64,000 bases of DNA from Dialister sp. (GTDB taxonomy: Bacteria; Bacillota; Negativicutes; Veillonellales; Dialisteraceae): NCBI RefSeq assembly GCF_036343215.1, contig NZ_JAZASU010000004.1:11595-75594 (forward strand), given 5' to 3'. Within the stretch, counting starts at the first letter, position 1, and each line of letters begins with the position of its first letter. The notes beneath the pieces are model-generated. The model searched no databases. It was not told the DNA's origin and saw nothing but the letters and a program-made list of their open reading frames with translations. This document shows positions 1-64,000 of this stretch, in pieces. Both the position numbers and the translations under genes were made by a program.

Positions 1-855
1 TACGAAGAAGTTCCTGCGAAAGCCATATTGAAATACAGGGCTGCCTTCAGGAAAAATGACAGGAAGAGGTACGACCGATTTCAGGATAAAGTGGAAAACC
101 GGGAAGCCTTCATTCACACCGATACCCTTCTTCCCTACGAAATCATCCGTCCCCTGCTCAATGACTATTTCAGGAGGAGACCCACTCCGTATGAAAAAAA
201 CCGGACCCTGGAAATCCTCTGGAATAACCAGAAAGACTATGCCGGCGGCCAGAATGCCCTCGCTGTGATCGACGGTTCCGGCTCCATGTACAACGGGGGG
301 AATCCCCTGCCCGCCGCAGTGGCCCAGTCCCTGGCCCTTTACTTTGCAGAAAGAAATACAGGGTCCTTCGGAAATCGGTTCATCACTTTCTCCGAAACGC
401 CGCAGCTGGTGGAAATCAGAGGAAATACCCTCGCAGAGAAGCTGCACCATATTTCTACCTTCAATGAATGCGCCAATACAAATCTCAAAGCGGTTTTCGA
501 GCTCATTCTGAATGCTGCCGTGAAACACCATATCCCGCAGAAAGAGCTCCCTGAAAAGCTCTACATCATTTCAGACATGGAATTCGACGACTGCATGGAA
601 GAAGGGGATGTGACGAACTTCGAATACGCGAAGAAAATCTTCCGGGAGGCGGGCTGCCGTCTTCCTCAGGTCATTTTCTGGAATGTGGCTGGTGATACGA
701 GGCAGTTTCCCGTGACCCTTCATGAAACGGGCACCCTTCTGGTATCCGGCTGCCATCCCATCCTCTTCCGCCAGATCCTTGAAGGGAAAACGGATCCTTA
801 TGCATTTATGCTTGAAATTGCAGGAGGTAAACGATATGAACCGGTTACCGCCTGA
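1..855 (+). CDS. DUF2828 family (TROVE/Ro-like, vWA-containing) protein, 5'-truncated by the window edge
   Basis: Frame is open from base 1 (YEEVPAKAILKYRAAF...). MIDAS-like VIDGSGSM, NTNLKAVFELIL, IISDMEFD and VIFWNV motifs are typical of the DUF2828 C-terminal vWA domain. Confidence 0.8.
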   Translation, partial: YEEVPAKAILKYRAAFRKNDRKRYDRFQDKVENREAFIHTDTLLPYEIIRPLLNDYFRRRPTPYEKNRTLEILWNNQKDYAGGQNALAVIDGSGSMYNGGNPLPAAVAQSLALYFAERNTGSFGNRFITFSETPQLVEIRGNTLAEKLHHISTFNECANTNLKAVFELILNAAVKHHIPQKELPEKLYIISDMEFDDCMEEGDVTNFEYAKKIFREAGCRLPQVIFWNVAGDTRQFPVTLHETGTLLVSGCHPILFRQILEGKTDPYAFMLEIAGGKRYEPVTA

Positions 856-1303
856 AATTTATAAAATGCCCCGGGGGCATGCCTGTCAGTCAGGACGGGC
901 CCTGTCCATTCCTGTCAGCCGTTCTCCGCCTGACGCGTAGTTTTAAAAGTGGATATGACATCTGGATTGTCCCTGGTCATGCCATGGATGCAGATGCCAA
1001 CAGCAAACTTCCAACATGTTACTGATCAGCATCGCTGCTGCGATTCACCATAAAATGCAGCGGCAGCCCTGCGCAGGAGATCAACGGATTCCTTCGGCGG
1101 AAGCCGGAAAAGAGCCGAATCATGCAGAGCTTCTATCCGATAAAGTCTTCATCTGGATCAATTCTTCAGGTGCTCACAGCCCTATTTCTTCCGAAGAAAC
1201 GCTCATGAAGCAGGGCCCATACCCCGGGGCAATCCCATCATGAGTTGTTGAAAAACGCATCTGGTTCGTTTTGATTCTGCGGATGAACGCTTTTATCAGA
1301 TCC

Positions 1304-1346
1304 AAAAAGACCGTACAGAATGATTTTCATTCCGTACGGTCTTTTT
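1304..1346. terminator. Bidirectional intrinsic terminator
   Basis: AAAAAGACCGTAC-loop-GTACGGTCTTTTT inverted repeat between convergent transcription units. Confidence 0.75.
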
Positions 1347-1414
1347 ACGACAGTGATCAGGTCACCGATACTGAACAATTTGCTCTTAAAGTCATTTATG
1401 ATTTTCCGGTTCTT

Positions 1415-3016
1415 TCATCTTTTCAGGCATACCGAATCAATCCACCGGAAGAGCTCTTCCAGGTCGTAATCTCCCCCGTGGCCCACGTCCCAGGGAGAGA
1501 AGAAATCCACTTTATACCCCGCATTCCGAAGTTTCAATGCCAGCACGGCAGGGACGGCAATGGTGGTATCCGTATCTTTCTCTCCGTGGCGGATGCGCCA
1601 ATATTTCGCAGTATCCACACCTTTTTCCCCGATATAATTCAGAGGATTCATCATGCGGATGATATCTTTGTCCGCCATGCCCGGTTTCCTGGCGGTATTG
1701 TGATGGGAGGAAAAGCCGGTGAAATGGAGTTTGTCTTTCTTTGCCGTGCCGAATTCCTGATTTTCCGCCGAGGACAGATCGAAGGCGTCAAAGGCAGGGG
1801 TCCCCTTGAGGCGGCCCACGGTTTCTGCATATTTCTCAAGATCCACGTCATAGACGTTCCCATAGCGCACTTTGAGCCAGGTGAGGTCATTCAGCTTTTT
1901 ACCCGCATACACCGCTTTCTGGGCAGAAGCTTCGTAGAGACCTGCGATATAATCGGCAAAGGGTCCCGTGCCGTCTTCATCGAGATAGAGCCAGCGCCCT
2001 TTTTCATCTTCCAGCGCCAGGTCATTGACGTAACGGATATACATCTTTTTCAGTTCTTCCGCTGCCCTGATTTCTTTGTCCGTGAGAGTTTTCACCTCTC
2101 CTGCCGGCGGCGCATTGTCCGGAAGGGTCTGGGACGGTTTTTCTCCGTTTTCCGCTGGAGCCCCTCCGGGAGATTTGTCTCCCGCGGGAGCGGCGGGCAT
2201 TTTCCTGTTTCTCTGATTATAGGTATGGACGTGGCTGAACATCCACTCATAGGCCATATCCGCATGGTCCAGGTCCGTGATGGGGCAGTATACGGAGGAG
2301 CCATAAATATCGTCCCTTTCATCCGCGGCGCCTAAAGCTTTGAGGTAAGGTTCGTAATCTTTCGCATTGCCCGTGGCGCCGATCAGGGAAGAAAGAGCTC
2401 CGCCGGACGAAGTGCCGTTGGAAATTATTTTTTCCGTGTCTCCGGGAAGGATGCCTTTATTGTGGCGAAGATAGCGGACCGCCGCCTTCATATCCACGAT
2501 ACAGGCAGGAGCCTTTCCCGTATATTTCCCCTTTGCATCCTGATTCGTCCGCCCCCGGGCACCCGGAGCAGCCACTACATAGCCATGGTCCAGGGCAGAG
2601 AGAATCGCATTGGGCCCGCCGGTCATCCGGTCATTTTCCAGAGGCGTCCCCGCCTTCCCGGGCATGTAGCCTCCCACCGTATTGGGAAGGAAAATGGGCG
2701 CCGTTTCTGCCGTATAGCCATGAATCGTTTCCCCCTGGAAATACCCTTCGGGGACGTAAATATTCATGGTCTGGTACTCTTTGTCTACCGGTTTGGCCAC
2801 ATAGAGAAGGTTCCTATAGGCACGGAACGTCACGTCCCGGCCTTCCACCTTCATGGTCATGGTTTCATAATTGTCGGCAGAAAGGTCCAGCGGCGAGGCG
2901 GCTTTGATTTCCTGAAAAAGGGGCGGCACTTCTCCCCCTTTTGCCGAAACATTCCAGGGCAGGAGGAGAGCCGATGCCGCAAGAAGAGCCAGCCCGTATT
3001 TCCTTACCATTCTCAT
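1415..3016 (-). CDS. Subtype B tannase-like secreted alpha/beta-hydrolase esterase
   Basis: Start reassigned to ATG 3016 (RBS GAAAGGGAG). Signal peptide MRMVRKYGLALLAASALL, GTSSGGALS nucleophile elbow, YCPITDL, RHGEKDTD and PWDVGHGGDYD motifs. Confidence 0.8.
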   Translation of the reverse strand: MRMVRKYGLALLAASALLLPWNVSAKGGEVPPLFQEIKAASPLDLSADNYETMTMKVEGRDVTFRAYRNLLYVAKPVDKEYQTMNIYVPEGYFQGETIHGYTAETAPIFLPNTVGGYMPGKAGTPLENDRMTGGPNAILSALDHGYVVAAPGARGRTNQDAKGKYTGKAPACIVDMKAAVRYLRHNKGILPGDTEKIISNGTSSGGALSSLIGATGNAKDYEPYLKALGAADERDDIYGSSVYCPITDLDHADMAYEWMFSHVHTYNQRNRKMPAAPAGDKSPGGAPAENGEKPSQTLPDNAPPAGEVKTLTDKEIRAAEELKKMYIRYVNDLALEDEKGRWLYLDEDGTGPFADYIAGLYEASAQKAVYAGKKLNDLTWLKVRYGNVYDVDLEKYAETVGRLKGTPAFDAFDLSSAENQEFGTAKKDKLHFTGFSSHHNTARKPGMADKDIIRMMNPLNYIGEKGVDTAKYWRIRHGEKDTDTTIAVPAVLALKLRNAGYKVDFFSPWDVGHGGDYDLEELFRWIDSVCLKR

Positions 3017-3084
3017 AAATGCTCCCTTTCTAAAACAAGAATCATCTATCTGTAAAGTATCATGAGAAATATGTTTTTGCAAGC

Positions 3085-3115
3085 AAAAAGCCCGGCTCTT
3101 TCGAGCCGGGCTTTT
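3085..3115. terminator. Intrinsic terminator
   Basis: AAAAAGCCCGGCTC-tttc-GAGCCGGGCTTTT. Confidence 0.75.
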
Positions 3116-3303
3116 CGTTCCCAAGTCGTTAAAAAGGTAACACGAAGAAAACAGACTGTTTCCTGTCTCAAAGAATTTCCATCTGATTGCTGAAGATCTT
3201 CATTTCGGTACCGATTCGGGAAAAACTCATCGCTCCCCGTCCCGCATTCCATGGTTGCGCGCTGCGGGACCCTGCGGGGAACGATTTATTTCTCTCTATA
3301 GAT

Positions 3304-3346
3304 ATAGTAGAAAAAAATTGCGTTTTGTATCATTAATTTTTCATTA
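3304..3346 (-). promoter_or_regulatory. Candidate activator-dependent promoter (TAATGA-N5-TAATGA, -10 TACTAT)
   Basis: Near-identical arrangement recurs at 32985-33026 on the + strand. Confidence 0.5.
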
Positions 3347-3378
3347 AGTCTACAAAATTCTCTGCCATCAAGGAGGAT

Positions 3379-4797
3379 TCAATCTTCTCCCGCATGACGG
3401 ATGCCGGTGTATTTGTGGATTTCTTCACTCGTCGTAATGAGGTCTTTTACGGAAAGGTCATGGATATCATGATGGCCTGTGACTCTGGCAAAAGAGGCCA
3501 GTTCGGAGAAAGCCACCTTGAAATAGTTGGCCACTCTCTGTGCCCCGATATCCACATGGAGACGCTTCCGGAGTTCCGGATCCTGGGTAGCAATGCCTAC
3601 GGGGCAATGACCACTCCCGCAAATCCGATACTGCTGGCAGCCCAGGGCCATTAAAGCTCCCGTAGCGACTGCAATGGCATCAGCTCCCATGGCAATGGCT
3701 TTGGCAAAATCTGCGCTCGTCCGAAGTCCCCCGGTAATGACGAGGCTCACGTCGGAATGCTGTTCATCCAGATATTTCCTTGCCCGGGCAAGGGCATAAA
3801 TGGTGGGAACCGTGGTCGCTTCACGGAGCAGGAAGGGGCTCGAGCCCGTAGCGCCGCCCCGTCCATCGATGGTGATGAAATCAGGCTTTGCAAAGAGGGC
3901 AAATTTCAGATCCTTTTCAATGTGCCCTGCCGCCAGCTTGATGCCGATCGGCCGTCCCTCGGAAATTGTCCGCAGTCTGGCAACGAACGCTTTCAGGTCT
4001 TCTTTCGTTTTTATTTCCTTGAACTTACTGGGGCTCTGGATATCCTCGCCCACCTTCTTGCCACGAATTTCCGCGATTTCCGGAGTGACCTTTTCTCCCG
4101 GAAGATGGCCGCCCATGCCGGGCTTCGTGCCCTGACCGATCTTGATCTCGATGGCGTCCGCTTCTTTCAGGTTCTTTTCCGTCACGGAGTACATATTCGG
4201 GATGATTTCAAAGATATACTTGTAGGCTGCCGCCTTTTCTTCCGGAAGGATGCCCCCTTCGCCGCTGCACATGGCCGTCTTTGCCAAAGCCGTCCCCTTT
4301 GACAAAGCCTCTTTGGCTTCCTTCGAAAGGGCGCCGAAAGACATGTGGGACACATAAACCGGTCCGTCAAGAATCATGGGCTTTGCCGCATGTTTGCCGA
4401 TCACCGTTTTCAGGTTCACTTCTTCATCATCAAAAAGAGGCGCCGGATTCAGCTGCCCCCCCAGGAGAAGAATATCTTCCCATTTCGGAAGGGGAAGACG
4501 GGTGCTCATGCAGGCATGAAGAGTCTTTCCGGTGACCGCCATTTCATGGATTTCCCACATGGCACGGACCTTCGGGTCCTCCCTGGCCGTTTCAGGATCA
4601 TAGGCAAGAGAAATTTCTTCTTTTGCCGGAGTCTCCGGAGCTGCCGGAGCCCGTCCTGCATCCTCAGATTCCTCAATCTTCACGAAATTGCTCACGTCTT
4701 CCCGGCACTTCGGGCAGAACTTCAGCTCGGAAATGGGCTTTCCTTCCTTTTCTTCATCATAAATATAACCACATATCCTGCACTTGTACCTGGCCAT
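3379..4797 (-). CDS. Rubredoxin-domain / FMN-binding glutamate synthase (GltB domain 2) family protein
   Basis: N-terminal CRICGYIYD...CPKC; SHMSFGALS, IKIGQGTKPGMGGHL, ITIDGRGGATG and CQQYRICGSGHCPVG motifs. Confidence 0.87.
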   Translation of the reverse strand: MARYKCRICGYIYDEEKEGKPISELKFCPKCREDVSNFVKIEESEDAGRAPAAPETPAKEEISLAYDPETAREDPKVRAMWEIHEMAVTGKTLHACMSTRLPLPKWEDILLLGGQLNPAPLFDDEEVNLKTVIGKHAAKPMILDGPVYVSHMSFGALSKEAKEALSKGTALAKTAMCSGEGGILPEEKAAAYKYIFEIIPNMYSVTEKNLKEADAIEIKIGQGTKPGMGGHLPGEKVTPEIAEIRGKKVGEDIQSPSKFKEIKTKEDLKAFVARLRTISEGRPIGIKLAAGHIEKDLKFALFAKPDFITIDGRGGATGSSPFLLREATTVPTIYALARARKYLDEQHSDVSLVITGGLRTSADFAKAIAMGADAIAVATGALMALGCQQYRICGSGHCPVGIATQDPELRKRLHVDIGAQRVANYFKVAFSELASFARVTGHHDIHDLSVKDLITTSEEIHKYTGIRHAGED

Positions 4798-4958
4798 AAT
4801 GGACCTCCTTTATAAAAATTGTTTCAGCCCTTCCCCAAGGCGCCTGAAACAGGATTTCCAATCGATGAAAGACAAACTCTTACTTTAATTATAACGGCAA
4901 AGAATTTTTTAATCAATAAAACGAATACATGGAAATGTTCATCGTCCGGGGCCTTTTC

Positions 4959-5060
4959 AGGCAAAGCAAAAGAGCCCATCCTTTCGAATGAGCTCTCATT
5001 GTGGCGGAGAGAGGGGGATTCGAACCCCCGTGACGGTATTCGCCGTCAACATAATTTCCA
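4959..5060. repeat. att-like direct repeat: 3' half of tRNA-Ser plus its terminator (second copy 8225-8326)
   Basis: About 102 bp identical to 8225-8326 except two mismatches. Identity ends in the anticodon loop. Confidence 0.92.
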
Positions 5061-5389
5061 GGTACACCTGTTAACGTCCAACAAATATTTTTCTGTCAAG
5101 GTGTCGCAAAATACCCGATTTTATCGTATATTCTGTCACTTCGAATGTTTACGGATATTTCTTTATGCTGACATCTTTCCCATCAAAGCTGATGATGTCC
5201 CCTTCAGGAAGCGTAACCATTCTATTGCCGACATGGTCAGGATCGTCCATGCTGAAAAGGATGGATTCCCCAAAACCATGTCCTCCTGTTTCCTGTGCCG
5301 TCAGTGTTACAGGTTCTTCTGATTTCATTGGCCTTTATTTCACGCAGAAAAGACTTCTTCGTTGTTCACTCGCCCTCGTGATTCTACTT

Positions 5390-5651
5390 TTACAGCTTAT
5401 AGCTCATACAATTGTATGAAAAGAAGAAGATGAAAAGGACACCGAAAATATAGAGCCAGATACCGATGTTGTGCGTACCACCCTTTTCCCTTTCCAGCCA
5501 TCTGCTGAGACTGTATACCCCCAGACCAGGGACAAAAGCTCCTGGACCAGCCCAAAATGATTTCAGCACCACGACCAGTCAGGTTATAAAAAGCAAACTG
5601 CCCAGGCAGCTGATGAGATATGAAATCTGAAATCACAGCTGCCATGGGCAA
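5390..5651 (-). pseudogene. Decayed small membrane protein gene (frameshifted)
   Basis: RBS AGAAGGTGAT then MAAVISDFISHQLPGQFAFY; hydrophobic C-terminal part lies in another frame (5390-5572). A second decayed copy lies at about 7800-7990. Confidence 0.35.
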
Positions 5652-5691
5652 TCACCTTCTTTATACCAATTCTTTTTTTATTGCTGTGTCC

Positions 5692-6525
5692 TTATCCCAT
5701 GACTTTCCCTATCCAGCCGCAGATGGTTTTGGCCAGGACTAATCTGGCCGTATCCATCCCGTGGTTAGAAGGCAACAGCACATAGTCATGTATGGCTTTA
5801 GTACCTGCGGTCTGCAAGGCCTTCCAGAAAGGATCCAGGATGACGGCAGGCGGTGTAACAGGGTCCTTAGTACCACCTATCAGCAGCAGATTGTGGTCCT
5901 TGAAATAAGGAGCGGAACCGGCAAATCTCCATTCTTCCTGGTGACTGATGCTATCCTGCCATAATTCTTCAAAATCCTTTACGTGGAGCACTGTGGCGAA
6001 CTCCTTGAATTCCTGCTTCAGCAGAGGCTCGGTTTCATCTCCGTGCAATACCGTATGGTCCAGGGGACAGTAGGCAATGACCCCGCGGATAAAGGGGCGT
6101 TTTCTGGCCGCATTGATAACAGTAGAGCCGCCGGCGGAGTGACCAGCTAAAAAGATAGCATCCGGATCAATGCCATATTTTTCCACCCCTGTAGTCCGGG
6201 CCCAGTCTGTGGCTGCCAGGCAGTCTTCCAAACAATGGGAGAAGGTATAGTCCCCATCACTGCCCCAGGCGCCCCGGTGATACAGCCGGATTACCACACA
6301 GCCTATGCGACGCAGGCATTGGGCCAGATCATCAAAGTTGTTGGTGCCAGGAATCCCATGGCACATGATTACGGCAGGATGAGGAGCCTCATAGATACCA
6401 CTGGGCAGATAGAGTTCTCCCAGCATCCGGTCTCCGTTTACAGGAAGTATGAAATCCAGGGAATCCGGGAGAGGAGCGTCTCCATAGTCCGGTTCCTGAA
6501 GAACGTAATTCGCATTAAGTATCAT
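5692..6525 (-). CDS. Alpha/beta hydrolase (peptidase S9/esterase-like)
   Basis: CHGIPG, HRGAWGS, GHSAGG nucleophile, GGTKDPV and SNHG triad elements. ATG 6525 overlaps the upstream stop. Confidence 0.82.
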   Translation of the reverse strand: MILNANYVLQEPDYGDAPLPDSLDFILPVNGDRMLGELYLPSGIYEAPHPAVIMCHGIPGTNNFDDLAQCLRRIGCVVIRLYHRGAWGSDGDYTFSHCLEDCLAATDWARTTGVEKYGIDPDAIFLAGHSAGGSTVINAARKRPFIRGVIAYCPLDHTVLHGDETEPLLKQEFKEFATVLHVKDFEELWQDSISHQEEWRFAGSAPYFKDHNLLLIGGTKDPVTPPAVILDPFWKALQTAGTKAIHDYVLLPSNHGMDTARLVLAKTICGWIGKVMG

Positions 6526-7783
6526 TATATAATTCGCCCTTTCCACTCAAATTTTTCTTATACCAGTCTTTACCGTGGAAGATACGGGTAATCAACATAG
6601 AGACAACCGTATCACCACAGGAGTTCAACAGAGTGCAGCCTGGGTCGAACAGTTCGATAACCATCAGCAGGATGGGGAAGGCACTTTCTGGCAGGTGGAA
6701 CACGGACAAAATCATGGTTTCGCCGGCAGCACCGCCACCAGGAACAGAAGATGTAGCTACGGAGGAAGCCACACCGATGAAGATAACCAGCAAATAATCA
6801 AAGCCCATCAAAGGACGACCGAAGATCGTGGTTGCCAGAACCTGGGCATAAACCATGGCGATGCAGGCACCATCCATGTGGCAGGTAGCCCCCATGGAGA
6901 CAACTACGGAAGAGATATCCCGAGGTATACCCAGCTTATCACAGGCTTCCATCTGCAGAGGAATGGTAGCTGCAGAAGAACGGGTACCCAGTGCAGTCAG
7001 AGCCGGTGCCAGGATAACTTTGAAATAATTCCGGATGCCCCAGGTACCGGCAGCCAGATAAGCATAGAAGCCAAGGAATACGAAAAAATATACGATTACA
7101 ACGCCGTAGAACACCAGCATAGCGCTGCCATAAGTCTTCAGCAAGTCAACGCCATAAGTGCCGGTCAGGTCGGCGAAATAAGCACCTAAGCCGATAGGAG
7201 CGGCCTTCATGAGGACGGCTACCATCTTATAGCAGACGAGGGTCATAGCATTCATCCATTCTACGACAGGCTTTGCCGGTTCACCGACGAGGGTAACACA
7301 GAGTCCGAAGAAGATACTCAGGATGATTAAAGGAAGCACGTGAAACCGCGAAATCAGAAGGGGCATATCCCCTACGGTCAGGGTATCTACAATCTGCTGA
7401 CCAATGGGAACGGGCTTGGCAGCCTGAGCTGTTTCAGGTGCAGCAAAGGAAGAAGGCACACCAGTGAATTGCGTGACAATAAGAATCAGCACACCGGAAA
7501 TAATTGCCGTCAGAATGAAGATAATAAGGGTATAGCCAAGCATCTTCCCTACTTTGCCCGTATCCTTCGTATTAGCGATAGAACCGGCAATGGAGAAGAA
7601 AATCAAAGGTACGATGAGACAGAATAATAAGTTCAGGAAAATCTGACCGACAGGCTTCAGGAAAGAAGCCTTGTCCCCCATGGTGAGACCGATGATAGCG
7701 CCCGCTATACAGAAAGCAATCAAGATAAGAGGGCCTCGATAGTTAGACAGCGTAGATCGTTTTGACGATGATTCAGTAGACAT
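6515..7783 (-). CDS. Dicarboxylate/amino acid:cation symporter (DAACS/SDF family)
   Basis: About 10 hydrophobic segments; TRSSAATIP, GATCHMDG, SVPGGG and TLLNSCGD motifs. Confidence 0.9.
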   Translation of the reverse strand: MSTESSSKRSTLSNYRGPLILIAFCIAGAIIGLTMGDKASFLKPVGQIFLNLLFCLIVPLIFFSIAGSIANTKDTGKVGKMLGYTLIIFILTAIISGVLILIVTQFTGVPSSFAAPETAQAAKPVPIGQQIVDTLTVGDMPLLISRFHVLPLIILSIFFGLCVTLVGEPAKPVVEWMNAMTLVCYKMVAVLMKAAPIGLGAYFADLTGTYGVDLLKTYGSAMLVFYGVVIVYFFVFLGFYAYLAAGTWGIRNYFKVILAPALTALGTRSSAATIPLQMEACDKLGIPRDISSVVVSMGATCHMDGACIAMVYAQVLATTIFGRPLMGFDYLLVIFIGVASSVATSSVPGGGAAGETMILSVFHLPESAFPILLMVIELFDPGCTLLNSCGDTVVSMLITRIFHGKDWYKKNLSGKGELYNDT

Positions 7784-8267
7784 AAAAACTCCCCCTTAAA
7801 AACATAATATATATTAAATTATATTCCTTTAACGGAGAAAAGGGAAGAGTATATAAAAGACAGTGTAGAGTACATTGCGGGGCTTCGCAAACCTGGAAGA
7901 AATTTTTCCTGACCAGACAGGATAAAAAGCAAACTGCCCGGGCAGCCAATGAAATTGGTAATTTATACAGTCTCCACAATGATCACCTCCTTTCTTTTAA
8001 GCAGTTTTACTATCATGTTGTTACTTGTAGGAAAGAAATTGATCATTGAATACCCGGTTATCCTTTTGGATTCATACCCGGAAGTAGTTTTCCGGCAAAT
8101 CAGTTATGACGAAAAATTAAACAAATCCTCATTATTTACAGTTTTTACAACTTTCCGAAAAATTTCAAATCATTGTCAAAATGTTGTCAGTAACCAGAAT
8201 TTTTGTGGATGTCACAATCAAAAGAGGCAAAGCAAAAGAGCCCATTCTTTCGAATGAGCTCTCATTG

Positions 8268-8359
8268 TGGCGGAGAGAGGGGGATTCGAACCCCCGTGAC
8301 GGTATTCGCCGTCAACATGATTTCCAATCATGCACCTTAAACCGCTCGGACATCTCTCC
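8268..8359 (-). tRNA. tRNA-Ser(GGA)
   Basis: GGAGAGA acceptor stem, anticodon arm CATGA-TTGGAAA-TCATG, long variable arm, GGTTCGAATCC T-arm, encoded CCA. Confidence 0.97.
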
Positions 8360-8427
8360 ATGCTGCTTATCCCTAGCCTTGTGACCAGCGACTTATTTGA
8401 TTACGTCAGTGGTTGACTGACTTGATT

Positions 8428-8456
8428 AGTATAACAAGCGGGGCGGAATATGTCAA
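8428..8456 (-). promoter_or_regulatory. Sigma70/A promoter of tRNA-Ser
   Basis: TTGACA-17-TATACT upstream of the tRNA. Confidence 0.75.
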
Positions 8457-8667
8457 GGGATTTTTTTGAAATATTTTTATAGAAGTAATCAATGGGTGAG
8501 CATGCCGAATCATAGGAAATGATTCTTTTTATTAATAAGATTGGCTGGCGGCAAGCCAGCCACATCCTTCCCGATTCCCCCGATCACCCCGACAGCCCCG
8601 ACACTCCCGAAACAAAAGTAAAGATACCCTGCAGTAATCCCTTCGAATCAGAAGTTTTTTCACTCCT

Positions 8668-9438
8668 TCAATACAGCACCTCCACCAGCGTCAGTCCCTG
8701 GGGAGGAGCCGTGAAGCCGGCTTTTGACCGGTCTCTGGCGGCAAGGATGGAGGAAATATCGGTATCCCTTTTCTTTCCTTCCCCGATTTCCACCAGGGTT
8801 CCCGTGATGATGCGAAGCATATTCTGCAGGAATCCGTCTCCCCGATAGTCGATCCGGAGTTCTCCATCCCTCTCAGTAATTTCAATGGTGGTAATGGTGC
8901 GGACTGCTGATTTCTTCAAATGCTTATTTCCACAGAAAGAAGTGAAATCATGGGTGCCGATGAGAAAGCCCGCTGCCACGCGCATGGCGATGATATTGAG
9001 ATTCTCTCCCAGCTGCCACACATAGCGGCGTTCAAAGACGTTTTTCTCTGAGGAAATACGGATGCGATAACGGTAATGTTTCTCCTTCGCCGAGAACCGG
9101 CTGTGAAACCGTTCTTCCTTTTCCTCCATATGGGAAATGGAAATATCGTCCGGAAGGGCGCGGTTCAGTTTGTCCTGAAGCTCAGAGAGCGGCATGCTTT
9201 TTGCCATATGAACGTTGGCATACTGCCCCAGGGCATGGACTCCCGCATCCGTCCGCCCCGCCCCGATGACCTGCACCTTTTCTCCCGTCACCTTTTCAAA
9301 AGCGCTTTCCATCTTCCCCTGAATCGTCTCCCCCGTCCGTACCTGCCGCTGCCAGCCCTCATACCGAGCGCCGTCATAAGAAACGATGAAACCATAATTG
9401 ATCATGCCTGTCACCTCGTAAATCTGATTTTTCTTCAT
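8668..9438 (-). CDS. truA: tRNA pseudouridine(38-40) synthase
   Basis: SYDGARYEGWQRQ, GAGRTDAGVHA, GTHDFTSF, GFLQNMLR and APPQGL motifs. Confidence 0.93.
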   Translation of the reverse strand: MKKNQIYEVTGMINYGFIVSYDGARYEGWQRQVRTGETIQGKMESAFEKVTGEKVQVIGAGRTDAGVHALGQYANVHMAKSMPLSELQDKLNRALPDDISISHMEEKEERFHSRFSAKEKHYRYRIRISSEKNVFERRYVWQLGENLNIIAMRVAAGFLIGTHDFTSFCGNKHLKKSAVRTITTIEITERDGELRIDYRGDGFLQNMLRIITGTLVEIGEGKKRDTDISSILAARDRSKAGFTAPPQGLTLVEVLY

Positions 9439-9505
9439 TATAGCATGAAATGAGCCGTTAGCCGTCAGCAGTTAGCCGTTAGACGATAATCAGCCGTTTA
9501 CGCTA

Positions 9506-9800
9506 ATCCCATTTCTTCATTGAAACTGTACATTGGGGTTAATGGTTAATCGGCCGGACGGCTGTCATCTCATTTCTTCGTTGAGACTGTACATAGGGGT
9601 TAATGGTTAGCCGGCCCGACGGCTGTCATCCCATTTCTTCGTTGAGACTGTACATAGGGGTTAATGGATAATCGGCCGGACGGCTGTCATCCCAATTTCG
9701 TCATGGAAGCTGTACATTGGGGTTAATGGTTAACCGGCCCGACGGCTGTCATCTCATTTCTTCGTTGAGACTGTACATAGGGGTTAATGGTTAACCGGCT
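9506..9800. repeat. Tandem array of five 61-62 bp units
   Basis: Units start at 9506, 9567, 9628, 9689 and 9751; consensus ATCYCATTTCTTCGTTGAGACTGTACATAGGGGTTAATGGTTAAYCGGCCSGACGGCTGTC. Confidence 0.95.
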
Positions 9801-9863
9801 AACGGCTAATGGCTAACGGCTAACGGCTAATGGCTAACGGCTAACGGCTAATGGCTAACGGCT
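9801..9863. repeat. Heptamer tandem repeat (AAYGGCT)x9
   Basis: Perfect 21-bp higher-order period AACGGCT-AATGGCT-AACGGCT x3. Confidence 0.95.
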
Positions 9864-9904
9864 TTCTGCCTGGCTCAGGCAAAACCGGTGGGAAAGCAGT
9901 CTGT

Positions 9905-10470
9905 CTCCCCGCCTGTGCAAATCCCCCATATATACTCATGCCGCATCAGCGGCATACCTTCCCGCACCCCGCACCCCGCTCCCCGCACCCCGATATAAAG
10001 TTCATGAGGATTAAAGTTATTCATACCATGTTCCGCTTGACCCCATATATACTCCTCGCTGCATCAGCAGCGACACCTTCCCGACAGCACCGACATTCCC
10101 GAAACAATTCCCGAGACTCCCGATTCAAAAGCTTCAAAACCTTAAGCTGCCTTTTCTGAGAGCAGTTTCCAAATCTAATTCCCATAAAAACTCATGCCGC
10201 ATCAGCGGCGCACCTTCCCGCTCCCCGCACCCCGTTATAAAGTGCATGAAGATGAAGTTATTCATGCCATGTTCCGCTTACCCCTATAAGAAAATGCGCC
10301 CGCAGGGCGCCACCTTCACGGACCACGGACCACGGAGCACGCCCCACGAATTACTCAATGTCTGATTCCCCGCCTGTGTACAGTCCCCATATATACTCCT
10401 CGCTGCATCAGCAGCGACACCTTCCCGTTAGCCCCGACACCCCGATAGCCCCGACACCCCCGATTCAAAA
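9905..10470. repeat. BIME-like cluster of five REP-like hairpins with recurrent linkers
   Basis: ATGCCGC-ATCA-GCGGCA, TCGCTGC-ATCA-GCAGCGA and GCGCCC-GCA-GGGCGC hairpins each followed by (C/T)ACCTTC and a 7- or 9-mer tail, at about 9938, 10056, 10194, 10296 and 10400. Confidence 0.82.
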
Positions 10471-10612
10471 GTATTTCTTCCTTCCGCTTCCTTTCACTTT
10501 CAGCCAATCAAAAAATTAAATCCTTCGACTCCCGGTCTATTTATGGTATAATATAGAAAGGTATCAACCGAAATCGAATATGACGGGAATTTCCCGGGAA
10601 AGTGAGAATCCT

Positions 10613-10996
10613 ATGAAAAAGTTTGTTATTGCCCTTGGCATGGCTGCTGCCATTGCTGCAGGCACCCTGTCTGTTTCCGCTGAAAATTTCTGGAAATACA
10701 GCGACACCATCACCATCGATATGGATGAAACAAAGGTGAAGCAGACCACCAATGGTCATGAAATCCTGAGTTTCGTAGCCGTAGAAGCCATCGAAGGCGG
10801 CACCTGCACCTATACTTACGCCTATGACCGTACCGCAGGTACCATTACTGTCGTAGAAATGGAAAAGGAAACGAAATCCCTCCACTATACTTCCAACTTC
10901 ACCCCGGCCTCCATTAACTCCCGCAACCCGGTCATCCGCCAGCGTGCCAAGATGGCTGAAGACGTTTATCAGCGGAAAGTGAACAAGAAGAAATAA
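10613..10996 (+). CDS. Hypothetical exported protein
   Basis: Signal peptide MKKFVIALGMAAAIAAGTLSVSA; stop overlaps the next ATG. Confidence 0.75.
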   Translation: MKKFVIALGMAAAIAAGTLSVSAENFWKYSDTITIDMDETKVKQTTNGHEILSFVAVEAIEGGTCTYTYAYDRTAGTITVVEMEKETKSLHYTSNFTPASINSRNPVIRQRAKMAEDVYQRKVNKKK

Positions 10997-12282
10997 TGGC
11001 TCTCCAGAAACCGGAGTCCCCGGAAGAAGTTTCCGGGGACCTTCTTCATTTCATCGCCCGATCTCCGTCCACCTTCCATGCCGTGCGGGGCATGAAAGCG
11101 GCTCTCCTTTATGCGGGATTTCGGGAAATCCGGGAAGAAGATGAATGGCATATCGAAAAGGGCGGGAAATATGTGGTCACGAGGAATGGCTCTGCCCTCA
11201 TCGCCTTTTCCGTGCCCGAAGAGGGCGGGGAAAATTTTCATGTAGTGGCAGCCCACTGTGATTCCCCCACCTTCAAGATCAAAGAAAACCCGGAAATCAA
11301 AGCCGGTGCCTATACGAAACTGAATGTGGAAGCCTATGGCGGCATGATCATGTCCACCTGGCTGGACCGTCCCCTTTCCGTGGCAGGAAGGCTCATTGTC
11401 CGCGAGAATGGTCATCTGGCAGAAAAACTGGTGGCCATCGATGGGACCATGCTCGTCATTCCATCGGTAGCCATCCATATGGACCGGAATGTGAACCACA
11501 AAAAAGACTGGAATGTGCAGACCGATCTCCTTCCCCTCTATGGACTTTCTTCCGGAAAGACTCCTTTCATGGATGTCATTGCAGCCTCTGCAAAGGTGAA
11601 ATCCGAAGATATCCTGGCCCATGACCTCTATTTATACAGCCGTGTGCCCGGGACCATCTGGGGTGAAGAAAGGGAATTTATTTCCTCTCCGAAACTGGAT
11701 GACCTCCAGTGCGCCTTTGCCGCTTTCCGCGGATACACCATGGGCAAAAAGGAAAAGACCATTGCCGTCTATGCCCTTTTTGACAATGAAGAAGTGGGCA
11801 GTGAAACCGCCCGGGGCGCCGGTTCTCCCTTCCTTGCGACCGTCCTCACCCGTCTCTCCCTGTCCTTAGGAAATACGTACGATCAGACCATGGCCATGAT
11901 GGCCCGGTCCTTTATGATTTCCGCAGACAATGCCCACAGCATTCACCCGAACCATCCGGAATATGCGGACCCGGTCAATCAGCCCGTCATCAATGGAGGC
12001 ATCGTCATAAAATACTCCGCCCGCCAGAGCTATGCCACCGATGCCTTCTCGGCAGCTTATTTCAAAGACCTCTGCGGGAAATTCGATATTCCCACACAGA
12101 TTTTTACGAACCGCAGCGATAACCCCGGCGGTTCCACCCTTGGAAATATTTCCAGTACGAAAGTTTCCATGCCTACCGTGGATATCGGCCTCCCCATGCT
12201 GGCCATGCACTCTTCCTGGGAAACAGCCGGCGTAAAGGATACGGAAAATCTGGTCCATGTCATTTGTGAATTTTTCGCCTGA
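10996..12282 (+). CDS. M18 family (aspartyl) aminopeptidase
   Basis: AHCDSP, VEAYGGMIMSTWLDRPL, LDDL, DNEEVGS, SADNAH and MHS motifs. Confidence 0.93.
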   Translation: MALQKPESPEEVSGDLLHFIARSPSTFHAVRGMKAALLYAGFREIREEDEWHIEKGGKYVVTRNGSALIAFSVPEEGGENFHVVAAHCDSPTFKIKENPEIKAGAYTKLNVEAYGGMIMSTWLDRPLSVAGRLIVRENGHLAEKLVAIDGTMLVIPSVAIHMDRNVNHKKDWNVQTDLLPLYGLSSGKTPFMDVIAASAKVKSEDILAHDLYLYSRVPGTIWGEEREFISSPKLDDLQCAFAAFRGYTMGKKEKTIAVYALFDNEEVGSETARGAGSPFLATVLTRLSLSLGNTYDQTMAMMARSFMISADNAHSIHPNHPEYADPVNQPVINGGIVIKYSARQSYATDAFSAAYFKDLCGKFDIPTQIFTNRSDNPGGSTLGNISSTKVSMPTVDIGLPMLAMHSSWETAGVKDTENLVHVICEFFA

Positions 12283-12324
12283 CATGACGTTCCTTGCAAG
12301 TAGAAATACTTGACGTTAAAAGTT

Positions 12325-12460
12325 ATCAGTTCATAGTGATCAGTTCTCAGTGAAGGTGGCCCGCCTCAAATCAGAAGCGGGCCAATTTTTATATGAAATT
12401 TTATTTTTTGTAATGCAGCTATACCACATGAGCAGCCATACAACTGATAACTGCTAACTT
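12325..12460. repeat. REP-like element with heptamer tails
   Basis: TCAGT-type heptamers then GTGAAGGTGGCCCGC...GCGGGCC; AACTGAT/AACTGCT heptamers on the right. Confidence 0.6.
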
Positions 12461-12518
12461 TTAAAAATGGTATAATGTACTCAAACTTATCCTTTCGTTT
12501 TTTAAAGAGGTCACAACT

Positions 12519-13313
12519 ATGAAACTACGAATCGGACTGATCCAGATGCAGGTGGAAATGGGAAACCGGGCGGCCAATTTCGCCCATGCGAAGGAACTTC
12601 TTGAAAAGGCCATGGAAAAAAAGCCGGATATCCTTGTGCTGCCGGAAACCTGGAATACGGGATTCTTCCCGAAAGACCGGCTTTTAGAACTTTCTGATGA
12701 AGAGGGAAAGGAAACAAAAGCCCTCCTTTCTTCCCTTTCCGGGAAATATGGAGTCAATATTGTCGGTGGGACGACGGCCGTTCGAATCGGAAAAGATGTA
12801 TACAACAGAAGTTTTGTATTTGACCGGAAGGGAGACCTTGTTTCCTCTTTCGATAAAATGCATGGTTTCTCCCTTTCCGGAGAACCGGACTACTTCCGGA
12901 TGGGAGACCATCTGGCCCACTTTGAGCTGGACGGCATCCCCTGCTCCATGGCCGTGTGCTACGATATCCGTTTTCCCGAACTCATCCGCCGGGAAGCTCT
13001 CATGGGCGTAGATCTTTTCTTCGTGCCCGCAGCCTGGCCGAAAATCCGGAATGCCCACTGGGTGGGGCTCAACCGGGCCAGGGCCATTGAAAATCAGTTT
13101 TACCTTGCCGCCGTCAACGAAGGCGGTAAATCGGGAGGCCTGGATTACGCGGGCGAATCTCTCCTTCTGGACCCCTGGGGAGAGGATATCTGCCATCTGG
13201 GCACGGAAGAGGAAATTGCTTTCGGCCGCATGGATACAGATGTCATTCAGGAAGTGCGGACAAAAATCAATGTATTCCGTGACCGCCGGCCGGAATGGGA
13301 TATCGTAGAATAG
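12519..13313 (+). CDS. Carbon-nitrogen hydrolase (nitrilase-like amidase)
   Basis: LPETW (Glu), FDKMH (Lys), VCYDIRFPE (Cys) triad and RARAIENQ. Confidence 0.92.
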   Translation: MKLRIGLIQMQVEMGNRAANFAHAKELLEKAMEKKPDILVLPETWNTGFFPKDRLLELSDEEGKETKALLSSLSGKYGVNIVGGTTAVRIGKDVYNRSFVFDRKGDLVSSFDKMHGFSLSGEPDYFRMGDHLAHFELDGIPCSMAVCYDIRFPELIRREALMGVDLFFVPAAWPKIRNAHWVGLNRARAIENQFYLAAVNEGGKSGGLDYAGESLLLDPWGEDICHLGTEEEIAFGRMDTDVIQEVRTKINVFRDRRPEWDIVE

Positions 13314-13338
13314 CTGTTATTTTCAAATAATGCAATAC

Positions 13339-13380
13339 AAAAAGAGCCGTGAAAATGATTTCATTTCCACAGCTCTTTTT
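13339..13380. terminator. Bidirectional terminator
   Basis: AAAAAGAGC...GCTCTTTTT between convergent genes. Confidence 0.7.
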
Positions 13381-13387
13381 ATTTCCA

Positions 13388-13891
13388 TCAGAAGTGATAA
13401 TTGAGCCCGATACCGATACCGCCTTCGTTATCGATATCATCCCTGTCATAATAGGTGTAATTCACATCCAGATCAAAGGACGTGGGAACGATATCCAGCT
13501 GAAGGCCTGCCTTGTACTGTCTTTCTTCCTCGGAAACGAGGAGGCCTGCGTACGCATCGAGGGGTCCCAAGACTTTTGCCCTTCCTTCCACCAGGCCGAA
13601 TACTTTCGCATCCCGGTCATAGTAATTTCTCGAACCGGCGCCGACATAGATATTTCCGATTTTATACTTCGCATACACATCGGTTTCATCGCCCCGGTGG
13701 TTCCAGTGACGATATTCCGCGCCGATGGCCAGTTTCGGAATCGGTTTGATTTCCAGATGGCCGCCATGAATGCCGTCAGCTGCCGTATTGTAACTGTAGC
13801 CTGCATCGATATCCATAATCCCGCCAATGGCAAATGCGCTTCCCGCACCCGAGAGTGCCAGGACTGCCGCTAAAACTAAAATCTTCTTCAT
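13388..13891 (-). CDS. Small outer-membrane beta-barrel protein
   Basis: Signal peptide, alternating amphipathic strands, C-terminal aromatic (GLNYHF). Confidence 0.7.
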   Translation of the reverse strand: MKKILVLAAVLALSGAGSAFAIGGIMDIDAGYSYNTAADGIHGGHLEIKPIPKLAIGAEYRHWNHRGDETDVYAKYKIGNIYVGAGSRNYYDRDAKVFGLVEGRAKVLGPLDAYAGLLVSEEERQYKAGLQLDIVPTSFDLDVNYTYYDRDDIDNEGGIGIGLNYHF

Positions 13892-14019
13892 AAGGACTCC
13901 TCCTTTCTGTAATTCTCTCTTGATTATTATATACCCGATTTCAGGAAAACGGATAGAAAAATTATAAAATTTCTATAAATAACGGTTAGAGAAGTTTGAC
14001 ACATATCGTGATTCGTTGT

Positions 14020-14152
14020 TCATTCTCCGTTGTTCGTGGTCCGTGGTCCGTAGTCCGTGAAGGATATAGCTATTTTGCGAACCAATCTTATATGGTGTCC
14101 GCTTCATGAATGGATGCGGCCTCCTTCACTGACCACTTATCACTAACCACGG
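14020..14152. repeat. REP-like element with GTGAAGG...CCTTCAC ends and heptamer tails
   Basis: (CGTGGTC)n tail, GTGAAGGATAT at 14057, CCTTCAC at 14123-14129, CACTGAC/CACTTAT/CACTAAC tail. Confidence 0.75.
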
Positions 14153-14348
14153 TTTTATTCGTTCTTCGTAAAGATGCGTTAAAGAGGCAGGGCAGAATTA
14201 TGGATTCTTCACAGGTGCATTATTAATTTTTAAGAGGGACTACAGTTATGGGAAAACAAAGGTACTTTTTCTTATCAGCATAATCGATCAGGTATTTCCG
14301 AAGGCAGAAATTGAGCACGAATGGGTAGAAGGAGTAAGTAAATGAAAT

Positions 14349-14804
14349 TTATTTCTTATATTTTCCCATTGCTTTTAACAGCTTCGGATCTTCCCAGGAA
14401 CGATAAACAGGATTATTCATCAATGAAATTTCCCCGGAACGTTCCAACACGCTTATCGCAAAATCATCCACAATTTCAAGATCCCGACCTTTACAGGTAC
14501 TTATATCAACTTTAGCAAAAATATATCCCAAAAAGTCATACGGATTTGGAATAAATTGATCCGTACCACAATAATAGATAAACAACTGACAAAAATTAAT
14601 TACATCTTCCTTTAATGTACACTTTTTTCTTAAAAACTCATTCCAGGTTTCAAAAATATCAGCCCAGGCATAACCTTCTATAACTTTTTCGGCACAATCA
14701 AGATGATCCGTATGATCTTCAGAATCAAAATTTTCGTCATTAAAATCATTATTAAACAAATAATCCGTATATTTTTCCAGTTCAGCTTCCTTTTCCTTAT
14801 TCAT
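14349..14804 (-). CDS. Acidic hypothetical protein, putative immunity protein
   Basis: 151 aa, D/E-rich N-terminus. ATG 14804 with RBS GGAG overlaps the upstream toxin stop (ATGAATAA). Function is inferred from position. Confidence 0.6.
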   Translation of the reverse strand: MNKEKEAELEKYTDYLFNNDFNDENFDSEDHTDHLDCAEKVIEGYAWADIFETWNEFLRKKCTLKEDVINFCQLFIYYCGTDQFIPNPYDFLGYIFAKVDISTCKGRDLEIVDDFAISVLERSGEISLMNNPVYRSWEDPKLLKAMGKYKK

Positions 14805-15291
14805 TTTCATTTCTCCGTCTCTTTTTGAACAGAATTTGCGGTAATTTGCCAAATGCCTCATCAGCCACAGCCATAGATTGGGAATTTGGTTTATAATGTC
14901 CGCTTCGATTATCATATGAGTATATTTTACCCCCGTGAATAGATAATATTCCAGCCATTTTTACAACAGGATCTTTCCCTCCAATCAAAGTAGGATGGGG
15001 TGTAGGTAATCCATTTTCACCATTTCCATTTCGTTTCCCTACAATGATATTTCCATTTTTATCAATTACATAAGTCAAATGTTGCTCATTAAAATTTTTA
15101 GAGACAATGTAATTTCCCTTGATCATCTCGTTTAGATTTCTTGCTGTAGGATTCTTATCATAATGACCATCGTGAAATGTTTTATTTCTAACATCAAAGT
15201 CATGCATATGTTTTTCTACATGATACTCAGCGGCAAATGGTTGTGAAGAGCCGCTTGTTCCGCTGTAAGCTCCGCTGCTACCGCTTCCCAT
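14797..15291 (-). CDS. Predicted toxin, Ntox43-like nuclease-type domain with Gly/Ser-rich N-terminus
   Basis: Start MGSGSSGAYSGTSGSS at 15291 (RBS GGAGGG); YVID, HPTLIGG, AG and DNRSGHYKP motifs. Needs HMM confirmation. Confidence 0.68.
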   Translation of the reverse strand: MGSGSSGAYSGTSGSSQPFAAEYHVEKHMHDFDVRNKTFHDGHYDKNPTARNLNEMIKGNYIVSKNFNEQHLTYVIDKNGNIIVGKRNGNGENGLPTPHPTLIGGKDPVVKMAGILSIHGGKIYSYDNRSGHYKPNSQSMAVADEAFGKLPQILFKKRRRNENE

Positions 15292-15970
15292 ATTTCCCTC
15301 CATCCATATGTCTGATTTTGATCCAGTTATCATAATGATAAAACCGGGTGACATTACGATAATCTCCAAAAATACTATCCGGCATCGTTCCATAAACAAG
15401 AACAATTTCTGGTTCAAGAGTCTTTAGCATCTCTTCCAACCCACATTTAAAATTGTATTTTTCCAATTTGCTTTTAAGTTGTCCATATGTTCCAATAGAA
15501 ACTATGCTATGTTTCACTATTCCCAGAAATGCCACTTGTTCCTTCAAGATACATTTGGTATAAGTTCTTTCATCTCCCCATCGAACTTGCGGAATGACAT
15601 AACAACCTTTTTTCTGTAAATAGCTTCCAATGATACGGTTTCGATAAATATTAATCAGGTTGTTCATAAACGGTGCATCATAATACAAAGAGCAATCCGG
15701 AGTAATCACCGCAGTAAATTTCAACAATTCATCGACATAGTTCTGTGGATTCCTAATCAAATCAGCAAACATGATATCTTCTTCATAAAAGCCAATCGCC
15801 ACTCTTTCCCTGCCAGCCTTTTTTCTTTCAGAAAAAGGAACAATAATGTCCGGAATGATAAAATGACTTGGCCTTTCAACAATTGGAAATTCCAAAATTC
15901 CATCAAATCTGGACCCTGCAAACAGTTCCGGATTACATCCATCATCAAGACTGAGTTTACGTCTGCGCAT
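15278..15970 (-). CDS. DUF4417 domain protein
   Basis: IGFYEEDIMF, TPDCSLYYDAP, NIYRNR, VIPQVRWG, VSIGTYG and EPEIVLVYG pattern matches the family as I recall it. Confidence 0.83.
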   Translation of the reverse strand: MRRRKLSLDDGCNPELFAGSRFDGILEFPIVERPSHFIIPDIIVPFSERKKAGRERVAIGFYEEDIMFADLIRNPQNYVDELLKFTAVITPDCSLYYDAPFMNNLINIYRNRIIGSYLQKKGCYVIPQVRWGDERTYTKCILKEQVAFLGIVKHSIVSIGTYGQLKSKLEKYNFKCGLEEMLKTLEPEIVLVYGTMPDSIFGDYRNVTRFYHYDNWIKIRHMDGGKYGKR

Positions 15971-15996
15971 ATTTTCACTTCCTTTGATAAATAAAA

Positions 15997-16074
15997 ATAA
16001 GCCGCAATGACATGAATCACAGTTACAGCAGGAATTGCTGTTTTTCTGCGGTCTAGCACGTCAATGCGGCTTAT
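15997..16074 (-). promoter_or_regulatory. Long RNA hairpin between the Cys-rich peptide and DUF4417 (possible attenuator)
   Basis: ATAAGCCGCATTGACGTG pairs with CATGTCATTGCGGCTTAT (17 of 18), inner CGCAG/CTGTG and ACAGCA/TGCTGT stems, followed by TTTT and then the DUF4417 RBS. Confidence 0.7.
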
Positions 16075-16112
16075 CTGCAAGTAAGACATAAGAAGTCTTT
16101 TTATTCCATATA

Positions 16113-16265
16113 TTATTGTTTACCTATAGTGATTACGATGTCCTTACCTCCTTTTGCAACACATTTCTTTAGCACCTGAATCGGCCACTTTAAAGAATTT
16201 TTAGTTTTAATGATGAAACAATGCTTTCCGATAGGACATTTGCGGTCACAATAAAATATTTCCAT
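16113..16265 (-). CDS. 50-aa Cys-rich basic peptide (possible Zn-binding regulator), absent from the ORF track
   Basis: Strong RBS AAGGAGG; MEIFYCDRKCPIGKHCFIIKTKNSLKWPIQVLKKCVAKGGKDIVITIGKQ. Confidence 0.65.
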   Translation of the reverse strand: MEIFYCDRKCPIGKHCFIIKTKNSLKWPIQVLKKCVAKGGKDIVITIGKQ

Positions 16266-16337
16266 CTTCTTTTCCTCCTTTCCCTATCTCTATCTCTAAT
16301 TTTAAAGGGCGAAAATCATGTGGAATAGTTATCTATA

Positions 16338-16393
16338 CTGTTAACAGATAATCAGCAAGTAGATTTGCAAAAATGATTGAAAGTGGTTATACT
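16338..16393. promoter_or_regulatory. Divergent control region: palindrome CTGTTAACAG and + strand promoter
   Basis: Perfect 10-bp palindrome at 16338-16347; TTGCAA-17-TATACT at 16365-16393. Confidence 0.55.
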
Positions 16394-16479
16394 CGAAGTA
16401 AAGTAAATTCAACAATTCGTAAATGAGTTAATCATATCGTAAACATAATATTCACGGTATCGTATTCAGGAGATAATGC

Positions 16480-17007
16480 ATGGATCAAGATGACTTAACG
16501 CAGGAAATTGGGAAACATATAAAACATTACAGGAATGAACAGAAAATATCTCAACATGATTTAGCTGAAAGATCCTGTATTGCTGCGACAACTTTAAGCA
16601 GCTATGAAAACAATAAAAGAACGCCCAGTCTATATACGTTAGCTAAAATTGCCAACGCTCTTAATGTGACAATTGACGAACTTTATTACGGACGATATGA
16701 CTATACCTCCACGCAAAGGCTGACCCCTGGCGAAGAGATTGCCAATGCAGTGTTTGTATTATGGAAAAACGATTCATTAAATCTCGAAAGATATAATGAA
16801 CCTGCATCCAGGCTTTCTTTTAATTCTTATGACCATGAAATTCATCATCTGATCGGAGCCTTAAATGAAATAAGGGCTAGAAAAGATACGTATAATAATC
16901 CGGAAATGTTTTTGGAAGAACAATTGAGATCAGCGGCTACCGTTATGGAAAGGCTCTACGAACAGCGTGAAAGGATATTGAAATCGTCTTATAACCTTTT
17001 AAAATAA
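16480..17007 (+). CDS. XRE-family HTH transcriptional regulator with C-terminal extension
   Basis: IGKHIKHYRNEQKISQHDLAERSCIAATTLSSYENNKRTPSLYTLAKIANALNV. Confidence 0.87.
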   Translation: MDQDDLTQEIGKHIKHYRNEQKISQHDLAERSCIAATTLSSYENNKRTPSLYTLAKIANALNVTIDELYYGRYDYTSTQRLTPGEEIANAVFVLWKNDSLNLERYNEPASRLSFNSYDHEIHHLIGALNEIRARKDTYNNPEMFLEEQLRSAATVMERLYEQRERILKSSYNLLK

Positions 17008-17094
17008 TTTTCTAATTTTAGCTGCTTTTTAACTTCACTACAATTCCGGTAATTGAAATCAAACATCTATTAACTTTCACCGGAACAAAATACA

Positions 17095-17133
17095 AAATAA
17101 AACCCTGTCCGCAAAGCAGACAGGGTTTTATTT
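17095..17133. terminator. Bidirectional terminator
   Basis: AAATAAAACCCTGTC-loop-GACAGGGTTTTATTT. Confidence 0.8.
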
Positions 17134-17153
17134 ATGTAAAGTTCCAGAATGTA

Positions 17154-18974
17154 TTACTGCTGGCTCTTCTTCACGTTGGCATTCTTATAGCGTGCCTGAC
17201 GGGAGAGGACCATTTTTCTCATGCGGAGGCTCTTCGGGGTCACTTCTACCAGTTCATCATCGTTGATCCATTCGAGGGCGGATTCAAGGGTGAATTTGCG
17301 GCAGGGCGGCAGTTTGATGGCATCATCGGAGCCGGCTGCACGGGTATTGGTGAGGTGTTTCTTCTTGCAGGGATTGACGTCCATATCCTGGTCACGGGCA
17401 TTTTCACCCACGATCATGCCTTCATAGACTTCTACGCCCGGTTCGAGGAACAGATCGCCGCGGTCAAGAACGGAGTTCAGACCGTAAGCAGTCGTTGTGC
17501 CTGCTTCGAAAGCGACCAGGGAGCCTCTGGTTCTTTCAGGAATATCTCCCTTGTAAGGAGCATAGCCCTGGAATACGTGGTACATAATGCCCGTTCCGCG
17601 GGTGGTGGTGAGGAGTTCATTTCTGAAACCGATGAGTCCGCGGGCAGGAATGGAGAATTCCATCTTCATGTAGCCTGCCAGTTCATCCATGGAAATCATT
17701 TCCGCTCTTCTCGGGCCAAGGCCTTCCATGACGGCGCCCATGAATTCCTGGGGAACTTCGATGGTGAGGCGTTCCAGCGGTTCACATTTCTTTCCATCGA
17801 TGGTCTTGTAAATAACCTGGGGCTTGGAGACTTCCAGTTCGAAGCCTTCACGGCGCATGGTTTCGATGAGGACGGAGAGATGAAGTTCGCCGCGGCCGGA
17901 AACCTTGAATGCGTCGGAAGTATCGGTATCTTCTACGCGGAGGGCCACGTTGGTTTCGATTTCTTTATAGAGACGGGCACGGATATGACGGGAAGTGACG
18001 AAATCCCCTTCCTTGCCGGCAAAGGGGCTCTTGTTGACATGGAATACCATGGACAGGGTCGGTTCGTCGATATGAATGGTGGGGAGAGCTTCGGGATTGG
18101 TGGCATCTGCTACGGTTTCTCCGATATTGATATCTTTGAAACCTGCCATAGCGCAGATATCGCCGGCTTTGACTTCAGCTGCCGGGGTACGTTTCATTCC
18201 CTGCCAGGAGAAGAGGGAGCCGATATGGTCGGTGCGGGATTTTTCTCCATCCGTGATGGAAACGGTCATGCCCTGCTTTGCGGTACCGCGGGTGACACGG
18301 CCAATGGCCACTTTGCCCAGATAATCATCGGCTTCCAGGGTGGTCGCCATGATCTGAAGGCTGCCGTCCGGATCCACATCCGGGCAGGGGCAGTATTTCA
18401 GGATGGTATCAAAGAGGGGTCCCAGGTCTTTGCCTTCGTCTTCCATATGGAGTTTGGCAATGCCGTTTCTGGCGGAAGCATAGATCAGCGGGAAATCGAG
18501 CTGGTCGTCATCTGCTTCCAATTCGATGAAGAGGTCCAGGATTTCGCCTTCCACGTCGGAAATACGCTGGTCCGGGCGGTCGATTTTATTGATGACGACG
18601 ATTGGCTTCAGCTTATGTTCCAGAGCCTTGCGGAGTACATACTTGGTCTGGGGCATGGGTCCTTCATGAGCATCTACCAAAAGCAGAACACCGTCAACCA
18701 TATTGAGGATACGTTCTACTTCGCCGCCGAAATCCGCATGCCCTGGGGTATCAACGATGTTGATCTTTACACCATTGTGCATGACAGAGGTATTCTTGGC
18801 CAGAATGGTAATGCCTCGTTCTCTTTCCAGCGGGTTGGAGTCCATGACACGTTCTTCCACTTTCTGGTTTTCCCTGAATACATGGCTCTGTTTCAACATA
18901 GCGTCCACAAGAGTCGTCTTGCCATGGTCGACGTGAGCGATAATGGCAATATTGCGGATATCTTCTCTTTTCAT
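17154..18974 (-). CDS. typA: Translational GTPase TypA/BipA
   Basis: [41 protein letters not shown] and GRGELHL motifs; start reassigned to 18974. Confidence 0.97.
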
Positions 18975-19273
18975 TTCTTTCTTTTTCTCCCTCGGGTATA
19001 CAGCAAAAAAATAATGCATCTTTGTCATTATACCATAGAAATACAAAGATGTTTATGGCAATTGTCAATACGGTTTATTATACCATGATTCCCAGGGGAT
19101 TGCCAATCATTAATACAGGAAATTATCTACTGAAACAACTTTTATTTCAGGACCTTCAGCACCCCTTTTCAAAAGCTGTAACTTACTTCATTTCCTCTCC
19201 ACTTTCCATGTTATAATAAAGAATACCCTATGTATGTAAAATTTAAATTTATTTACTTATAGAGGAAATAAAA

Positions 19274-19891
19274 ATGCCTGAATCCATATATGGAATCCAT
19301 AAAGATGTACTGCCAAAAGTGCTTGACAGACTGATTTCCAGCATCAAAGCTTTCAGTGACGGTCATAAGGAAAAAACCGGTGAAGCTGCCTATGAACACC
19401 TCATTTACAGGATCAAATCAGAAGACAGCATGCGGGAAAAATGCCGCCGAAAGGGGCTTCCCGAAACGGCTCATTCCGCCCTGGTGGATATTCATGATGC
19501 CATTGGCATCCGTATTGTCTGCTGCTTTCTCAATGACATTTATGAAAATATCGATTTCATCCGGTCCATTCCGGGTGTGGAAGTGGTCAAAGGCAAGGAT
19601 TATATCCGGAATGCCAAACCCAATGGCTATCGCAGCTACCACATGATCATTACCGTGGAGGCTCCTTTCGAAGACCCGGAAGGAAATAATCCGGGAAAAT
19701 TCTATGTGGAAATCCAGCTCAGAACCATTGCCATGGACTCCTGGGCCAGCCTGGAACACCAGATGAAGTACAAGAAAAATATCCGAAATCCGGAAATGAT
19801 TACGAGAGAGCTCAAGCGCTGCGCCGATGAACTCGCCTCCTGCGACCTTTCCATGCAGACGATCAGGAATCTGATCAGGCAGGAACACTGA
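19274..19891 (+). CDS. Small alarmone synthetase (RelA/SpoT domain, GTP pyrophosphokinase family)
   Basis: RIKSEDS, HDAIGIRIV, KDYI...KPNGYRSYH, EIQLRTIAMDSWASLEH motifs. Confidence 0.9.
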   Translation: MPESIYGIHKDVLPKVLDRLISSIKAFSDGHKEKTGEAAYEHLIYRIKSEDSMREKCRRKGLPETAHSALVDIHDAIGIRIVCCFLNDIYENIDFIRSIPGVEVVKGKDYIRNAKPNGYRSYHMIITVEAPFEDPEGNNPGKFYVEIQLRTIAMDSWASLEHQMKYKKNIRNPEMITRELKRCADELASCDLSMQTIRNLIRQEH

Positions 19892-19911
19892 CATATCAGT
19901 CCTGTTTCGAT

Positions 19912-20098
19912 TAACGTGATCCGTGAATCGTGTTCCGTGGCCCGTGAAGGATATGGTTTTGCTTTGCAAAACCAATTTTATATCATGGTCCTTCGGACCA
20001 TGACCTTTGGCTCTCATGAAACCAACATATAAAAAGGCGCCCCTATAATTTCAAGGCGCCACCTTCACGGACCACGGAACACGGACCACGGTCCACGA
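19912..20098. repeat. Complete REP-like element inside the SAS-response regulator operon
   Basis: CGTG-heptamer tail, GTGAAGGATAT at 19944, GGCGCC...GGCGCCACCTTCAC to 20068, (GGACCAC)n tail. Confidence 0.78.
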
Positions 20099-20142
20099 TT
20101 AAGAAAACAGGCACAATCTATTGATCACATAAAGGAGAAAAC

Positions 20143-20823
20143 ATGAAATTACTCTACGCCGAAGACGAAAAGGACATGGCCAAAGTGGTCGTGGCCATTA
20201 TGAAGCACCAAGGTTATGAGGTGGACTGGGCGGAGAATGGGCAGATTGCCGTGGACTTTGCGTCAAAGAGGAATTATGACTGCATGATTTTCGATATCAT
20301 GATGCCCGTGAAGGACGGGATTGAAGCGTTGAAGGAAATCCGCTCATCCGGCGACTTGACGCCGGTGATCATGCTGACGGCAAAATCGGAAATCGATGAC
20401 AGAATCACGGGCCTTGATTCGGGGGCTGACGACTATCTCACGAAGCCTTTTGCCATCGGAGAGCTGCTGGCCCGGGTCCGTTCCCTCACGAGGAGGGTGA
20501 AGGATTTCACCCCCTCCATTCTGACTGTGGGCTCCACTTCTCTCGATACGGAGGAACAGGAGCTTTCCGCCCATAATGCCATCCGCCTTTCGGGAAAGGA
20601 AACGAAGCTTCTGAAGCTTTTCATGCTGAATGCAGGGAAGCTTCTTTCCACGAATTATATTTTTGAGAAAATCTGGGATGATGAAAAGGATGTGGACGAA
20701 AGCGTGGTATGGATCTATATTTCTTACCTTCGTGAAAAACTTTTCGCCATCAATTCAGACCTTGCCATCGAGGGAGAGGAGGGGAAAGATTTCTGTCTCA
20801 CCCAGAGGAAGGAGGACGCATGA
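20143..20823 (+). CDS. OmpR-family response regulator
   Basis: AEDE, FDIMMP, MLTAK, GADDYLTKPF and winged-helix C-terminus. Confidence 0.95.
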   Translation: MKLLYAEDEKDMAKVVVAIMKHQGYEVDWAENGQIAVDFASKRNYDCMIFDIMMPVKDGIEALKEIRSSGDLTPVIMLTAKSEIDDRITGLDSGADDYLTKPFAIGELLARVRSLTRRVKDFTPSILTVGSTSLDTEEQELSAHNAIRLSGKETKLLKLFMLNAGKLLSTNYIFEKIWDDEKDVDESVVWIYISYLREKLFAINSDLAIEGEEGKDFCLTQRKEDA

Positions 20824-22100
20824 ATCCTATCCGCAAACTTCGCCGCCGGTTCATCGCTCTGGCCACCCTGGCTGTCTGCATTATCCTTATCGGGGCGCTG
20901 GGCCTCATCAATGGTATCGGCTACTATACCATGAAGAATCACTGCCTCGATACGATGGCTTTTATTTCCGAAAACGGTGGAACCATGCCTTCCCGGTATC
21001 ACAGGAATCCCTCCATCTGGATTGAAGATATCCTCCCCGGATTCACCTGGGCCGAAGATACGCCGGAATTCGCCTTCCAGACCCGGTATTTCTCCATCCG
21101 TCTCAATGAGGACAGGGAAATCACGCAAGTCAATGTGAAAAATATCTATGCCTTCTCCGAAAAGCAGGCCGTAGAATTCGTGAAAACCGCCCTGACAGAA
21201 GATGAGGAGAGCGGTTTCATCATAAAAAACAAGACCCACTATGGATACATGAAAACAAACCTTAAAGACGGCGGTTCCCTCATCGTCATTATGGACTGCA
21301 CGAGAGAATTCTCCGATGTCCATACCTTCATATCCTATTCCTTCTGGTTCGGACTCCTCTGTGTCATCCTTTACGTCATTATCCTGGCATCCCTTTCAAA
21401 AAAAGCCATCGAGCCCTTCGTACGAAATGCGGAAAACCAGAAACGGTTCATCACCAATGCCAGCCATGAACTGAAGACACCACTGGCTATTATTTCCGTC
21501 AATGCGGAAGCCATGGAAATGATGGAAGGGAAAAATGAATTCACCGAAGGAATCAGAAAGCAGGTGCGCCGCATGTCCGGCCTCATCAGCCACCTCATCC
21601 TCCTTTCAAAAGCAGGAGAAAGCACGAAAGCGGAACTGAAACCGGAAGTCTTTGCCCTGAAAGACGTACTCAAACGGAATGTGGAAGAATTTGACGTCCT
21701 CGCCCAGGACCAGCAGAAAAAACTCACCCTTGCCTGCGAAGAAGATTTCAAAGTGAAGACGGATGAAAAATTTCTTTCCGAAATCCTTCACATCCTCCTT
21801 GATAACGGCATCAAGTATTGTGACGATGAAGGGACCATCACCGTTTCCGCCGTGAGAGGCCCAAAGAAGGAAATCAGACTTTCTGTCTCCAACGATTACA
21901 AAGATGGCAAAGACGTGGACTATAAACGATTCTTCGAACGGTTCTACCGGAACGATGAATCCCATAACAGCAAAAAGTCCGGCTACGGTATAGGCCTCTC
22001 CATCGCCAGGGAACTTTCCGGTCTCCTCTCGATTCCCCTTACCGTAAACTGGAAGGATGGGAGGATATATTTTACTCTCATCATGAAAGAGGGAAACTGA
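20820..22100 (+). CDS. Sensor histidine kinase
   Basis: Two TM segments, NASHELKTPL H-box, LLDNGIKY N-box, GYGIGL G-box. Confidence 0.95.
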   Translation: MNPIRKLRRRFIALATLAVCIILIGALGLINGIGYYTMKNHCLDTMAFISENGGTMPSRYHRNPSIWIEDILPGFTWAEDTPEFAFQTRYFSIRLNEDREITQVNVKNIYAFSEKQAVEFVKTALTEDEESGFIIKNKTHYGYMKTNLKDGGSLIVIMDCTREFSDVHTFISYSFWFGLLCVILYVIILASLSKKAIEPFVRNAENQKRFITNASHELKTPLAIISVNAEAMEMMEGKNEFTEGIRKQVRRMSGLISHLILLSKAGESTKAELKPEVFALKDVLKRNVEEFDVLAQDQQKKLTLACEEDFKVKTDEKFLSEILHILLDNGIKYCDDEGTITVSAVRGPKKEIRLSVSNDYKDGKDVDYKRFFERFYRNDESHNSKKSGYGIGLSIARELSGLLSIPLTVNWKDGRIYFTLIMKEGN

Positions 22101-22120
22101 TCGGCCCTTTTGTGCTGAAT

Positions 22121-22305
22121 CGTTGTTCGTTGTTCGTTGTTCGTTCTTCGTTGTTCGTTCTTCGTTGTTCGTTCTTCGTGATGGTGGGCGCCTTAAACAA
22201 TACAAGGCGCCCTTTTATATTTTAAAAAATTTGCAGCCGAAGGCGGCCACCTTCCCGAGTTCCCCGACACTCCCGAAATGACTCCCGAGGCCCCGATTCA
22301 AAAGT
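22121..22305. repeat. REP-like element with (CGTTGTT/CGTTCTT)x8 tail and 9-mer tail
   Basis: Eight heptamers at 22121-22176, GTGATGGTGGGCGCC hairpin, GGCGGCCACCTTCCC then CCCGA-containing 9-mers. Confidence 0.8.
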
Positions 22306-22360
22306 TTCCGGATCAATAGCTTCGTTTCGAAAGAAAATTTAGAAACTTTTAATAAATGCC

Positions 22361-22389
22361 TTGACAAAAAGTTCCCGCCGCGTTATTCT
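22361..22389 (+). promoter_or_regulatory. Sigma70/A promoter
   Basis: TTGACA-17-TATTCT. Confidence 0.75.
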
Positions 22390-22395
22390 TTCCCT

Positions 22396-22640
22396 TGGAT
22401 GGCATGAGGCGTCCAATTCATATGGGTATCCCGGTGGGAGCTTAAAATGATGAGGATTCCTCGCTTCAAGGGAAAATTTCCCGGGCATCTGCGCAGTAAC
22501 CGTCTCGGAGCTGCAGCGGGTCAGGGAGGAAATCGGACCGCAGATGTCTCCGACAAATTCATATCGCTTGGATTGTAATAACCGAGACGAATGCAGCGAT
22601 TTCAAAAATACGGGCATCTTTCGGATGCCCTTTTTGTTTG
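22396..22640 (+). ncRNA. Candidate structured RNA or leader upstream of panC (family unassigned)
   Basis: Promoter upstream, several stems with a possible loop-loop pairing, and intrinsic terminator GGGCATC-tttcg-GATGCCC-TTTTT. Confidence 0.45.
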
Positions 22641-22766
22641 GTCACCATGTGGCAAAGCAGGCATTGACGCATTCTCTTTGGAGTGCGTCTTTTATATTGA
22701 AATCCTGTCCCGTTGTTGCAGAAAAGCAGTAGGGAAAGCTGATTTCCCAGGAAAGGATGTCAAAAA

Positions 22767-23618
22767 ATGATTATTGCTCACAAGATCAGCGAACTGAAAG
22801 AATTCGTTCACCAGTGCAAGAAGGAAGGCAAATCCATCGGCCTCGTAACCACCATGGGAGCCCTTCATGAAGGTCATGCTTCCCTGATCAAGGCTGCAAG
22901 GGCTGAAAACGATATCGTCATTACTACGGTATTCGTCAACCCCACCCAGTTCGGACCGAACGAAGACTATGCCAAGTACCCGAGAACCCTCGAAGCCGAT
23001 GCCAAAGTAGCTGAATCTGCCGGCGCTGATTTCCTCTTCAACCCAGCTCCGGAAGAAATGTATCCTCACAAGGATCCGACCTGGGTCGAAGTGGAAGGAC
23101 CGATTACCAAAGTTCTCTGTGGAAGAACCCGCCCGATTCATTTCAGAGGCGTTGCCACTGTCTGCACGAAATTCTTCAACCTCACGGAATGTGACCGCGC
23201 TTACTACGGACTGAAAGATGCCCAGCAGACACAGGTCCTCCAGCGCATGGTAGAAGACCTTTTCATGAATCTTGAACTCCGCATCTGCCCGATTGTCCGC
23301 GAAGCTGACGGCCTGGCAAAGAGCTCCAGAAACGTTTACCTCTCTGCCGAAGAACACAAGGCAGCCCTCGTCCTCTCCCGCTCCCTGAAGCATGCCAAAG
23401 AAGCTTTTGAAGCAGGCGAAAGAAACAAACAGAAACTCATCGACCAGGTCATCGCAGAAATCAGGACGGAACCGATGAGCGACATCGACTATGTAGAAAT
23501 GTACGGCATGCCGGGCCTCACCGAAATGGGCGAAACCATCGAAGGCAAAGCGCTCCTGGCCTTGGCCGTCAAATTTGGCAAGACAAGACTCATCGATAAC
23601 GTAGTACTGGAGGCATAA
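22767..23618 (+). CDS. panC: Pantoate--beta-alanine ligase
   Basis: TMGALHEGH, FVNPTQF, RPIHFRGV, GLKDAQQ, LAKSSRN and RLIDN motifs. Confidence 0.96.
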   Translation: MIIAHKISELKEFVHQCKKEGKSIGLVTTMGALHEGHASLIKAARAENDIVITTVFVNPTQFGPNEDYAKYPRTLEADAKVAESAGADFLFNPAPEEMYPHKDPTWVEVEGPITKVLCGRTRPIHFRGVATVCTKFFNLTECDRAYYGLKDAQQTQVLQRMVEDLFMNLELRICPIVREADGLAKSSRNVYLSAEEHKAALVLSRSLKHAKEAFEAGERNKQKLIDQVIAEIRTEPMSDIDYVEMYGMPGLTEMGETIEGKALLALAVKFGKTRLIDNVVLEA

Positions 23619-23621
23619 GCA

Positions 23622-24005
23622 ATGACTTACACAATGATGCATGGAAAACTTCACAGGGCAACTGTGACGGAAGCCAATCTGAATTACATGGGAAGCATCA
23701 CCATTGATGAAGATCTTCTGGATGCCGCAGGCATTCTTCCCGGTGAACTGGTACAGATCACCAATAACAATAATGGCGCCCGTCTGGAAACCTATACCAT
23801 TCCCGGCAAACGGGGAAGCGGCGTAGTCTGCCTTAACGGGGCAGCTGCCCGCTGCACCGCAGTCGGAGATATCGTCATCATTATGGCCTATGCCCAGATG
23901 GATGAAAAAGAAGCCCGTGCTCTTCAGCCAAAAGTCGTCATGCTGGACGAACACAACCGTCCCATGAAGGTTAGAAGCCATGAAAAAGAAAGAGAAATCG
24001 GCTGA
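23622..24005 (+). CDS. panD: Aspartate 1-decarboxylase
   Basis: [16 protein letters not shown] (pyruvoyl site), RLETY and LNGAAAR motifs. Confidence 0.96.
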
Positions 24006-24106
24006 TTCCATCATCATTGCAGAACTCCATCCCTGAAATTCCGGGTCGGGAAAGGGAATCCGAAATTCCTCCTTCCCCTGCCCTTTTCCATCTAAGGAGC
24101 TTTCAC

Positions 24107-25072
24107 ATGTTACAAAAAATCGTCCGTTTCTGTACGAAATATATGTCCGTCGGCGTCGTGCTGATCGGTATCTTCAGCGTATTTTTCCCGAGCGTCCTGA
24201 AACCGCTGGCCAAATACATTCCGATTATGCTGGGTGTCATCATGTTCGGCATGGGTATGAGCCTCACCCCGAAAGATTTCAAAAATGTTTTCAAGCAGCC
24301 CAAGAATGTGGCGCTGGGGACTCTTCTCCAGTTCATCATCATGCCGGCTCTGGCCTACATCCTGATTAAACTTTTTGCCCTTCCACCGGCTATCGCCATC
24401 GGAGTTGTTTTAGTCGGCTGCTGCCCCGGAGGTACGGCATCCAATGTGATTTCCTACATTGCCCATGCTGACGTAGCTCTTTCCGTTTCCATGACCATGG
24501 TGAATACGATTCTGGCTCCCTTCGTCACCCCATTCCTCATCTGGCTCATTGCCGGTGCCTGGGTTGATATTTCCTTTACTTCCATGATGATGTCCATCGT
24601 GAAAATGGTTCTCCTGCCACTCTTAATCGGTGTCGGCTTCAACTATTTCTTCCCGAAACAGGTTGCCAAAGTCACTACTGTGACCCCACTCCTTTCTGCC
24701 CTGGTCATCATTTTCACCGTAGGCTGTGTCGTATCCCTTTCCGGTCATACGATTATTGATAACGGTCTCATCATTCTGGCAGTCGTTATCCTTCATAACC
24801 TCTTCGGTATGATTCTCGGCTACTTCTGCGCAAAGAAATTCGGCATGAACAAATCCCAGATCCGCGCCATGTCCATCGAAGTAGGCATGCAGAATTCCGG
24901 CCTTGCTTCGACGCTCGCCCTCATGTATTTTACAGCTGCCGGCGGTATCGCAGGCGCTATCTTCTCCGTATGGCACAATGTGTCCGGTTCTCTCTTTGCT
25001 TCCTGGTGTGTAGGCCGGGATGAAGAAGAAGAACAGGATAACAAGTCCCTTGCCGGTGAAGCTGCGAAGTAA
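24107..25072 (+). CDS. BASS (bile acid:sodium symporter) family transporter, probably PanS-like (keto)pantoate importer
   Basis: MFGMG, CCPGGTASNV, EVGMQNSGLA and FSVWHN motifs; substrate inferred from the operon context. Confidence 0.87.
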   Translation: MLQKIVRFCTKYMSVGVVLIGIFSVFFPSVLKPLAKYIPIMLGVIMFGMGMSLTPKDFKNVFKQPKNVALGTLLQFIIMPALAYILIKLFALPPAIAIGVVLVGCCPGGTASNVISYIAHADVALSVSMTMVNTILAPFVTPFLIWLIAGAWVDISFTSMMMSIVKMVLLPLLIGVGFNYFFPKQVAKVTTVTPLLSALVIIFTVGCVVSLSGHTIIDNGLIILAVVILHNLFGMILGYFCAKKFGMNKSQIRAMSIEVGMQNSGLASTLALMYFTAAGGIAGAIFSVWHNVSGSLFASWCVGRDEEEEQDNKSLAGEAAK

Positions 25073-25128
25073 GATTTTAGTTTTTGGTTCTTAGTTATCA
25101 GTTATCTCATAGCAGCTGACAAACTAAT

Positions 25129-25172
25129 AAAAAAGCCTTTCAGACGCTGTCAATTCTGAAAGGCTTTTTTTG
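25129..25172. terminator. Bidirectional terminator
   Basis: AAAAAAGCCTTTCAGA-loop-TCTGAAAGGCTTTTTT. Confidence 0.8.
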
Positions 25173-25302
25173 ATGAGGAAATATGAAATTGCAGCCTTCT
25201 CATCCCCTTCCCCACCTGCCCCAATCCCCGATTCCTGATTCTCAATCCCTCTTCCGCCAATATAAAAAGTGCCCTTATGCAGGCACTTTTACGAGCAGCG
25301 GT

Positions 25303-26193
25303 TCATTCCGCTTTTTCAACTCCCAGATACTTGTCTCTTCGTTCTGCCGTCTCATTCCAGGTCACAATGATTTCTCCCCCAGCGATAATGACCATGGCAG
25401 CCAGGCGGAACCAGATGAAGAGGACAATCAAACCGATGAGGGAGCCATAAGTAATGCCCATGGAGGAAATATGAAGGATATAGTACCCGTAAGCCGCGGT
25501 GAGGCCGAGCCAGATGAGGGTGACAAAGAAAGAGGCTGCGAGGACCCGTTTCCAGTTCGATCTTTTCCCGTCGGGCGCATACTGGTAGAAGAAGCCCAGG
25601 GACAGGGCGACGATGCTGAAAGGAATGGCAAATTTCGCGATGGTCCATAAATCCAGGAAAAGGGCAGGCACTTTGAAATAGTAGGCAATGGCATAGACCA
25701 CGGCATTTCCAAAGACGATGAGCCCGAGGGAGAGGATCATGGCAAAGGAAATGAAAAGGGTGAAAATGATGGATTTCGCATTGACCATGAGGTAGGACTG
25801 CCGGTTCCGGTCTCCAAGGAAGGCTTCATCCATGGCACGGATGAGGGTATCCACGCCCTGGGAAGAGGTCCAGAGGGCACCGGCAAGGCCGACGATCAGC
25901 CAGATGGAGCTCCGGGCCTGAAGAATGCGGATGATATTCTCTTCCATGGTCTTCGCCACGTCGGCAGGAAGGTAGGTCAAAAGGCGCAGGATCAGGTTCA
26001 TCTGGGGCGCCGCAAAGAAAAGGATGGCATTTACCATGAAAATCATGAAAGGAACGAGACCCAGGATGAAGTAATAGGTGGATTCCGCCGCCAGCGCCGT
26101 CACATTGTCATCATTGAACCGCTGGAAGAAACGCTTGAGGAAGAACATTTTCGTCCCGTCCGTTTCCTTCGGATAGAAGTCCTCTATGGTCAT
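25303..26193 (-). CDS. YihY/virulence factor BrkB family membrane protein
   Basis: AAESTYYFILGLVPF, LWTSS, YGSLIGLIVLFIW motifs; start reassigned to 26193. Confidence 0.88.
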   Translation of the reverse strand: MTIEDFYPKETDGTKMFFLKRFFQRFNDDNVTALAAESTYYFILGLVPFMIFMVNAILFFAAPQMNLILRLLTYLPADVAKTMEENIIRILQARSSIWLIVGLAGALWTSSQGVDTLIRAMDEAFLGDRNRQSYLMVNAKSIIFTLFISFAMILSLGLIVFGNAVVYAIAYYFKVPALFLDLWTIAKFAIPFSIVALSLGFFYQYAPDGKRSNWKRVLAASFFVTLIWLGLTAAYGYYILHISSMGITYGSLIGLIVLFIWFRLAAMVIIAGGEIIVTWNETAERRDKYLGVEKAE

Positions 26194-26546
26194 GGCCTTT
26201 CCTCCCTTCGTACTTTCTCTTAATAAATTCATTATACCTTTTTTCGAAGCTGTTGGCCAATGGATAAAATAGCCGTCAGCTGTCAGCACTTCTGTTTAGT
26301 GATAAGTGAAGGTGGTGCGCATCAGGTATGGAAGCGCCCCAAACGAAAAAATAAAACCCATCAGATTCAACCTGAACCTGATGGGTTTTATTTTTGAAAT
26401 AATGAGGAAAATGATCTAATCGTCACTCAAAAGCCAAAGGCTCAGGCCCGAAGGGCCTTTTCATAAAATTGGTATCCGAAAGAAACTAACCCTTCACGAA
26501 TCACGATTACGATAAAAGCCACTGAGCCTTTCCTGTCGCAAGTGAA

Positions 26547-29500
26547 TCAGCCCCGGAAATACTTCACACCGGCTTCGATGAGGGGCTGGTATTTATTTCC
26601 GGAAATATTTTTGGCAATATTGGTGCCCCGTCTTTCGGTGTGACCCATCTTGCCCAGAACTCTTCCATCCGGGGAGGTAATGCCTTCGATGGACCAGCAG
26701 GAGCCGTTCGGATTGTACCGGCTGTCATAGGTGGCATTTCCGGAAAGATCCGTGTACTGGGTGGCAATCTGTCCATTTTCGGCAAGGGCTTTGATCTGTT
26801 CGTCGGAGGCGATGAAACGGCCTTCGCCATGGCTGATGGCAATGCTGTAGAGATCTCCCGGTTTGCAGAGGGAAAGCCAGGGAGATTTCGTGGAAACCAC
26901 TTTCGTGGTGACATAACGGGAAAGATGGCGTCCGATGGTATTGAAAGTCAAAGTCGGCGCATCATCGGTCAGAGGCTTGAATTCACCGTAGGGTACGAGA
27001 CCCAGTTTGATGAGTGCCTGGAAACCGTTGCAGATGCCAAGGGCGAGGCCATCCCTTTCATGGAGCAGTTTTTCCATGGCATTCTTCAGCGCATCATTCC
27101 GGAAGACCGCTGCGATGAATTTGCCGCTTCCGTCCGGTTCGTCGCCTGCAGAGAAGCCGCCGGGGAACATGACGATCTGGGCATGGCGGATCCGTTCTGC
27201 CATTTCTTCCACTGCTTCTTTGAGTTCTTTTGAATCCCTGTTTCTGAAGATAAATACATCGGATACGGCCCCTGCCCTTTCAAAGGCCCGGGCGCTGTCC
27301 ACTTCGCAGTTGGTTCCCGGCATGGTGGGGATGAAAACTCTCGGTCTTGAGATATTCGTATGGACGTAGAAGACCGGATGGAATGTCTTGTCCGGAAGAT
27401 CCGGTACTTTTTCATCGCTCCCTTTGGCGCGGCGCGGGAAAATGGGATCCAGCGGTGCTTCATAGGCTTTGAGGAGATCGGAGAGGGCAATGGTTTCGCC
27501 ATAGGCTTCCATGGTATCTCCGCCTACGGTGCCAAGAAGCTTTGTATGAGGCTGTTTTGTAAATTCTGCTGCCAGTTCCGGCGTCGTTTCCACGATGATG
27601 GCACCATAGAAATTTCCGAAGAACTTCGGGAGCGGCAGATTTTCAGTGAGTTTCACGCCCAGTTTGTTGCCGAAGGCCATTTTAGCCAGGGTTCCTGCAA
27701 CTCCGCCATGATCTACGGCTTTCATGGCTGCAATATGGCCTGCCTGTACTTCTTTATAGAGGAAATCGGCATGGGCTTTAAATACGTCCAGGTTTGGCAT
27801 GCCTTCTTTATCTTTCGGCATTCCGAAGAGGACGAGGGCATCTCCTTCTTTCTTCAGTTCCTGGCTTACGGCTTCAGAAGCTTTGCCCGGAGCTACGGCA
27901 AAGGAAACAAGGGTCGGCGGGACATGAATATCATTGAAAGTACCACTCATGGAATCCTTGCCGCCAATGGCGCCAAGTCCCAGGGCTTCCTGCATATGGA
28001 ATGCCCCCAGGAGAGCTGCGGCCGGTTTGCCCCAGCTCTTTTTGTCGGTGAGTTTTTCGAAATATTCCTGGAGCGTCAGATAAGCTTTTCTCCAGTCCGC
28101 CCCCAGGGATACCAGACGGGTCACCGAGAGGAGGACGGCATAGACAGCCCCATGGAAAGGAGACCAGGTGGCCAGTGCCGGATCATAACCGTGAGTCATG
28201 AAAGAAGCGCTGTCTGTTTCTCCCTTTCTCACCGGGAACTTGGCCACCATGCCGTCGGTCGGTGTTTTCTGATAAGCGCCGCCAAAGGGCATGAGTACAG
28301 TGCCTGCTCCGACGGTGGAGTCGAACCGTTCGGAAAGTCCCTGCTGGGAGCAGTTATTGAGGTCTCCCATGAATTTGAGCCAGGTTTCTTTCACCGATTT
28401 GATGGCTGCCGGATGGAAATAGCCGGCTTCATCAGGCTTTGCGATATAGGCGGATTTCACCTGCTGGGCACCGTTTGTATCGAGGAAGGCTCTGGAAATA
28501 TCGACAATGGGAGTCCCTCTCCATTTCATGATGAGTCGTTTTGTATCGGTTACATTGGCAATGACGGTAGCTTCCAGATTTTCTTCTGCCGCATATTTGA
28601 TGAACCGGTCTGCATCTGCTTTTCTGACAACCACGGCCATTCGTTCCTGGGATTCGGAAATAGCCAGTTCCGTGCCGTCGAGACCTTCATATTTCTTTGG
28701 TACTTTATCCAGATTGATATCGAGACCGTCTGTCAATTCTCCGACAGCCACGGATACGCCGCCGGCGCCGAAATCATTGCACCGTTTGATGAGACGGGTC
28801 ACTTCTCCCCTACGGAAAAGGCACTGGATTTTCCGTTCTGTCAGAGGATTGCCCTTCTGTACTTCAGCACCGCAGGTTTCGATGGATTCCGTATTCAGTT
28901 CCTTGGAAGATCCCGTAGCCCCGCCCATTCCGTCACGGCCGGTCCGCCCGCCTACCAGAATGACTACATCTCCCGGCTCCGGAGTTAAACGGATGACATG
29001 ATCTTCCGGGGCTCCGGCAACCAATGCGCCGATTTCCATGCGCTTTGCCACAAATCCGGGATGGTAATATTCCTTGACTTCGCCGGTGGCAAGGCCAATC
29101 TGGTTTCCATAGGAGCTGTACCCTTTGGCCGCCTCAATGGTGATCTTCCGCTGGGGAAGTTTGCCCGGGAGCGTCTCGGAAAGCGGAGTCCTCGGATCTC
29201 CGGCGCCGGTGACGCGCATGGCCTGATATACATAGGAACGGCCGGAAAGGGGATCCCGGATGCATCCGCCCAGACAGGTGGCTGCCCCGCCGAAGGGTTC
29301 GATTTCCGTCGGATGGTTGTGGGTTTCATTCTTGAAGAGGAGGAGCCAATCCTGCATTCCTTCTTCCGTATCCACTTTGACTTTGATGGTACAGGCATTG
29401 ATTTCTTCGGACTGGTCGAGATTTTCGAGTTTCCCTTCTTTCCGGAGGGCTTTGACCGCTGCGGTGGCCATATCCATAAGGGTCACGGGGCGTTTTATAT

Positions 29501-30299
29501 CTTTGCCGTAAATATGGATTCTCGTTTCTTTATATTCATCAAGTGCTTTCGCAATGGGCGCGCTGTAGGTACCTTCTTCCACGCCGATATCGGTGAGTTT
29601 CGTGGAAAAAGTGGTATGGCGGCAGTGATCGGACCAGTAAGTATCGAGCACTTTAACTTCGGTGACAGTAGGATCTCTCTTTTCTTCATCCCGGAAATAG
29701 TCACGGATCATGGCGAGATCGTCATGACTCATGGCAAGTCCCATGGATTGGATGAGGTCATCAATGCCTTTGTCATCAAGTTTTGTAAGGCCTTCCACTG
29801 CAGGAACCGGTTTTGGTTCTTCAATGGGAAGATCAAGGGTATCTGCCGGAGCCAGGGATGCTTCTCTTGATTCCACCGGGTTTACGAGGAATTTCAGGAT
29901 TTTCTCCCGGTCTCCATCCGCAAAATGGCCATTGAAAACATAAACAAGGGCACAGCGCACTCTGGCGCCATCTTTTCCTGTCACAATGGCCAGGCACTGT
30001 TCGGCAGAATCGGCTCTCTGGTCATACTGGCCCGGCAGGAATTCCACCCCCAGCACCAGATTCCCTTTCGGACATTCCGTAGTGATGCTGTCTACCGGCG
30101 GTTCAGAGAAAACGGTGGCTACGGCCTTTTCATAATCTTCATCGGTGAGGCCGTCCACATCATAGCGATGGTAAATGGCAGAATCGGAAATGCGATCCCC
30201 CAGCACCTCGCGGAGCTGACTGGTCAGGCTTTCCTCTCCCTGGCGGAAACCTTCTTTCTTTCTTACGTACAAACGTCTGATATCAGACACTTTCAACAC
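26547..30299 (-). CDS. purL: Phosphoribosylformylglycinamidine synthase (fused large type)
   Basis: WSDHCRH, KNETHNHPTEIEPFGGAAT, NDFGAGG, GGKDSMSG and the glutaminase domain PGGFS...GICNGFQ...MGHTER. Confidence 0.97.
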   Translation of the reverse strand: MLKVSDIRRLYVRKKEGFRQGEESLTSQLREVLGDRISDSAIYHRYDVDGLTDEDYEKAVATVFSEPPVDSITTECPKGNLVLGVEFLPGQYDQRADSAEQCLAIVTGKDGARVRCALVYVFNGHFADGDREKILKFLVNPVESREASLAPADTLDLPIEEPKPVPAVEGLTKLDDKGIDDLIQSMGLAMSHDDLAMIRDYFRDEEKRDPTVTEVKVLDTYWSDHCRHTTFSTKLTDIGVEEGTYSAPIAKALDEYKETRIHIYGKDIKRPVTLMDMATAAVKALRKEGKLENLDQSEEINACTIKVKVDTEEGMQDWLLLFKNETHNHPTEIEPFGGAATCLGGCIRDPLSGRSYVYQAMRVTGAGDPRTPLSETLPGKLPQRKITIEAAKGYSSYGNQIGLATGEVKEYYHPGFVAKRMEIGALVAGAPEDHVIRLTPEPGDVVILVGGRTGRDGMGGATGSSKELNTESIETCGAEVQKGNPLTERKIQCLFRRGEVTRLIKRCNDFGAGGVSVAVGELTDGLDINLDKVPKKYEGLDGTELAISESQERMAVVVRKADADRFIKYAAEENLEATVIANVTDTKRLIMKWRGTPIVDISRAFLDTNGAQQVKSAYIAKPDEAGYFHPAAIKSVKETWLKFMGDLNNCSQQGLSERFDSTVGAGTVLMPFGGAYQKTPTDGMVAKFPVRKGETDSASFMTHGYDPALATWSPFHGAVYAVLLSVTRLVSLGADWRKAYLTLQEYFEKLTDKKSWGKPAAALLGAFHMQEALGLGAIGGKDSMSGTFNDIHVPPTLVSFAVAPGKASEAVSQELKKEGDALVLFGMPKDKEGMPNLDVFKAHADFLYKEVQAGHIAAMKAVDHGGVAGTLAKMAFGNKLGVKLTENLPLPKFFGNFYGAIIVETTPELAAEFTKQPHTKLLGTVGGDTMEAYGETIALSDLLKAYEAPLDPIFPRRAKGSDEKVPDLPDKTFHPVFYVHTNISRPRVFIPTMPGTNCEVDSARAFERAGAVSDVFIFRNRDSKELKEAVEEMAERIRHAQIVMFPGGFSAGDEPDGSGKFIAAVFRNDALKNAMEKLLHERDGLALGICNGFQALIKLGLVPYGEFKPLTDDAPTLTFNTIGRHLSRYVTTKVVSTKSPWLSLCKPGDLYSIAISHGEGRFIASDEQIKALAENGQIATQYTDLSGNATYDSRYNPNGSCWSIEGITSPDGRVLGKMGHTERRGTNIAKNISGNKYQPLIEAGVKYFRG

Positions 30300-30663
30300 T
30301 CCTTCCCCTCGCGGGCAAATCCCGCAATGCTCAAGAAACAGCGAAAATGTTCATGGTTATACATTATTATATTACCACAAAGGGCCGCCCGCCTGCGATA
30401 AAAAAGTAGGGATTGGACCGGCCAGAATTTTGGAATTGTCATTCGCTATTCGGGTTTGCTGCTCATCAGATGTCAGCCATCAGTGAAATAACATTGGATA
30501 TTTTAAAAAATCTACTCGGGATACCAGGAATGACCAGGTGTTAAAAAAGCTGTTTTCGATCCCATAAAAAGCCTCAAGCATCCAATATCCCTGCGGCCGG
30601 GAGGGAAATATTCCACTAAAAAGGATTCTCTCCTCTGAGAGAATCCTTCCACGCCCTACACAC

Positions 30664-30864
30664 TTATTTCCCTGCTTCTTTCCCGTAAAGCCTTTCCATG
30701 CCTGCCCTGGTGATGAGCCAGACCCTTCCCGACTGACGGCATTCTTCTTTCGAAAACCGGGGCGGGTAGCCTTTCTGCCCCCGGCAGGCGGATTTCAGGG
30801 TATTGGGTGAAACATGCCACCGCACTGCCGCTTCTACGATTGTCATGACATCATCTATAATCAT
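30664..30864 (-). CDS. Small helix-turn-helix DNA-binding protein
   Basis: VMTIVEAAVRWHVSPNTLKSAC...CRQSGRVWLITRAGMERLYG; RBS AGGAGG. Confidence 0.78.
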   Translation of the reverse strand: MIIDDVMTIVEAAVRWHVSPNTLKSACRGQKGYPPRFSKEECRQSGRVWLITRAGMERLYGKEAGK

Positions 30865-31200
30865 AGTCCTCCTTTGCCTGCGATTTTACTCACTTTTTCC
30901 GGTTCCCGATCTACGCCGGAGTCCTCCGGAGAGGCCTGTCTCTGCCCTGTTGAGGCTCTTCAGGGAGATAAAAAGTAATGTCAGGGAAATGATCAATGTA
31001 ATTCTTTTCATGGATTCCCCTTTTCCACAACCATGAATCCTGCCCCCTCCTTTCCATCTTACAGAAACAGCATACCACCCGCCTGTGACAACATCTGTCA
31101 TAATAAAAAAATATTTCAAAAATTTTTCAATAAAAAACCGGTTAGTCGGTTCTGCCGATTAACCGGATACTTTATCTTAAATTCCTGATGGCCGGGCTTC

Positions 31201-31974
31201 TTACTTCCCGTGGGACTCCATTTCTTTTTCGGCTCCTTTTTTCTGAGCATCTCCCAGGATTTCTCCCAGGTCTTTGTAGCCTTCCGTTCCCAGAAGTTCT
31301 TCTTTTGCCGCTGCTTTGGCCAGATCATCGATGGCATAGACCAGCGGACCTTTTCCTTCATCGGGTGTGAAAAGCATGAGGATTTCCAGGTATTTCCTGT
31401 CGGAAGAGGGGAAAAGATAGGCCCTGGTGTACATCGGAAGGATGAGTCCTTCCTCATCATAAACAACCCGGGCGCCGGCGGTCAGGACATAGGCTTCATT
31501 GGCAGTGAGCCGCCGGAGCGGTTCTTCCCCTGATATGTCTACCTTCACATTTTTTTCTGCCAGAGGCCCCACGGCATTCACGGCCAGGCCCAGCATGGTC
31601 TTTTCCATTTCTTTCCGGATTTTTGATTCCGGATCCAGGAAGGCGCGGTTCAGATCAGAGAGGACTTTCCACTGCTCTTCCCCCAAATTCATTCCGAAGA
31701 AAGACATCATGGATTCCGTGGACTGCGCAGGAACACGGGTGCGAACAATGTAGCCGGAAGAAAATTTCTTAGCGCTGTTCAGATTGACTGCCAGCTGGCC
31801 CATCTGGTAGGACACTTCTCCTCCTGCGAAAGGAATCTTTTCGGTACCGGGAATATCTTTGTAGGTAAACCGCTCCGGCAGGTTCTGATCTGCCAGGACC
31901 TGAATGTCATAAGCCATGGCCGCCTGCCCTGCCAGAAGGGAAAGAGCAAGAAGGAGGGATGTGATTTTTTTCAT
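31201..31974 (-). CDS. Hypothetical exported protein
   Basis: Signal peptide MKKITSLLLALSLLAGQAAMA. Confidence 0.75.
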   Translation of the reverse strand: MKKITSLLLALSLLAGQAAMAYDIQVLADQNLPERFTYKDIPGTEKIPFAGGEVSYQMGQLAVNLNSAKKFSSGYIVRTRVPAQSTESMMSFFGMNLGEEQWKVLSDLNRAFLDPESKIRKEMEKTMLGLAVNAVGPLAEKNVKVDISGEEPLRRLTANEAYVLTAGARVVYDEEGLILPMYTRAYLFPSSDRKYLEILMLFTPDEGKGPLVYAIDDLAKAAAKEELLGTEGYKDLGEILGDAQKKGAEKEMESHGK

Positions 31975-32756
31975 CAGCTTTCACTCCTTTTCAGACTGTA
32001 AAATCCATAGATCAGGATCGGTTCCATTTCCCTGGCGGTGGCATGGCTGCCATTCGTCATGAGCAGGAAATAGGTATCCCCTTCTTTGAAGAGAGCGGAA
32101 TAAATCCACATAGGGAAGGAAAGACCTTTTTCATTGGTCATGACCACCCGCACCTCCTGGGCCCAGTGATAGGTCCCGTCATCTCCTTTATAGGCGCGCC
32201 AGGGTGTAAATTCCTGAATCCGCACATGCCCTTTTCCGCCTTTTTCTTCCATCACATGATCAATGAGACTCTGGAATTCGGAAATCTGGATTTTGGGAAG
32301 GCCGAAGAGAGAGGTGGGCCGCTCCGCATCTTCCCTGAAAGCGCTCCGCCAGAATTCCCTGGCCTTTTTCCTCCCTTCATGGAAGAAATCTTCTTCCGTC
32401 CCTTTGATGACAAAGAGGGACGCCGTATAGAGGCCGTCCACCTTTGCCTTCTTCAGCTGGTAAATATGGAGGGAATCATAGGGATAAGGAGGTTTCTCAG
32501 GATGGAGGTTCATGCCCGGTGGCACGGTAAGAATGGCCCACATGGCAGCTGCGGCGGATTTGCCATAGCCCTCGCGATGGGACCCTTCGATGAAAAACCG
32601 GTTAATCGCCGTATGCCCTCCGTCGGTGACGGAAACCCGCTGCCCGAAGGGAATCGTACCAAGGCCTTCAATGGAAAGGTCTTCAGCCTGTGCCATTCCT
32701 GTCCCGCCCAGAATAAGGGACAGGGCCAGCGTGATATTTCGAACTGTATGAAACAT
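31974..32756 (-). CDS. Hypothetical exported protein
   Basis: Start reassigned to ATG 32756 (RBS AAGGAGG-like); signal peptide MFHTVRNITLALSLILGGTGMAQA; stop overlaps the next start. Confidence 0.72.
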   Translation of the reverse strand: MFHTVRNITLALSLILGGTGMAQAEDLSIEGLGTIPFGQRVSVTDGGHTAINRFFIEGSHREGYGKSAAAAMWAILTVPPGMNLHPEKPPYPYDSLHIYQLKKAKVDGLYTASLFVIKGTEEDFFHEGRKKAREFWRSAFREDAERPTSLFGLPKIQISEFQSLIDHVMEEKGGKGHVRIQEFTPWRAYKGDDGTYHWAQEVRVVMTNEKGLSFPMWIYSALFKEGDTYFLLMTNGSHATAREMEPILIYGFYSLKRSES

Positions 32757-32984
32757 GGGAACTCCTTCCTTAAAAATTGAAGCAGTTTCTTTTATTGTAT
32801 TGAAGTTTGGGAAAATTCTCAAGTGAAAGATTTCCGGTCCCCGGAAGGCTTCCTTTCCTCCGTTTCCGCCTTCCGGAATCTTCCGGCCCGGTGTTCTGCT
32901 TATGAGGACTTCCTTTCGCAGTCCGGCAGGAAATCCACTTCTGAAAAGGGGCCCTATTTCCATGAATGGCGAAGAAGCTATTTC

Positions 32985-33026
32985 TAATGAAAGTCTAATG
33001 ATACAAATCGCGTTTTTTGCTACTAT
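32985..33026 (+). promoter_or_regulatory. Second copy of the TAATGA-N5-TAATGA / TACTAT promoter
   Basis: Matches 3304-3346 (minus strand) in motif and spacing within 1 bp. Confidence 0.5.
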
Positions 33027-33338
33027 ATGTACAGAGAAAGGAAAAGGCCAAAGCCTTCCACCTGATTCCATCCTGCAGCCCGGGAAGGATGGGCAGATGG
33101 AAAGCTTACATGTAAATTCTTTCCCTGCTGCGCAGCTTCATTATTTCCTATATTTTTTAAACACAAAACAGAAAATCCCCCAAATATTTCCGGATTCACA
33201 AAACCTCTGCTTCTGCCACCAACGTTGTATCACGGCAACGCATACGTATAAGCTAACGATTTCTGCACCGTTTGAGCCGCTATGCGAAGCTCCGGTTCCT
33301 GTCATTCCTCCGGAAAGTGGGGGGCTTTCTGCTGTCCA

Positions 33339-33372
33339 AAAGGCAGTGATTCCACGAATCACTGCCTTTTTT
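33339..33372. terminator. Intrinsic terminator
   Basis: AAAAGGCAGTGATT-ccacg-AATCACTGCCTTTTTT. Confidence 0.75.
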
Positions 33373-33486
33373 TCGTGCATGAATCCCCCGGTAAAGGGAA
33401 AAATCCTCCCCGGAATCCGACGGTGCCGGATCCGACATGTCCTGACCTCTCAGAGCGGTGCGATTCCTGTGGCTTTCGGGAAAAAT

Positions 33487-33517
33487 AAAAAACATCGGAC
33501 TCTGTCCGATGTTTTTT
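33487..33517. terminator. rpoC terminator
   Basis: AAAAAACATCGGAC-tct-GTCCGATGTTTTTT. Confidence 0.8.
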
Positions 33518-33523
33518 ATTGGT

Positions 33524-36500
33524 TTATTCAGCTTCTTCTGCAGGCTGGGCAGCGGGCTGACCGTTATGAACTACATTGAGTTTGCGATAACGGCTGAGGC
33601 CGGTGCCGGCCGGAATCAATTTGCCGATGATGACGTTTTCTTTCAGGCCGAGCAGCGGATCTTCCTTGCCTTTGATAGCGGCTTCGGTAAGAACGCGGGT
33701 GGTTTCCTGGAAGGATGCAGCGGAGAGGAAGGAATCCGTAGCGAGGGCTGCCTTGGTTGTACCAAGGAGCAGGTTTTCGCCGCCGGCTTTCTTTCTGCCT
33801 TCATCTTCAAGTCTTTCATTGACAGCGCGGAATGCGACGATATCCACGGTTTCACCAGGGAGCCAGCCGGAGTCGCCCGGTTCGGTGATCTTGATCTTGC
33901 GAAGCATCTGGTGAACAATGATTTCAATGTGTTTATCATTGATTTCAACGCCCTGGCTGCGGTAAACTTTCTGGACTTCTTTTACGATGTAGTTCTGGGT
34001 AGCCTGTACACCGAGGACATCCAGGATATCGTGAGGATTGATACTGCCTTCGAAGAGACGGACGCCGGCTTCGATATGCTGGCCGTCAGTGACGGAAATC
34101 TTCTTGGCTACCGGAATCTTTTCGCTTTCCGATTCCTCATCATTGGTAATGGTGATGATCTTGACATTCGGATTGTCTTCTGCCGTGGTGATGGAGACAG
34201 TACCGGCAATTCTGGAAATAATGGCATTGCCCTTTGGTTTACGCGCTTCAAACAATTCTTCGACACGTGGAAGACCCTGGGTAATATCTTCTGCCGATGC
34301 TACGCCGCCGGTATGGAAGGTACGCATGGTCAGCTGGGTACCCGGTTCACCGATGGACTGTGCGGCAATGATGCCGACTGCTTCGCCGATTTCTACATGA
34401 CGGCCGGTTGCCAGGTTTCTGCCATAGCATTTAGCGCAGACGCCGTGGGAGGAATGGCAGGTCAGGATGGAACGGACCTTCAGTGTTTCATACTGTTTTC
34501 CGATTCTTTCCGCCTGGTCATCGGTGATTTCTTCATTCTTCTTCGCGATGACTTCACCGGTTTCCTTGTCGATTACATCTTCCAGCGGGCAGCGTCCTGC
34601 GATACGGTCTGCCAGGGATTCGATGGGCTGGCCGCTTTCTTCAATCTTGGAAACTTCCACGCCTTCCATTTCATCCATGCGGACATGAATAACCGGAATG
34701 TCTGCGGAAAGCAGGGTTTCTGCTGTTTCGGTATCGATTACGGTACCGGCCGGGAGAATGACATGGCCCTGACGGTCAATGGCATCGTCTTCCAGCTTTT
34801 TGCCGGCGAAATGAACGGTCAGGTGATGGCGCATAGCGCGGTTGTATTCTCTCACTGCATCGGAAGTGCCGAGGTCAAAGGTCTGCGGCTTTTCTTCTTC
34901 AGTACCTTCAGCAGATGGAATGATGACCGTGACGGATTCTACCAGGTGATGATTGAGAAGGGTCACATCATCTGCATCCAGGGTTTTGCCTTTGACGAGG
35001 AGGATATCCCCGTTTCTGCGGTCAATGACATCTTCATCGAGAACTGCGCCGAGGAGTTTCGGTTTCAGGCTGAAAATCTTATTTCTTACTTCCGGCTGGG
35101 AAGCGATGATGCTCTGTTCACGGTCAAAGTTCAGGACCTGTACATCGCAGTCTTCTTCGCGGACGATGACATCCTGGGATACATCGACCAGCCTGCGGGT
35201 CAGGTAACCGGAGTCTGCCGTACGAAGTGCGGTATCAGCCAGACCTTTGCGGGCACCGTGGGAAGAGGTGAAGTAATCGAGGACGGTCAGGCCTTCACGG
35301 AAGTTTGCCTTAACCGGCAGTTCTACGGTCTTGCCGGAGGTATCGGCAATCAGGCCGCGCATGCCGGCCAGCTGGCGGATCTGGTTATCATTACCACGGG
35401 CACCGGACTGGGCCATCATGGTCAGCGGGTTGAATTTCACCATGGAGCTCTTCATGGCTGCGCCCACTTCATCGGTCTTTCTGGACCATACGTCGACGAC
35501 TCTTCTGTATCTTTCATTATCGGTCATGAAACCGCGGCGGTAGGATTTCTTAATGCTTTCTACCTGGGCATCGCCTTCTGCCAGGAGTCTGTTCTTTTCA
35601 GGCGGTACAGCGACATCGTAAATACCGATGGAAATACCGGAAACGAGAGCGTAATGGAATCCGAGGGCTTTGACGGAGTCAAGGAGGTCACCGGTCGCTT
35701 TGAAGCCCAGTTTCTTGAAGCAGTCATTGACAAGTTTGCCCATCTGTTTCTTGCCGATGGTGATACCGAGGCCGTTATTGACGACTTCATAGGTATTTCC
35801 ATCTTCGCCGACTCTCTTTTCATGGCGTTTGTAGAAGAAGCGGAGTTCTCTCGGGATCGCGTAGTTGAAAATCAGGCGGCCCGGTGTTGTGATGACAAGG
35901 TCTTTGTCATCTTCATTAAATCCATCAGGGCGGTCTTCTTTCGGAATCCGTACTTTGATGAAATCATGGATCCGGATTTCATGGAGCGCATAGGCCAGCA
36001 TGACTTCGTCATAGCCGGTGTAGGCATGGAGACGGGAGGAATCCATTTCGTCTTCTGCCTTTTTCCATTCCTTCATGGGGTCGAATTTCTGGCCCGGTTT
36101 TGCTTTCTTTTCTTCATCAGTGAAGTCAACTTTGGCATCGTTCTTCGTTTCCACGATGGTCAGGTAGTAGGAGCCGAGGATCATATCCTGGGAGGGAATA
36201 GCCACCGGCTTGCCATCCTTGGTGGAAAGGATGTTGTTGATGGAAAGCATGAGGGTTCTTGCTTCCGACTGCGCTTCTACGGAAAGGGGCAGATGGCAGG
36301 CCATCTGATCCCCATCGAAGTCTGCGTTGTACCCCGGGCATACGAGCGGATGCAGTTTGATGGCGCGGCCTTCCCACAGGATTGGTTCGAAGGCCTGGAT
36401 GCCCAGTCTGTGCAGAGTCGGCGCACGGTTCAGGAGTACCGGGTGTTCTTTGATGACGTCGCCCAGGACATCCCATACTTCCGGAGCCAGTTTATCGACT

Positions 36501-37669
36501 TTCTTGCGTGCTGCCTTCAGGTTGCTAGCAATGTGTCTATCAATCAGTTCATGCATGATGAAGGGCTTGAAGAGTTCGATGGCCATTTCCTTCGGCAGGC
36601 CGCACTGGTACATTTTCAGTTCAGGACCGACAACGATTACGGAACGGCCGGAGTAATCGACACGTTTACCGAGAAGGTTCTGACGGAAACGGCCCTGTTT
36701 GCCTTTCAGCATATCAGAGAGGGACTTCAGCGGACGGTTGCCCGGTCCGGAAACGGCCCTGCCCCGGCGGCCATTATCGATGAGCGCATCGACAGCTTCC
36801 TGAAGCATGCGTTTTTCGTTTCTGATGATGATTTCCGGAGCGCCCAGTTCCATCAGTCTCTTCAGGCGGTTATTTCTATTGATTACACGGCGATAGAGAT
36901 CATTCAGGTCGGAGGTGGCGAAACGGCCGCCATCGAGCTGGACCATCGGACGAAGATCCGGAGGAATGACCGGAAGGATAGTGAGGATCATCCATTCCGG
37001 TTTGTTTCCGGAATGAAGGAAGGCTTCTACTTCTTCCAGACGGCGGATGCATTTCACTTTGCGCTGGCCGCTGCCTTCTTCGATTTCTTTCTTGAGGGCT
37101 GCTTCCAGTTCTTTCAGATCCAGTTCACGAAGGAGTTTCTGGATGGCTTCGGCACCCATCTGTGCTTTGAAGGAACCTTTACCATAGGTTTTAACGGCGT
37201 CCTGGTATTCCTGTTCGTTCAGGACCTGTTTCTTGGAGAGGTTTGTGTCTCCCGGGTCAATGACGATGTAGGCTGCGAAATAGAGAACTCTTTCCAGCTG
37301 TCTGGGAGAAATTTCAAGAATCAGGCCGATACGGGACGGGGTGCCCTTGAAATACCAGATATGGGAAACCGGGCAGGCGAGCTGGATGTGGCCCATCCGT
37401 TCACGACGTACTTTGGAAGAGGTGACTTCAACACCGCACTTATCGCAGACAGTGCCTCTGTAACGCATCTTTTTATACTTGCCGCATTTGCATTCCCAGT
37501 CTTTTGTCGGTCCGAAAATCTTTTCACAGAAAAGGCCGTCGGTTTCAGCCTTCAGGGTTCTGTAGTTGATCGTTTCCGGCTTTGTGACCTCGCCATGAGA
37601 CCATTCAAGGATCTTTTCCGGAGAGGCGATGCCGATTTTCATGGTATCAAATTCGTTTACATCTAACAA
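33524..37669 (-). CDS. rpoC: RNA polymerase beta' subunit
   Basis: [26 protein letters not shown] and SFQETTRVL motifs. Confidence 0.99.
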
Positions 37670-37689
37670 TTGAGCGTTCTCCTTTCCGG

Positions 37690-40600
37690 TCAGTCATCAG
37701 AGCCATCATAATGGCTCATTTCATCATTTAAATCTTCTTCGGCAAAGCCGGCTTCCTCATCCGTGGGAGCATTGACTTCTGCTTCCAGGGTATCATTGAA
37801 GGAAGCTACATCGTCAGTGCCTTCTTCTTCTCCACCGTTCATGGATGTTTCCATGGCAGAACGGGAAGCATTCACGGCAGAAGTACCTTCCATGTCCTTA
37901 ATCATTTCGTCCATGGCTCTCTTCTTCTCGGCTTCTGCTTGTTCTACTTCATCCCAGGCTTTGTCTCTGGCTGCTTTTTCTTCGTCCGTCAGGTCATGGT
38001 TTTCGGCACGGCGCCAGCCATTTCCTCCGCCGTAGCCCTGTTCCAGGTCACTTTCATCCAGTTCGCGGAGCACCACTTCGTCTCCGTTTTCATTGAGGAT
38101 ACGGACATCGAGGCCGATGGACTGAAGTTCCTTCATCAGTACTTTGAAGGATTCCGGAACGCCCGGGCTCGGGATATTTTCGCCTTTGACGATCTTTTCG
38201 TAAGCCTTGACACGGCCGATGACATCATCGGATTTCACGGTCAGGATTTCCTGCAGGGTGTAGGCAGCGCCGTAAGCTTCCAGCGCCCAGACTTCCATTT
38301 CGCCGAAACGCTGGCCACCAAACTGTGCCTTGCCGCCCAGAGGCTGCTGGGTAACGAGGGAGTATGGACCGGTGGAACGGGCATGAATCTTATCATCAAC
38401 GAGGTGATGGAGTTTCAGCATGTATTTCCAGCCGATGGTGACCTGATTGTCCAGTTTTTCACCGGTACGGCCATCATAGAGGTCGGTCTTCGCATTGGCA
38501 GGAAGATTTGCCGCCTTCAGCATGGCAGCCAGATCTTCATCGCGGCAGCCGTCGAATACCGGGGTTGCGATATGGATACCGGATTCGGTAGGCTGGGGCA
38601 TGCCGTATTTGTCAAAATCATAGCCGCAGTCGATGAGACGCTGCTTCATTTCTTCATATTTGACCGGATCCTTCAGTGCTTCGCGGATTTCTTCGCCCAG
38701 CATGTGGCAGGCCCAGGAAAGATGGATTTCCAGAATCTGACCGATATTCATTCGGGATGGTACGCCCAGAGGATTCAGTACCAGATCTACCGGACGGCCG
38801 TCCGGGGTAAATGGCATATCTTCTACGGGAAGGATTCTGGAGCATACGCACTTGTTTCCGTGACGACCGGCCATCTTGTCGCCTTCACGGATTTTTCTCT
38901 TCTGTGCGATGGAGACGCGGACCAGACGTTTTACGCCCGGAGGCAGTTCATCAGTGCCGCTGTTGAACTGTCTGACATCCACGACTTTACCGAATTCACC
39001 ATGGGGTACGCGGAGGGATGTATCGCGGACTTCTCTTTCCTTGTCGCCGAAGATGGCACGGAGAAGCCGTTCTTCCGGAGTCAGTTCGGTTTCGCCCTTC
39101 GGGGTAACCTTGCCGACCAGGATATCCCCCGGTCTTACATCGGCGCCGATCATGATGATGCCGTCTTCGTTCAGATATTTCTTGGCTTCATCGGAAACGG
39201 AAGGAAGTTCACGGGTGATTTCTTCCATGCCGAGCTTGGTATCGCGGGCATCGCAGTCATATTGTTCAATATGGATAGAGGTATACAGGTCATCTTTGCA
39301 GAGGCGTTCGGAAATCAGAACGGCGTCTTCGTGGTTATACCCTTCCCAGGATACAAAGGCAACGAGCACATTATGGCCCAGAGCCAGTTCACCCTGATCG
39401 GTACCCATGCCGTCGGCCAGGGTATCCCCCGCTTCTACACGGTCGCCATTGAATACAATGGGGCGCTGGTTGATACAGGTGGACGAGTTGGAGCGCTGGA
39501 ATTTGATGATGTTATAGGTATCCAGTTCACCGTTATCTGCGCGGACGAGAATCTGGCTGCCATTGACATGTTCTACGACCCCGCCTCTCTTTGCAAGAAT
39601 GCAGACACCGGAGTCCTGGCCGGCAACCCATTCCATACCGGTCCCGACGAGCGGAGCTTCCGGACGGAGAAGAGGTACAGCCTGGCGCTGCATGTTTGCA
39701 CCCATGAGGGCACGGTTCGTATCATCATGTTCGAGGAATGGAATCAGGGATGTACCGATGGAAACGACCTGTTTCGGGGATACGTCCATGAGATCTACTT
39801 CCTCAGGTTCTGCTTCCAATACATCGGCACCGCGGCGGCTTGCCACGTTCTTATGAATGAAATGGCCGTCTGCATCCAGCGGTTCAGATGCCTGGGCAAT
39901 GATTTTATCTTCTTCAATATCAGCGGTTACATATCTGCATTCGTCGCTAACTGCGTGGGTCTCTTTGTTTATCAGACGGTATGGGGTCTCGATGAGGCCG
40001 TATTTATTGACGATACCGTAGTTGGACAGGGAGGAAATCAGGCCAATGTTCGGACCTTCAGGAGTTTCTACCGGGCACATACGGCCATAATGGGAATAAT
40101 GAACGTCGCGGACTTCGAACCCTGCGCGTTCACGGGAAAGGCCACCGGGGCCGAGGGCGGACAGACGGCGTTTATGAGTCAGTTCTGCCAGCGGGTTTGT
40201 CTGGTCCATGAACTGGGACAGCTGGGAGGAACCGAAGAATTCCTTGATAGCTGCCGTTACCGGGCGGATATTGATAAGGGCCTGGGGAGTCATCTTGTCC
40301 TGATCGGAAGTGGTCATTCTTTCACGAACTACACGTTCCATACGGGTCAGGCCGATGCGGAACTGATTCTGGAGAAGTTCACCAACGCAGCGTACACGGC
40401 GGTTTCCGAGATGATCGATATCATCGCTCTTGCCATAGCCCTGCATCATGTTCAGCAGGTAATCGATGCAGGCAATAATATCGCACCGTTCGAGGACTCT
40501 GTAATTATCTTCCCGGTTGCCGGAAGAGCAGATGACTTTGACCGGGGTGCCGTCTTCCTTCTGGGTCATCACTTCTACCTGATCGAAGGAGGAGAATACC

Positions 40601-41586
40601 CCGCTTTCTTCAATCTTCCGGATGGCTTCCTCATCGATGATGCTGTTGCCTTCAATGACGATTTCACCGGTTTCCTGATTGACGATGGGGCCTTCTGTCC
40701 TGTGGCCGCGGAGACGGTTCTTCCAGGCCAGTTTTTTGTTCAGCTTGTAACGGCCTACTTTTGCCAGATCATACCGGCGCGGGTCATAGAAGAAATTATT
40801 GAGGAGGGTGGTACCACTTTCTTCGGTAGCCGGTTCACCCGGGCGGAGTTTGTGGTAGATTTCAATGAGAGCGGACTTTCTGTCCGTAGTGTTATCCTTC
40901 TTCAGGGTTTCCTCGATATGGATATCATGATCGAAAAGGTCAAGGATTTCTTCATTGGAAGAATACCCCAGGGCACGGATGAGGACGGTCACCGGCATTT
41001 TGCGGTTGCGGTCGATACGGACGGAAACAATGCCGGAAGGATCCGATTCCAGTTCGATCCAGGCGCCGCGGTTCGGGATCAGCTGGGCGCTGTAAATTTC
41101 CTTGTCGAAGGCATCCTTTTCCTTCTTGTAGTACACACCCGGGGAACGGACCAGCTGGGAGACGATGACACGTTCAGCACCATTGATGATGAATGTGCCG
41201 GTATCCGTCATAATCGGGAAGTCGCCCATGAATTCATCATGTTCCTTCAGTTCGCCGGTTTCCTTGTTTTCCAGACGTACCTGTACATAGAGCTTTGCTG
41301 AATAGTTGACGTCTTTTACTTTGCACTTTTCAATGTCGAAATTCGGTTCACTGAAATGATATTCGCCAAAATGAAGTGCCCATTTGTGTGCACTGTCTTC
41401 AATAGGGGAAATATCTGCCAATACGTCTTTCAGCCCTTCCTTGCAGAACCATTCGTAGGATTTCGTCTGCAGATCAAGCAAATGCGGCATTTTCAGAACT
41501 TCCTGTGATCTGGCAAAAGTGTACCTGTATTTCTGGCCAACTTTCACGGGTCTGAACATCTTGCTGTTAGGCATTCCTCGCCTCAC
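37690..41586 (-). CDS. rpoB: RNA polymerase beta subunit
   Basis: [30 protein letters not shown] and [11 protein letters not shown] motifs; start may be 41574. Confidence 0.99.
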
Positions 41587-41856
41587 CCTTTCATAAAAAA
41601 CCGACCGTCCGAAAGAGGCTCCCCTCTTTCTTTCAGTCCCTTTACTTTGTATAAATAAATAAAAGAAGGAACGTTGCGAAAATCAATTTTACTACAGATA
41701 AAAGATGATTGCAAATGTTTCTTCTTTTTTGCCATTAAAGAAATATTGAATATCAGAATCACAATATTTTCTTTTATAAAATATTTTATTTCCGCTATAG
41801 AAATATTCTTGCGTTAAAAATTTCTCTTGATTTTTACGGCCTTTTTGTTCCACGGT

Positions 41857-41885
41857 ATTGTAGCACGGTTTGTTTCAAATTGCAA
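41857..41885 (-). promoter_or_regulatory. Candidate rpoBC promoter
   Basis: TTGCAA-17-TACAAT with a TG extended -10. Confidence 0.6.
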
Positions 41886-42023
41886 TACTCCGGAATGCGT
41901 ACGAAAACCGGGCAGAGACTTCACCGCCATCCCATACGGTCACGTCCCCTTCCGCAGCGGGATGGAAACAATCGGTTTATAAAGGAGCGGGACAATCATC
42001 AGGCTGCCGGCTCCATAAGATGC

Positions 42024-42058
42024 AAAAAGGACATCCCCCAAATGAGGATGTCCTTTTT
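42024..42058. terminator. pyc terminator
   Basis: AAAAAGGACATCC...GGATGTCCTTTTT. Confidence 0.75.
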
Positions 42059-42074
42059 ATTTCATGGGAACGGA

Positions 42075-45000
42075 TTATTCAATCACCATGAGCAGATCGC
42101 CGGATTCGATTCTCTGGCCCGCTTTAACGTGAATTTCAGAAACGATGCCATCAATCGGAGCAGTGATGGTGGTTTCCATCTTCATGGCTTCGGTAACGAT
42201 GACGGGCTGTCCTTTCTTCACGGATGCGCCTTTTTCTGCCAGGAGTTTAACCACGGAGCCGGAGAGGGTTGCGCCTACTTCGCCCGGGATATCTTTGTCT
42301 GCCTTTCTGGAAGTCACGGCAGATTCAGCCACATGCTTATCGTGGACTTTCAGTTCACGGGGCATACCGTTCAATTCGAACTGGATTTCCCTGTTGCCTT
42401 CGCCGTCCGGTTTGGTGATGTTGTCCAGTTTCACAAGAAGCATCTTGCCCGGTTCCACATTGACCCGGATTTCTTCGCCCGGTTTCATGCCGAAGAAGTA
42501 AGTCGGGGTATCGAGGATGGAGAGATCGCCGTATTTATGATACCGGTCGATATAGTCACTGAACACCTTCGGATAGATGCAGTAGGAGGAAACGTCTTCT
42601 TCCCTGGTGGGTAGATGTTTTTCCTTCATTTCCATCTTCACCTGTTCGAAATCCACATTGGCCGGTTTGCTTTCCAGATTCGGCTTCCTGCCGCGCAGGA
42701 TGATTTCCTGCAGCTTTTCCGGGAATCCGCCATAAGGAACACCCAGTTTGCCGTCAAAGAATTCCACTACGGACTTCGGGAAGTCCAGGGTTTCACCCTT
42801 TTCATAGATATCTTTTTCGGTGAGGTGATTCTGGACCATGAAGAGGGTCATATCACCGACGACTTTGGAAGACGGGGTAACTTTGATCACATCGCCAAAC
42901 ATCATATTGACCTTTGCATAGACACGGCATACTTCCGGCCACTGATCGCCAAGGCCTACGGCAGTTGCCTGCTGGCGAAGATTGGAATACTGTCCGCCGG
43001 GCATTTCATGCTGGTACAGGGTGGTATTCGGGGAAGCCATTTTGGAATCTACGCCCGCATAGTACGGACGGACGCCCTGCCAGTAACGGTCGATGGTTTC
43101 GAGGGCTTCGATATCCAGTTTCGGCTGGCGCGGATTGTTCTGGAGCGCATAGTACATGGCAGTCATGGATGGCTGGCTGGTACCGTTGGAGAAGGCAGAA
43201 GTTGCCACATCCACAATATCCACACCTGCTTCAGCTGCTTTTGCATACGTATAAAGTGTGCAGCCGCCGCCTTCATGGCTGTGCAGGTGAATCGGAAGAT
43301 TCACGGCATCTTTGAGGGCGGAAATCAGGTCATAGGCTGCTTCCGGTTTCAGGAGGCCTGCCATATCTTTGATGGCGATGATATTGGCGCCGGCTTTTTC
43401 CATTTCCTTTGCCAGATCGGTGTAGTATTTCAGGGAATATTTCTGGCGTTTCGGATCTTCGATATCGCCGGTATAGCAGAAGCAGGCTTCGGCCAGTTTG
43501 CCTTTCTTTCTGACTTCATCGATGGAAACGGTCATATGGGAAAGCTGGTTCAGGCAGTCGAAGATTCTGAATACATCGATTCCATTGTCAGCAGCCTGGT
43601 CGATAAAGTGACGGACCACGTTTTCCGGATAGTTAGTATAGCCAACGGTATTGGCACCGCGGGTAAGCATCTGGAAGAGGATATTCGGAGCCGCTTCTCT
43701 CATCTGTCGGAGACGATCCCAGGGAGATTCATCAAGGAATCGGTAAGCCACATCGAAAGTAGCACCGCCCCAGTTTTCAAAGGAGAAGAGCTGCGGTACA
43801 TGAACGGCGGTGTAATGAATGGCGTTCATGATATCATGGGTTCTGACACGGGTAGCCAGGAGGGACTGATGGGCATCACGATAGGTGGTATCCATGAACA
43901 TGAGCTCTTTCTGGTCCATCACCCACTTGGAGAATTTTTCCGGTCCCATTTCGTCAAGGAGCTGTTTGGTGCCCTTTGGCGCTTCTTCCTTGGACGCATC
44001 GAGGATGGGAAGTGGTACAAAATCCGGTTTATCCTGATGACCGGTGCCTGCATAACCATTGACCGTGATGTCGGCAATGTAGGAAAGAAGCCTGGTGCCG
44101 CGGTCGGAAATGAGGTCCGGTTCCTGAAGAAGCCAGGGGTTCCGGTCGATGTAATTCACATCGCATTTACCATCCTGGAAGTCCCTTGTGCGGAGCATAT
44201 TCTGGAGGAAATAAATATTGGTCTTTACGCCGGAAATGCGGAATTCATCGAGACAGCGGAGCATCTTGTGGATGGTGTCTTTCGAATGAAGGGCATGAGC
44301 GGTAACCTTGACGAGGAGGGAATCATAGTAGGGAGTAATGACAGCGCCGGTATAAGCCGTACCTGCATCGAGACGGATGCCCGGGCCGCCGCCGGAGCGG
44401 TAGGCAATAATCTTGCCGGTATCCGGCATGAAATTGTTCTGCGGATCTTCGGTGGTAATACGGCACTGGATAGCTACACCTTTGTACCAGATTTCATCCT
44501 GCTGGCCGATAGCGATTTCCGGTCCGTCCAGAGCATAGCCTTCCGCAATGAGAATCTGGCTCTTCACGATATCCACATCCGTAATCATTTCGGTAACAGT
44601 ATGTTCTACCTGGACACGGGGATTGACTTCGATGAAATAGAAATCCTTTTCATTCTGATCTACCAGGAATTCGACAGTGCCGGCGTTGACATAATGAACA
44701 TGCTTCATCAGTTTGACAGCTGCATTACAGATACGCTGGCGGAGTTCGACAGGAAGAGACCAGGCCGGAGCCATTTCTATGACTTTCTGATGGCGGCGCT
44801 GAATGGAGCAGTCACGTTCAAAAAGATGAACCACATTGCCATGTTCATCCCCCATAATCTGCACTTCGATGTGCTTCGGATTCATGATGCACTTTTCTAC
44901 ATACAGATCTTCATCGCCAAAGGCCATTTTGGCTTCGGACTTTGCACGGTCATAGGCATCGCGGAGATCTTCCATGCGGTCTACATTTCTGATGCCTCGT

Positions 45001-45503
45001 CCGCCGCCACCGTTGACTGCTTTAATCATGACCGGGAAGCCGTTCTTTTCGGCAAAAGCTTTGACTTCTTCGAAATTCTTCACTGCCCCGTTGGTGCCGG
45101 GAATCATGGGAATGCCGGCTTTGGACGCAGCGATACGGGAATTGACCTTGTCGCCGAACATGATGAGATGTTCCACTTTCGGTCCGATGAAAGTAATGCC
45201 CTCTTCTTCGCAGCGCCTGGCAAGTTTTGCATTTTCAGCGAGGAAACCGTAGCCCGGATGAATGGCATCGACATCATGTTCCTTGCAGATGCGGATGATA
45301 TCTTCGATATCCAGATAAGCATCGACCGGTTTATCCCCTGCCCCTACCAGGTAAGCTTCATCAGCTTTATTGCGGTGAAGGGAAAGAATATCTTCCTTCG
45401 AATAAATGGCAACGGTGCGGATGCCCATTTCGTTACAGGCCCGAAAAATGCGGATGGCGATTTCGCCTCTGTTGGCCACAAGGACCTTGCGGATGTGTTT
45501 CAT
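42075..45503 (-). CDS. pyc: Pyruvate carboxylase
   Basis: ANRGEIA biotin carboxylase domain, RDAHQSL carboxyltransferase domain, EAMKME biotin attachment site. Confidence 0.98.
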   Translation of the reverse strand: MKHIRKVLVANRGEIAIRIFRACNEMGIRTVAIYSKEDILSLHRNKADEAYLVGAGDKPVDAYLDIEDIIRICKEHDVDAIHPGYGFLAENAKLARRCEEEGITFIGPKVEHLIMFGDKVNSRIAASKAGIPMIPGTNGAVKNFEEVKAFAEKNGFPVMIKAVNGGGGRGIRNVDRMEDLRDAYDRAKSEAKMAFGDEDLYVEKCIMNPKHIEVQIMGDEHGNVVHLFERDCSIQRRHQKVIEMAPAWSLPVELRQRICNAAVKLMKHVHYVNAGTVEFLVDQNEKDFYFIEVNPRVQVEHTVTEMITDVDIVKSQILIAEGYALDGPEIAIGQQDEIWYKGVAIQCRITTEDPQNNFMPDTGKIIAYRSGGGPGIRLDAGTAYTGAVITPYYDSLLVKVTAHALHSKDTIHKMLRCLDEFRISGVKTNIYFLQNMLRTRDFQDGKCDVNYIDRNPWLLQEPDLISDRGTRLLSYIADITVNGYAGTGHQDKPDFVPLPILDASKEEAPKGTKQLLDEMGPEKFSKWVMDQKELMFMDTTYRDAHQSLLATRVRTHDIMNAIHYTAVHVPQLFSFENWGGATFDVAYRFLDESPWDRLRQMREAAPNILFQMLTRGANTVGYTNYPENVVRHFIDQAADNGIDVFRIFDCLNQLSHMTVSIDEVRKKGKLAEACFCYTGDIEDPKRQKYSLKYYTDLAKEMEKAGANIIAIKDMAGLLKPEAAYDLISALKDAVNLPIHLHSHEGGGCTLYTYAKAAEAGVDIVDVATSAFSNGTSQPSMTAMYYALQNNPRQPKLDIEALETIDRYWQGVRPYYAGVDSKMASPNTTLYQHEMPGGQYSNLRQQATAVGLGDQWPEVCRVYAKVNMMFGDVIKVTPSSKVVGDMTLFMVQNHLTEKDIYEKGETLDFPKSVVEFFDGKLGVPYGGFPEKLQEIILRGRKPNLESKPANVDFEQVKMEMKEKHLPTREEDVSSYCIYPKVFSDYIDRYHKYGDLSILDTPTYFFGMKPGEEIRVNVEPGKMLLVKLDNITKPDGEGNREIQFELNGMPRELKVHDKHVAESAVTSRKADKDIPGEVGATLSGSVVKLLAEKGASVKKGQPVIVTEAMKMETTITAPIDGIVSEIHVKAGQRIESGDLLMVIE

Positions 45504-45973
45504 AAAATCCTCCCTCAGATTTTCATTCTACCCCTTTCAGGAGTCCCCTGAATGTGGTTATTGTTATAAACTGCGCGGCATGGTGCCGCGGATGATTCCA
45601 TTTTACTAAGGGTAATTATAAAAATCAATAGCTTTTTTGAATAAGTATGGATTTACCCATCGATTCATAAAACATATGGGTGCATATTTTAAGTTAAAAC
45701 AATAATAATTCTTTTGAATCGTATTTTTATCTATAAATTTCTATTTCCATGTATTATATACTATTATTTCTTATCGTAAAAATGGAAATATTCGGGATTT
45801 CATATATTGAGCAGCTTATCAATCAGATAGTTCTCCCGAAGGATGTATGAAAATTCTAAACCATATCATTCCAGCATATCCGATATATTTCCATATATTA
45901 ATAGGGAAATTGATATTTTCCCATTTCAGCCATAAAAAAATGCGCCGCGGAGCAGCGCATTTTTTTATTCCGA

Positions 45974-46936
45974 TTATAACTTCTCACCGGCCAGAACCTT
46001 GTCACCTTTGGCAATATTTGCACGAATGGTAGCAATGCATTCCTTGAACCGTTTCATTTCATTTTCAGGAAGATTGTATTCCATGACTTCTTCAATGCCG
46101 TTGATGCCTACTACGCAGGGGACGCCCACGAATACATCTTTTTCGCCATATTCGCCGTCGAGCTGGGCAGAGCAGGGAAGAATTCTCTTTTCATCATGGA
46201 AAATAGTGCGGACCAGAGTAGCAGCTGCGGAAGCAATGCCGTATTCCGTACAGAACTTGCCGGAGTAAGTGACCCAGCCGCCTTTGATGGCTTTCTGCTG
46301 AACAAGGTCTTTATCAAACTGGAAACGGGGATCTTCTTCCATTTCTGCCAGGGGCTTGCCATAGAAATTCATCTGAGACCATGCCACCATCTGGGCATTG
46401 CCGTGTTCACCCATCATGAAAGCAAAGAATCCACGGCTGTCCAGGCCCGTTGCAAAAGACAGTTCATGGATAAGACGGGAAGAATCGAGAAGAGTACCGG
46501 TTCCCATGACACGTCCCTTCGGAAGGCCGGATTTCCTCTGGATCAGGTTGGCAATGACATCACAGGGGTTGGTAATATTGATGAAAATACCATCAAAGCC
46601 GCCAGCCATGACTTTCGGAACATAATCCGCCACCTGTTTCACGCTGTTGACCAGTTCATCATCGCGATTGCCCGATGCGCAGAGAGTAATGTCCCCTACC
46701 GCATTGACGATGATATCGCAGTCCTTAAGTCCTGCATAGTCAGCGATTTTATAGACGGAATGATTCGGCATGTACATTACTGCATCGTTCAGATCCTGAC
46801 ATTCACTGATCACTTTCTTTTCATTCAGGTCGCAGAGGAGAATTTCATCGGCAATCCCCATCATGCCCAGACAAAATGCCACATGAGCGCCTACATGGCC
46901 CAATCCTACTACGCCTACTATTCTTTTCTTAGCCAT
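45974..46936 (-). CDS. L-lactate / L-2-hydroxyacid dehydrogenase (LDH/MDH family)
   Basis: GLGHVG, ITNPCD, GTLLDSSR and GEHG motifs; substrate loop resembles L-2-hydroxyisocaproate dehydrogenase. Confidence 0.88.
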   Translation of the reverse strand: MAKKRIVGVVGLGHVGAHVAFCLGMMGIADEILLCDLNEKKVISECQDLNDAVMYMPNHSVYKIADYAGLKDCDIIVNAVGDITLCASGNRDDELVNSVKQVADYVPKVMAGGFDGIFINITNPCDVIANLIQRKSGLPKGRVMGTGTLLDSSRLIHELSFATGLDSRGFFAFMMGEHGNAQMVAWSQMNFYGKPLAEMEEDPRFQFDKDLVQQKAIKGGWVTYSGKFCTEYGIASAAATLVRTIFHDEKRILPCSAQLDGEYGEKDVFVGVPCVVGINGIEEVMEYNLPENEMKRFKECIATIRANIAKGDKVLAGEKL

Positions 46937-46978
46937 TTTATATCCTCCTTTGACTAATTCACCCATTTTTAGAGGGTA

Positions 46979-46996
46979 TTGTTATACTTATAACAT
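46979..46996. promoter_or_regulatory. Candidate Rex operator
   Basis: TTGTTAT-ACTT-ATAACAT resembles the clostridial Rex box TTGTTAA-N4-TTAACAA, 43 bp upstream of the dehydrogenase. Confidence 0.55.
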
Positions 46997-47400
46997 GGCT
47001 TTTATTTCCCTGTCAATCCCCCATGGGGGATATGAACGAAAATACGGGGCTGTATAATCATTACACCATACAGGGAACTGCCGGAAATTGAAAAGTGATC
47101 AGTGAAGGGGACCCGCATCTGATGAAATGGCATTCCATTTTTAACCATAGCTATCATCGAAAAGGGTTAAACTTTATATAAAAAAGCCGCCCCGGTGTAA
47201 AGATTCCCCAAAGCTGCGGACCGGCCACTATTTCCTGAAAAGTTTTGAAATCATGATTTCTATTTTTGTACACCCTCCAGATCTGCTATCAGGAAAGTAA
47301 TTTCATACTTTTTCAAAAAATAGTTGAGTCCTTCATGGAAAATACGGTATAATGTATGAAATAAAATCATTTACTTTTATAAAGAAAGGAGTCTTCCCTC

Positions 47401-47832
47401 ATGGGTATGCTCAAAGAATTCAAGGATTTCGCTCTCCGCGGCAACGTGGTAGACATGGCTGTCGGCGTAGTAATCGGCGCTGCTTTTGGTAAAATCGTTT
47501 CCTCACTGGTCAGTGACATCATCATGCCGCCGATTGGATTCGTACTGGGCGGGATTGATTTTTCCAACCTCTTCATTCCCCTCTCCAAAATCCCGGTAAG
47601 CACCCTGGCAGAAGCCAAAGAAGCAGGCGTTCCCGTCATCGCTTACGGCTCCTTCATCAATAATGTCATTGACTTCCTCATCGTAGCATTTGCCATTTTC
47701 CTCTGCATCAAACAGATCAACCACTTCTTCCCGAAAGCGCCGGCTAAAGAACCGAGAAAATGCCCCTACTGCAAAGAAGTCATTGCTGACGATGCCACCC
47801 GCTGCCCGCACTGCACTGCAGAACTGAAGTGA
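47401..47832 (+). CDS. mscL: Large-conductance mechanosensitive channel with C-terminal Zn ribbon
   Basis: [41 protein letters not shown]...CPHC. Confidence 0.96.
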
Positions 47833-47869
47833 TTTTTGTCTCACTTTTCTGAATCCCGATCATCTCAAT

Positions 47870-48120
47870 CCGATGAATCGTGACCCCTGGACCGTGATTC
47901 GTGATCCGTTAAGGATATGGGGCTGCGCGAACCAATCTGATTGATAACGGCTGCTCACAACAAGAAAAAGACGCCCCTCACCGGACGTCTTTTTTTATGC
48001 TCTTTTATCATTTTGGAAATACGATAAAACCCCTGTCCATATAAAGTCCAATCAGAATTCATGCCGCATCAGCGGCACACCTTCACGGACCACGGGCCAC
48101 GATTCACGGATCACGACCAG
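47870..48120. repeat. REP-like element pair with heptamer tails
   Basis: CGTGA tail then TTAAGGATAT...GCGAACCAATCT (as at 14057); ATGCCGC-ATCA-GCGGCACACCTTCAC then CACGGAC/CACGATT tail. Confidence 0.75.
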
Positions 48121-48151
48121 CACCATGTCTGCTCCATCATAAGAATGCCAA

Positions 48152-48227
48152 TTGACACAACCCCCACGTCTAAAGCCTCCCTTTCGGGAGGCTTCGTTTG
48201 GAGACGTTGGATTGTGTAGAAAGATTG
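48152..48227 (-). mobile_element. Miniature IS200/IS605 (IS608-like) remnant
   Basis: Minus strand: TTAC|CAA...CCAACGTCT...CTTTAGACGTGGGGGTTGTGTCAA, resembling the IS608 target TTAC and right end ending TCAA. Confidence 0.5.
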
Positions 48228-48284
48228 GTAACAATGAGCGGAATCACCACGGCCAATGGTGATTTCCTTTTTGTTTACGACTAT

Positions 48285-48313
48285 AGGATACACCCTCCGT
48301 TATATATTGTCAA
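48285..48313 (-). promoter_or_regulatory. Sigma70/A promoter with no downstream CDS
   Basis: TTGACA-17-TATCCT. Confidence 0.6.
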
Positions 48314-48488
48314 GCTGTTTATCTGTAAAAAATAACAATTATTTACAATCAAAAAAATAAGTTCCTTTCAGATACGCTTATTTCTCCCGTTGTTTACAGA
48401 ATGGCCTGCAGCATTCCGGTTTCAAAGTCAGCCGGATTTCTTTATTTCATAAAAAAACCGACCTCCCTGGCCGGTTTTCTTTCAACCA

Positions 48489-48653
48489 TCAGTCTTCAAG
48501 GACTTCAAATTCTTCTTTCGGAGCGCCACACATGGGGCAGATGTAATCTTCCGGAAGATCTTCAAATTTGGTGCCCGGTTCGATGCCGTTATCCGGATCC
48601 CCTAATGCTTCATCATAAATCCAGCCACAGATTTTACATACGTATTTTTTCAT
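48489..48653 (-). CDS. Rubredoxin (54 aa, below the ORF-track cutoff)
   Basis: [54 protein letters not shown]; RBS GGAGG. Confidence 0.95.
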
Positions 48654-48997
48654 AACACGCCTCCATTTGCCTGCCTGACAGGACTTAATAATGGCAGATT
48701 GCCATTGATTTCCTTCATTATATCATATTTGGTCCGTTCTGCCTGTATATATTGGAAGTTTTAGATTCTAACAGTTTATTAATTTTATATCTGAAAATAA
48801 ATCCCGATATTATCGAATTTTTACTGTATGCGTTTTAGTTATTTCTAATCTTTACCTATATCAATTTGGAAAGAAGCTATACCTCTTCGAAGAAATACGA
48901 TATAATAAAGATGAAAAAGTCAATAAGGAAAGACCCTGAAGTCCTGGGGAGCAGGCCGCTCTTTCCCGAATTTATTTTAAAGAAGGAGGAGATCCGT

Positions 48998-50167
48998 ATG
49001 TTCCGTTTTACATTGCCAAGAGATATTTATGTGGGGTATGGGGCCATTGAAAAGCTTTCCGTCCTGAAAGGGCACAAGAAAGCCTTCATCTGTACCGGCG
49101 GCCATTCCATGCGGCGTGGCGGCTTTCTTGAAAAAGTAGAGGATACTCTTCACTCCGTGGGTATTGAAACGAGGATCATGGAGGGTATCGAACCGGATCC
49201 GTCCATCGAAAAGGTCAAAGAAGGGGCAGCCCTCATGGATACGTTCAAACCCGATGTGATTGTGGCGATCGGAGGAGGTTCCCCCATTGATGCGGCCAAG
49301 GCCATGTGGATTTTCTATGAATATCCGAATATCACGTTTGATGAAATCAAGACGCCTTTTTCCCTCCCGCCCCTTAGAAACAAGGCCATTTTCGTAGCTA
49401 TTCCTTCTACTTCCGGTACGGCCACGGAAGTAACGGCATTTTCTGTCATTACCGATTATTCTACAGGAATCAAGTATCCCCTGGCCGATTTCAACCTGAC
49501 GCCGGATCTGGCCATCCTGGATCTTGATATTCCGTTAACGATGCCGCCAAAACTTACGGCCCATACAGGAATGGATGCTCTCACCCATGCCACGGAAGCC
49601 TATGTTTCCACGGAAGCCAATGGTTTCACCGATCCCCTGGCCAAACAGGCAGTATCCGATATTTTTGACAATATTCTGGAATCCTATAACGGGGATAAAG
49701 AAGCAAGAGGAAAAATGCACATTGCCCAGTGCCTCGCCGGCATGGCTTTCTCCAACGGCCTTCTCGGCATCACTCATTCACTGGCCCATAAAATCGGGGC
49801 TGTTTTCCACATTCCCCACGGCTGTGCGAATGCCATCCTCCTGCCCTATGTGATCCAGTTCAATAAAAAAGCGTGCATGTCCAGGTATGCAGATCTCGCA
49901 AGAGTCGCAGGACTTCCCGGCCGCACGGACGCCCAGCTGGTGCTCTCCTATGAAGAAGCCATTCGTGAACTGGACAGAAAACTCAATATTCCGCTCAATC
50001 TTAAAGAGTACGGCATCGACGAAAAGCTGTACCTGGAACACAAAGATTCCATCGCAGCCAACGCGGAACTCGATGCCTGCACGCCGGAGAACCCGAGAAA
50101 AGCCGATGCTGAAGCCCTCGGAAAGATTCTCGAATGCGCTTACTACGGGAAGACCGTTAATTTCTGA
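48998..50167 (+). CDS. Iron-containing alcohol dehydrogenase (butanol dehydrogenase-like)
   Basis: GGGSPIDAAK, STSGTATEVT, GMDALTHATE, HSLAH and HGCANA motifs; RBS AGGAGG before ATG 48998. Confidence 0.94.
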   Translation: MFRFTLPRDIYVGYGAIEKLSVLKGHKKAFICTGGHSMRRGGFLEKVEDTLHSVGIETRIMEGIEPDPSIEKVKEGAALMDTFKPDVIVAIGGGSPIDAAKAMWIFYEYPNITFDEIKTPFSLPPLRNKAIFVAIPSTSGTATEVTAFSVITDYSTGIKYPLADFNLTPDLAILDLDIPLTMPPKLTAHTGMDALTHATEAYVSTEANGFTDPLAKQAVSDIFDNILESYNGDKEARGKMHIAQCLAGMAFSNGLLGITHSLAHKIGAVFHIPHGCANAILLPYVIQFNKKACMSRYADLARVAGLPGRTDAQLVLSYEEAIRELDRKLNIPLNLKEYGIDEKLYLEHKDSIAANAELDACTPENPRKADAEALGKILECAYYGKTVNF

Positions 50168-50392
50168 GCGTTTATCCGTCAGCAGTTTGCCGTTTGCAGT
50201 TTGATATAAAAGGAGCAGTAGAAAGCATTTCCTGCTGCTCCTTTTTATTGAGAAATTCACCGATAGACTATATCTCCATAATAACCCGCGGCCCAACAGG
50301 GCCGCCTCTTTCACTTGCCACTTTCTATTTATCACTTGCCACTTTTACGAAATACAAAAGACCGCAAAGCATCTTCTGTTTCGCGGTCAGCA

Positions 50393-50476
50393 TGGTGCGA
50401 GCGAAGGGACTCGAACCCTTATGCACAAGGCGCAGGATCCTAAATCCTGTGCGTCTACCAGTTCCGCCACGCTCGC
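50393..50476 (-). tRNA. tRNA-Leu(TAG)
   Basis: GCGAGCG acceptor stem, anticodon arm CAGGA-TTTAGGA-TCCTG, variable arm, GGTTCGAGTCC, encoded CCA. Confidence 0.97.
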
Positions 50477-50487
50477 ATGTAACATTT

Positions 50488-50516
50488 ATTATAATGGACC
50501 CTTTCGGACTGGTCAA
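50488..50516 (-). promoter_or_regulatory. tRNA-Leu promoter
   Basis: TTGACC-17-TATAAT. Confidence 0.75.
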
Positions 50517-50989
50517 TAGTTTTATTTTCTCCCTGCCCGACAGCAGAGGAATATTGATTTTCATCAAAATATCTATATGCACCTGGTAAAATTTCTGACC
50601 ATAGATTTTGATAAAAATTCTCAAAGTCTCTTTCAAAAGATGTACAATATAAATAAATAGAACTTGCTCTACTCACTGGCCAAAACAGTTCCCGCCGAAA
50701 GACAGATCTTTTTATTTCATCCTCCTCCAAATTACGGGAACTGTTTTTCCTTGCCATTTTTGCGAAAAGTTCCGGTTTTATTTTTTCTGAAAACTGCAGG
50801 GAAAGTGATCCGTTCGCGGTTCTCATCGAAGGCGCGCACCCTTAAGGCATATTTTTTATAATTGATCTTCCTGCCCGGAAATGACAAAATATACATCCTG
50901 TCCCCGGGTATTTCCGCCGGGAATTGATCACCTTCAACAAAAAAGACACCCTCACGGAGTGTCTTTTTATTTTCATAAAATCCAAAGAA

Positions 50990-51730
50990 TTATTCTTCGT
51001 CTTCATCTTCCGGAAGTTCTGCGTTGTGGTAAACTTCCTGTACATCATCCAGTTCTTCCAGTTCGCCGGTAAGGTGGTTCATGGTCTGAGCAGCGTCGCC
51101 TTCCAGTTTGACATAGGTGTCCGGAACCATAGCGACTTCGGATGCTTCTGCTTCGATGCCTTCTTTTTCGAGGGCTTCGGAAACAGTGAGGAAGTCTTCC
51201 GGAGTGGTGGTGATTTCGTAGCTGTCTTCATTGGAAGAAACGTCTTCAGCGCCTGCATCAAGAGCTGCCATCATGACGGTATCTTCGTCGGCAGCTTCTT
51301 TACTGACAATGATGGAGCCTTTTTTCTTGAACATCCAGGATACGCATCCCGGAGTTCCCACGGAACCACCGTGATGGGTAAATGCATGACGGATGGCTGC
51401 AGCTGCTCTGTTTCTGTTATCGGTGTTGCATTCAACAATGACTGCAACGCCTCCCGGGCCGTAACCTTCGTAAGTCACTTCATCAAATCCTGCGCCGGAT
51501 GCAGCGCCTACGCCCTTGGCGATAGCTCTCTGAATGTTTTCCTTCGGCACGTTGTTCTGTTTAGCCTTGGTGAGAGCCAGTTTCAGACGCATGTTACCGA
51601 CAGGATCTCCGCCGCCCATACGGGCTGCGATGGTAATTTCTTTGGAAATCTTAGTGGTGATTCTTGCGCGGATGGCATCGGTCTTGCCCTTTTTGCGCTT
51701 AATGTTTTCCCACTTGGAATGTCCGGACAT
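50990..51730 (-). CDS. YebC/PmpR family protein
   Basis: MSGHSKWENIK, YEGYGPGG, TDNRNR and DDVQEVYHN motifs. Confidence 0.95.
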   Translation of the reverse strand: MSGHSKWENIKRKKGKTDAIRARITTKISKEITIAARMGGGDPVGNMRLKLALTKAKQNNVPKENIQRAIAKGVGAASGAGFDEVTYEGYGPGGVAVIVECNTDNRNRAAAAIRHAFTHHGGSVGTPGCVSWMFKKKGSIIVSKEAADEDTVMMAALDAGAEDVSSNEDSYEITTTPEDFLTVSEALEKEGIEAEASEVAMVPDTYVKLEGDAAQTMNHLTGELEELDDVQEVYHNAELPEDEDEE

Positions 51731-51731
51731 A

Positions 51732-52313
51732 TTATTCCTCCTTAGTATTCCACCAGGGTTCGCCAAGCAGGCGATCGAGGATGATGGCCACGGCGCTTCT
51801 CACGCAGAGGTGATTGTAAGTGCCGGCGCCATAAATCGGTTCCACGATATAATCAAATTCTTTCATCATTTCCTTGGTCATGCCGAAGCCTGTGCCAAAG
51901 AGAATAAAGATCGGGGTATCCTCTTCGTGGATTTTCCTGCGCATTTCTTTGTAGGATACGGTATTTGGGTATACCCTGGCATCGGTGGTGACAATGGCCG
52001 GTTTCTTTCCTGTTTCTTTTTCAATCCAGGAAATGGCATCTTCGAGAGATGGGACGAGTTCCGTCTCTTCAAATGCTTCCTTCCGGTTGGCATTGTAATG
52101 GACACCGCCGCCTGTTTTCCAGTGTGTCATGATGCGTAGAGCCATTTCACGCTGTGCATCCACAGGATGCACGATGAAATATTTCTTCACGTCATATGTT
52201 TTTGCCGTTCTGGCAATGTCATGGAGGTCATAATTGGTAAGCGCCGTAGTGACCACTTCCATGTGTTTGTTATAAATAGGATAGTGGATAAGCCCTATGT
52301 ATACAGGTGCCAA
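51732..52313 (-). CDS. SPOUT-class SAM-dependent RNA methyltransferase (TrmD C-terminal-like family)
   Basis: LIHYPIYNK, TNYDLHDIAR, FGTGFG and YNHLCVRSAVAIILDRL motifs. Confidence 0.85.
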   Translation of the reverse strand: MAPVYIGLIHYPIYNKHMEVVTTALTNYDLHDIARTAKTYDVKKYFIVHPVDAQREMALRIMTHWKTGGGVHYNANRKEAFEETELVPSLEDAISWIEKETGKKPAIVTTDARVYPNTVSYKEMRRKIHEEDTPIFILFGTGFGMTKEMMKEFDYIVEPIYGAGTYNHLCVRSAVAIILDRLLGEPWWNTKEE

Positions 52314-52314
52314 A

Positions 52315-53061
52315 CTACTCGCCCCTCTCTTCTTCCAATATTTCCGCCATCAGTTTTTTATCTTCTCTGGAAAGTTCCTGCCCCTTGAGGAGATCGGGCC
52401 TTGACCTCAAGGTCCGCCGGAGAGCTTCTTTCCTGCGCCATCTGGCAATATTCGCATGATGACCGGAGAGAAGTACGTCCGGTACTTTCCACCCATTGTA
52501 TTCAGCCGGTTTCGTGTACTGGGGATACTCGAGAATCGGTTCGTAAAAAGAGTCTGTTGAGGCACTGCCCGCGTCTCCCAAAACTCCCGGTACCATCCGG
52601 GCGACTGCGTCGGAAATGACCATGGCTCCCAGTTCGCCTCCGGTCAGGACGTAGTCTCCGATGGAAATCAGTTCATCTGCCAGGTATTCTTCTACCCGGT
52701 GATCCACCCCTTCATAATGGCCGCAGATGAGTACAAGATGATCGTAATCATGGTAAAGCTGTTTTGCTTTATCCTGATTGAAGGTCTTTCCCGCAGGAGA
52801 AAGGAAGATCACCCGGTCTTTTAGTCCCTTTTCGGGGAGCACATGATGGCAGGCATCAAAAAGAGGCTGGCACATCATGAGCATGCCCGCTCCGCCTCCG
52901 TAGATGGTGTCGTCTACCTGACGGTGCCGGCTCTTTGTAAAATCCCTGGGATTGGTCACCGCCATTTCCAGGAGTCTTCCTTCCAGAGCTCTTTTGATGA
53001 TGCTCTGGTTAAAGAAGGCTTCCAGAAATTCCGGAAACAGGGATAGAATATCAATTTTCAC
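52315..53061 (-). CDS. trmD: tRNA (guanine37-N1)-methyltransferase
   Basis: VDDTIYGGGAGM, CGHYEG, SIGDYVLTGGE and LLSGHH motifs. Confidence 0.97.
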   Translation of the reverse strand: MKIDILSLFPEFLEAFFNQSIIKRALEGRLLEMAVTNPRDFTKSRHRQVDDTIYGGGAGMLMMCQPLFDACHHVLPEKGLKDRVIFLSPAGKTFNQDKAKQLYHDYDHLVLICGHYEGVDHRVEEYLADELISIGDYVLTGGELGAMVISDAVARMVPGVLGDAGSASTDSFYEPILEYPQYTKPAEYNGWKVPDVLLSGHHANIARWRRKEALRRTLRSRPDLLKGQELSREDKKLMAEILEEERGE

Positions 53062-53083
53062 GATGGGCTCCTTTAGAGTGAAA

Positions 53084-53581
53084 TCATTCCCACTCCGGCA
53101 GGCGCACCGTCATGCGTCCTGCATCGATATCCACGGATAGAACGCATGACGGTATGGCCGGAATCAGGATTTCTTTGTGATCTTCGCCTTCAATGACATA
53201 AACATTGTTGGCTCCGGTCTCCATGATTTCCTTCAGGGTTCCCACCTTTGTTCCGTCCTCGGTGACTATTTCCAGTCCGATGAGCTGAAAATAATAGTAC
53301 GTTCCTTCCGGTCTCTTCGGGAGTTCACTGAATGGGACTTCCACCATTTTAGAGACCAGGGTTTCCGATGTATTCCTGTCGTCCACCCCTTCCACATGAA
53401 GGATGTATACATGCTTATGGGGACGGGCGGATTTCAGGGCGTACGGTTTCCCTCCGATATAGATGGTTTTGAGTTTTTTGAAAATCTCCGGCCTGTCCGT
53501 ATCGGGTAAAATACGCAAATCACCCCGCACACCATGCGGGGCTACGATTCGGCCGACGATTATTTTTTCATCGGGTTTCAT
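53084..53581 (-). CDS. rimM: Ribosome maturation factor RimM
   Basis: VGRIVAPHGVRG, YYFQLIG, TGANNVY and LIPAI motifs. Confidence 0.95.
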   Translation of the reverse strand: MKPDEKIIVGRIVAPHGVRGDLRILPDTDRPEIFKKLKTIYIGGKPYALKSARPHKHVYILHVEGVDDRNTSETLVSKMVEVPFSELPKRPEGTYYYFQLIGLEIVTEDGTKVGTLKEIMETGANNVYVIEGEDHKEILIPAIPSCVLSVDIDAGRMTVRLPEWE

Positions 53582-53582
53582 A

Positions 53583-53990
53583 TCAGTTGCGGAAAGCGAT
53601 AATCTTTCCGTCTTCAACCAGAATTTCGCCGCCGGTTAAAGTATTCATGTCATCCCCCACATGGATGGTGACAAGGCGGTTCATAGGCTGACGGTTGAGT
53701 TCAGCGCCGATGGCAAGTCTTTCCAGGTGATCTTTATCATTGAGGAGTTTGTCCTTCAGCTGCTGCATCCGGGCCTTCTGGGCCTCGAACTGAGCGCGCA
53801 GCGGAGCCACTGCCTGGATATTGATCTTTGCCTGTTCAGCCAGTTTGCCGTTGGCTTCAAATTCCAGCTGTGCCATATCATGTTCGACACGGCTGATATT
53901 CTGCCCGATTTCATTGAGCAGTGTGGTTTTCAGCGTCTCGGTGAGTTTGGATTTTACAGCCACCGGTACGAGAATCTGCATTTCTTCCAT
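53583..53990 (-). CDS. YlqD family protein
   Basis: Coiled-coil protein at the conserved position between khpA and rimM; C-terminal EILVEDGKII. Confidence 0.85.
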   Translation of the reverse strand: MEEMQILVPVAVKSKLTETLKTTLLNEIGQNISRVEHDMAQLEFEANGKLAEQAKINIQAVAPLRAQFEAQKARMQQLKDKLLNDKDHLERLAIGAELNRQPMNRLVTIHVGDDMNTLTGGEILVEDGKIIAFRN

Positions 53991-54001
53991 TGCTGCACCT
54001 C

Positions 54002-54229
54002 TCACATAATATCCACAGCCACTTTGCGGTTTTCACGCAGAGCGCCTGCTTTCACAACCGTGCGGATTGCATTGGCAATGCGGCCTTTTCTGCCGATGAC
54101 TTTTCCCATATCTTCCGGAGCGACACGGACCTGGTAAATTTCCAGGCTCCCCTTCTGGATGACAGTGACAGTCACGGCGTCAGGGTTCCTTACGAGAGCC
54201 TTGACAAGTGTTTCCACTAATTCTTTCAT
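54002..54229 (-). CDS. khpA: KH-domain RNA-binding protein
   Basis: DMGKVIGRKGRIANAIRTVV, downstream of rpsP. Confidence 0.92.
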   Translation of the reverse strand: MKELVETLVKALVRNPDAVTVTVIQKGSLEIYQVRVAPEDMGKVIGRKGRIANAIRTVVKAGALRENRKVAVDIM

Positions 54230-54241
54230 AGAGGGCCCCCA

Positions 54242-54505
54242 TTATTTCTTTGCTTCTGCAAACTTGGCAAGGATGCCGTTCTTTCTCAGGATGGAACGAA
54301 CGGTGTCGGTCGGCTGTGCGCCTTTGCCCAGCCAGGAAAGAACCTTTTCTTCATCAATCTTTACCGGAGCATCCAGTTTAGCCGGGTCGTACCAGCCGAT
54401 GGTATCGGTGGGAGCGCCGTTTCTGGCTTCTCTGGAGTCGATGACTACGATGCGGTAGAAAGGATTCTTCTTTGCGCCCAAACGGGTCAGACGAATTTTT
54501 AACAT
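54242..54505 (-). CDS. rpsP: 30S ribosomal protein S16
   Basis: KIRLTRLGAKKNPFYRIVV...GAQPTDTV. Confidence 0.98.
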   Translation of the reverse strand: MLKIRLTRLGAKKNPFYRIVVIDSREARNGAPTDTIGWYDPAKLDAPVKIDEEKVLSWLGKGAQPTDTVRSILRKNGILAKFAEAKK

Positions 54506-54535
54506 TGAAATTTCACCTCCTTGAAATGATCTCGA

Positions 54536-55918
54536 TTATTTATTGAACATCCCGGGGAAACCGGTGAGGCTTCCCAGCTTGGATGGATCTAACTTTTTGC
54601 CGCCGCCTTTGCCCATTCTGCCTTTCATTTTCTTCATGGTCTTCTGCATTTCGGCAAATTGTTTCATCATGCGGTTCACATCCTGAATCTTCACGCCGGC
54701 GCCGTTTGCGATACGCTTTCTGCGGCTGCCGTTCAGAATCTTCACATTCGCCCTTTCTTCAGGAGTCATGGAAAGGATGATCGCCTCTATATGTTTCACT
54801 TCTTTCCCGTCCAGATCAATATCTTTCAGCTGATCCTTGAACTTGCCCATGCCCGGGAGCATACCGAGGATGGACTGGAAAGAACCGAGTTTTCTTACCT
54901 GTTTGAGCTGTTTCAGGAAATCATCCAGCGTGAATTCCCCTTTGCGGAGTTTGCCGGCCGCATCCTTCATGGCATCGGCATCCATATTTCTCTGGGCCGT
55001 CTCGATTAAGGTTTCAAGATCGCCAAGATCCAGGATTCTTCCTGCCATGCGGTCCGGGTGGAAATCTTCCAGCCCGCCGTCCAGTTTTTCAGATACACCA
55101 ATCATCTTGATCGGCTTTCCGGTGACTGTCTTGATGGAAAGAGCAGCACCGCCTCTGGCATCGCCGTCCATCTTGGTGAGGATGGTCCCGTCAATGCCAA
55201 GGTTATCATCAAAGGCTTTTGCCGTAGTCACGGCATCCTGACCGGTCATGGAGTCCAGGACCAGGAGGATTTCATGCGGATGAACTTCAGCCTTGATATT
55301 TCTAAGTTCTGCCATCAGTTTCTCATCGATGGTGAGCCGGCCGGCAGTATCGAGAATCAGCACATCCCGGTTATAGGCTTTTGCCGTATCCACGGCATAG
55401 CCTGCAATGTGGACAGGATCCACATTGGGAGGCATACGGTAAACAGGAACATCGGTCTGCTGGCCGAGAACCTCCAGCTGTTTAATAGCTGCCGGACGAT
55501 AGACATCGCAGGCTGCCATAATCGGGCGATGACCTTTTTTCTTGAACATCAGGGCCAGTTTGCCTGCAGTCGTCGTCTTGCCGGCGCCCTGAAGACCTAC
55601 CAGCATGATAATGGTCAGTCCCGAAGAAGAAAGCGTGATCTTGCTCTGGGTTCCCCCGAGGAGCTCGGTCAGCTCATCTTTAACGATCTTGATTACGGTC
55701 TGGTCCGGCTTCAGGCTTCCGAATACTTCTTCACCCATTGCTTTTTCACGGACATGGGCGATGAAATCCTTTGCTACCTTGAAGTTGACATCGGCTTCCA
55801 GAAGGGCCCGCCGTACTTCGCGGAGCGCTCCATCGATATCACTTTCGGAAAGTTTTCCTTTCCCGCGGAGATCCTTGAACGCGGACTGCAATTTATCGCC
55901 TAAGCTTTCAAAGGGCAT
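54536..55918 (-). CDS. ffh: Signal recognition particle protein
   Basis: GLQGAGKTT, DTAGR, TKMDGDARGG and Met-rich M domain. Confidence 0.98.
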   Translation of the reverse strand: MPFESLGDKLQSAFKDLRGKGKLSESDIDGALREVRRALLEADVNFKVAKDFIAHVREKAMGEEVFGSLKPDQTVIKIVKDELTELLGGTQSKITLSSSGLTIIMLVGLQGAGKTTTAGKLALMFKKKGHRPIMAACDVYRPAAIKQLEVLGQQTDVPVYRMPPNVDPVHIAGYAVDTAKAYNRDVLILDTAGRLTIDEKLMAELRNIKAEVHPHEILLVLDSMTGQDAVTTAKAFDDNLGIDGTILTKMDGDARGGAALSIKTVTGKPIKMIGVSEKLDGGLEDFHPDRMAGRILDLGDLETLIETAQRNMDADAMKDAAGKLRKGEFTLDDFLKQLKQVRKLGSFQSILGMLPGMGKFKDQLKDIDLDGKEVKHIEAIILSMTPEERANVKILNGSRRKRIANGAGVKIQDVNRMMKQFAEMQKTMKKMKGRMGKGGGKKLDPSKLGSLTGFPGMFNK

Positions 55919-55928
55919 ATGGTCACCT

Positions 55929-56252
55929 TCATTCCGACAAAACCTGTAACAATGTTTCAGCTTCATTCTGCTTTTCAGCAGGAATGAGATTCAAAAGCTC
56001 CCTTGCCGCCGCCTCTTTCTTCTCCCTGAAAGAAACAAGATGAAGGGCTTTCTCATAAGAGAGGAGCTGCTCCTCGCCATGGCGCATGGCATCATGCACC
56101 GCCTGACGGGAAATATGGAAATGCTGGGCGATTTCCGCCAGCGTCAGATTTTCATTATAGTATAAGTCCAGGCAGTCTCTCTGCCTTTCCGTCAGAAGTG
56201 CCCCGTAACAGTCCAGGAGCTCTCCCTTCCAAACGATATTTTCTATAGACAT
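55929..56252 (-). CDS. ylxM: YlxM DNA-binding protein
   Basis: LLDCYGALLTERQ...ISRQAVHD, upstream of ffh. Confidence 0.92.
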   Translation of the reverse strand: MSIENIVWKGELLDCYGALLTERQRDCLDLYYNENLTLAEIAQHFHISRQAVHDAMRHGEEQLLSYEKALHLVSFREKKEAAARELLNLIPAEKQNEAETLLQVLSE

Positions 56253-56273
56253 AGTATCACCACAACGTGTGAT

Positions 56274-56302
56274 ATTATAGCAGGTGCGGAAAAGGTTGTC
56301 AA
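56274..56302 (-). promoter_or_regulatory. Consensus promoter of the ylxM-ffh operon
   Basis: TTGACA-17-TATAAT. Confidence 0.85.
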
Positions 56303-56498
56303 GCTCTTTTGCTTTACAGGATTTCGTTTCAAAAAGCTTGCTTTGGAAATAGAAACTGCAGGATGAAATGACTTTTATATCGGGGCTTTCGGGAGTAGCA
56401 GGAATGTCGGGAAGGCAGTGCCTTACGGCGCAATATAGGAAGGAAATAAAAAATTCCTGCCGATCCTTTGGCGGGAATTTTTATTTTCTATTGGGAAA

Positions 56499-57160
56499 TC
56501 ATAACTTTTCCCCTGCCAGTCCCGGCTGACTGATTCTCCCGGTCTTTTCTTCTTTCTTTTCCGATTTCAAGGTAAAGGAGAAAATGGCACCCGGAACAGA
56601 GACTGCCCAGAGAATCTGGAGGGCGGGAACAAGTCCGAAAGTGTCAGCAGCGCGGCCGATAAGAGGAGTTACCAGTCCACCGAAAGTAGTGGAAAGGCCT
56701 AAAGTAATGCCTGAATCAAAGGCCACATTTTTACCGAGGTATTTCTGCCCCAGGACTACGCTGGCGCTGAAGGGGGCAAAGAGGGCAAATGATGCGGGGA
56801 GGAGAAGAATCATGGCAAGGAGGGTATTTTCCGTATGGATGAGAAGGAACATGGCGGGAATCATGGAAATAAAAGCGATGCGGAGCATACGGACGCAGCC
56901 CAGACGGTCGGCAAGAAGACCACCGAAATAAGTAATGATACAGCCCAGGGAGAAAAGGATAGTGAGGATGAAGCTTCCTTCTGAAGCATCCGCATGAAGG
57001 ACCTGAATCCAGAAAACGGGCAGGAATGTTTTGCATACGGTAAATCCGATGGACCTGGCAAAAATGAGGACTGTGAGCTTTCCGAAGGATTTCCAGTCGT
57101 TCCGGGCTTTTCCGCGCCGAAGGCGGCCCTTTTCTTTTTTATGCCTGCCATATCGGAAAG
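56499..57160 (-). pseudogene. C-terminal half of an Fsr-like MFS transporter
   Basis: Six TM segments, GGLLADRLG and GQKYLGKNV motifs; N-terminal half and RBS are missing. Confidence 0.75.
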
Positions 57161-57179
57161 GATTTCCGGGAGGAAGCGG

Positions 57180-58011
57180 AGAAATCCTTCCCCCTACCTG
57201 GTCCGCGAAGTTTCCCACGGAAAAAGCGCTTTCTATGACCCCGGATTTCACATCATGCACTGGCATGAAGAATTCCAGTTCATTTACGTTTCCTCCGGAA
57301 GCCTCACCGTGCATACCCTTTCGGACACGCTGAAGCTTTCAGAAGGAGAAGCTTTATACCTGGGGCCCGAAGTGATTCACTGCATCGAGGCACCGGTGGA
57401 TGCCCACTATTACAATTTTCCCTCCTCTGCGAAAGTGCTCCGATTCTATCCGGGATGCCCCGCCAATGAGGACCTGTCCGCCCTTTTCGCAGAAAATTTC
57501 ATTTCCTTTGCCCCTCTCTCCCCAGTGCTTCCCTGGGCCCGGGAATCCCTGGACCTGCTGAAAGACCTCGCCCGTTTTGAAAAGGACAAACCTCCCTTCT
57601 ATGCCTGGGAAGTCATCCTCCGCCTTTTCCGGCTGCTCCTCTCTGTGCGAAAACATCATAACCCGCAGGAAAGGCCCGCCCGCGACGCCAATGCGGAAAA
57701 AGCAAAAATCATCCTGCAGTTTCATCGCAGACCATTATGACGAAGATATTTCCCTGGAAGATATGGCAGAAAGCACCCATTTGAGCAAATCCGGCTGCCT
57801 TCGGGCTTTCCGCCTTGCCATGCACACCACGCCCTATCAGTACCTCCTGGAATACCGTTTGCAACAGGCCGCAGAAAGACTCCTTTCCACCGATCTTCCC
57901 ATAGGACAGATCGCCCTGGACACGGGCTTCCGTCAGGTCAGCCTCTTTGGGAAATATTTCAAAGAAAAAACAGGCTTCACCCCGAAAGAATACCGGGCCG
58001 CCCGGTCCTGA
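57180..58011 (+). pseudogene. AraC-family regulator, 5'-truncated and frameshifted
   Basis: Cupin HWHEEFQF in one frame and HTH (ISLEDMAE...FKEKTGFTPKEYR) in another; extra T in TTT at 57720-57722. Confidence 0.8.
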
Positions 58012-58144
58012 AAGAATTTCCCCGAACCACGGACCAACAATTCTCCCTATTGATAAATATAAATCTTTTCAATAAAGGCGATATAAATATGTATTTTATA
58101 ATATAAGCGGTGTTTGTTTTCGAATATTTCCAAAGGAGAAACTT

Positions 58145-59635
58145 ATGAAAAAATCCATTCTTGCTTTGACTCTGGCCGCCATGATTTCGGGCGGCACCGT
58201 ATTTGCTGCCGATGCGCCTCGGGACAATTTCTACTGGCTGGGCCAGATCAATAAGGCTTCGGATATCATCAATACGTCCGAAGGCCTTCTGACACCGGAA
58301 GAAGGAAGAAATATCGCCCAGGGCATTCGGAAAGTCCTCGCCGACGGGTCCCGTCCCGGCGCACCCCGGCCGGCCAATGTAGTGGCCTTCGAACCCTACC
58401 TCATCAAGGCCGCAGGCCCCCAGGTGACGAAAATCCATGCAGGCCGCTCTTCCCAGGATATGCTGACCACTGTCGGCATCATGGAGCAGCGGGAACACCT
58501 GCTGGACATGGCAAAAGAACTGAACAAAGTGCAGGCCGACCTCATCCGTCTGGCTGAGGAAAATAAGGAAACCGTCATTCCGAACTATACGAATGGCGTC
58601 CAGGCCCAGCCGAACAGCCTTGCCCATTACCTCATCGCCTATGCCAATGCCTATAACCGGGATATGCAGCGGACCCGCGAATATTTTGCCCGCCTGAACC
58701 GCTCCCCCATGGGCTCCACCGTTTTAAACGGCACAGGCTGGCCCCTCAATCGTGACCGCATGGCCGCCTATCTGGGATTTGACGGTCTCGCCTACAATAC
58801 CTACGACGCAGGCCAGGTCTTCCCCCAGGAAGCGCCCATCGAAACGGGAGGCATCACGAACTGCATTGCCATCCATACCACTTCTTTCATCGAAGAAATC
58901 ATGCAGCAGTACGCCCAGCCCCGTCCCTGGATTCTTTTGAAAGAGGGCGGTGGAAATACCTATGTTTCCTCCGCCATGCCCCAGAAGCGGAACCCGGGCA
59001 TCCTGAATTCCTGCCGCGGCGATGCTTCCACCCTTCTCGGCATGAGCATGGAAGCCGCTTTCCGCTCCCACAATATCCCCGCCGGCATGGCTGACGGAAG
59101 GCTGAACGGAAGACGCGACCTCATGCCCCAGGGGACAAAAGTCCTCTCCGGCCTGGACAGAATCCTCAATAATCTCGTCATCAAACCGGAACGGTCTCTG
59201 GAAGAGCTGGACCTCGACTGGACCTGCTCCCAGGAAATTGCCGATGAACTCATGAAAAATCACGGCATCCCCTTCCGCACAGGCCATCACTTTGCCAGCG
59301 AAATCGTGACCTATGCAAGAGCCAATAATATCACTCCGAAAGATTTCACCTACGATAAAGCCCAGATGGTCTATGAGAAACTCGCCAAAGACGATCCCGT
59401 CCTGCCAAAGGCATTCCCCATGACCGAAGATGAATGGAACCATGCCAAAGACCCCGTAGCCATCGTCCACAATAGAAAGGTCAAAGGCGGCCCCCAGCCC
59501 GCTGAACTGGAAAAGATGATTTCCATGGCAAAGAATGACCTCGCTGACAACGAAAACTGGGTAAAGCAGCAGGAAGAAAAACTATCGAATGCGGAAAATA
59601 AACTGAATGCGGACTTTCAGGAAATGCTGAAATAG
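58145..59635 (+). CDS. Exported argininosuccinate lyase-like protein (fumarase/aspartase superfamily)
   Basis: Signal peptide, IHAGRSSQD, SSAMPQKRNP signature and GIPFRTGH. Confidence 0.85.
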   Translation: MKKSILALTLAAMISGGTVFAADAPRDNFYWLGQINKASDIINTSEGLLTPEEGRNIAQGIRKVLADGSRPGAPRPANVVAFEPYLIKAAGPQVTKIHAGRSSQDMLTTVGIMEQREHLLDMAKELNKVQADLIRLAEENKETVIPNYTNGVQAQPNSLAHYLIAYANAYNRDMQRTREYFARLNRSPMGSTVLNGTGWPLNRDRMAAYLGFDGLAYNTYDAGQVFPQEAPIETGGITNCIAIHTTSFIEEIMQQYAQPRPWILLKEGGGNTYVSSAMPQKRNPGILNSCRGDASTLLGMSMEAAFRSHNIPAGMADGRLNGRRDLMPQGTKVLSGLDRILNNLVIKPERSLEELDLDWTCSQEIADELMKNHGIPFRTGHHFASEIVTYARANNITPKDFTYDKAQMVYEKLAKDDPVLPKAFPMTEDEWNHAKDPVAIVHNRKVKGGPQPAELEKMISMAKNDLADNENWVKQQEEKLSNAENKLNADFQEMLK

Positions 59636-59638
59636 TTT

Positions 59639-59935
59639 CTGTCAGGCTCATTCTGATGGCTTGAGTCATTATCGGTTTTCGTGGGTTAGCCTCACCGCGA
59701 CTTGAACCTGTATACCCAGGCTTGCGCGATCGTGGTTCGTGATTCGTGATTCGGGTTGTCAGGCTCATGCCTATGATTTGAGTCACTAACGGATCGTGAG
59801 TCAGCCTCACCGCGGCTTGAACCTGTATATCCAGACTCACAAGATCGTGGTTCGTGATTCGTGAAGGTAGAGCAAAATAATTTCAATAAAAAGCGGCACC
59901 TTTTGCTGCTGCACCGCACCTTCACTTATCACTTT
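59639..59935. repeat. Two ~110-bp direct repeats with heptamer tails followed by a REP-like element
   Basis: GTCAGGCTCAT...AGCCTCACCGCGRCTTGAACCTGTATAYCCAG...ATCGTGGTTCGTGATTCGTGA x2 (59639-59748, 59756-59866); GTGAAGG at 59861, CACCTTCAC at 59917-59925. Confidence 0.8.
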
Positions 59936-59945
59936 TCCCAATAAC

Positions 59946-59984
59946 AAAAAGCTGTACAGTCTCATTTTGACTGTACAGCTTTTT
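59946..59984. terminator. Bidirectional terminator
   Basis: AAAAAGCTGTACAGTC-loop-GACTGTACAGCTTTTT. Confidence 0.8.
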
Positions 59985-60024
59985 GCTGACTGCTAACGGC
60001 TAATGGCTAACGGCTAACAGCTAA

Positions 60025-62466
60025 TCATTCTTCCCCATTCTCATCATCTTCTGCGGAAAGCACGTCGATGGAGGCGATTCTGTCTCCTTCTTCGAGTCTC
60101 TGGAGGATGACGCCCTGGCCGCCTTTGGATTTCTTGGAGAGAATCTGACTGGCTTTTGTTTTGATGGTAATACCCTGTTCGGATACGCCTACCAGTTCAT
60201 CTTCATCATCAGCAGCAACCAAAGCTACGACTTCAAAACCCTTCTTGAAGTTCCGGACACCGGTTCCGTTTCTTCCCTGGAGTCTGTATACACTGGCTTC
60301 ATTTCTCTTTGCATTGCCATCAGCGGAAATGGTAAAGATATCTTTTTCGTCGGCAATGACGGCACCGACTACTTCATCCCTTTCTCCCAGACGGATACCA
60401 TGGACGCCGGCGGCTCCCCGGCCCATAGGTCTGATTTCTTCGGTGGAGAAGCGGATGGCCATGCCAAGTTTCGTACCGAGGATGATATCTTCATCACCAC
60501 GAATCTGAAGAACCTGGGCCAGTTCATCTCCCTCATTGAGACGAAGAGCGATGAGACCGTTTTTATTGATATTTTTATATTCTGAAATTTCCGTCTTCTT
60601 CACATAGCCCAGTTTGGTAACCATAAGGAGGAATTTCGTACCTTCGCCGGCTGCGTCGATATCGAGAAGTTCTGTTACCCGATCTCCTGCCATGATTCCC
60701 GGGATGTAATTGATAATGGCGCTTCCCCTTGCGGTGCGGGAAGATTTAGGCAGATCCACGGCCGTCTTCATGTAGACTTTGCCCTTATTCGTGAAGAAGA
60801 GGATCCGGTTATGGGTGGATGTATTCAAGAGTTTCCATACATAGTCTCCATCCTTCATCTTCATGCCCGAAACTCCGCGGCCGCCTTTCCGCTGTACCCG
60901 GATATCGGAGGAATCCATGCGCTTGATATAATTCTGTTTTGTCATGGTAATGGTCATGGGTTCATCGGGAACAAGATCAGTAATATCGAAATCATCCTGG
61001 GCCTCGGCAATTTCAGTTCTTCTTTTATCGCCAAAGTTGGATTTTTCATCCTGCAGTTCTTCCTTTACTACGCCCATGATCTTGTCTCTGCTGGAAAGGA
61101 GATCTTCCAGGTAGGCAATCGTTTCTTTCACGTCTTTATAGTCTGCTTCCAATTTATCTCTTTCAAGTCCGGTGAGCCTTCTGAGGCGCATATCGAGGAT
61201 GGCGAGGGACTGCTTTTCGGAGAGGTCGAATTTGGACATCAATGCATCTTTCGCGATGGTATCGGTGCGGGATTCTCGGATCGTATGAATCACTTCATCG
61301 ATATGGTCGAGAGCAATGAGGAGACCCTCCAGGATATGAGCCTTGGCTCTTGCCTTGTCCAGCTCGAACCGGCTTCTTCTGGTAATGACTTCTTCCTGAT
61401 GTTTCAGGTAGTAGTACAGAATCTGTTTCAGATTGAGGATTCTTGGGTGGCCGTCTACCAGGGCGAGCATGATGGCGCCAAAATTCACCTGCATCTGGGT
61501 ATGCTTGAAAAGATTATTCAGCATGATTTCCGGACTTACGTCAGCCCGGAGTTCGATGGCGATCCGCATGCCCGTGCGGTCTGATTCATCACGGAGCATA
61601 GTGATGCCGTCCAGCACTTTCTGACGCTGGAGATCTGCGATGGAGGAAATCAGGCGTGCCTTATTCACCTGGTATGGAATTTCCGTCACCACGATGCGAT
61701 GTTTGCCGTGGGGCATTTCCTCGATTTCCGTCTTTGCCCGGACCGTGATGGATCCACGGCCAGTACGATAGGTATCCTCTATGCCCCGGTGACCGAGAAT
61801 AATGCCTGCCGTCGGGAAATCAGGACCTTTGATGTATTTCATCAGTTCATCAATGGAAATTTCAGGATTATCAATCATGGCGCAGCAGCCATCGACCACC
61901 TCACCTAAGTTGTGAGGAGGAATGTTGGTAGCCATACCTACGGCAATGCCATAGGAACCATTGACGAGAAGATTCGGAATGCGGGACGGGAGGACCACCG
62001 GTTCCTGGAGAGAACCATCGTAGTTCGGCATGAAATCCACCGTATTTTTATCAATATCCCGGAGCATTTCCAGAGTAATCTTTGCCATGCGCATTTCTGT
62101 ATAACGCATAGCGGCCGGAGAATCACCATCGACAGAACCGAAATTTCCGTGTCCGTCTACCAGCATGTAACGGGTGGAGAAATCCTGGGCCATGCGGACA
62201 GCCGATTCATAGACTGCCGTATCGCCATGGGGATGAAATTTACCGAGAACGTCACCGACGATTCTGGCTGATTTTTTATAAGGCTTGTTCGGCAGCATGC
62301 CCGCTTCATTCATGGCATAGAGAATACGGCGGTGAACCGGTTTCAGGCCATCCCTCACATCAGGAAGTGCCCGGGTAACAATGACACTCATGGCATAGTC
62401 GATGTAGGAATTTTTCATCTGCCCCTCCAGAGGGGTATTGACGATTTTACCTTCTTTCCAATCCAT
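60025..62466 (-). CDS. gyrA: DNA gyrase subunit A
   Basis: HPHGD, AAMRYTE catalytic Tyr and GyrA-box QRKGGRG. Confidence 0.97.
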
Positions 62467-62751
62467 AAGGACTCCTTTATTCATAAAAATAAGACCCGAA
62501 AGCCCCGGGTCCTATAGGAACTCTGAAAACATTATAGCATAAAACGGCTTAAAAAGCCATTTAAGGCTTGTTTTGACTGTTTTTTGTATTTCTTACACAA
62601 AGTGAAAATATCGTTTGACATAAAATAAAGCCATTTAAATAGATTTCAAAAATTTTCTGCGTAAAAATATTTTTACAGACATCTTTTATTCTTTGTCCGT
62701 TTTTTATATAATAAGTCTGTGTGCTCTCAAAGTCTCGAAGGATGTGTAATT

Positions 62752-63258
62752 ATGAAGAAACTGGCACTTTTACTGATTGCCATCATTATACTTATAGCCG
62801 GCGGATTCTTTATCTTCGTTCATTTCATCAGCGGCGGACCCTGGCAGGGTACCTGGTGGGGCGTGCAGGATGCAGGGATCAACTGGTCCGGTGACAATAT
62901 CAAAAATCTGGAAACTGTGACATTTACAAAAAATGAAGATGGTACCATCGATGTGGACCATAAAGTCCAGCAGGGAAGCCGTGAGGTCAATGGATCCCTG
63001 GCAGGAACAGGAGTCGTTGACGGGGGCCGTCTCGTAATCACCCCCCAAAAAGGCGGCAAGAATCTGGTTCTTTCCTACAATACCGTTTCCAAAACCATGG
63101 ATACCCCCTTTACCAATGCCGATGGTACCACGGTCACCCTCCAGCCTTTAACGGAAAACAATAATGATGAAATGGAAGAAATCCGAAGTGAAATCGTCCA
63201 GGTCTCCCAGAAACCGGAGAATAAAATCGATACCACGCTGTCAACAGCAAAGAGCTGA
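62752..63258 (+). CDS. Hypothetical membrane-anchored protein
   Basis: N-terminal hydrophobic anchor followed by a beta-rich domain. Confidence 0.72.
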   Translation: MKKLALLLIAIIILIAGGFFIFVHFISGGPWQGTWWGVQDAGINWSGDNIKNLETVTFTKNEDGTIDVDHKVQQGSREVNGSLAGTGVVDGGRLVITPQKGGKNLVLSYNTVSKTMDTPFTNADGTTVTLQPLTENNNDEMEEIRSEIVQVSQKPENKIDTTLSTAKS

Positions 63259-63435
63259 TGGGATTTTTGCAGTTAGCGGTCAGTTGTTAACCGTTAGTAA
63301 AAGCCACAGGTAGAAAGTTATCAGTTTGTAGTAAAGGTGGACCCGCATCAGAAATTGATGGCGGGTCCTTTTTATGTGGTATTATTTCCCATCAAAAAAG
63401 TCCGCCTCCCCTATGAAAGCAGACCACATACTTTT

Positions 63436-63999
63436 TCACGAATCACTAGCTGCTATCGGCAATCGGCTCATTCCCTGTTTTCTGTGCAGCGTAATAATCA
63501 CCAGTTCCCTGGGGCAGGAAAAACGGAACGGAAACCAGCTCGCGCTTCCTCTGGAGACATAGCCGGGGTGGATGCCGTCAGTATAAAGGCCCCTGGTAAA
63601 TTTGAAAGGGGTAATGATGGGTTTCCCGAAAAGTCCAAACTGGGTGCCATGGGTATGGCCTGTCAAAGTCAGGATTGCCCCACGGGCAAACCCTTCATCG
63701 ATGAAAGAGGAATTATGAGCCAGGAGGATAACTTTGGCGTCTTGGGGAATGCCTTCGAAGGCCCATTCGGTCATGTCTTTCCGCTGGCGCTGGAAGGCGG
63801 CGCTTCTTTCTCCCCTCACCCAGGGATAATCCACGCCGGCCACGTAAAGAGAATCCCCGTTTCTTGTGATTTTCATATGTTCATTTTCAAGAATTCTGAC
63901 CGGTGTTTTCTTCAGGAATCCATGAATATAGGCCTGACCACGGTAATATTCATGATTTCCCCAGACGTAAATGATGCCGTCTGCGAAATCATCATATTT
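63436..63999 (-). CDS. Metallophosphoesterase (YkuE-like), 5' end outside the window
   Basis: Frame stays open upstream of the tracked ORF (VWGNHEY); LLAHNS, LTGHTHGTQ and YVSRG motifs. Confidence 0.88.
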   Translation of the reverse strand, partial: KYDDFADGIIYVWGNHEYYRGQAYIHGFLKKTPVRILENEHMKITRNGDSLYVAGVDYPWVRGERSAAFQRQRKDMTEWAFEGIPQDAKVILLAHNSSFIDEGFARGAILTLTGHTHGTQFGLFGKPIITPFKFTRGLYTDGIHPGYVSRGSASWFPFRFSCPRELVIITLHRKQGMSRLPIAASDS

Positions 64000-64000
64000 C

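Follow-up and report, generated by a model that had tools for sequence, protein, structure and literature searches.

The draft genome (2.44 Mb; G000) of a gut Dialister-like bacterium contains about 340 composite repeat units, each made of a short tandem array, a foot and a hairpin and mostly located between genes. We consider it an even chance that these repeats are the paired or solo arms of a palindromic cassette similar to the intervening sequences (IVS) of 23S rRNA, mostly gene-less, doubling as terminators and multiplied in a subclade of Dialister.

Composite units in the genome and in the window

On the G/T-rich strand the units run from the array through the foot and a GC hairpin to a T-rich tail, the end of which is frequently TATATGGGG. 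About four repeats make up the array, either degenerate heptamers (M-G-K-K-N-T-Y) or nonamers (TCGGGRNTR), and the foot is MGKGAAGG followed by TG. The first-pass annotation correctly placed the foot next to the arrays but treated it as a separate motif, whereas it lies in phase with the array and forms its final, variant unit. In the heptamer profile of G000, position 2 is G in 97% and position 6 is T in 78% of units; the "AC core" described earlier is the complement of this near-invariant G and of G/T at position 3. The polarity is pronounced, with a hairpin 3' of 368 of 658 intergenic arrays (224 with a T-tail) and 5' of only 42. Exactly four in-phase heptamers precede the foot in 143 of 274 units, three to five in 90% and at least six in only 5, so that the tails, formerly regarded as extended ends, have a tightly set length of 4 ± 1 units and are not open-ended. 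The sequence of the hairpin stem is free and the flanks alone are conserved; conservation of foot and tail around unrelated stems indicates that the copies share descent. Composite units sit approximately 90 nt past stop codons, and only 58% are oriented as expected of a terminator of the upstream gene (on a crude gene map); 42% face away from any upstream gene. Units are also present in divergent intergenic regions.

Genome-wide, G[TG]GAAGG reaches 54 per 100 kb in non-genic DNA versus 17 for the reversed motif, and shows no excess in genic DNA. Tandem Repeats Finder (TRF) reported 881 rows of period 7 and 383 of period 9 in G000, along with 71 of period 6 and 110 of period 8. The commonest heptamer is AGTTATC (175 arrays), which reads TAACTGA on the opposite strand.

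In the window (the whole stretch of 64,000 nt that was analysed) GTGAAGG occurs 20 times, compared with 7.6 ± 2.9 in shuffled sequences, none of 100 of which reached 20. Of these exact copies, twelve lie between genes (10313, 12350, 14057, 14123, 19944, 20062, 26306, 26491, 47102, 48080, 59861 and 59919); the remaining eight, all inside coding DNA, look like chance occurrences. Variant feet are GTGATGG at 22178, GTTAAGG at 47905, GTAAAGG at 63331 and CCTTCCC at 22255 and at ~9957, ~10076, ~10213 and ~10419. Period-7 TRF arrays abut feet at 10317-10341, 12321-12351, 14026-14059, 20066-20097, 22120-22179, 48084-48119 and 59845-59864. The window holds at least 20 intergenic ends, where at least 15 had been claimed; exact or variant feet were found at the sites named earlier, as was every tail unit then listed. 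The elements are given below with their sources; elements without a single strand are marked unstranded.

8534..8601, minus: nonamer composite unit; TCGGGNNNN array, foot CGGGAAGG, GC hairpin, T-rich tail (detector); TRF period-9 array 8570-8610
9925..9992, minus: composite unit, CGGGGTG heptamer class; hairpin ~9940-9953, foot CCTTCCC ~9957-9963 (plus-strand reading), array 9961-9992 (sequence, TRF, detector)
10041..10125, minus: composite unit, nonamer class; hairpin ~10056-10073, foot ~10076-10082, NNNNCCCGA units reaching ~10123 (sequence; TRF period 9 at 10078-10123)
10183..10236, minus: short composite unit; hairpin 10196-10209, foot CCTTCCC ~10213-10219, two to three heptamers (sequence; terminator-like match, minus strand, 10209..10196)
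10288..10348, minus: composite unit, CGTGGTC class; hairpin 10296-10310 then ATTTTCTTAT (minus strand), foot 10313-10319, array 10317-10348 (motif, TRF, sequence, terminator scan, detector)
10390..10464, minus: composite unit, nonamer class, last of five co-oriented units in 9925-10464 (TRF, sequence, detector)
12321..12392, plus: composite unit, AGTTATC (TAACTGA) class, 39 nt downstream of a gene whose stop is at 12282; foot 12350-12356, followed by a hairpin and AATTTTTATAT (sequence, detector)
14006..14153, unstranded: inverted pair; left arm with array 14006-14058, foot 14057-14063 and decayed ATATGG..CCAAT hairpin; right arm with hairpin, foot 14123-14129 and NNNNCAC units as far as ~14153 (motif, TRF, sequence, ortholog comparison)
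19915..20097, unstranded: inverted pair between two co-directional plus-strand genes; left arm 19915-19982, foot 19944; right arm 20028-20097, foot 20062 (sequence, terminator scan, detector, RNA fold)
22120..22300, unstranded: inverted pair with unlike arms; left (TCGTTGT)8.6, foot GTGATGG, hairpin, TTTTATATTTT; right hairpin 22233-22250, foot CCTTCCC, nonamers as far as ~22300 (TRF, sequence, terminator scan, detector)
25164..25241, minus: composite unit, GGGATTG-type class (detector, sequence)
26296..26512, unstranded: outer feet 26306 (plus) and 26491 (minus) with short arrays, enclosing an ordinary bidirectional terminator 26348-26394 (motif, sequence, terminator scan)
47090..47150, plus: solo foot 47102 with hairpin and minimal array (motif, sequence)
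47880..48119, unstranded: wide inverted pair; left CGTGATC-type array, variant foot GTTAAGG ~47905; right hairpin, foot 48080-48086, array 48084-48119 (motif, TRF, sequence, detector)
59640..59945, unstranded: a 115-nt unit twice in tandem, both copies ending in CGTGATT heptamers, then inverted feet 59861 (plus) and 59919 (minus) with TTATCAC-type units beyond (motif, TRF, sequence)
63300..63375, plus: composite unit, AGTTATC class; variant foot GTAAAGG ~63331, long-loop hairpin, TTTTTATG (sequence)

The terminator scan matched the hairpins 10296-10310, 10196-10209, 19954-19974 and 22233-22250.

Mirrored pairs

Many composite units are solo. Where units are paired, the inverted arrangement with mirrored tails reported in the first-pass annotation was confirmed across the genome: 34 pairs have their arrays outward versus 2 inward, at a doublet spacing of 73-347 nt. 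Both arms carry the same array class in 24 of the 34 pairs (7.4 ± 2.4 expected; none of 5000 simulations reached 24), and the partner hairpins show no excess of stem likeness (0.45 versus 0.43 for random pairs). In 19915..20097 the two arms pair through their arrays and feet, forming an outer stem longer than 30 bp that encloses three inner hairpins, and the RNA fold of 19910-20100 is predicted at -94.8 kcal/mol against -46.5 ± 4.5 for shuffled sequences (z = -10.8).

Distribution and turnover

The repeat family is restricted to a subclade of a single genus. It is abundant in G000, G018 and G021 (215 pattern matches in the last), weaker in G053 and G012, and does not rise above background in the remaining 33 species of the genus or in some 360 further genomes of the class. 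Sister species carry different element types, or a plain terminator, at orthologous sites: at one site a sister species of 94% identity has another element class than G000, and relatives of 77% identity have plain terminators at the corresponding sites. At the site of 12321..12392 two copies are present in G018, and G009 has a plain terminator instead. The pair 14006..14153 adjoins a 3-kb island that G018, G021 and G009 do not have, and the solo foot of 47090..47150 is not present at the orthologous sites of G018 and G021. The G021 ortholog of 19915..20097 keeps the architecture with different units, and the pair 22120..22300 is identical in G018 and differs in its right arm in G021. An additional MITE-like insert of ~300 nt lies at the right arm of 26296..26512 in G018, and the 115-nt unit of 59640..59945 is present three times in G018 and twice in G000 and G021. 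The units evolve faster and are conserved less well than neutral-looking intergenic DNA. This lineage-specific, fast turnover agrees with the earlier description of a dispersed family.

The repeats change by 7-nt steps and by unequal recombination. Arrays of G000 and G018 differ in length by 7, 14 and 21 nt, which fits the slippage proposed earlier, and the clean size differences between these genomes are all either array expansions or tandem duplications and deletions whose junctions fall within repeated modules. No clean insertion with defined ends or a target duplication emerged.

Association with PF05635 genes

PF05635/TIGR02436, annotated as "23S rRNA intervening-sequence protein", is an Avd-like four-helix-bundle family. 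G000 encodes four PF05635 genes, all above the TIGR02436 cut-off, and inverted arrays bracket three of them: GTTCCGA units at C130, full CGTTCTT composites at C52 and AGTTATC units at C64. As background, inverted same-unit arrays lie on both sides of 2.8% of genes. The flanks match as exact complements over 18 nt at C130 and 19 nt at C52, and a match of at least 17 nt occurs in only 0.6% of genes. The fourth gene (C100) has no heptamer arms, nor do C92b, C92c and C33 of G018. Brackets were also found in G019, G048, G047, G013, G012, G018 and G021 and one-sided arms in G009 and G041; the association, both- or one-sided, thereby extends to eight or more further species of the genus. Among solved structures the C52 protein has its best relative in Xanthomonas XCC0516 (PDB 2gsc, E = 2e-22).

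The bracket units differ by species or paralogue. Between orthologous PF05635 genes of G000 and G021 both arms have changed together, with GTTCCGA/TCGGAAC in the former and GTTGCCA/TGGCAAC in the latter. Arrays of (GAGAWTT)n are limited to genomes whose PF05635 gene bears GAGAWTT arms (50 in G009, 31 in G047, 6 in G019, 2 in G048 and none in G000). Period-7 TRF rows per 100 kb amount to 36 in G000, 58 in G018, 40 in G021, 20 in G009 and 40 in G016, and to 7 in each of the two PF05635-less genomes, the sole gene-less ones sampled, the genomes being related and the data points hence not independent. The relation of gene to array load is loose: G019 and G016 have one gene each, with no genome-wide excess in the former and a strong one in the latter. 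We know of no nuclease or recombinase activity of PF05635 proteins; the gene may therefore be a passenger, not the driver. Since a gene-carrying, autonomous-looking form exists, the earlier label "non-autonomous" was reasonable.

Transposases and reverse transcriptases

An HUH transposase or a reverse transcriptase had been suggested as partner, and neither emerged. The sole Y1/HUH gene of G000 belongs to one IS605 tnpA-tnpB, Y1_Tnp is lacking in G021 and G012, and no RAYT or multi-copy transposase co-distributed with the family was found. No RVT_1 match was found in G000, G018, G021 or G053, and several occur in array-poor relatives. The IS605 of G000 (tnpA and tnpB) sits directly after a composite-unit tail.

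Comparison with known systems

The 23S IVS of Coxiella burnetii and Leptospira with an S23p/PF05635 ORF (PMC4990558) likewise hold a four-helix-bundle gene inside a stem of complementary flanks, with tandem heptamers of strain-variable copy number in the 5' flank. In Coxiella these are GACAGAT, in 2-3 copies by strain, before the S23p ORF, and RNase III has its site at the first of them; in the authors' view the IVS is a selfish element in which the RNA part is more important than the protein (PMC4990558). Unlike the IVS, Dialister cassettes lie between protein genes instead of within rRNA, and the gene has been lost from most copies. In addition, each arm has its own terminator-like hairpin, fixed GTGAAGG junction and T-rich tail, and the copies number hundreds in several unit classes.

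The cyanobacterial STRR heptamers and the TAACTGA direct repeats of Beggiatoaceae, Cyanobacteria and Bacteroidetes (PMC4679880) are also intergenic tandem heptamers, with several families per genome, a patchy distribution and 2-6 copies per set, and TAACTGA is the commonest Dialister unit AGTTATC on the other strand. The junction AGTTATC-AGTTNNC-AGTGAAGG was also found in Parabeggiatoa, Nostoc, Calothrix, Rivularia and Chroococcidiopsis as well as in Acidobacteria and Planctomycetota. Such repeats have not been reported from Bacillota/Negativicutes; in Beggiatoa they directly precede start codons, unlike in Dialister, and the paper describes no foot, hairpin or pairing rule and contains no GAAGG or CCTTC string (PMC4679880). 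The GGGAATC-type arrays of Xanthomonas and Nostoc have the consensus (GGGANTN)n, in which the same unit positions are conserved, and share the GGGATTG class with Dialister; they number ~186 per genome, are 89-93% intergenic, lie near the upstream ORF and form 70-75 convergent pairs (Rehm et al. 2015, PMC4692102). They were interpreted as G-quadruplex formers and, in contrast to Dialister, belong to a single unit family that is not joined to a separate GC hairpin at a fixed junction and for which no gene link was proposed (PMC4692102). With REP/BIME and REPIN-RAYT of Proteobacteria (PMC3116915) the Dialister family shares intergenic palindromes, module mosaics, inverted doublets, a gene-carrying "master" with many gene-less copies and a bias to gene 3' ends. 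The earlier REP/REPIN analogy nevertheless fails on sequence, as stems are unconserved and flanks conserved; moreover, REPs have no tandem heptamer arms, and the Dialister family has no RAYT and is associated with a gene that is not a known DNA-cleaving enzyme.

Alternative explanations

The repeats could be ordinary intrinsic terminators with acquired microsatellites, in which stalling of replication or transcription at GC hairpins causes local 7-nt slippage with neither mobility nor a gene link. The position of arrays 5' of terminator-like hairpins, the peaks of sister-species indels at 7, 14 and 21 nt, the lack of a co-travelling transposase and the fast, unconserved evolution all suit this explanation, which we nonetheless regard as unlikely: unit number is sharply 4 ± 1 and not broadly spread, foot and tail are conserved around unrelated stems, paired arms carry matching arrays, the same sites have plain terminators at 77% identity and another element class at 94%, and PF05635 genes are associated. 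Somewhat less probable still is an RNA regulatory platform, whose phased heptamers directly before the terminator would bind a single-strand-binding protein (cold-shock, or HutP-like reading NAG-N4) whose footprint is 7 nt and which would tune termination or 3'-end stability across the genome. The phase-locked G at position 2 and T at position 6, the fixed unit number, the location 5' of the hairpin ~90 nt past stop codons and the CAG-N4-CAG reading of the AGTTATC class point in this direction; G000 encodes a HutP-family and a cold-shock protein, and Csp, S1 or CsrA were proposed as binders of TAACTGA repeats (MacGregor 2015, PMC4679880). Against it, 36 of the 38 species in the genus have HutP regardless of arrays, most classes lack NAG (CGTGGTC, CGGGGTG and the nonamers), upstream genes are behind 42% of units in orientation terms, divergent intergenic regions contain units too, and conservation is below that of neutral-looking intergenic DNA.

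Movement by a RAYT, or derivation from IS200/IS605 palindrome-associated elements, is very improbable. The intergenic hairpins with a conserved 5' flank, the inverted doublets and the IS605 immediately past a composite-unit tail recall such families, but no RAYT-like solo Y1 gene with flanking repeats was found, Y1_Tnp is nil in G012 and in G021 with its 215 matches, stems are unconserved, doublet spacing varies from 73 to 347 nt and a GTAG-type motif is absent. The faintest chance falls to templated repeat addition by a telomerase-like or retron/DGR-like reverse transcriptase with the foot as primer or template. Array units do resemble partial copies of the foot (common MGKG start), and PF05635 proteins are related to the DGR accessory protein Avd (PMC10053308) and give weak NF033474 matches in profile searches. 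The arrays are, however, short and of fixed length, and for RVT_1-type enzymes this idea of the first-pass annotation is largely refuted by the RVT_1-free, array-rich genomes.

Proposed model

In the favoured IVS-like cassette, a full-length copy would carry a PF05635/TIGR02436 four-helix-bundle gene between inverted arms, and the majority of copies would be gene-less pairs or solo arms. Same-class arms would face each other with arrays outward, array pairing with array and foot with foot into a long outer stem round inner hairpins. Each arm may act as an intrinsic terminator for transcripts on its own sense strand, and paired arms could yield double-stranded RNA for cleavage by RNase III in the style of the 23S IVS. 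Copies would spread and be exchanged via recombination between repeats, possibly with the help of the four-helix-bundle protein, which would bind its own heptamers. The first-pass interpretation is partly supported: the dispersed family, slippage and a non-autonomous form fit the data, and the proposed partners, open-ended tails and REP analogy do not. Bacterial 7-base repeats, long unexplained, hence gain a candidate protein partner.

Anatomy of the composite repeat units

The first-pass annotation had noted GTGAAGG feet with period-7 tails at a series of intergenic sites, and our counts bear this observation out. The window contains 20 copies of GTGAAGG as compared with 7.6 ± 2.9 in dinucleotide-preserving shuffles, and the period-7 arrays located with Tandem Repeats Finder (TRF) abut the feet directly. 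Twelve exact copies are intergenic and lie at sites of that annotation, the variant feet GTGATGG, GTTAAGG, GTAAAGG and GGGAAGG occupy its remaining sites, and the 8 intragenic copies look like chance occurrences. The genome-wide extent of the family was likewise confirmed: TRF analysis of the whole genome to which the window belongs (G000; 2.44 Mb in 239 contigs, 48% G+C) returned 881 rows of period 7, 383 of period 9, 110 of period 8 and 71 of period 6, and our detector recognised about 340 composite units, the numbers of repeats and PF05635 genes given for this genome being lower bounds throughout, since the draft is fragmented and 93% complete. The period-7 rows fall into 143 canonical units. 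The density of G[TG]GAAGG in non-genic DNA of G000 is three times that of the reversed control, and genic DNA shows no excess.

The composite units, read on the G/T-rich strand, are built with unusual regularity from the following parts:

Heptamer: M-G-K-K-N-T-Y; position 2 is G in 97%, position 6 is T in 78%
Nonamer: TCGGGRNTR
Foot: MGKGAAGG, then usually TG
Hairpin: GC stem, 7-10 bp; loop either 3-4 nt or 8-13 nt long
Tail: T-run, its end often TATAT(G)GGG
Extra modules, sometimes 3' of the tail: two recurrent ones, TTTGCACAGGCGGGG-like and GCCTTCGGCTCTCA-like

The foot stands in phase with the array and is thus its last, variant unit. The length of the arrays is fixed, with exactly 4 in-phase heptamers before the foot in 143 of 274 units, 3-5 in 90% and at least 6 in only 5. 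Polarity is strict as well: among the 658 intergenic heptamer arrays of G000 with at least 2.8 copies, a GC hairpin lies within about 22 nt of the 3' end in 368 (224 of these with a T-tail) and on the 5' side in only 42. The main classes are CGT (105), AGT (96), CGG (52) and nonamer CGG (46); the top unit is AGTTATC (reverse strand TAACTGA), which forms 175 arrays and is listed as AACTGAT, a rotation of TAACTGA, and the classes AATCCCC, AATCCGC and AAATCCG are also present. Hairpin and tail types are common to different array classes, which indicates that the modules combine freely. The stems vary freely among copies, which have only the foot, the tail and certain loops (TGAT, TTC) in common.

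Inverted pairs with matched arms

The inverted pairing described by the first-pass annotation has a preferred orientation, the arrays of neighbouring units that face each other pointing outward in 34 cases and inward in 2. The arms of a pair are matched: in 24 of the 34 both are of the same class of array, as compared with 7.4 expected (none of 5000 simulations attained 24). Partner stems within pairs are hardly more alike than those of random pairs (0.45 vs 0.43 identical). The pair at 19910-20100, which sits between two co-directional genes, has a predicted RNA fold of -94.8 kcal/mol as compared with -46.5 ± 4.5 in shuffles; the predicted outer stem consists of arrays and feet and encloses three inner hairpins.

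Distribution and turnover among Dialister species

The composite family is restricted to a single lineage of the genus, which is represented by 38 species in our collection; the nearest relative of G000 is G018, deposited as 'Dialister sp. UBA7295'. Matches to a pattern of two phased units plus foot were distributed as follows:

G000: 261
G018: 365
G021: 215
G053: 67
G012: 60
33 remaining congeners, and roughly 360 more genomes from 102 genera of the class: control levels

Heptamer arrays also occur in other species of the genus but are built of different units there. Orthologous sites likewise differ between species. The AGTTATC unit at 12321-12392 of G000 is present in two copies in G018, and the congener G009 (77% identity) has a plain terminator at this site; at 13891-17154 G000 and G021 carry a CGT-class unit and G018 (94% identity) a nonamer-class unit.

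The arrays turn over by 7-nt steps and by unequal recombination. When 131 intergenic regions were aligned between G000 and G018, gap sizes peaked at 7 nt (23), 14 nt (8) and 21 nt (3). The clean large differences between these two genomes are either array expansions (two of 91 nt, equal to 13 units each) or duplications in tandem and deletions, the junctions of which fall inside arrays or repeated hairpin modules. No sign of purifying selection on the arrays was seen in this comparison, the identity of arrays, feet and stems (0.76-0.81) being lower than that of other intergenic DNA (0.845). Several further features were observed in and around the repeats:

9506-9863: 61-nt tandem repeat in 4.8 copies (alternatively 123 nt) that runs into about 10 TAACGGC copies; the region is 226 nt shorter in G018
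59640-59864: 115-nt tandem units with terminal CGTGATT heptamers, 2 copies in G000 and G021, 3 in G018; a similar module 'gtcaggct...gagtcagcctcac' recurs elsewhere, e.g., in a G018 insert at intergenic region ig585
About 14150-17100: island of about 3 kb (DUF4417 operon) that directly adjoins an inverted pair of arms and for which G018, G021 and G009 have no counterpart at their orthologous sites

The repeats break short-read assemblies: G018 has contigs that end within them.

Two G018 sites that are empty in G000 contain a MITE-like element some 300 nt long, the ends of which read GGGGGTGTACAAA... and ...TTGTACAGCCCC. It consists of an inner pair of AGTTATC arms flanked by inverted ends and at both sites stands exactly in the hairpin's place, with the foot on one side and the tail on the other. 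No clear target-site duplication was visible on comparison of the two filled sites with the empty ones, and the short composite units carry no ends of this kind. The loci of the element are:

G018: ig8 (region of locus L027) and ig91
G000: C154:98, C15:7499, C83:7592 and C7:41745

Four-helix-bundle genes between inverted arms

Our analysis revealed that the arrays are associated with genes of the PF05635 family (23S rRNA intervening-sequence, or IVS, proteins). All four such genes of G000 score over the TIGR02436 'four helix bundle protein' cut-off, and three of the four, named here by their contigs, are bracketed by inverted arrays:

C130: GTTCCGA vs TCGGAAC
C52: a pair of full CGTTCTT composite units, foot, hairpin and tail being present in both
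C64: AGTTATC vs AACTGAT

Inverted arrays of the same unit on both sides occur in only 2.8% of genes, and the exact complementary flank matches of C130 (18 nt) and C52 (19 nt) are of a length (at least 17 nt) reached by only 0.6% of genes. PF05635 genes stand in a bracket of this kind in G019, G048, G047, G013, G012, G018 and G021 as well, and in G009 and G041 it is present on one side only. In G018 and G021, too, the arms are full composite units. The cassette copies studied sit between protein genes.

Each species or paralogue has bracket units of its own. In the orthologues C130 of G000 and C54 of G021, which are 76% identical, the arm units have been altered jointly on both sides. Arrays of (GAGAWTT)n were found only in genomes whose PF05635 gene bears those arms, dispersed in G009 (50 matches) and G047 (31) and near the gene only in G019 (6) and G048 (2); G000 has none. 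Across eight genomes, a small and mutually related sample, the link between the number of PF05635 genes and the array load is real but loose (see table).

PF05635 genes and period-7 TRF rows per 100 kb in eight Dialister genomes
Genome; PF05635 genes; period-7 rows per 100 kb
G045; 0; 7 (no higher than neighbouring periods)
G046; 0; 7 (no higher than neighbouring periods)
G019; 1; 2
G016; 1; 40
G000; 4; 36
G018; 8; 58
G021; 4; 40
G009; 4; 20

One PF05635 gene, together with about 260 nt on each side, is 100% identical between G018 (L216, contig C67) and G021 (L217, contig C81), two genomes whose identity to G000 is otherwise about 88-94%, and this suggests a recent exchange of the whole cassette. 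PF05635 genes also cluster in G018, with three in 5 kb on C92 (1-7500, L220) and two in 2.5 kb on C73 (L219).

Candidate partners

The first-pass annotation had interpreted the family as a non-autonomous mobile element and had named HUH transposases and reverse transcriptases as potential co-distributed partners. The idea of an element is sustained by the lineage-bound occurrence, the turnover in 7-nt steps and the gene-carrying form; the partners did not materialise. A scan of the genus for Y1/HUH transposases (PF01797) gave a single match in G000, the tnpA of an IS605 with tnpB, and none in G021 and G012, although both carry the repeat family; a RAYT/HUH transposase was accordingly rejected as partner. 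The palindrome sequence is not conserved among copies as it is in REPs and REPINs. No reverse transcriptase (RVT_1) was found in G000, G018, G021 or G053, and ten multi-copy genes of G000 examined as hidden transposases were all housekeeping genes. HutP, considered as a reader of the repeats, is present in 36 of the 38 species irrespective of arrays and is therefore non-discriminating, and the NAG at fixed spacing in all sites that typifies HutP/TRAP-type recognition was absent, CAG-N4 being confined to the AGTTATC class; L207 (G000:C1:19270-19650) is a full-length gene of this family. An Rfam search of the window returned two tRNAs only, and the repeats match no family. The sole IS605 of G000 (tnpA of 145 aa, tnpB of 373 aa; about 1250-1440 in L005, G000:C42:8356-11718) directly follows the AT-rich tail of a composite unit, and the tails may be a target of this insertion sequence.

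Terminator likeness and alternative explanations

The hairpin followed by a T-run is terminator-like in sequence: T occupies positions 2-5 past the hairpin in 66-80% of 341 units, and a consensus terminator scan matches several of the hairpins, so that many units would be expected to end transcripts. According to our gene map, a crude one obtained with our own codon-usage caller and covering 71% of the genome, the foot lies at a median of 90 nt behind the stop codon where the upstream gene is co-oriented, and only 172 of 294 units are oriented with the upstream gene. Divergent intergenic regions also contain units. Terminator duty by itself is insufficient to account for the family. The main rival to the cassette reading set out below, namely ordinary terminators with local slippage, we regard as unlikely, because the unit number is fixed, unrelated stems carry shared flanks, the arms of pairs match and orthologous sites show class swaps. 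The narrower proposal that the pairs are mere terminators of convergent genes fails on the same matching of arm classes, which is far above chance, and on the position of the pairs, since of the 28 pairs for which both flanking genes were called only 6 lie between convergent ones. A replication-strand cause of the polarity was also rejected, 71% of units lying on the GC-skew leading strand as compared with 82% of genes.

We put at about even the chance that the repeats are paired and solo arms of an IVS-like palindromic cassette family, the full form of which carries the four-helix-bundle gene, and which has multiplied in one Dialister subclade as a composite variant with terminator-like hairpin and fixed junction. 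In such a cassette the arms would terminate transcription and RNase III would cut the paired-arm stem of the transcript, a stem known here as a predicted fold; we likewise infer the manner in which copies may spread and any role that the four-helix-bundle protein may have.

Relation to known repeat systems

The Dialister repeats are of a known kind, STRR-like heptamer arrays and IVS-type cassettes, in a new lineage. With STRR-like arrays they share the intergenic excess of 7-nt periods, the presence of several unit families per genome and the unit sequences themselves, which correspond to the described TAACTGA (PMC4679880) and GGGATTG (PMC4692102) families. The former repeats are reported from Beggiatoaceae, Cyanobacteria and Bacteroidetes, where their function is unknown, and the report mentions neither foot nor hairpin, both of which the Dialister units have (PMC4679880). 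The (GGGANTN)n arrays of Xanthomonas, which form 70-75 convergent pairs, have conserved unit positions identical to those of Dialister (PMC4692102). With IVS-like cassettes the repeats share a PF05635/TIGR02436 gene within complementary long-stem arms (three of the four G000 genes) and variable-copy tandem heptamers in the arms, as seen in the 7-nt indels between G000 and G018 and with a precedent in Coxiella. In the 23S rRNA IVS of that genus, the S23p (PF05635) ORF is preceded by 2-3 tandem heptamers depending on the strain, RNase III cuts at the first heptamer repeat, and the authors speak of a selfish element (PMC4990558). PF05635 proteins are related to Avd, an accessory protein of DGRs (PMC10053308). 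Among proteins of solved structure, the best relative of the C52 protein is XCC0516 of Xanthomonas campestris (PDB 2gsc, E = 2e-22, five chains); its host belongs to the genus in which the (GGGANTN)n arrays were described.

A scan of one genome per species recovered the AGTTATC-AGTTNNC-AGTGAAGG junction in Parabeggiatoa, four cyanobacteria, Acidobacteria, Planctomycetota and a deltaproteobacterium, with exact matches in about 10 distant taxa, where the reverse-complement array usually follows the junction. In five of those genomes AGTTNNCAGTNNNGG matches have GAA at NNN in 11 of 75 cases vs about 1 expected; since 5 of these 11 are the very matches that selected the genomes, the GAAGG enrichment is only mild, and the cross-phylum junction is therefore only a lead that carries no weight in our conclusions. 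In two contigs of Pyrinomonadaceae metagenome-assembled genomes (L067, L070) nearly all intergenic regions contain long hairpins, the two arms of which consist of different heptamer arrays and which may be nested, with GAAGGCA on the outside and GATTTTC within; these are a plain form of the Dialister-type architecture. A degenerate-pattern scan of viral contigs gave chance matches only, and a specific scan gave one 5.7-kb contig, IMGVR_UViG_3300011992_000043 (L204-L206), with at least 5 AGTTATC-type composite junctions, which probably comes from a related bacterium, as a fragment, and not from a phage.

Implications

Tandem 7-nt repeats have been known from cyanobacteria since 1990 and were afterwards found in Xanthomonas and Beggiatoaceae. 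No explanation of their origin or of their function is known to us so far. The present data add the gut Negativicutes as a new phylum-level lineage with heptamer arrays, an unusually regular anatomy (fixed unit number and junction, strict polarity, matched arms), a contrast within one genus, where some sister species have hundreds of copies, some have other unit 'words' and some have no copies, and copies that carry a gene.

PF05635 four-helix-bundle proteins crystallise as pentamers like Avd. It is a speculative and rather improbable extension that such pentamers read the tandem heptamers in a sequence-specific manner, one subunit per unit and five units per arm (4 plus the foot), each paralogue with a word of its own, and that binding drives the copying, exchange or retention of arms. 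Hints in this direction are the peak of unit number at 4 plus foot, the five chains in both PDB relatives, the match, judged by eye, of each of six array classes (G000, G018, G021) to the arms of a different paralogue, and the limitation of arrays of a given word to genomes whose gene carries that word. If true, protein-repeat recognition would stand behind the 7-nt repeat excess in Cyanobacteria, Xanthomonas, Beggiatoaceae, Acidobacteria and Dialister. The present data make the question of heptamer repeats testable, by way of binding, RNase III cutting and termination, in a small and culturable genus.
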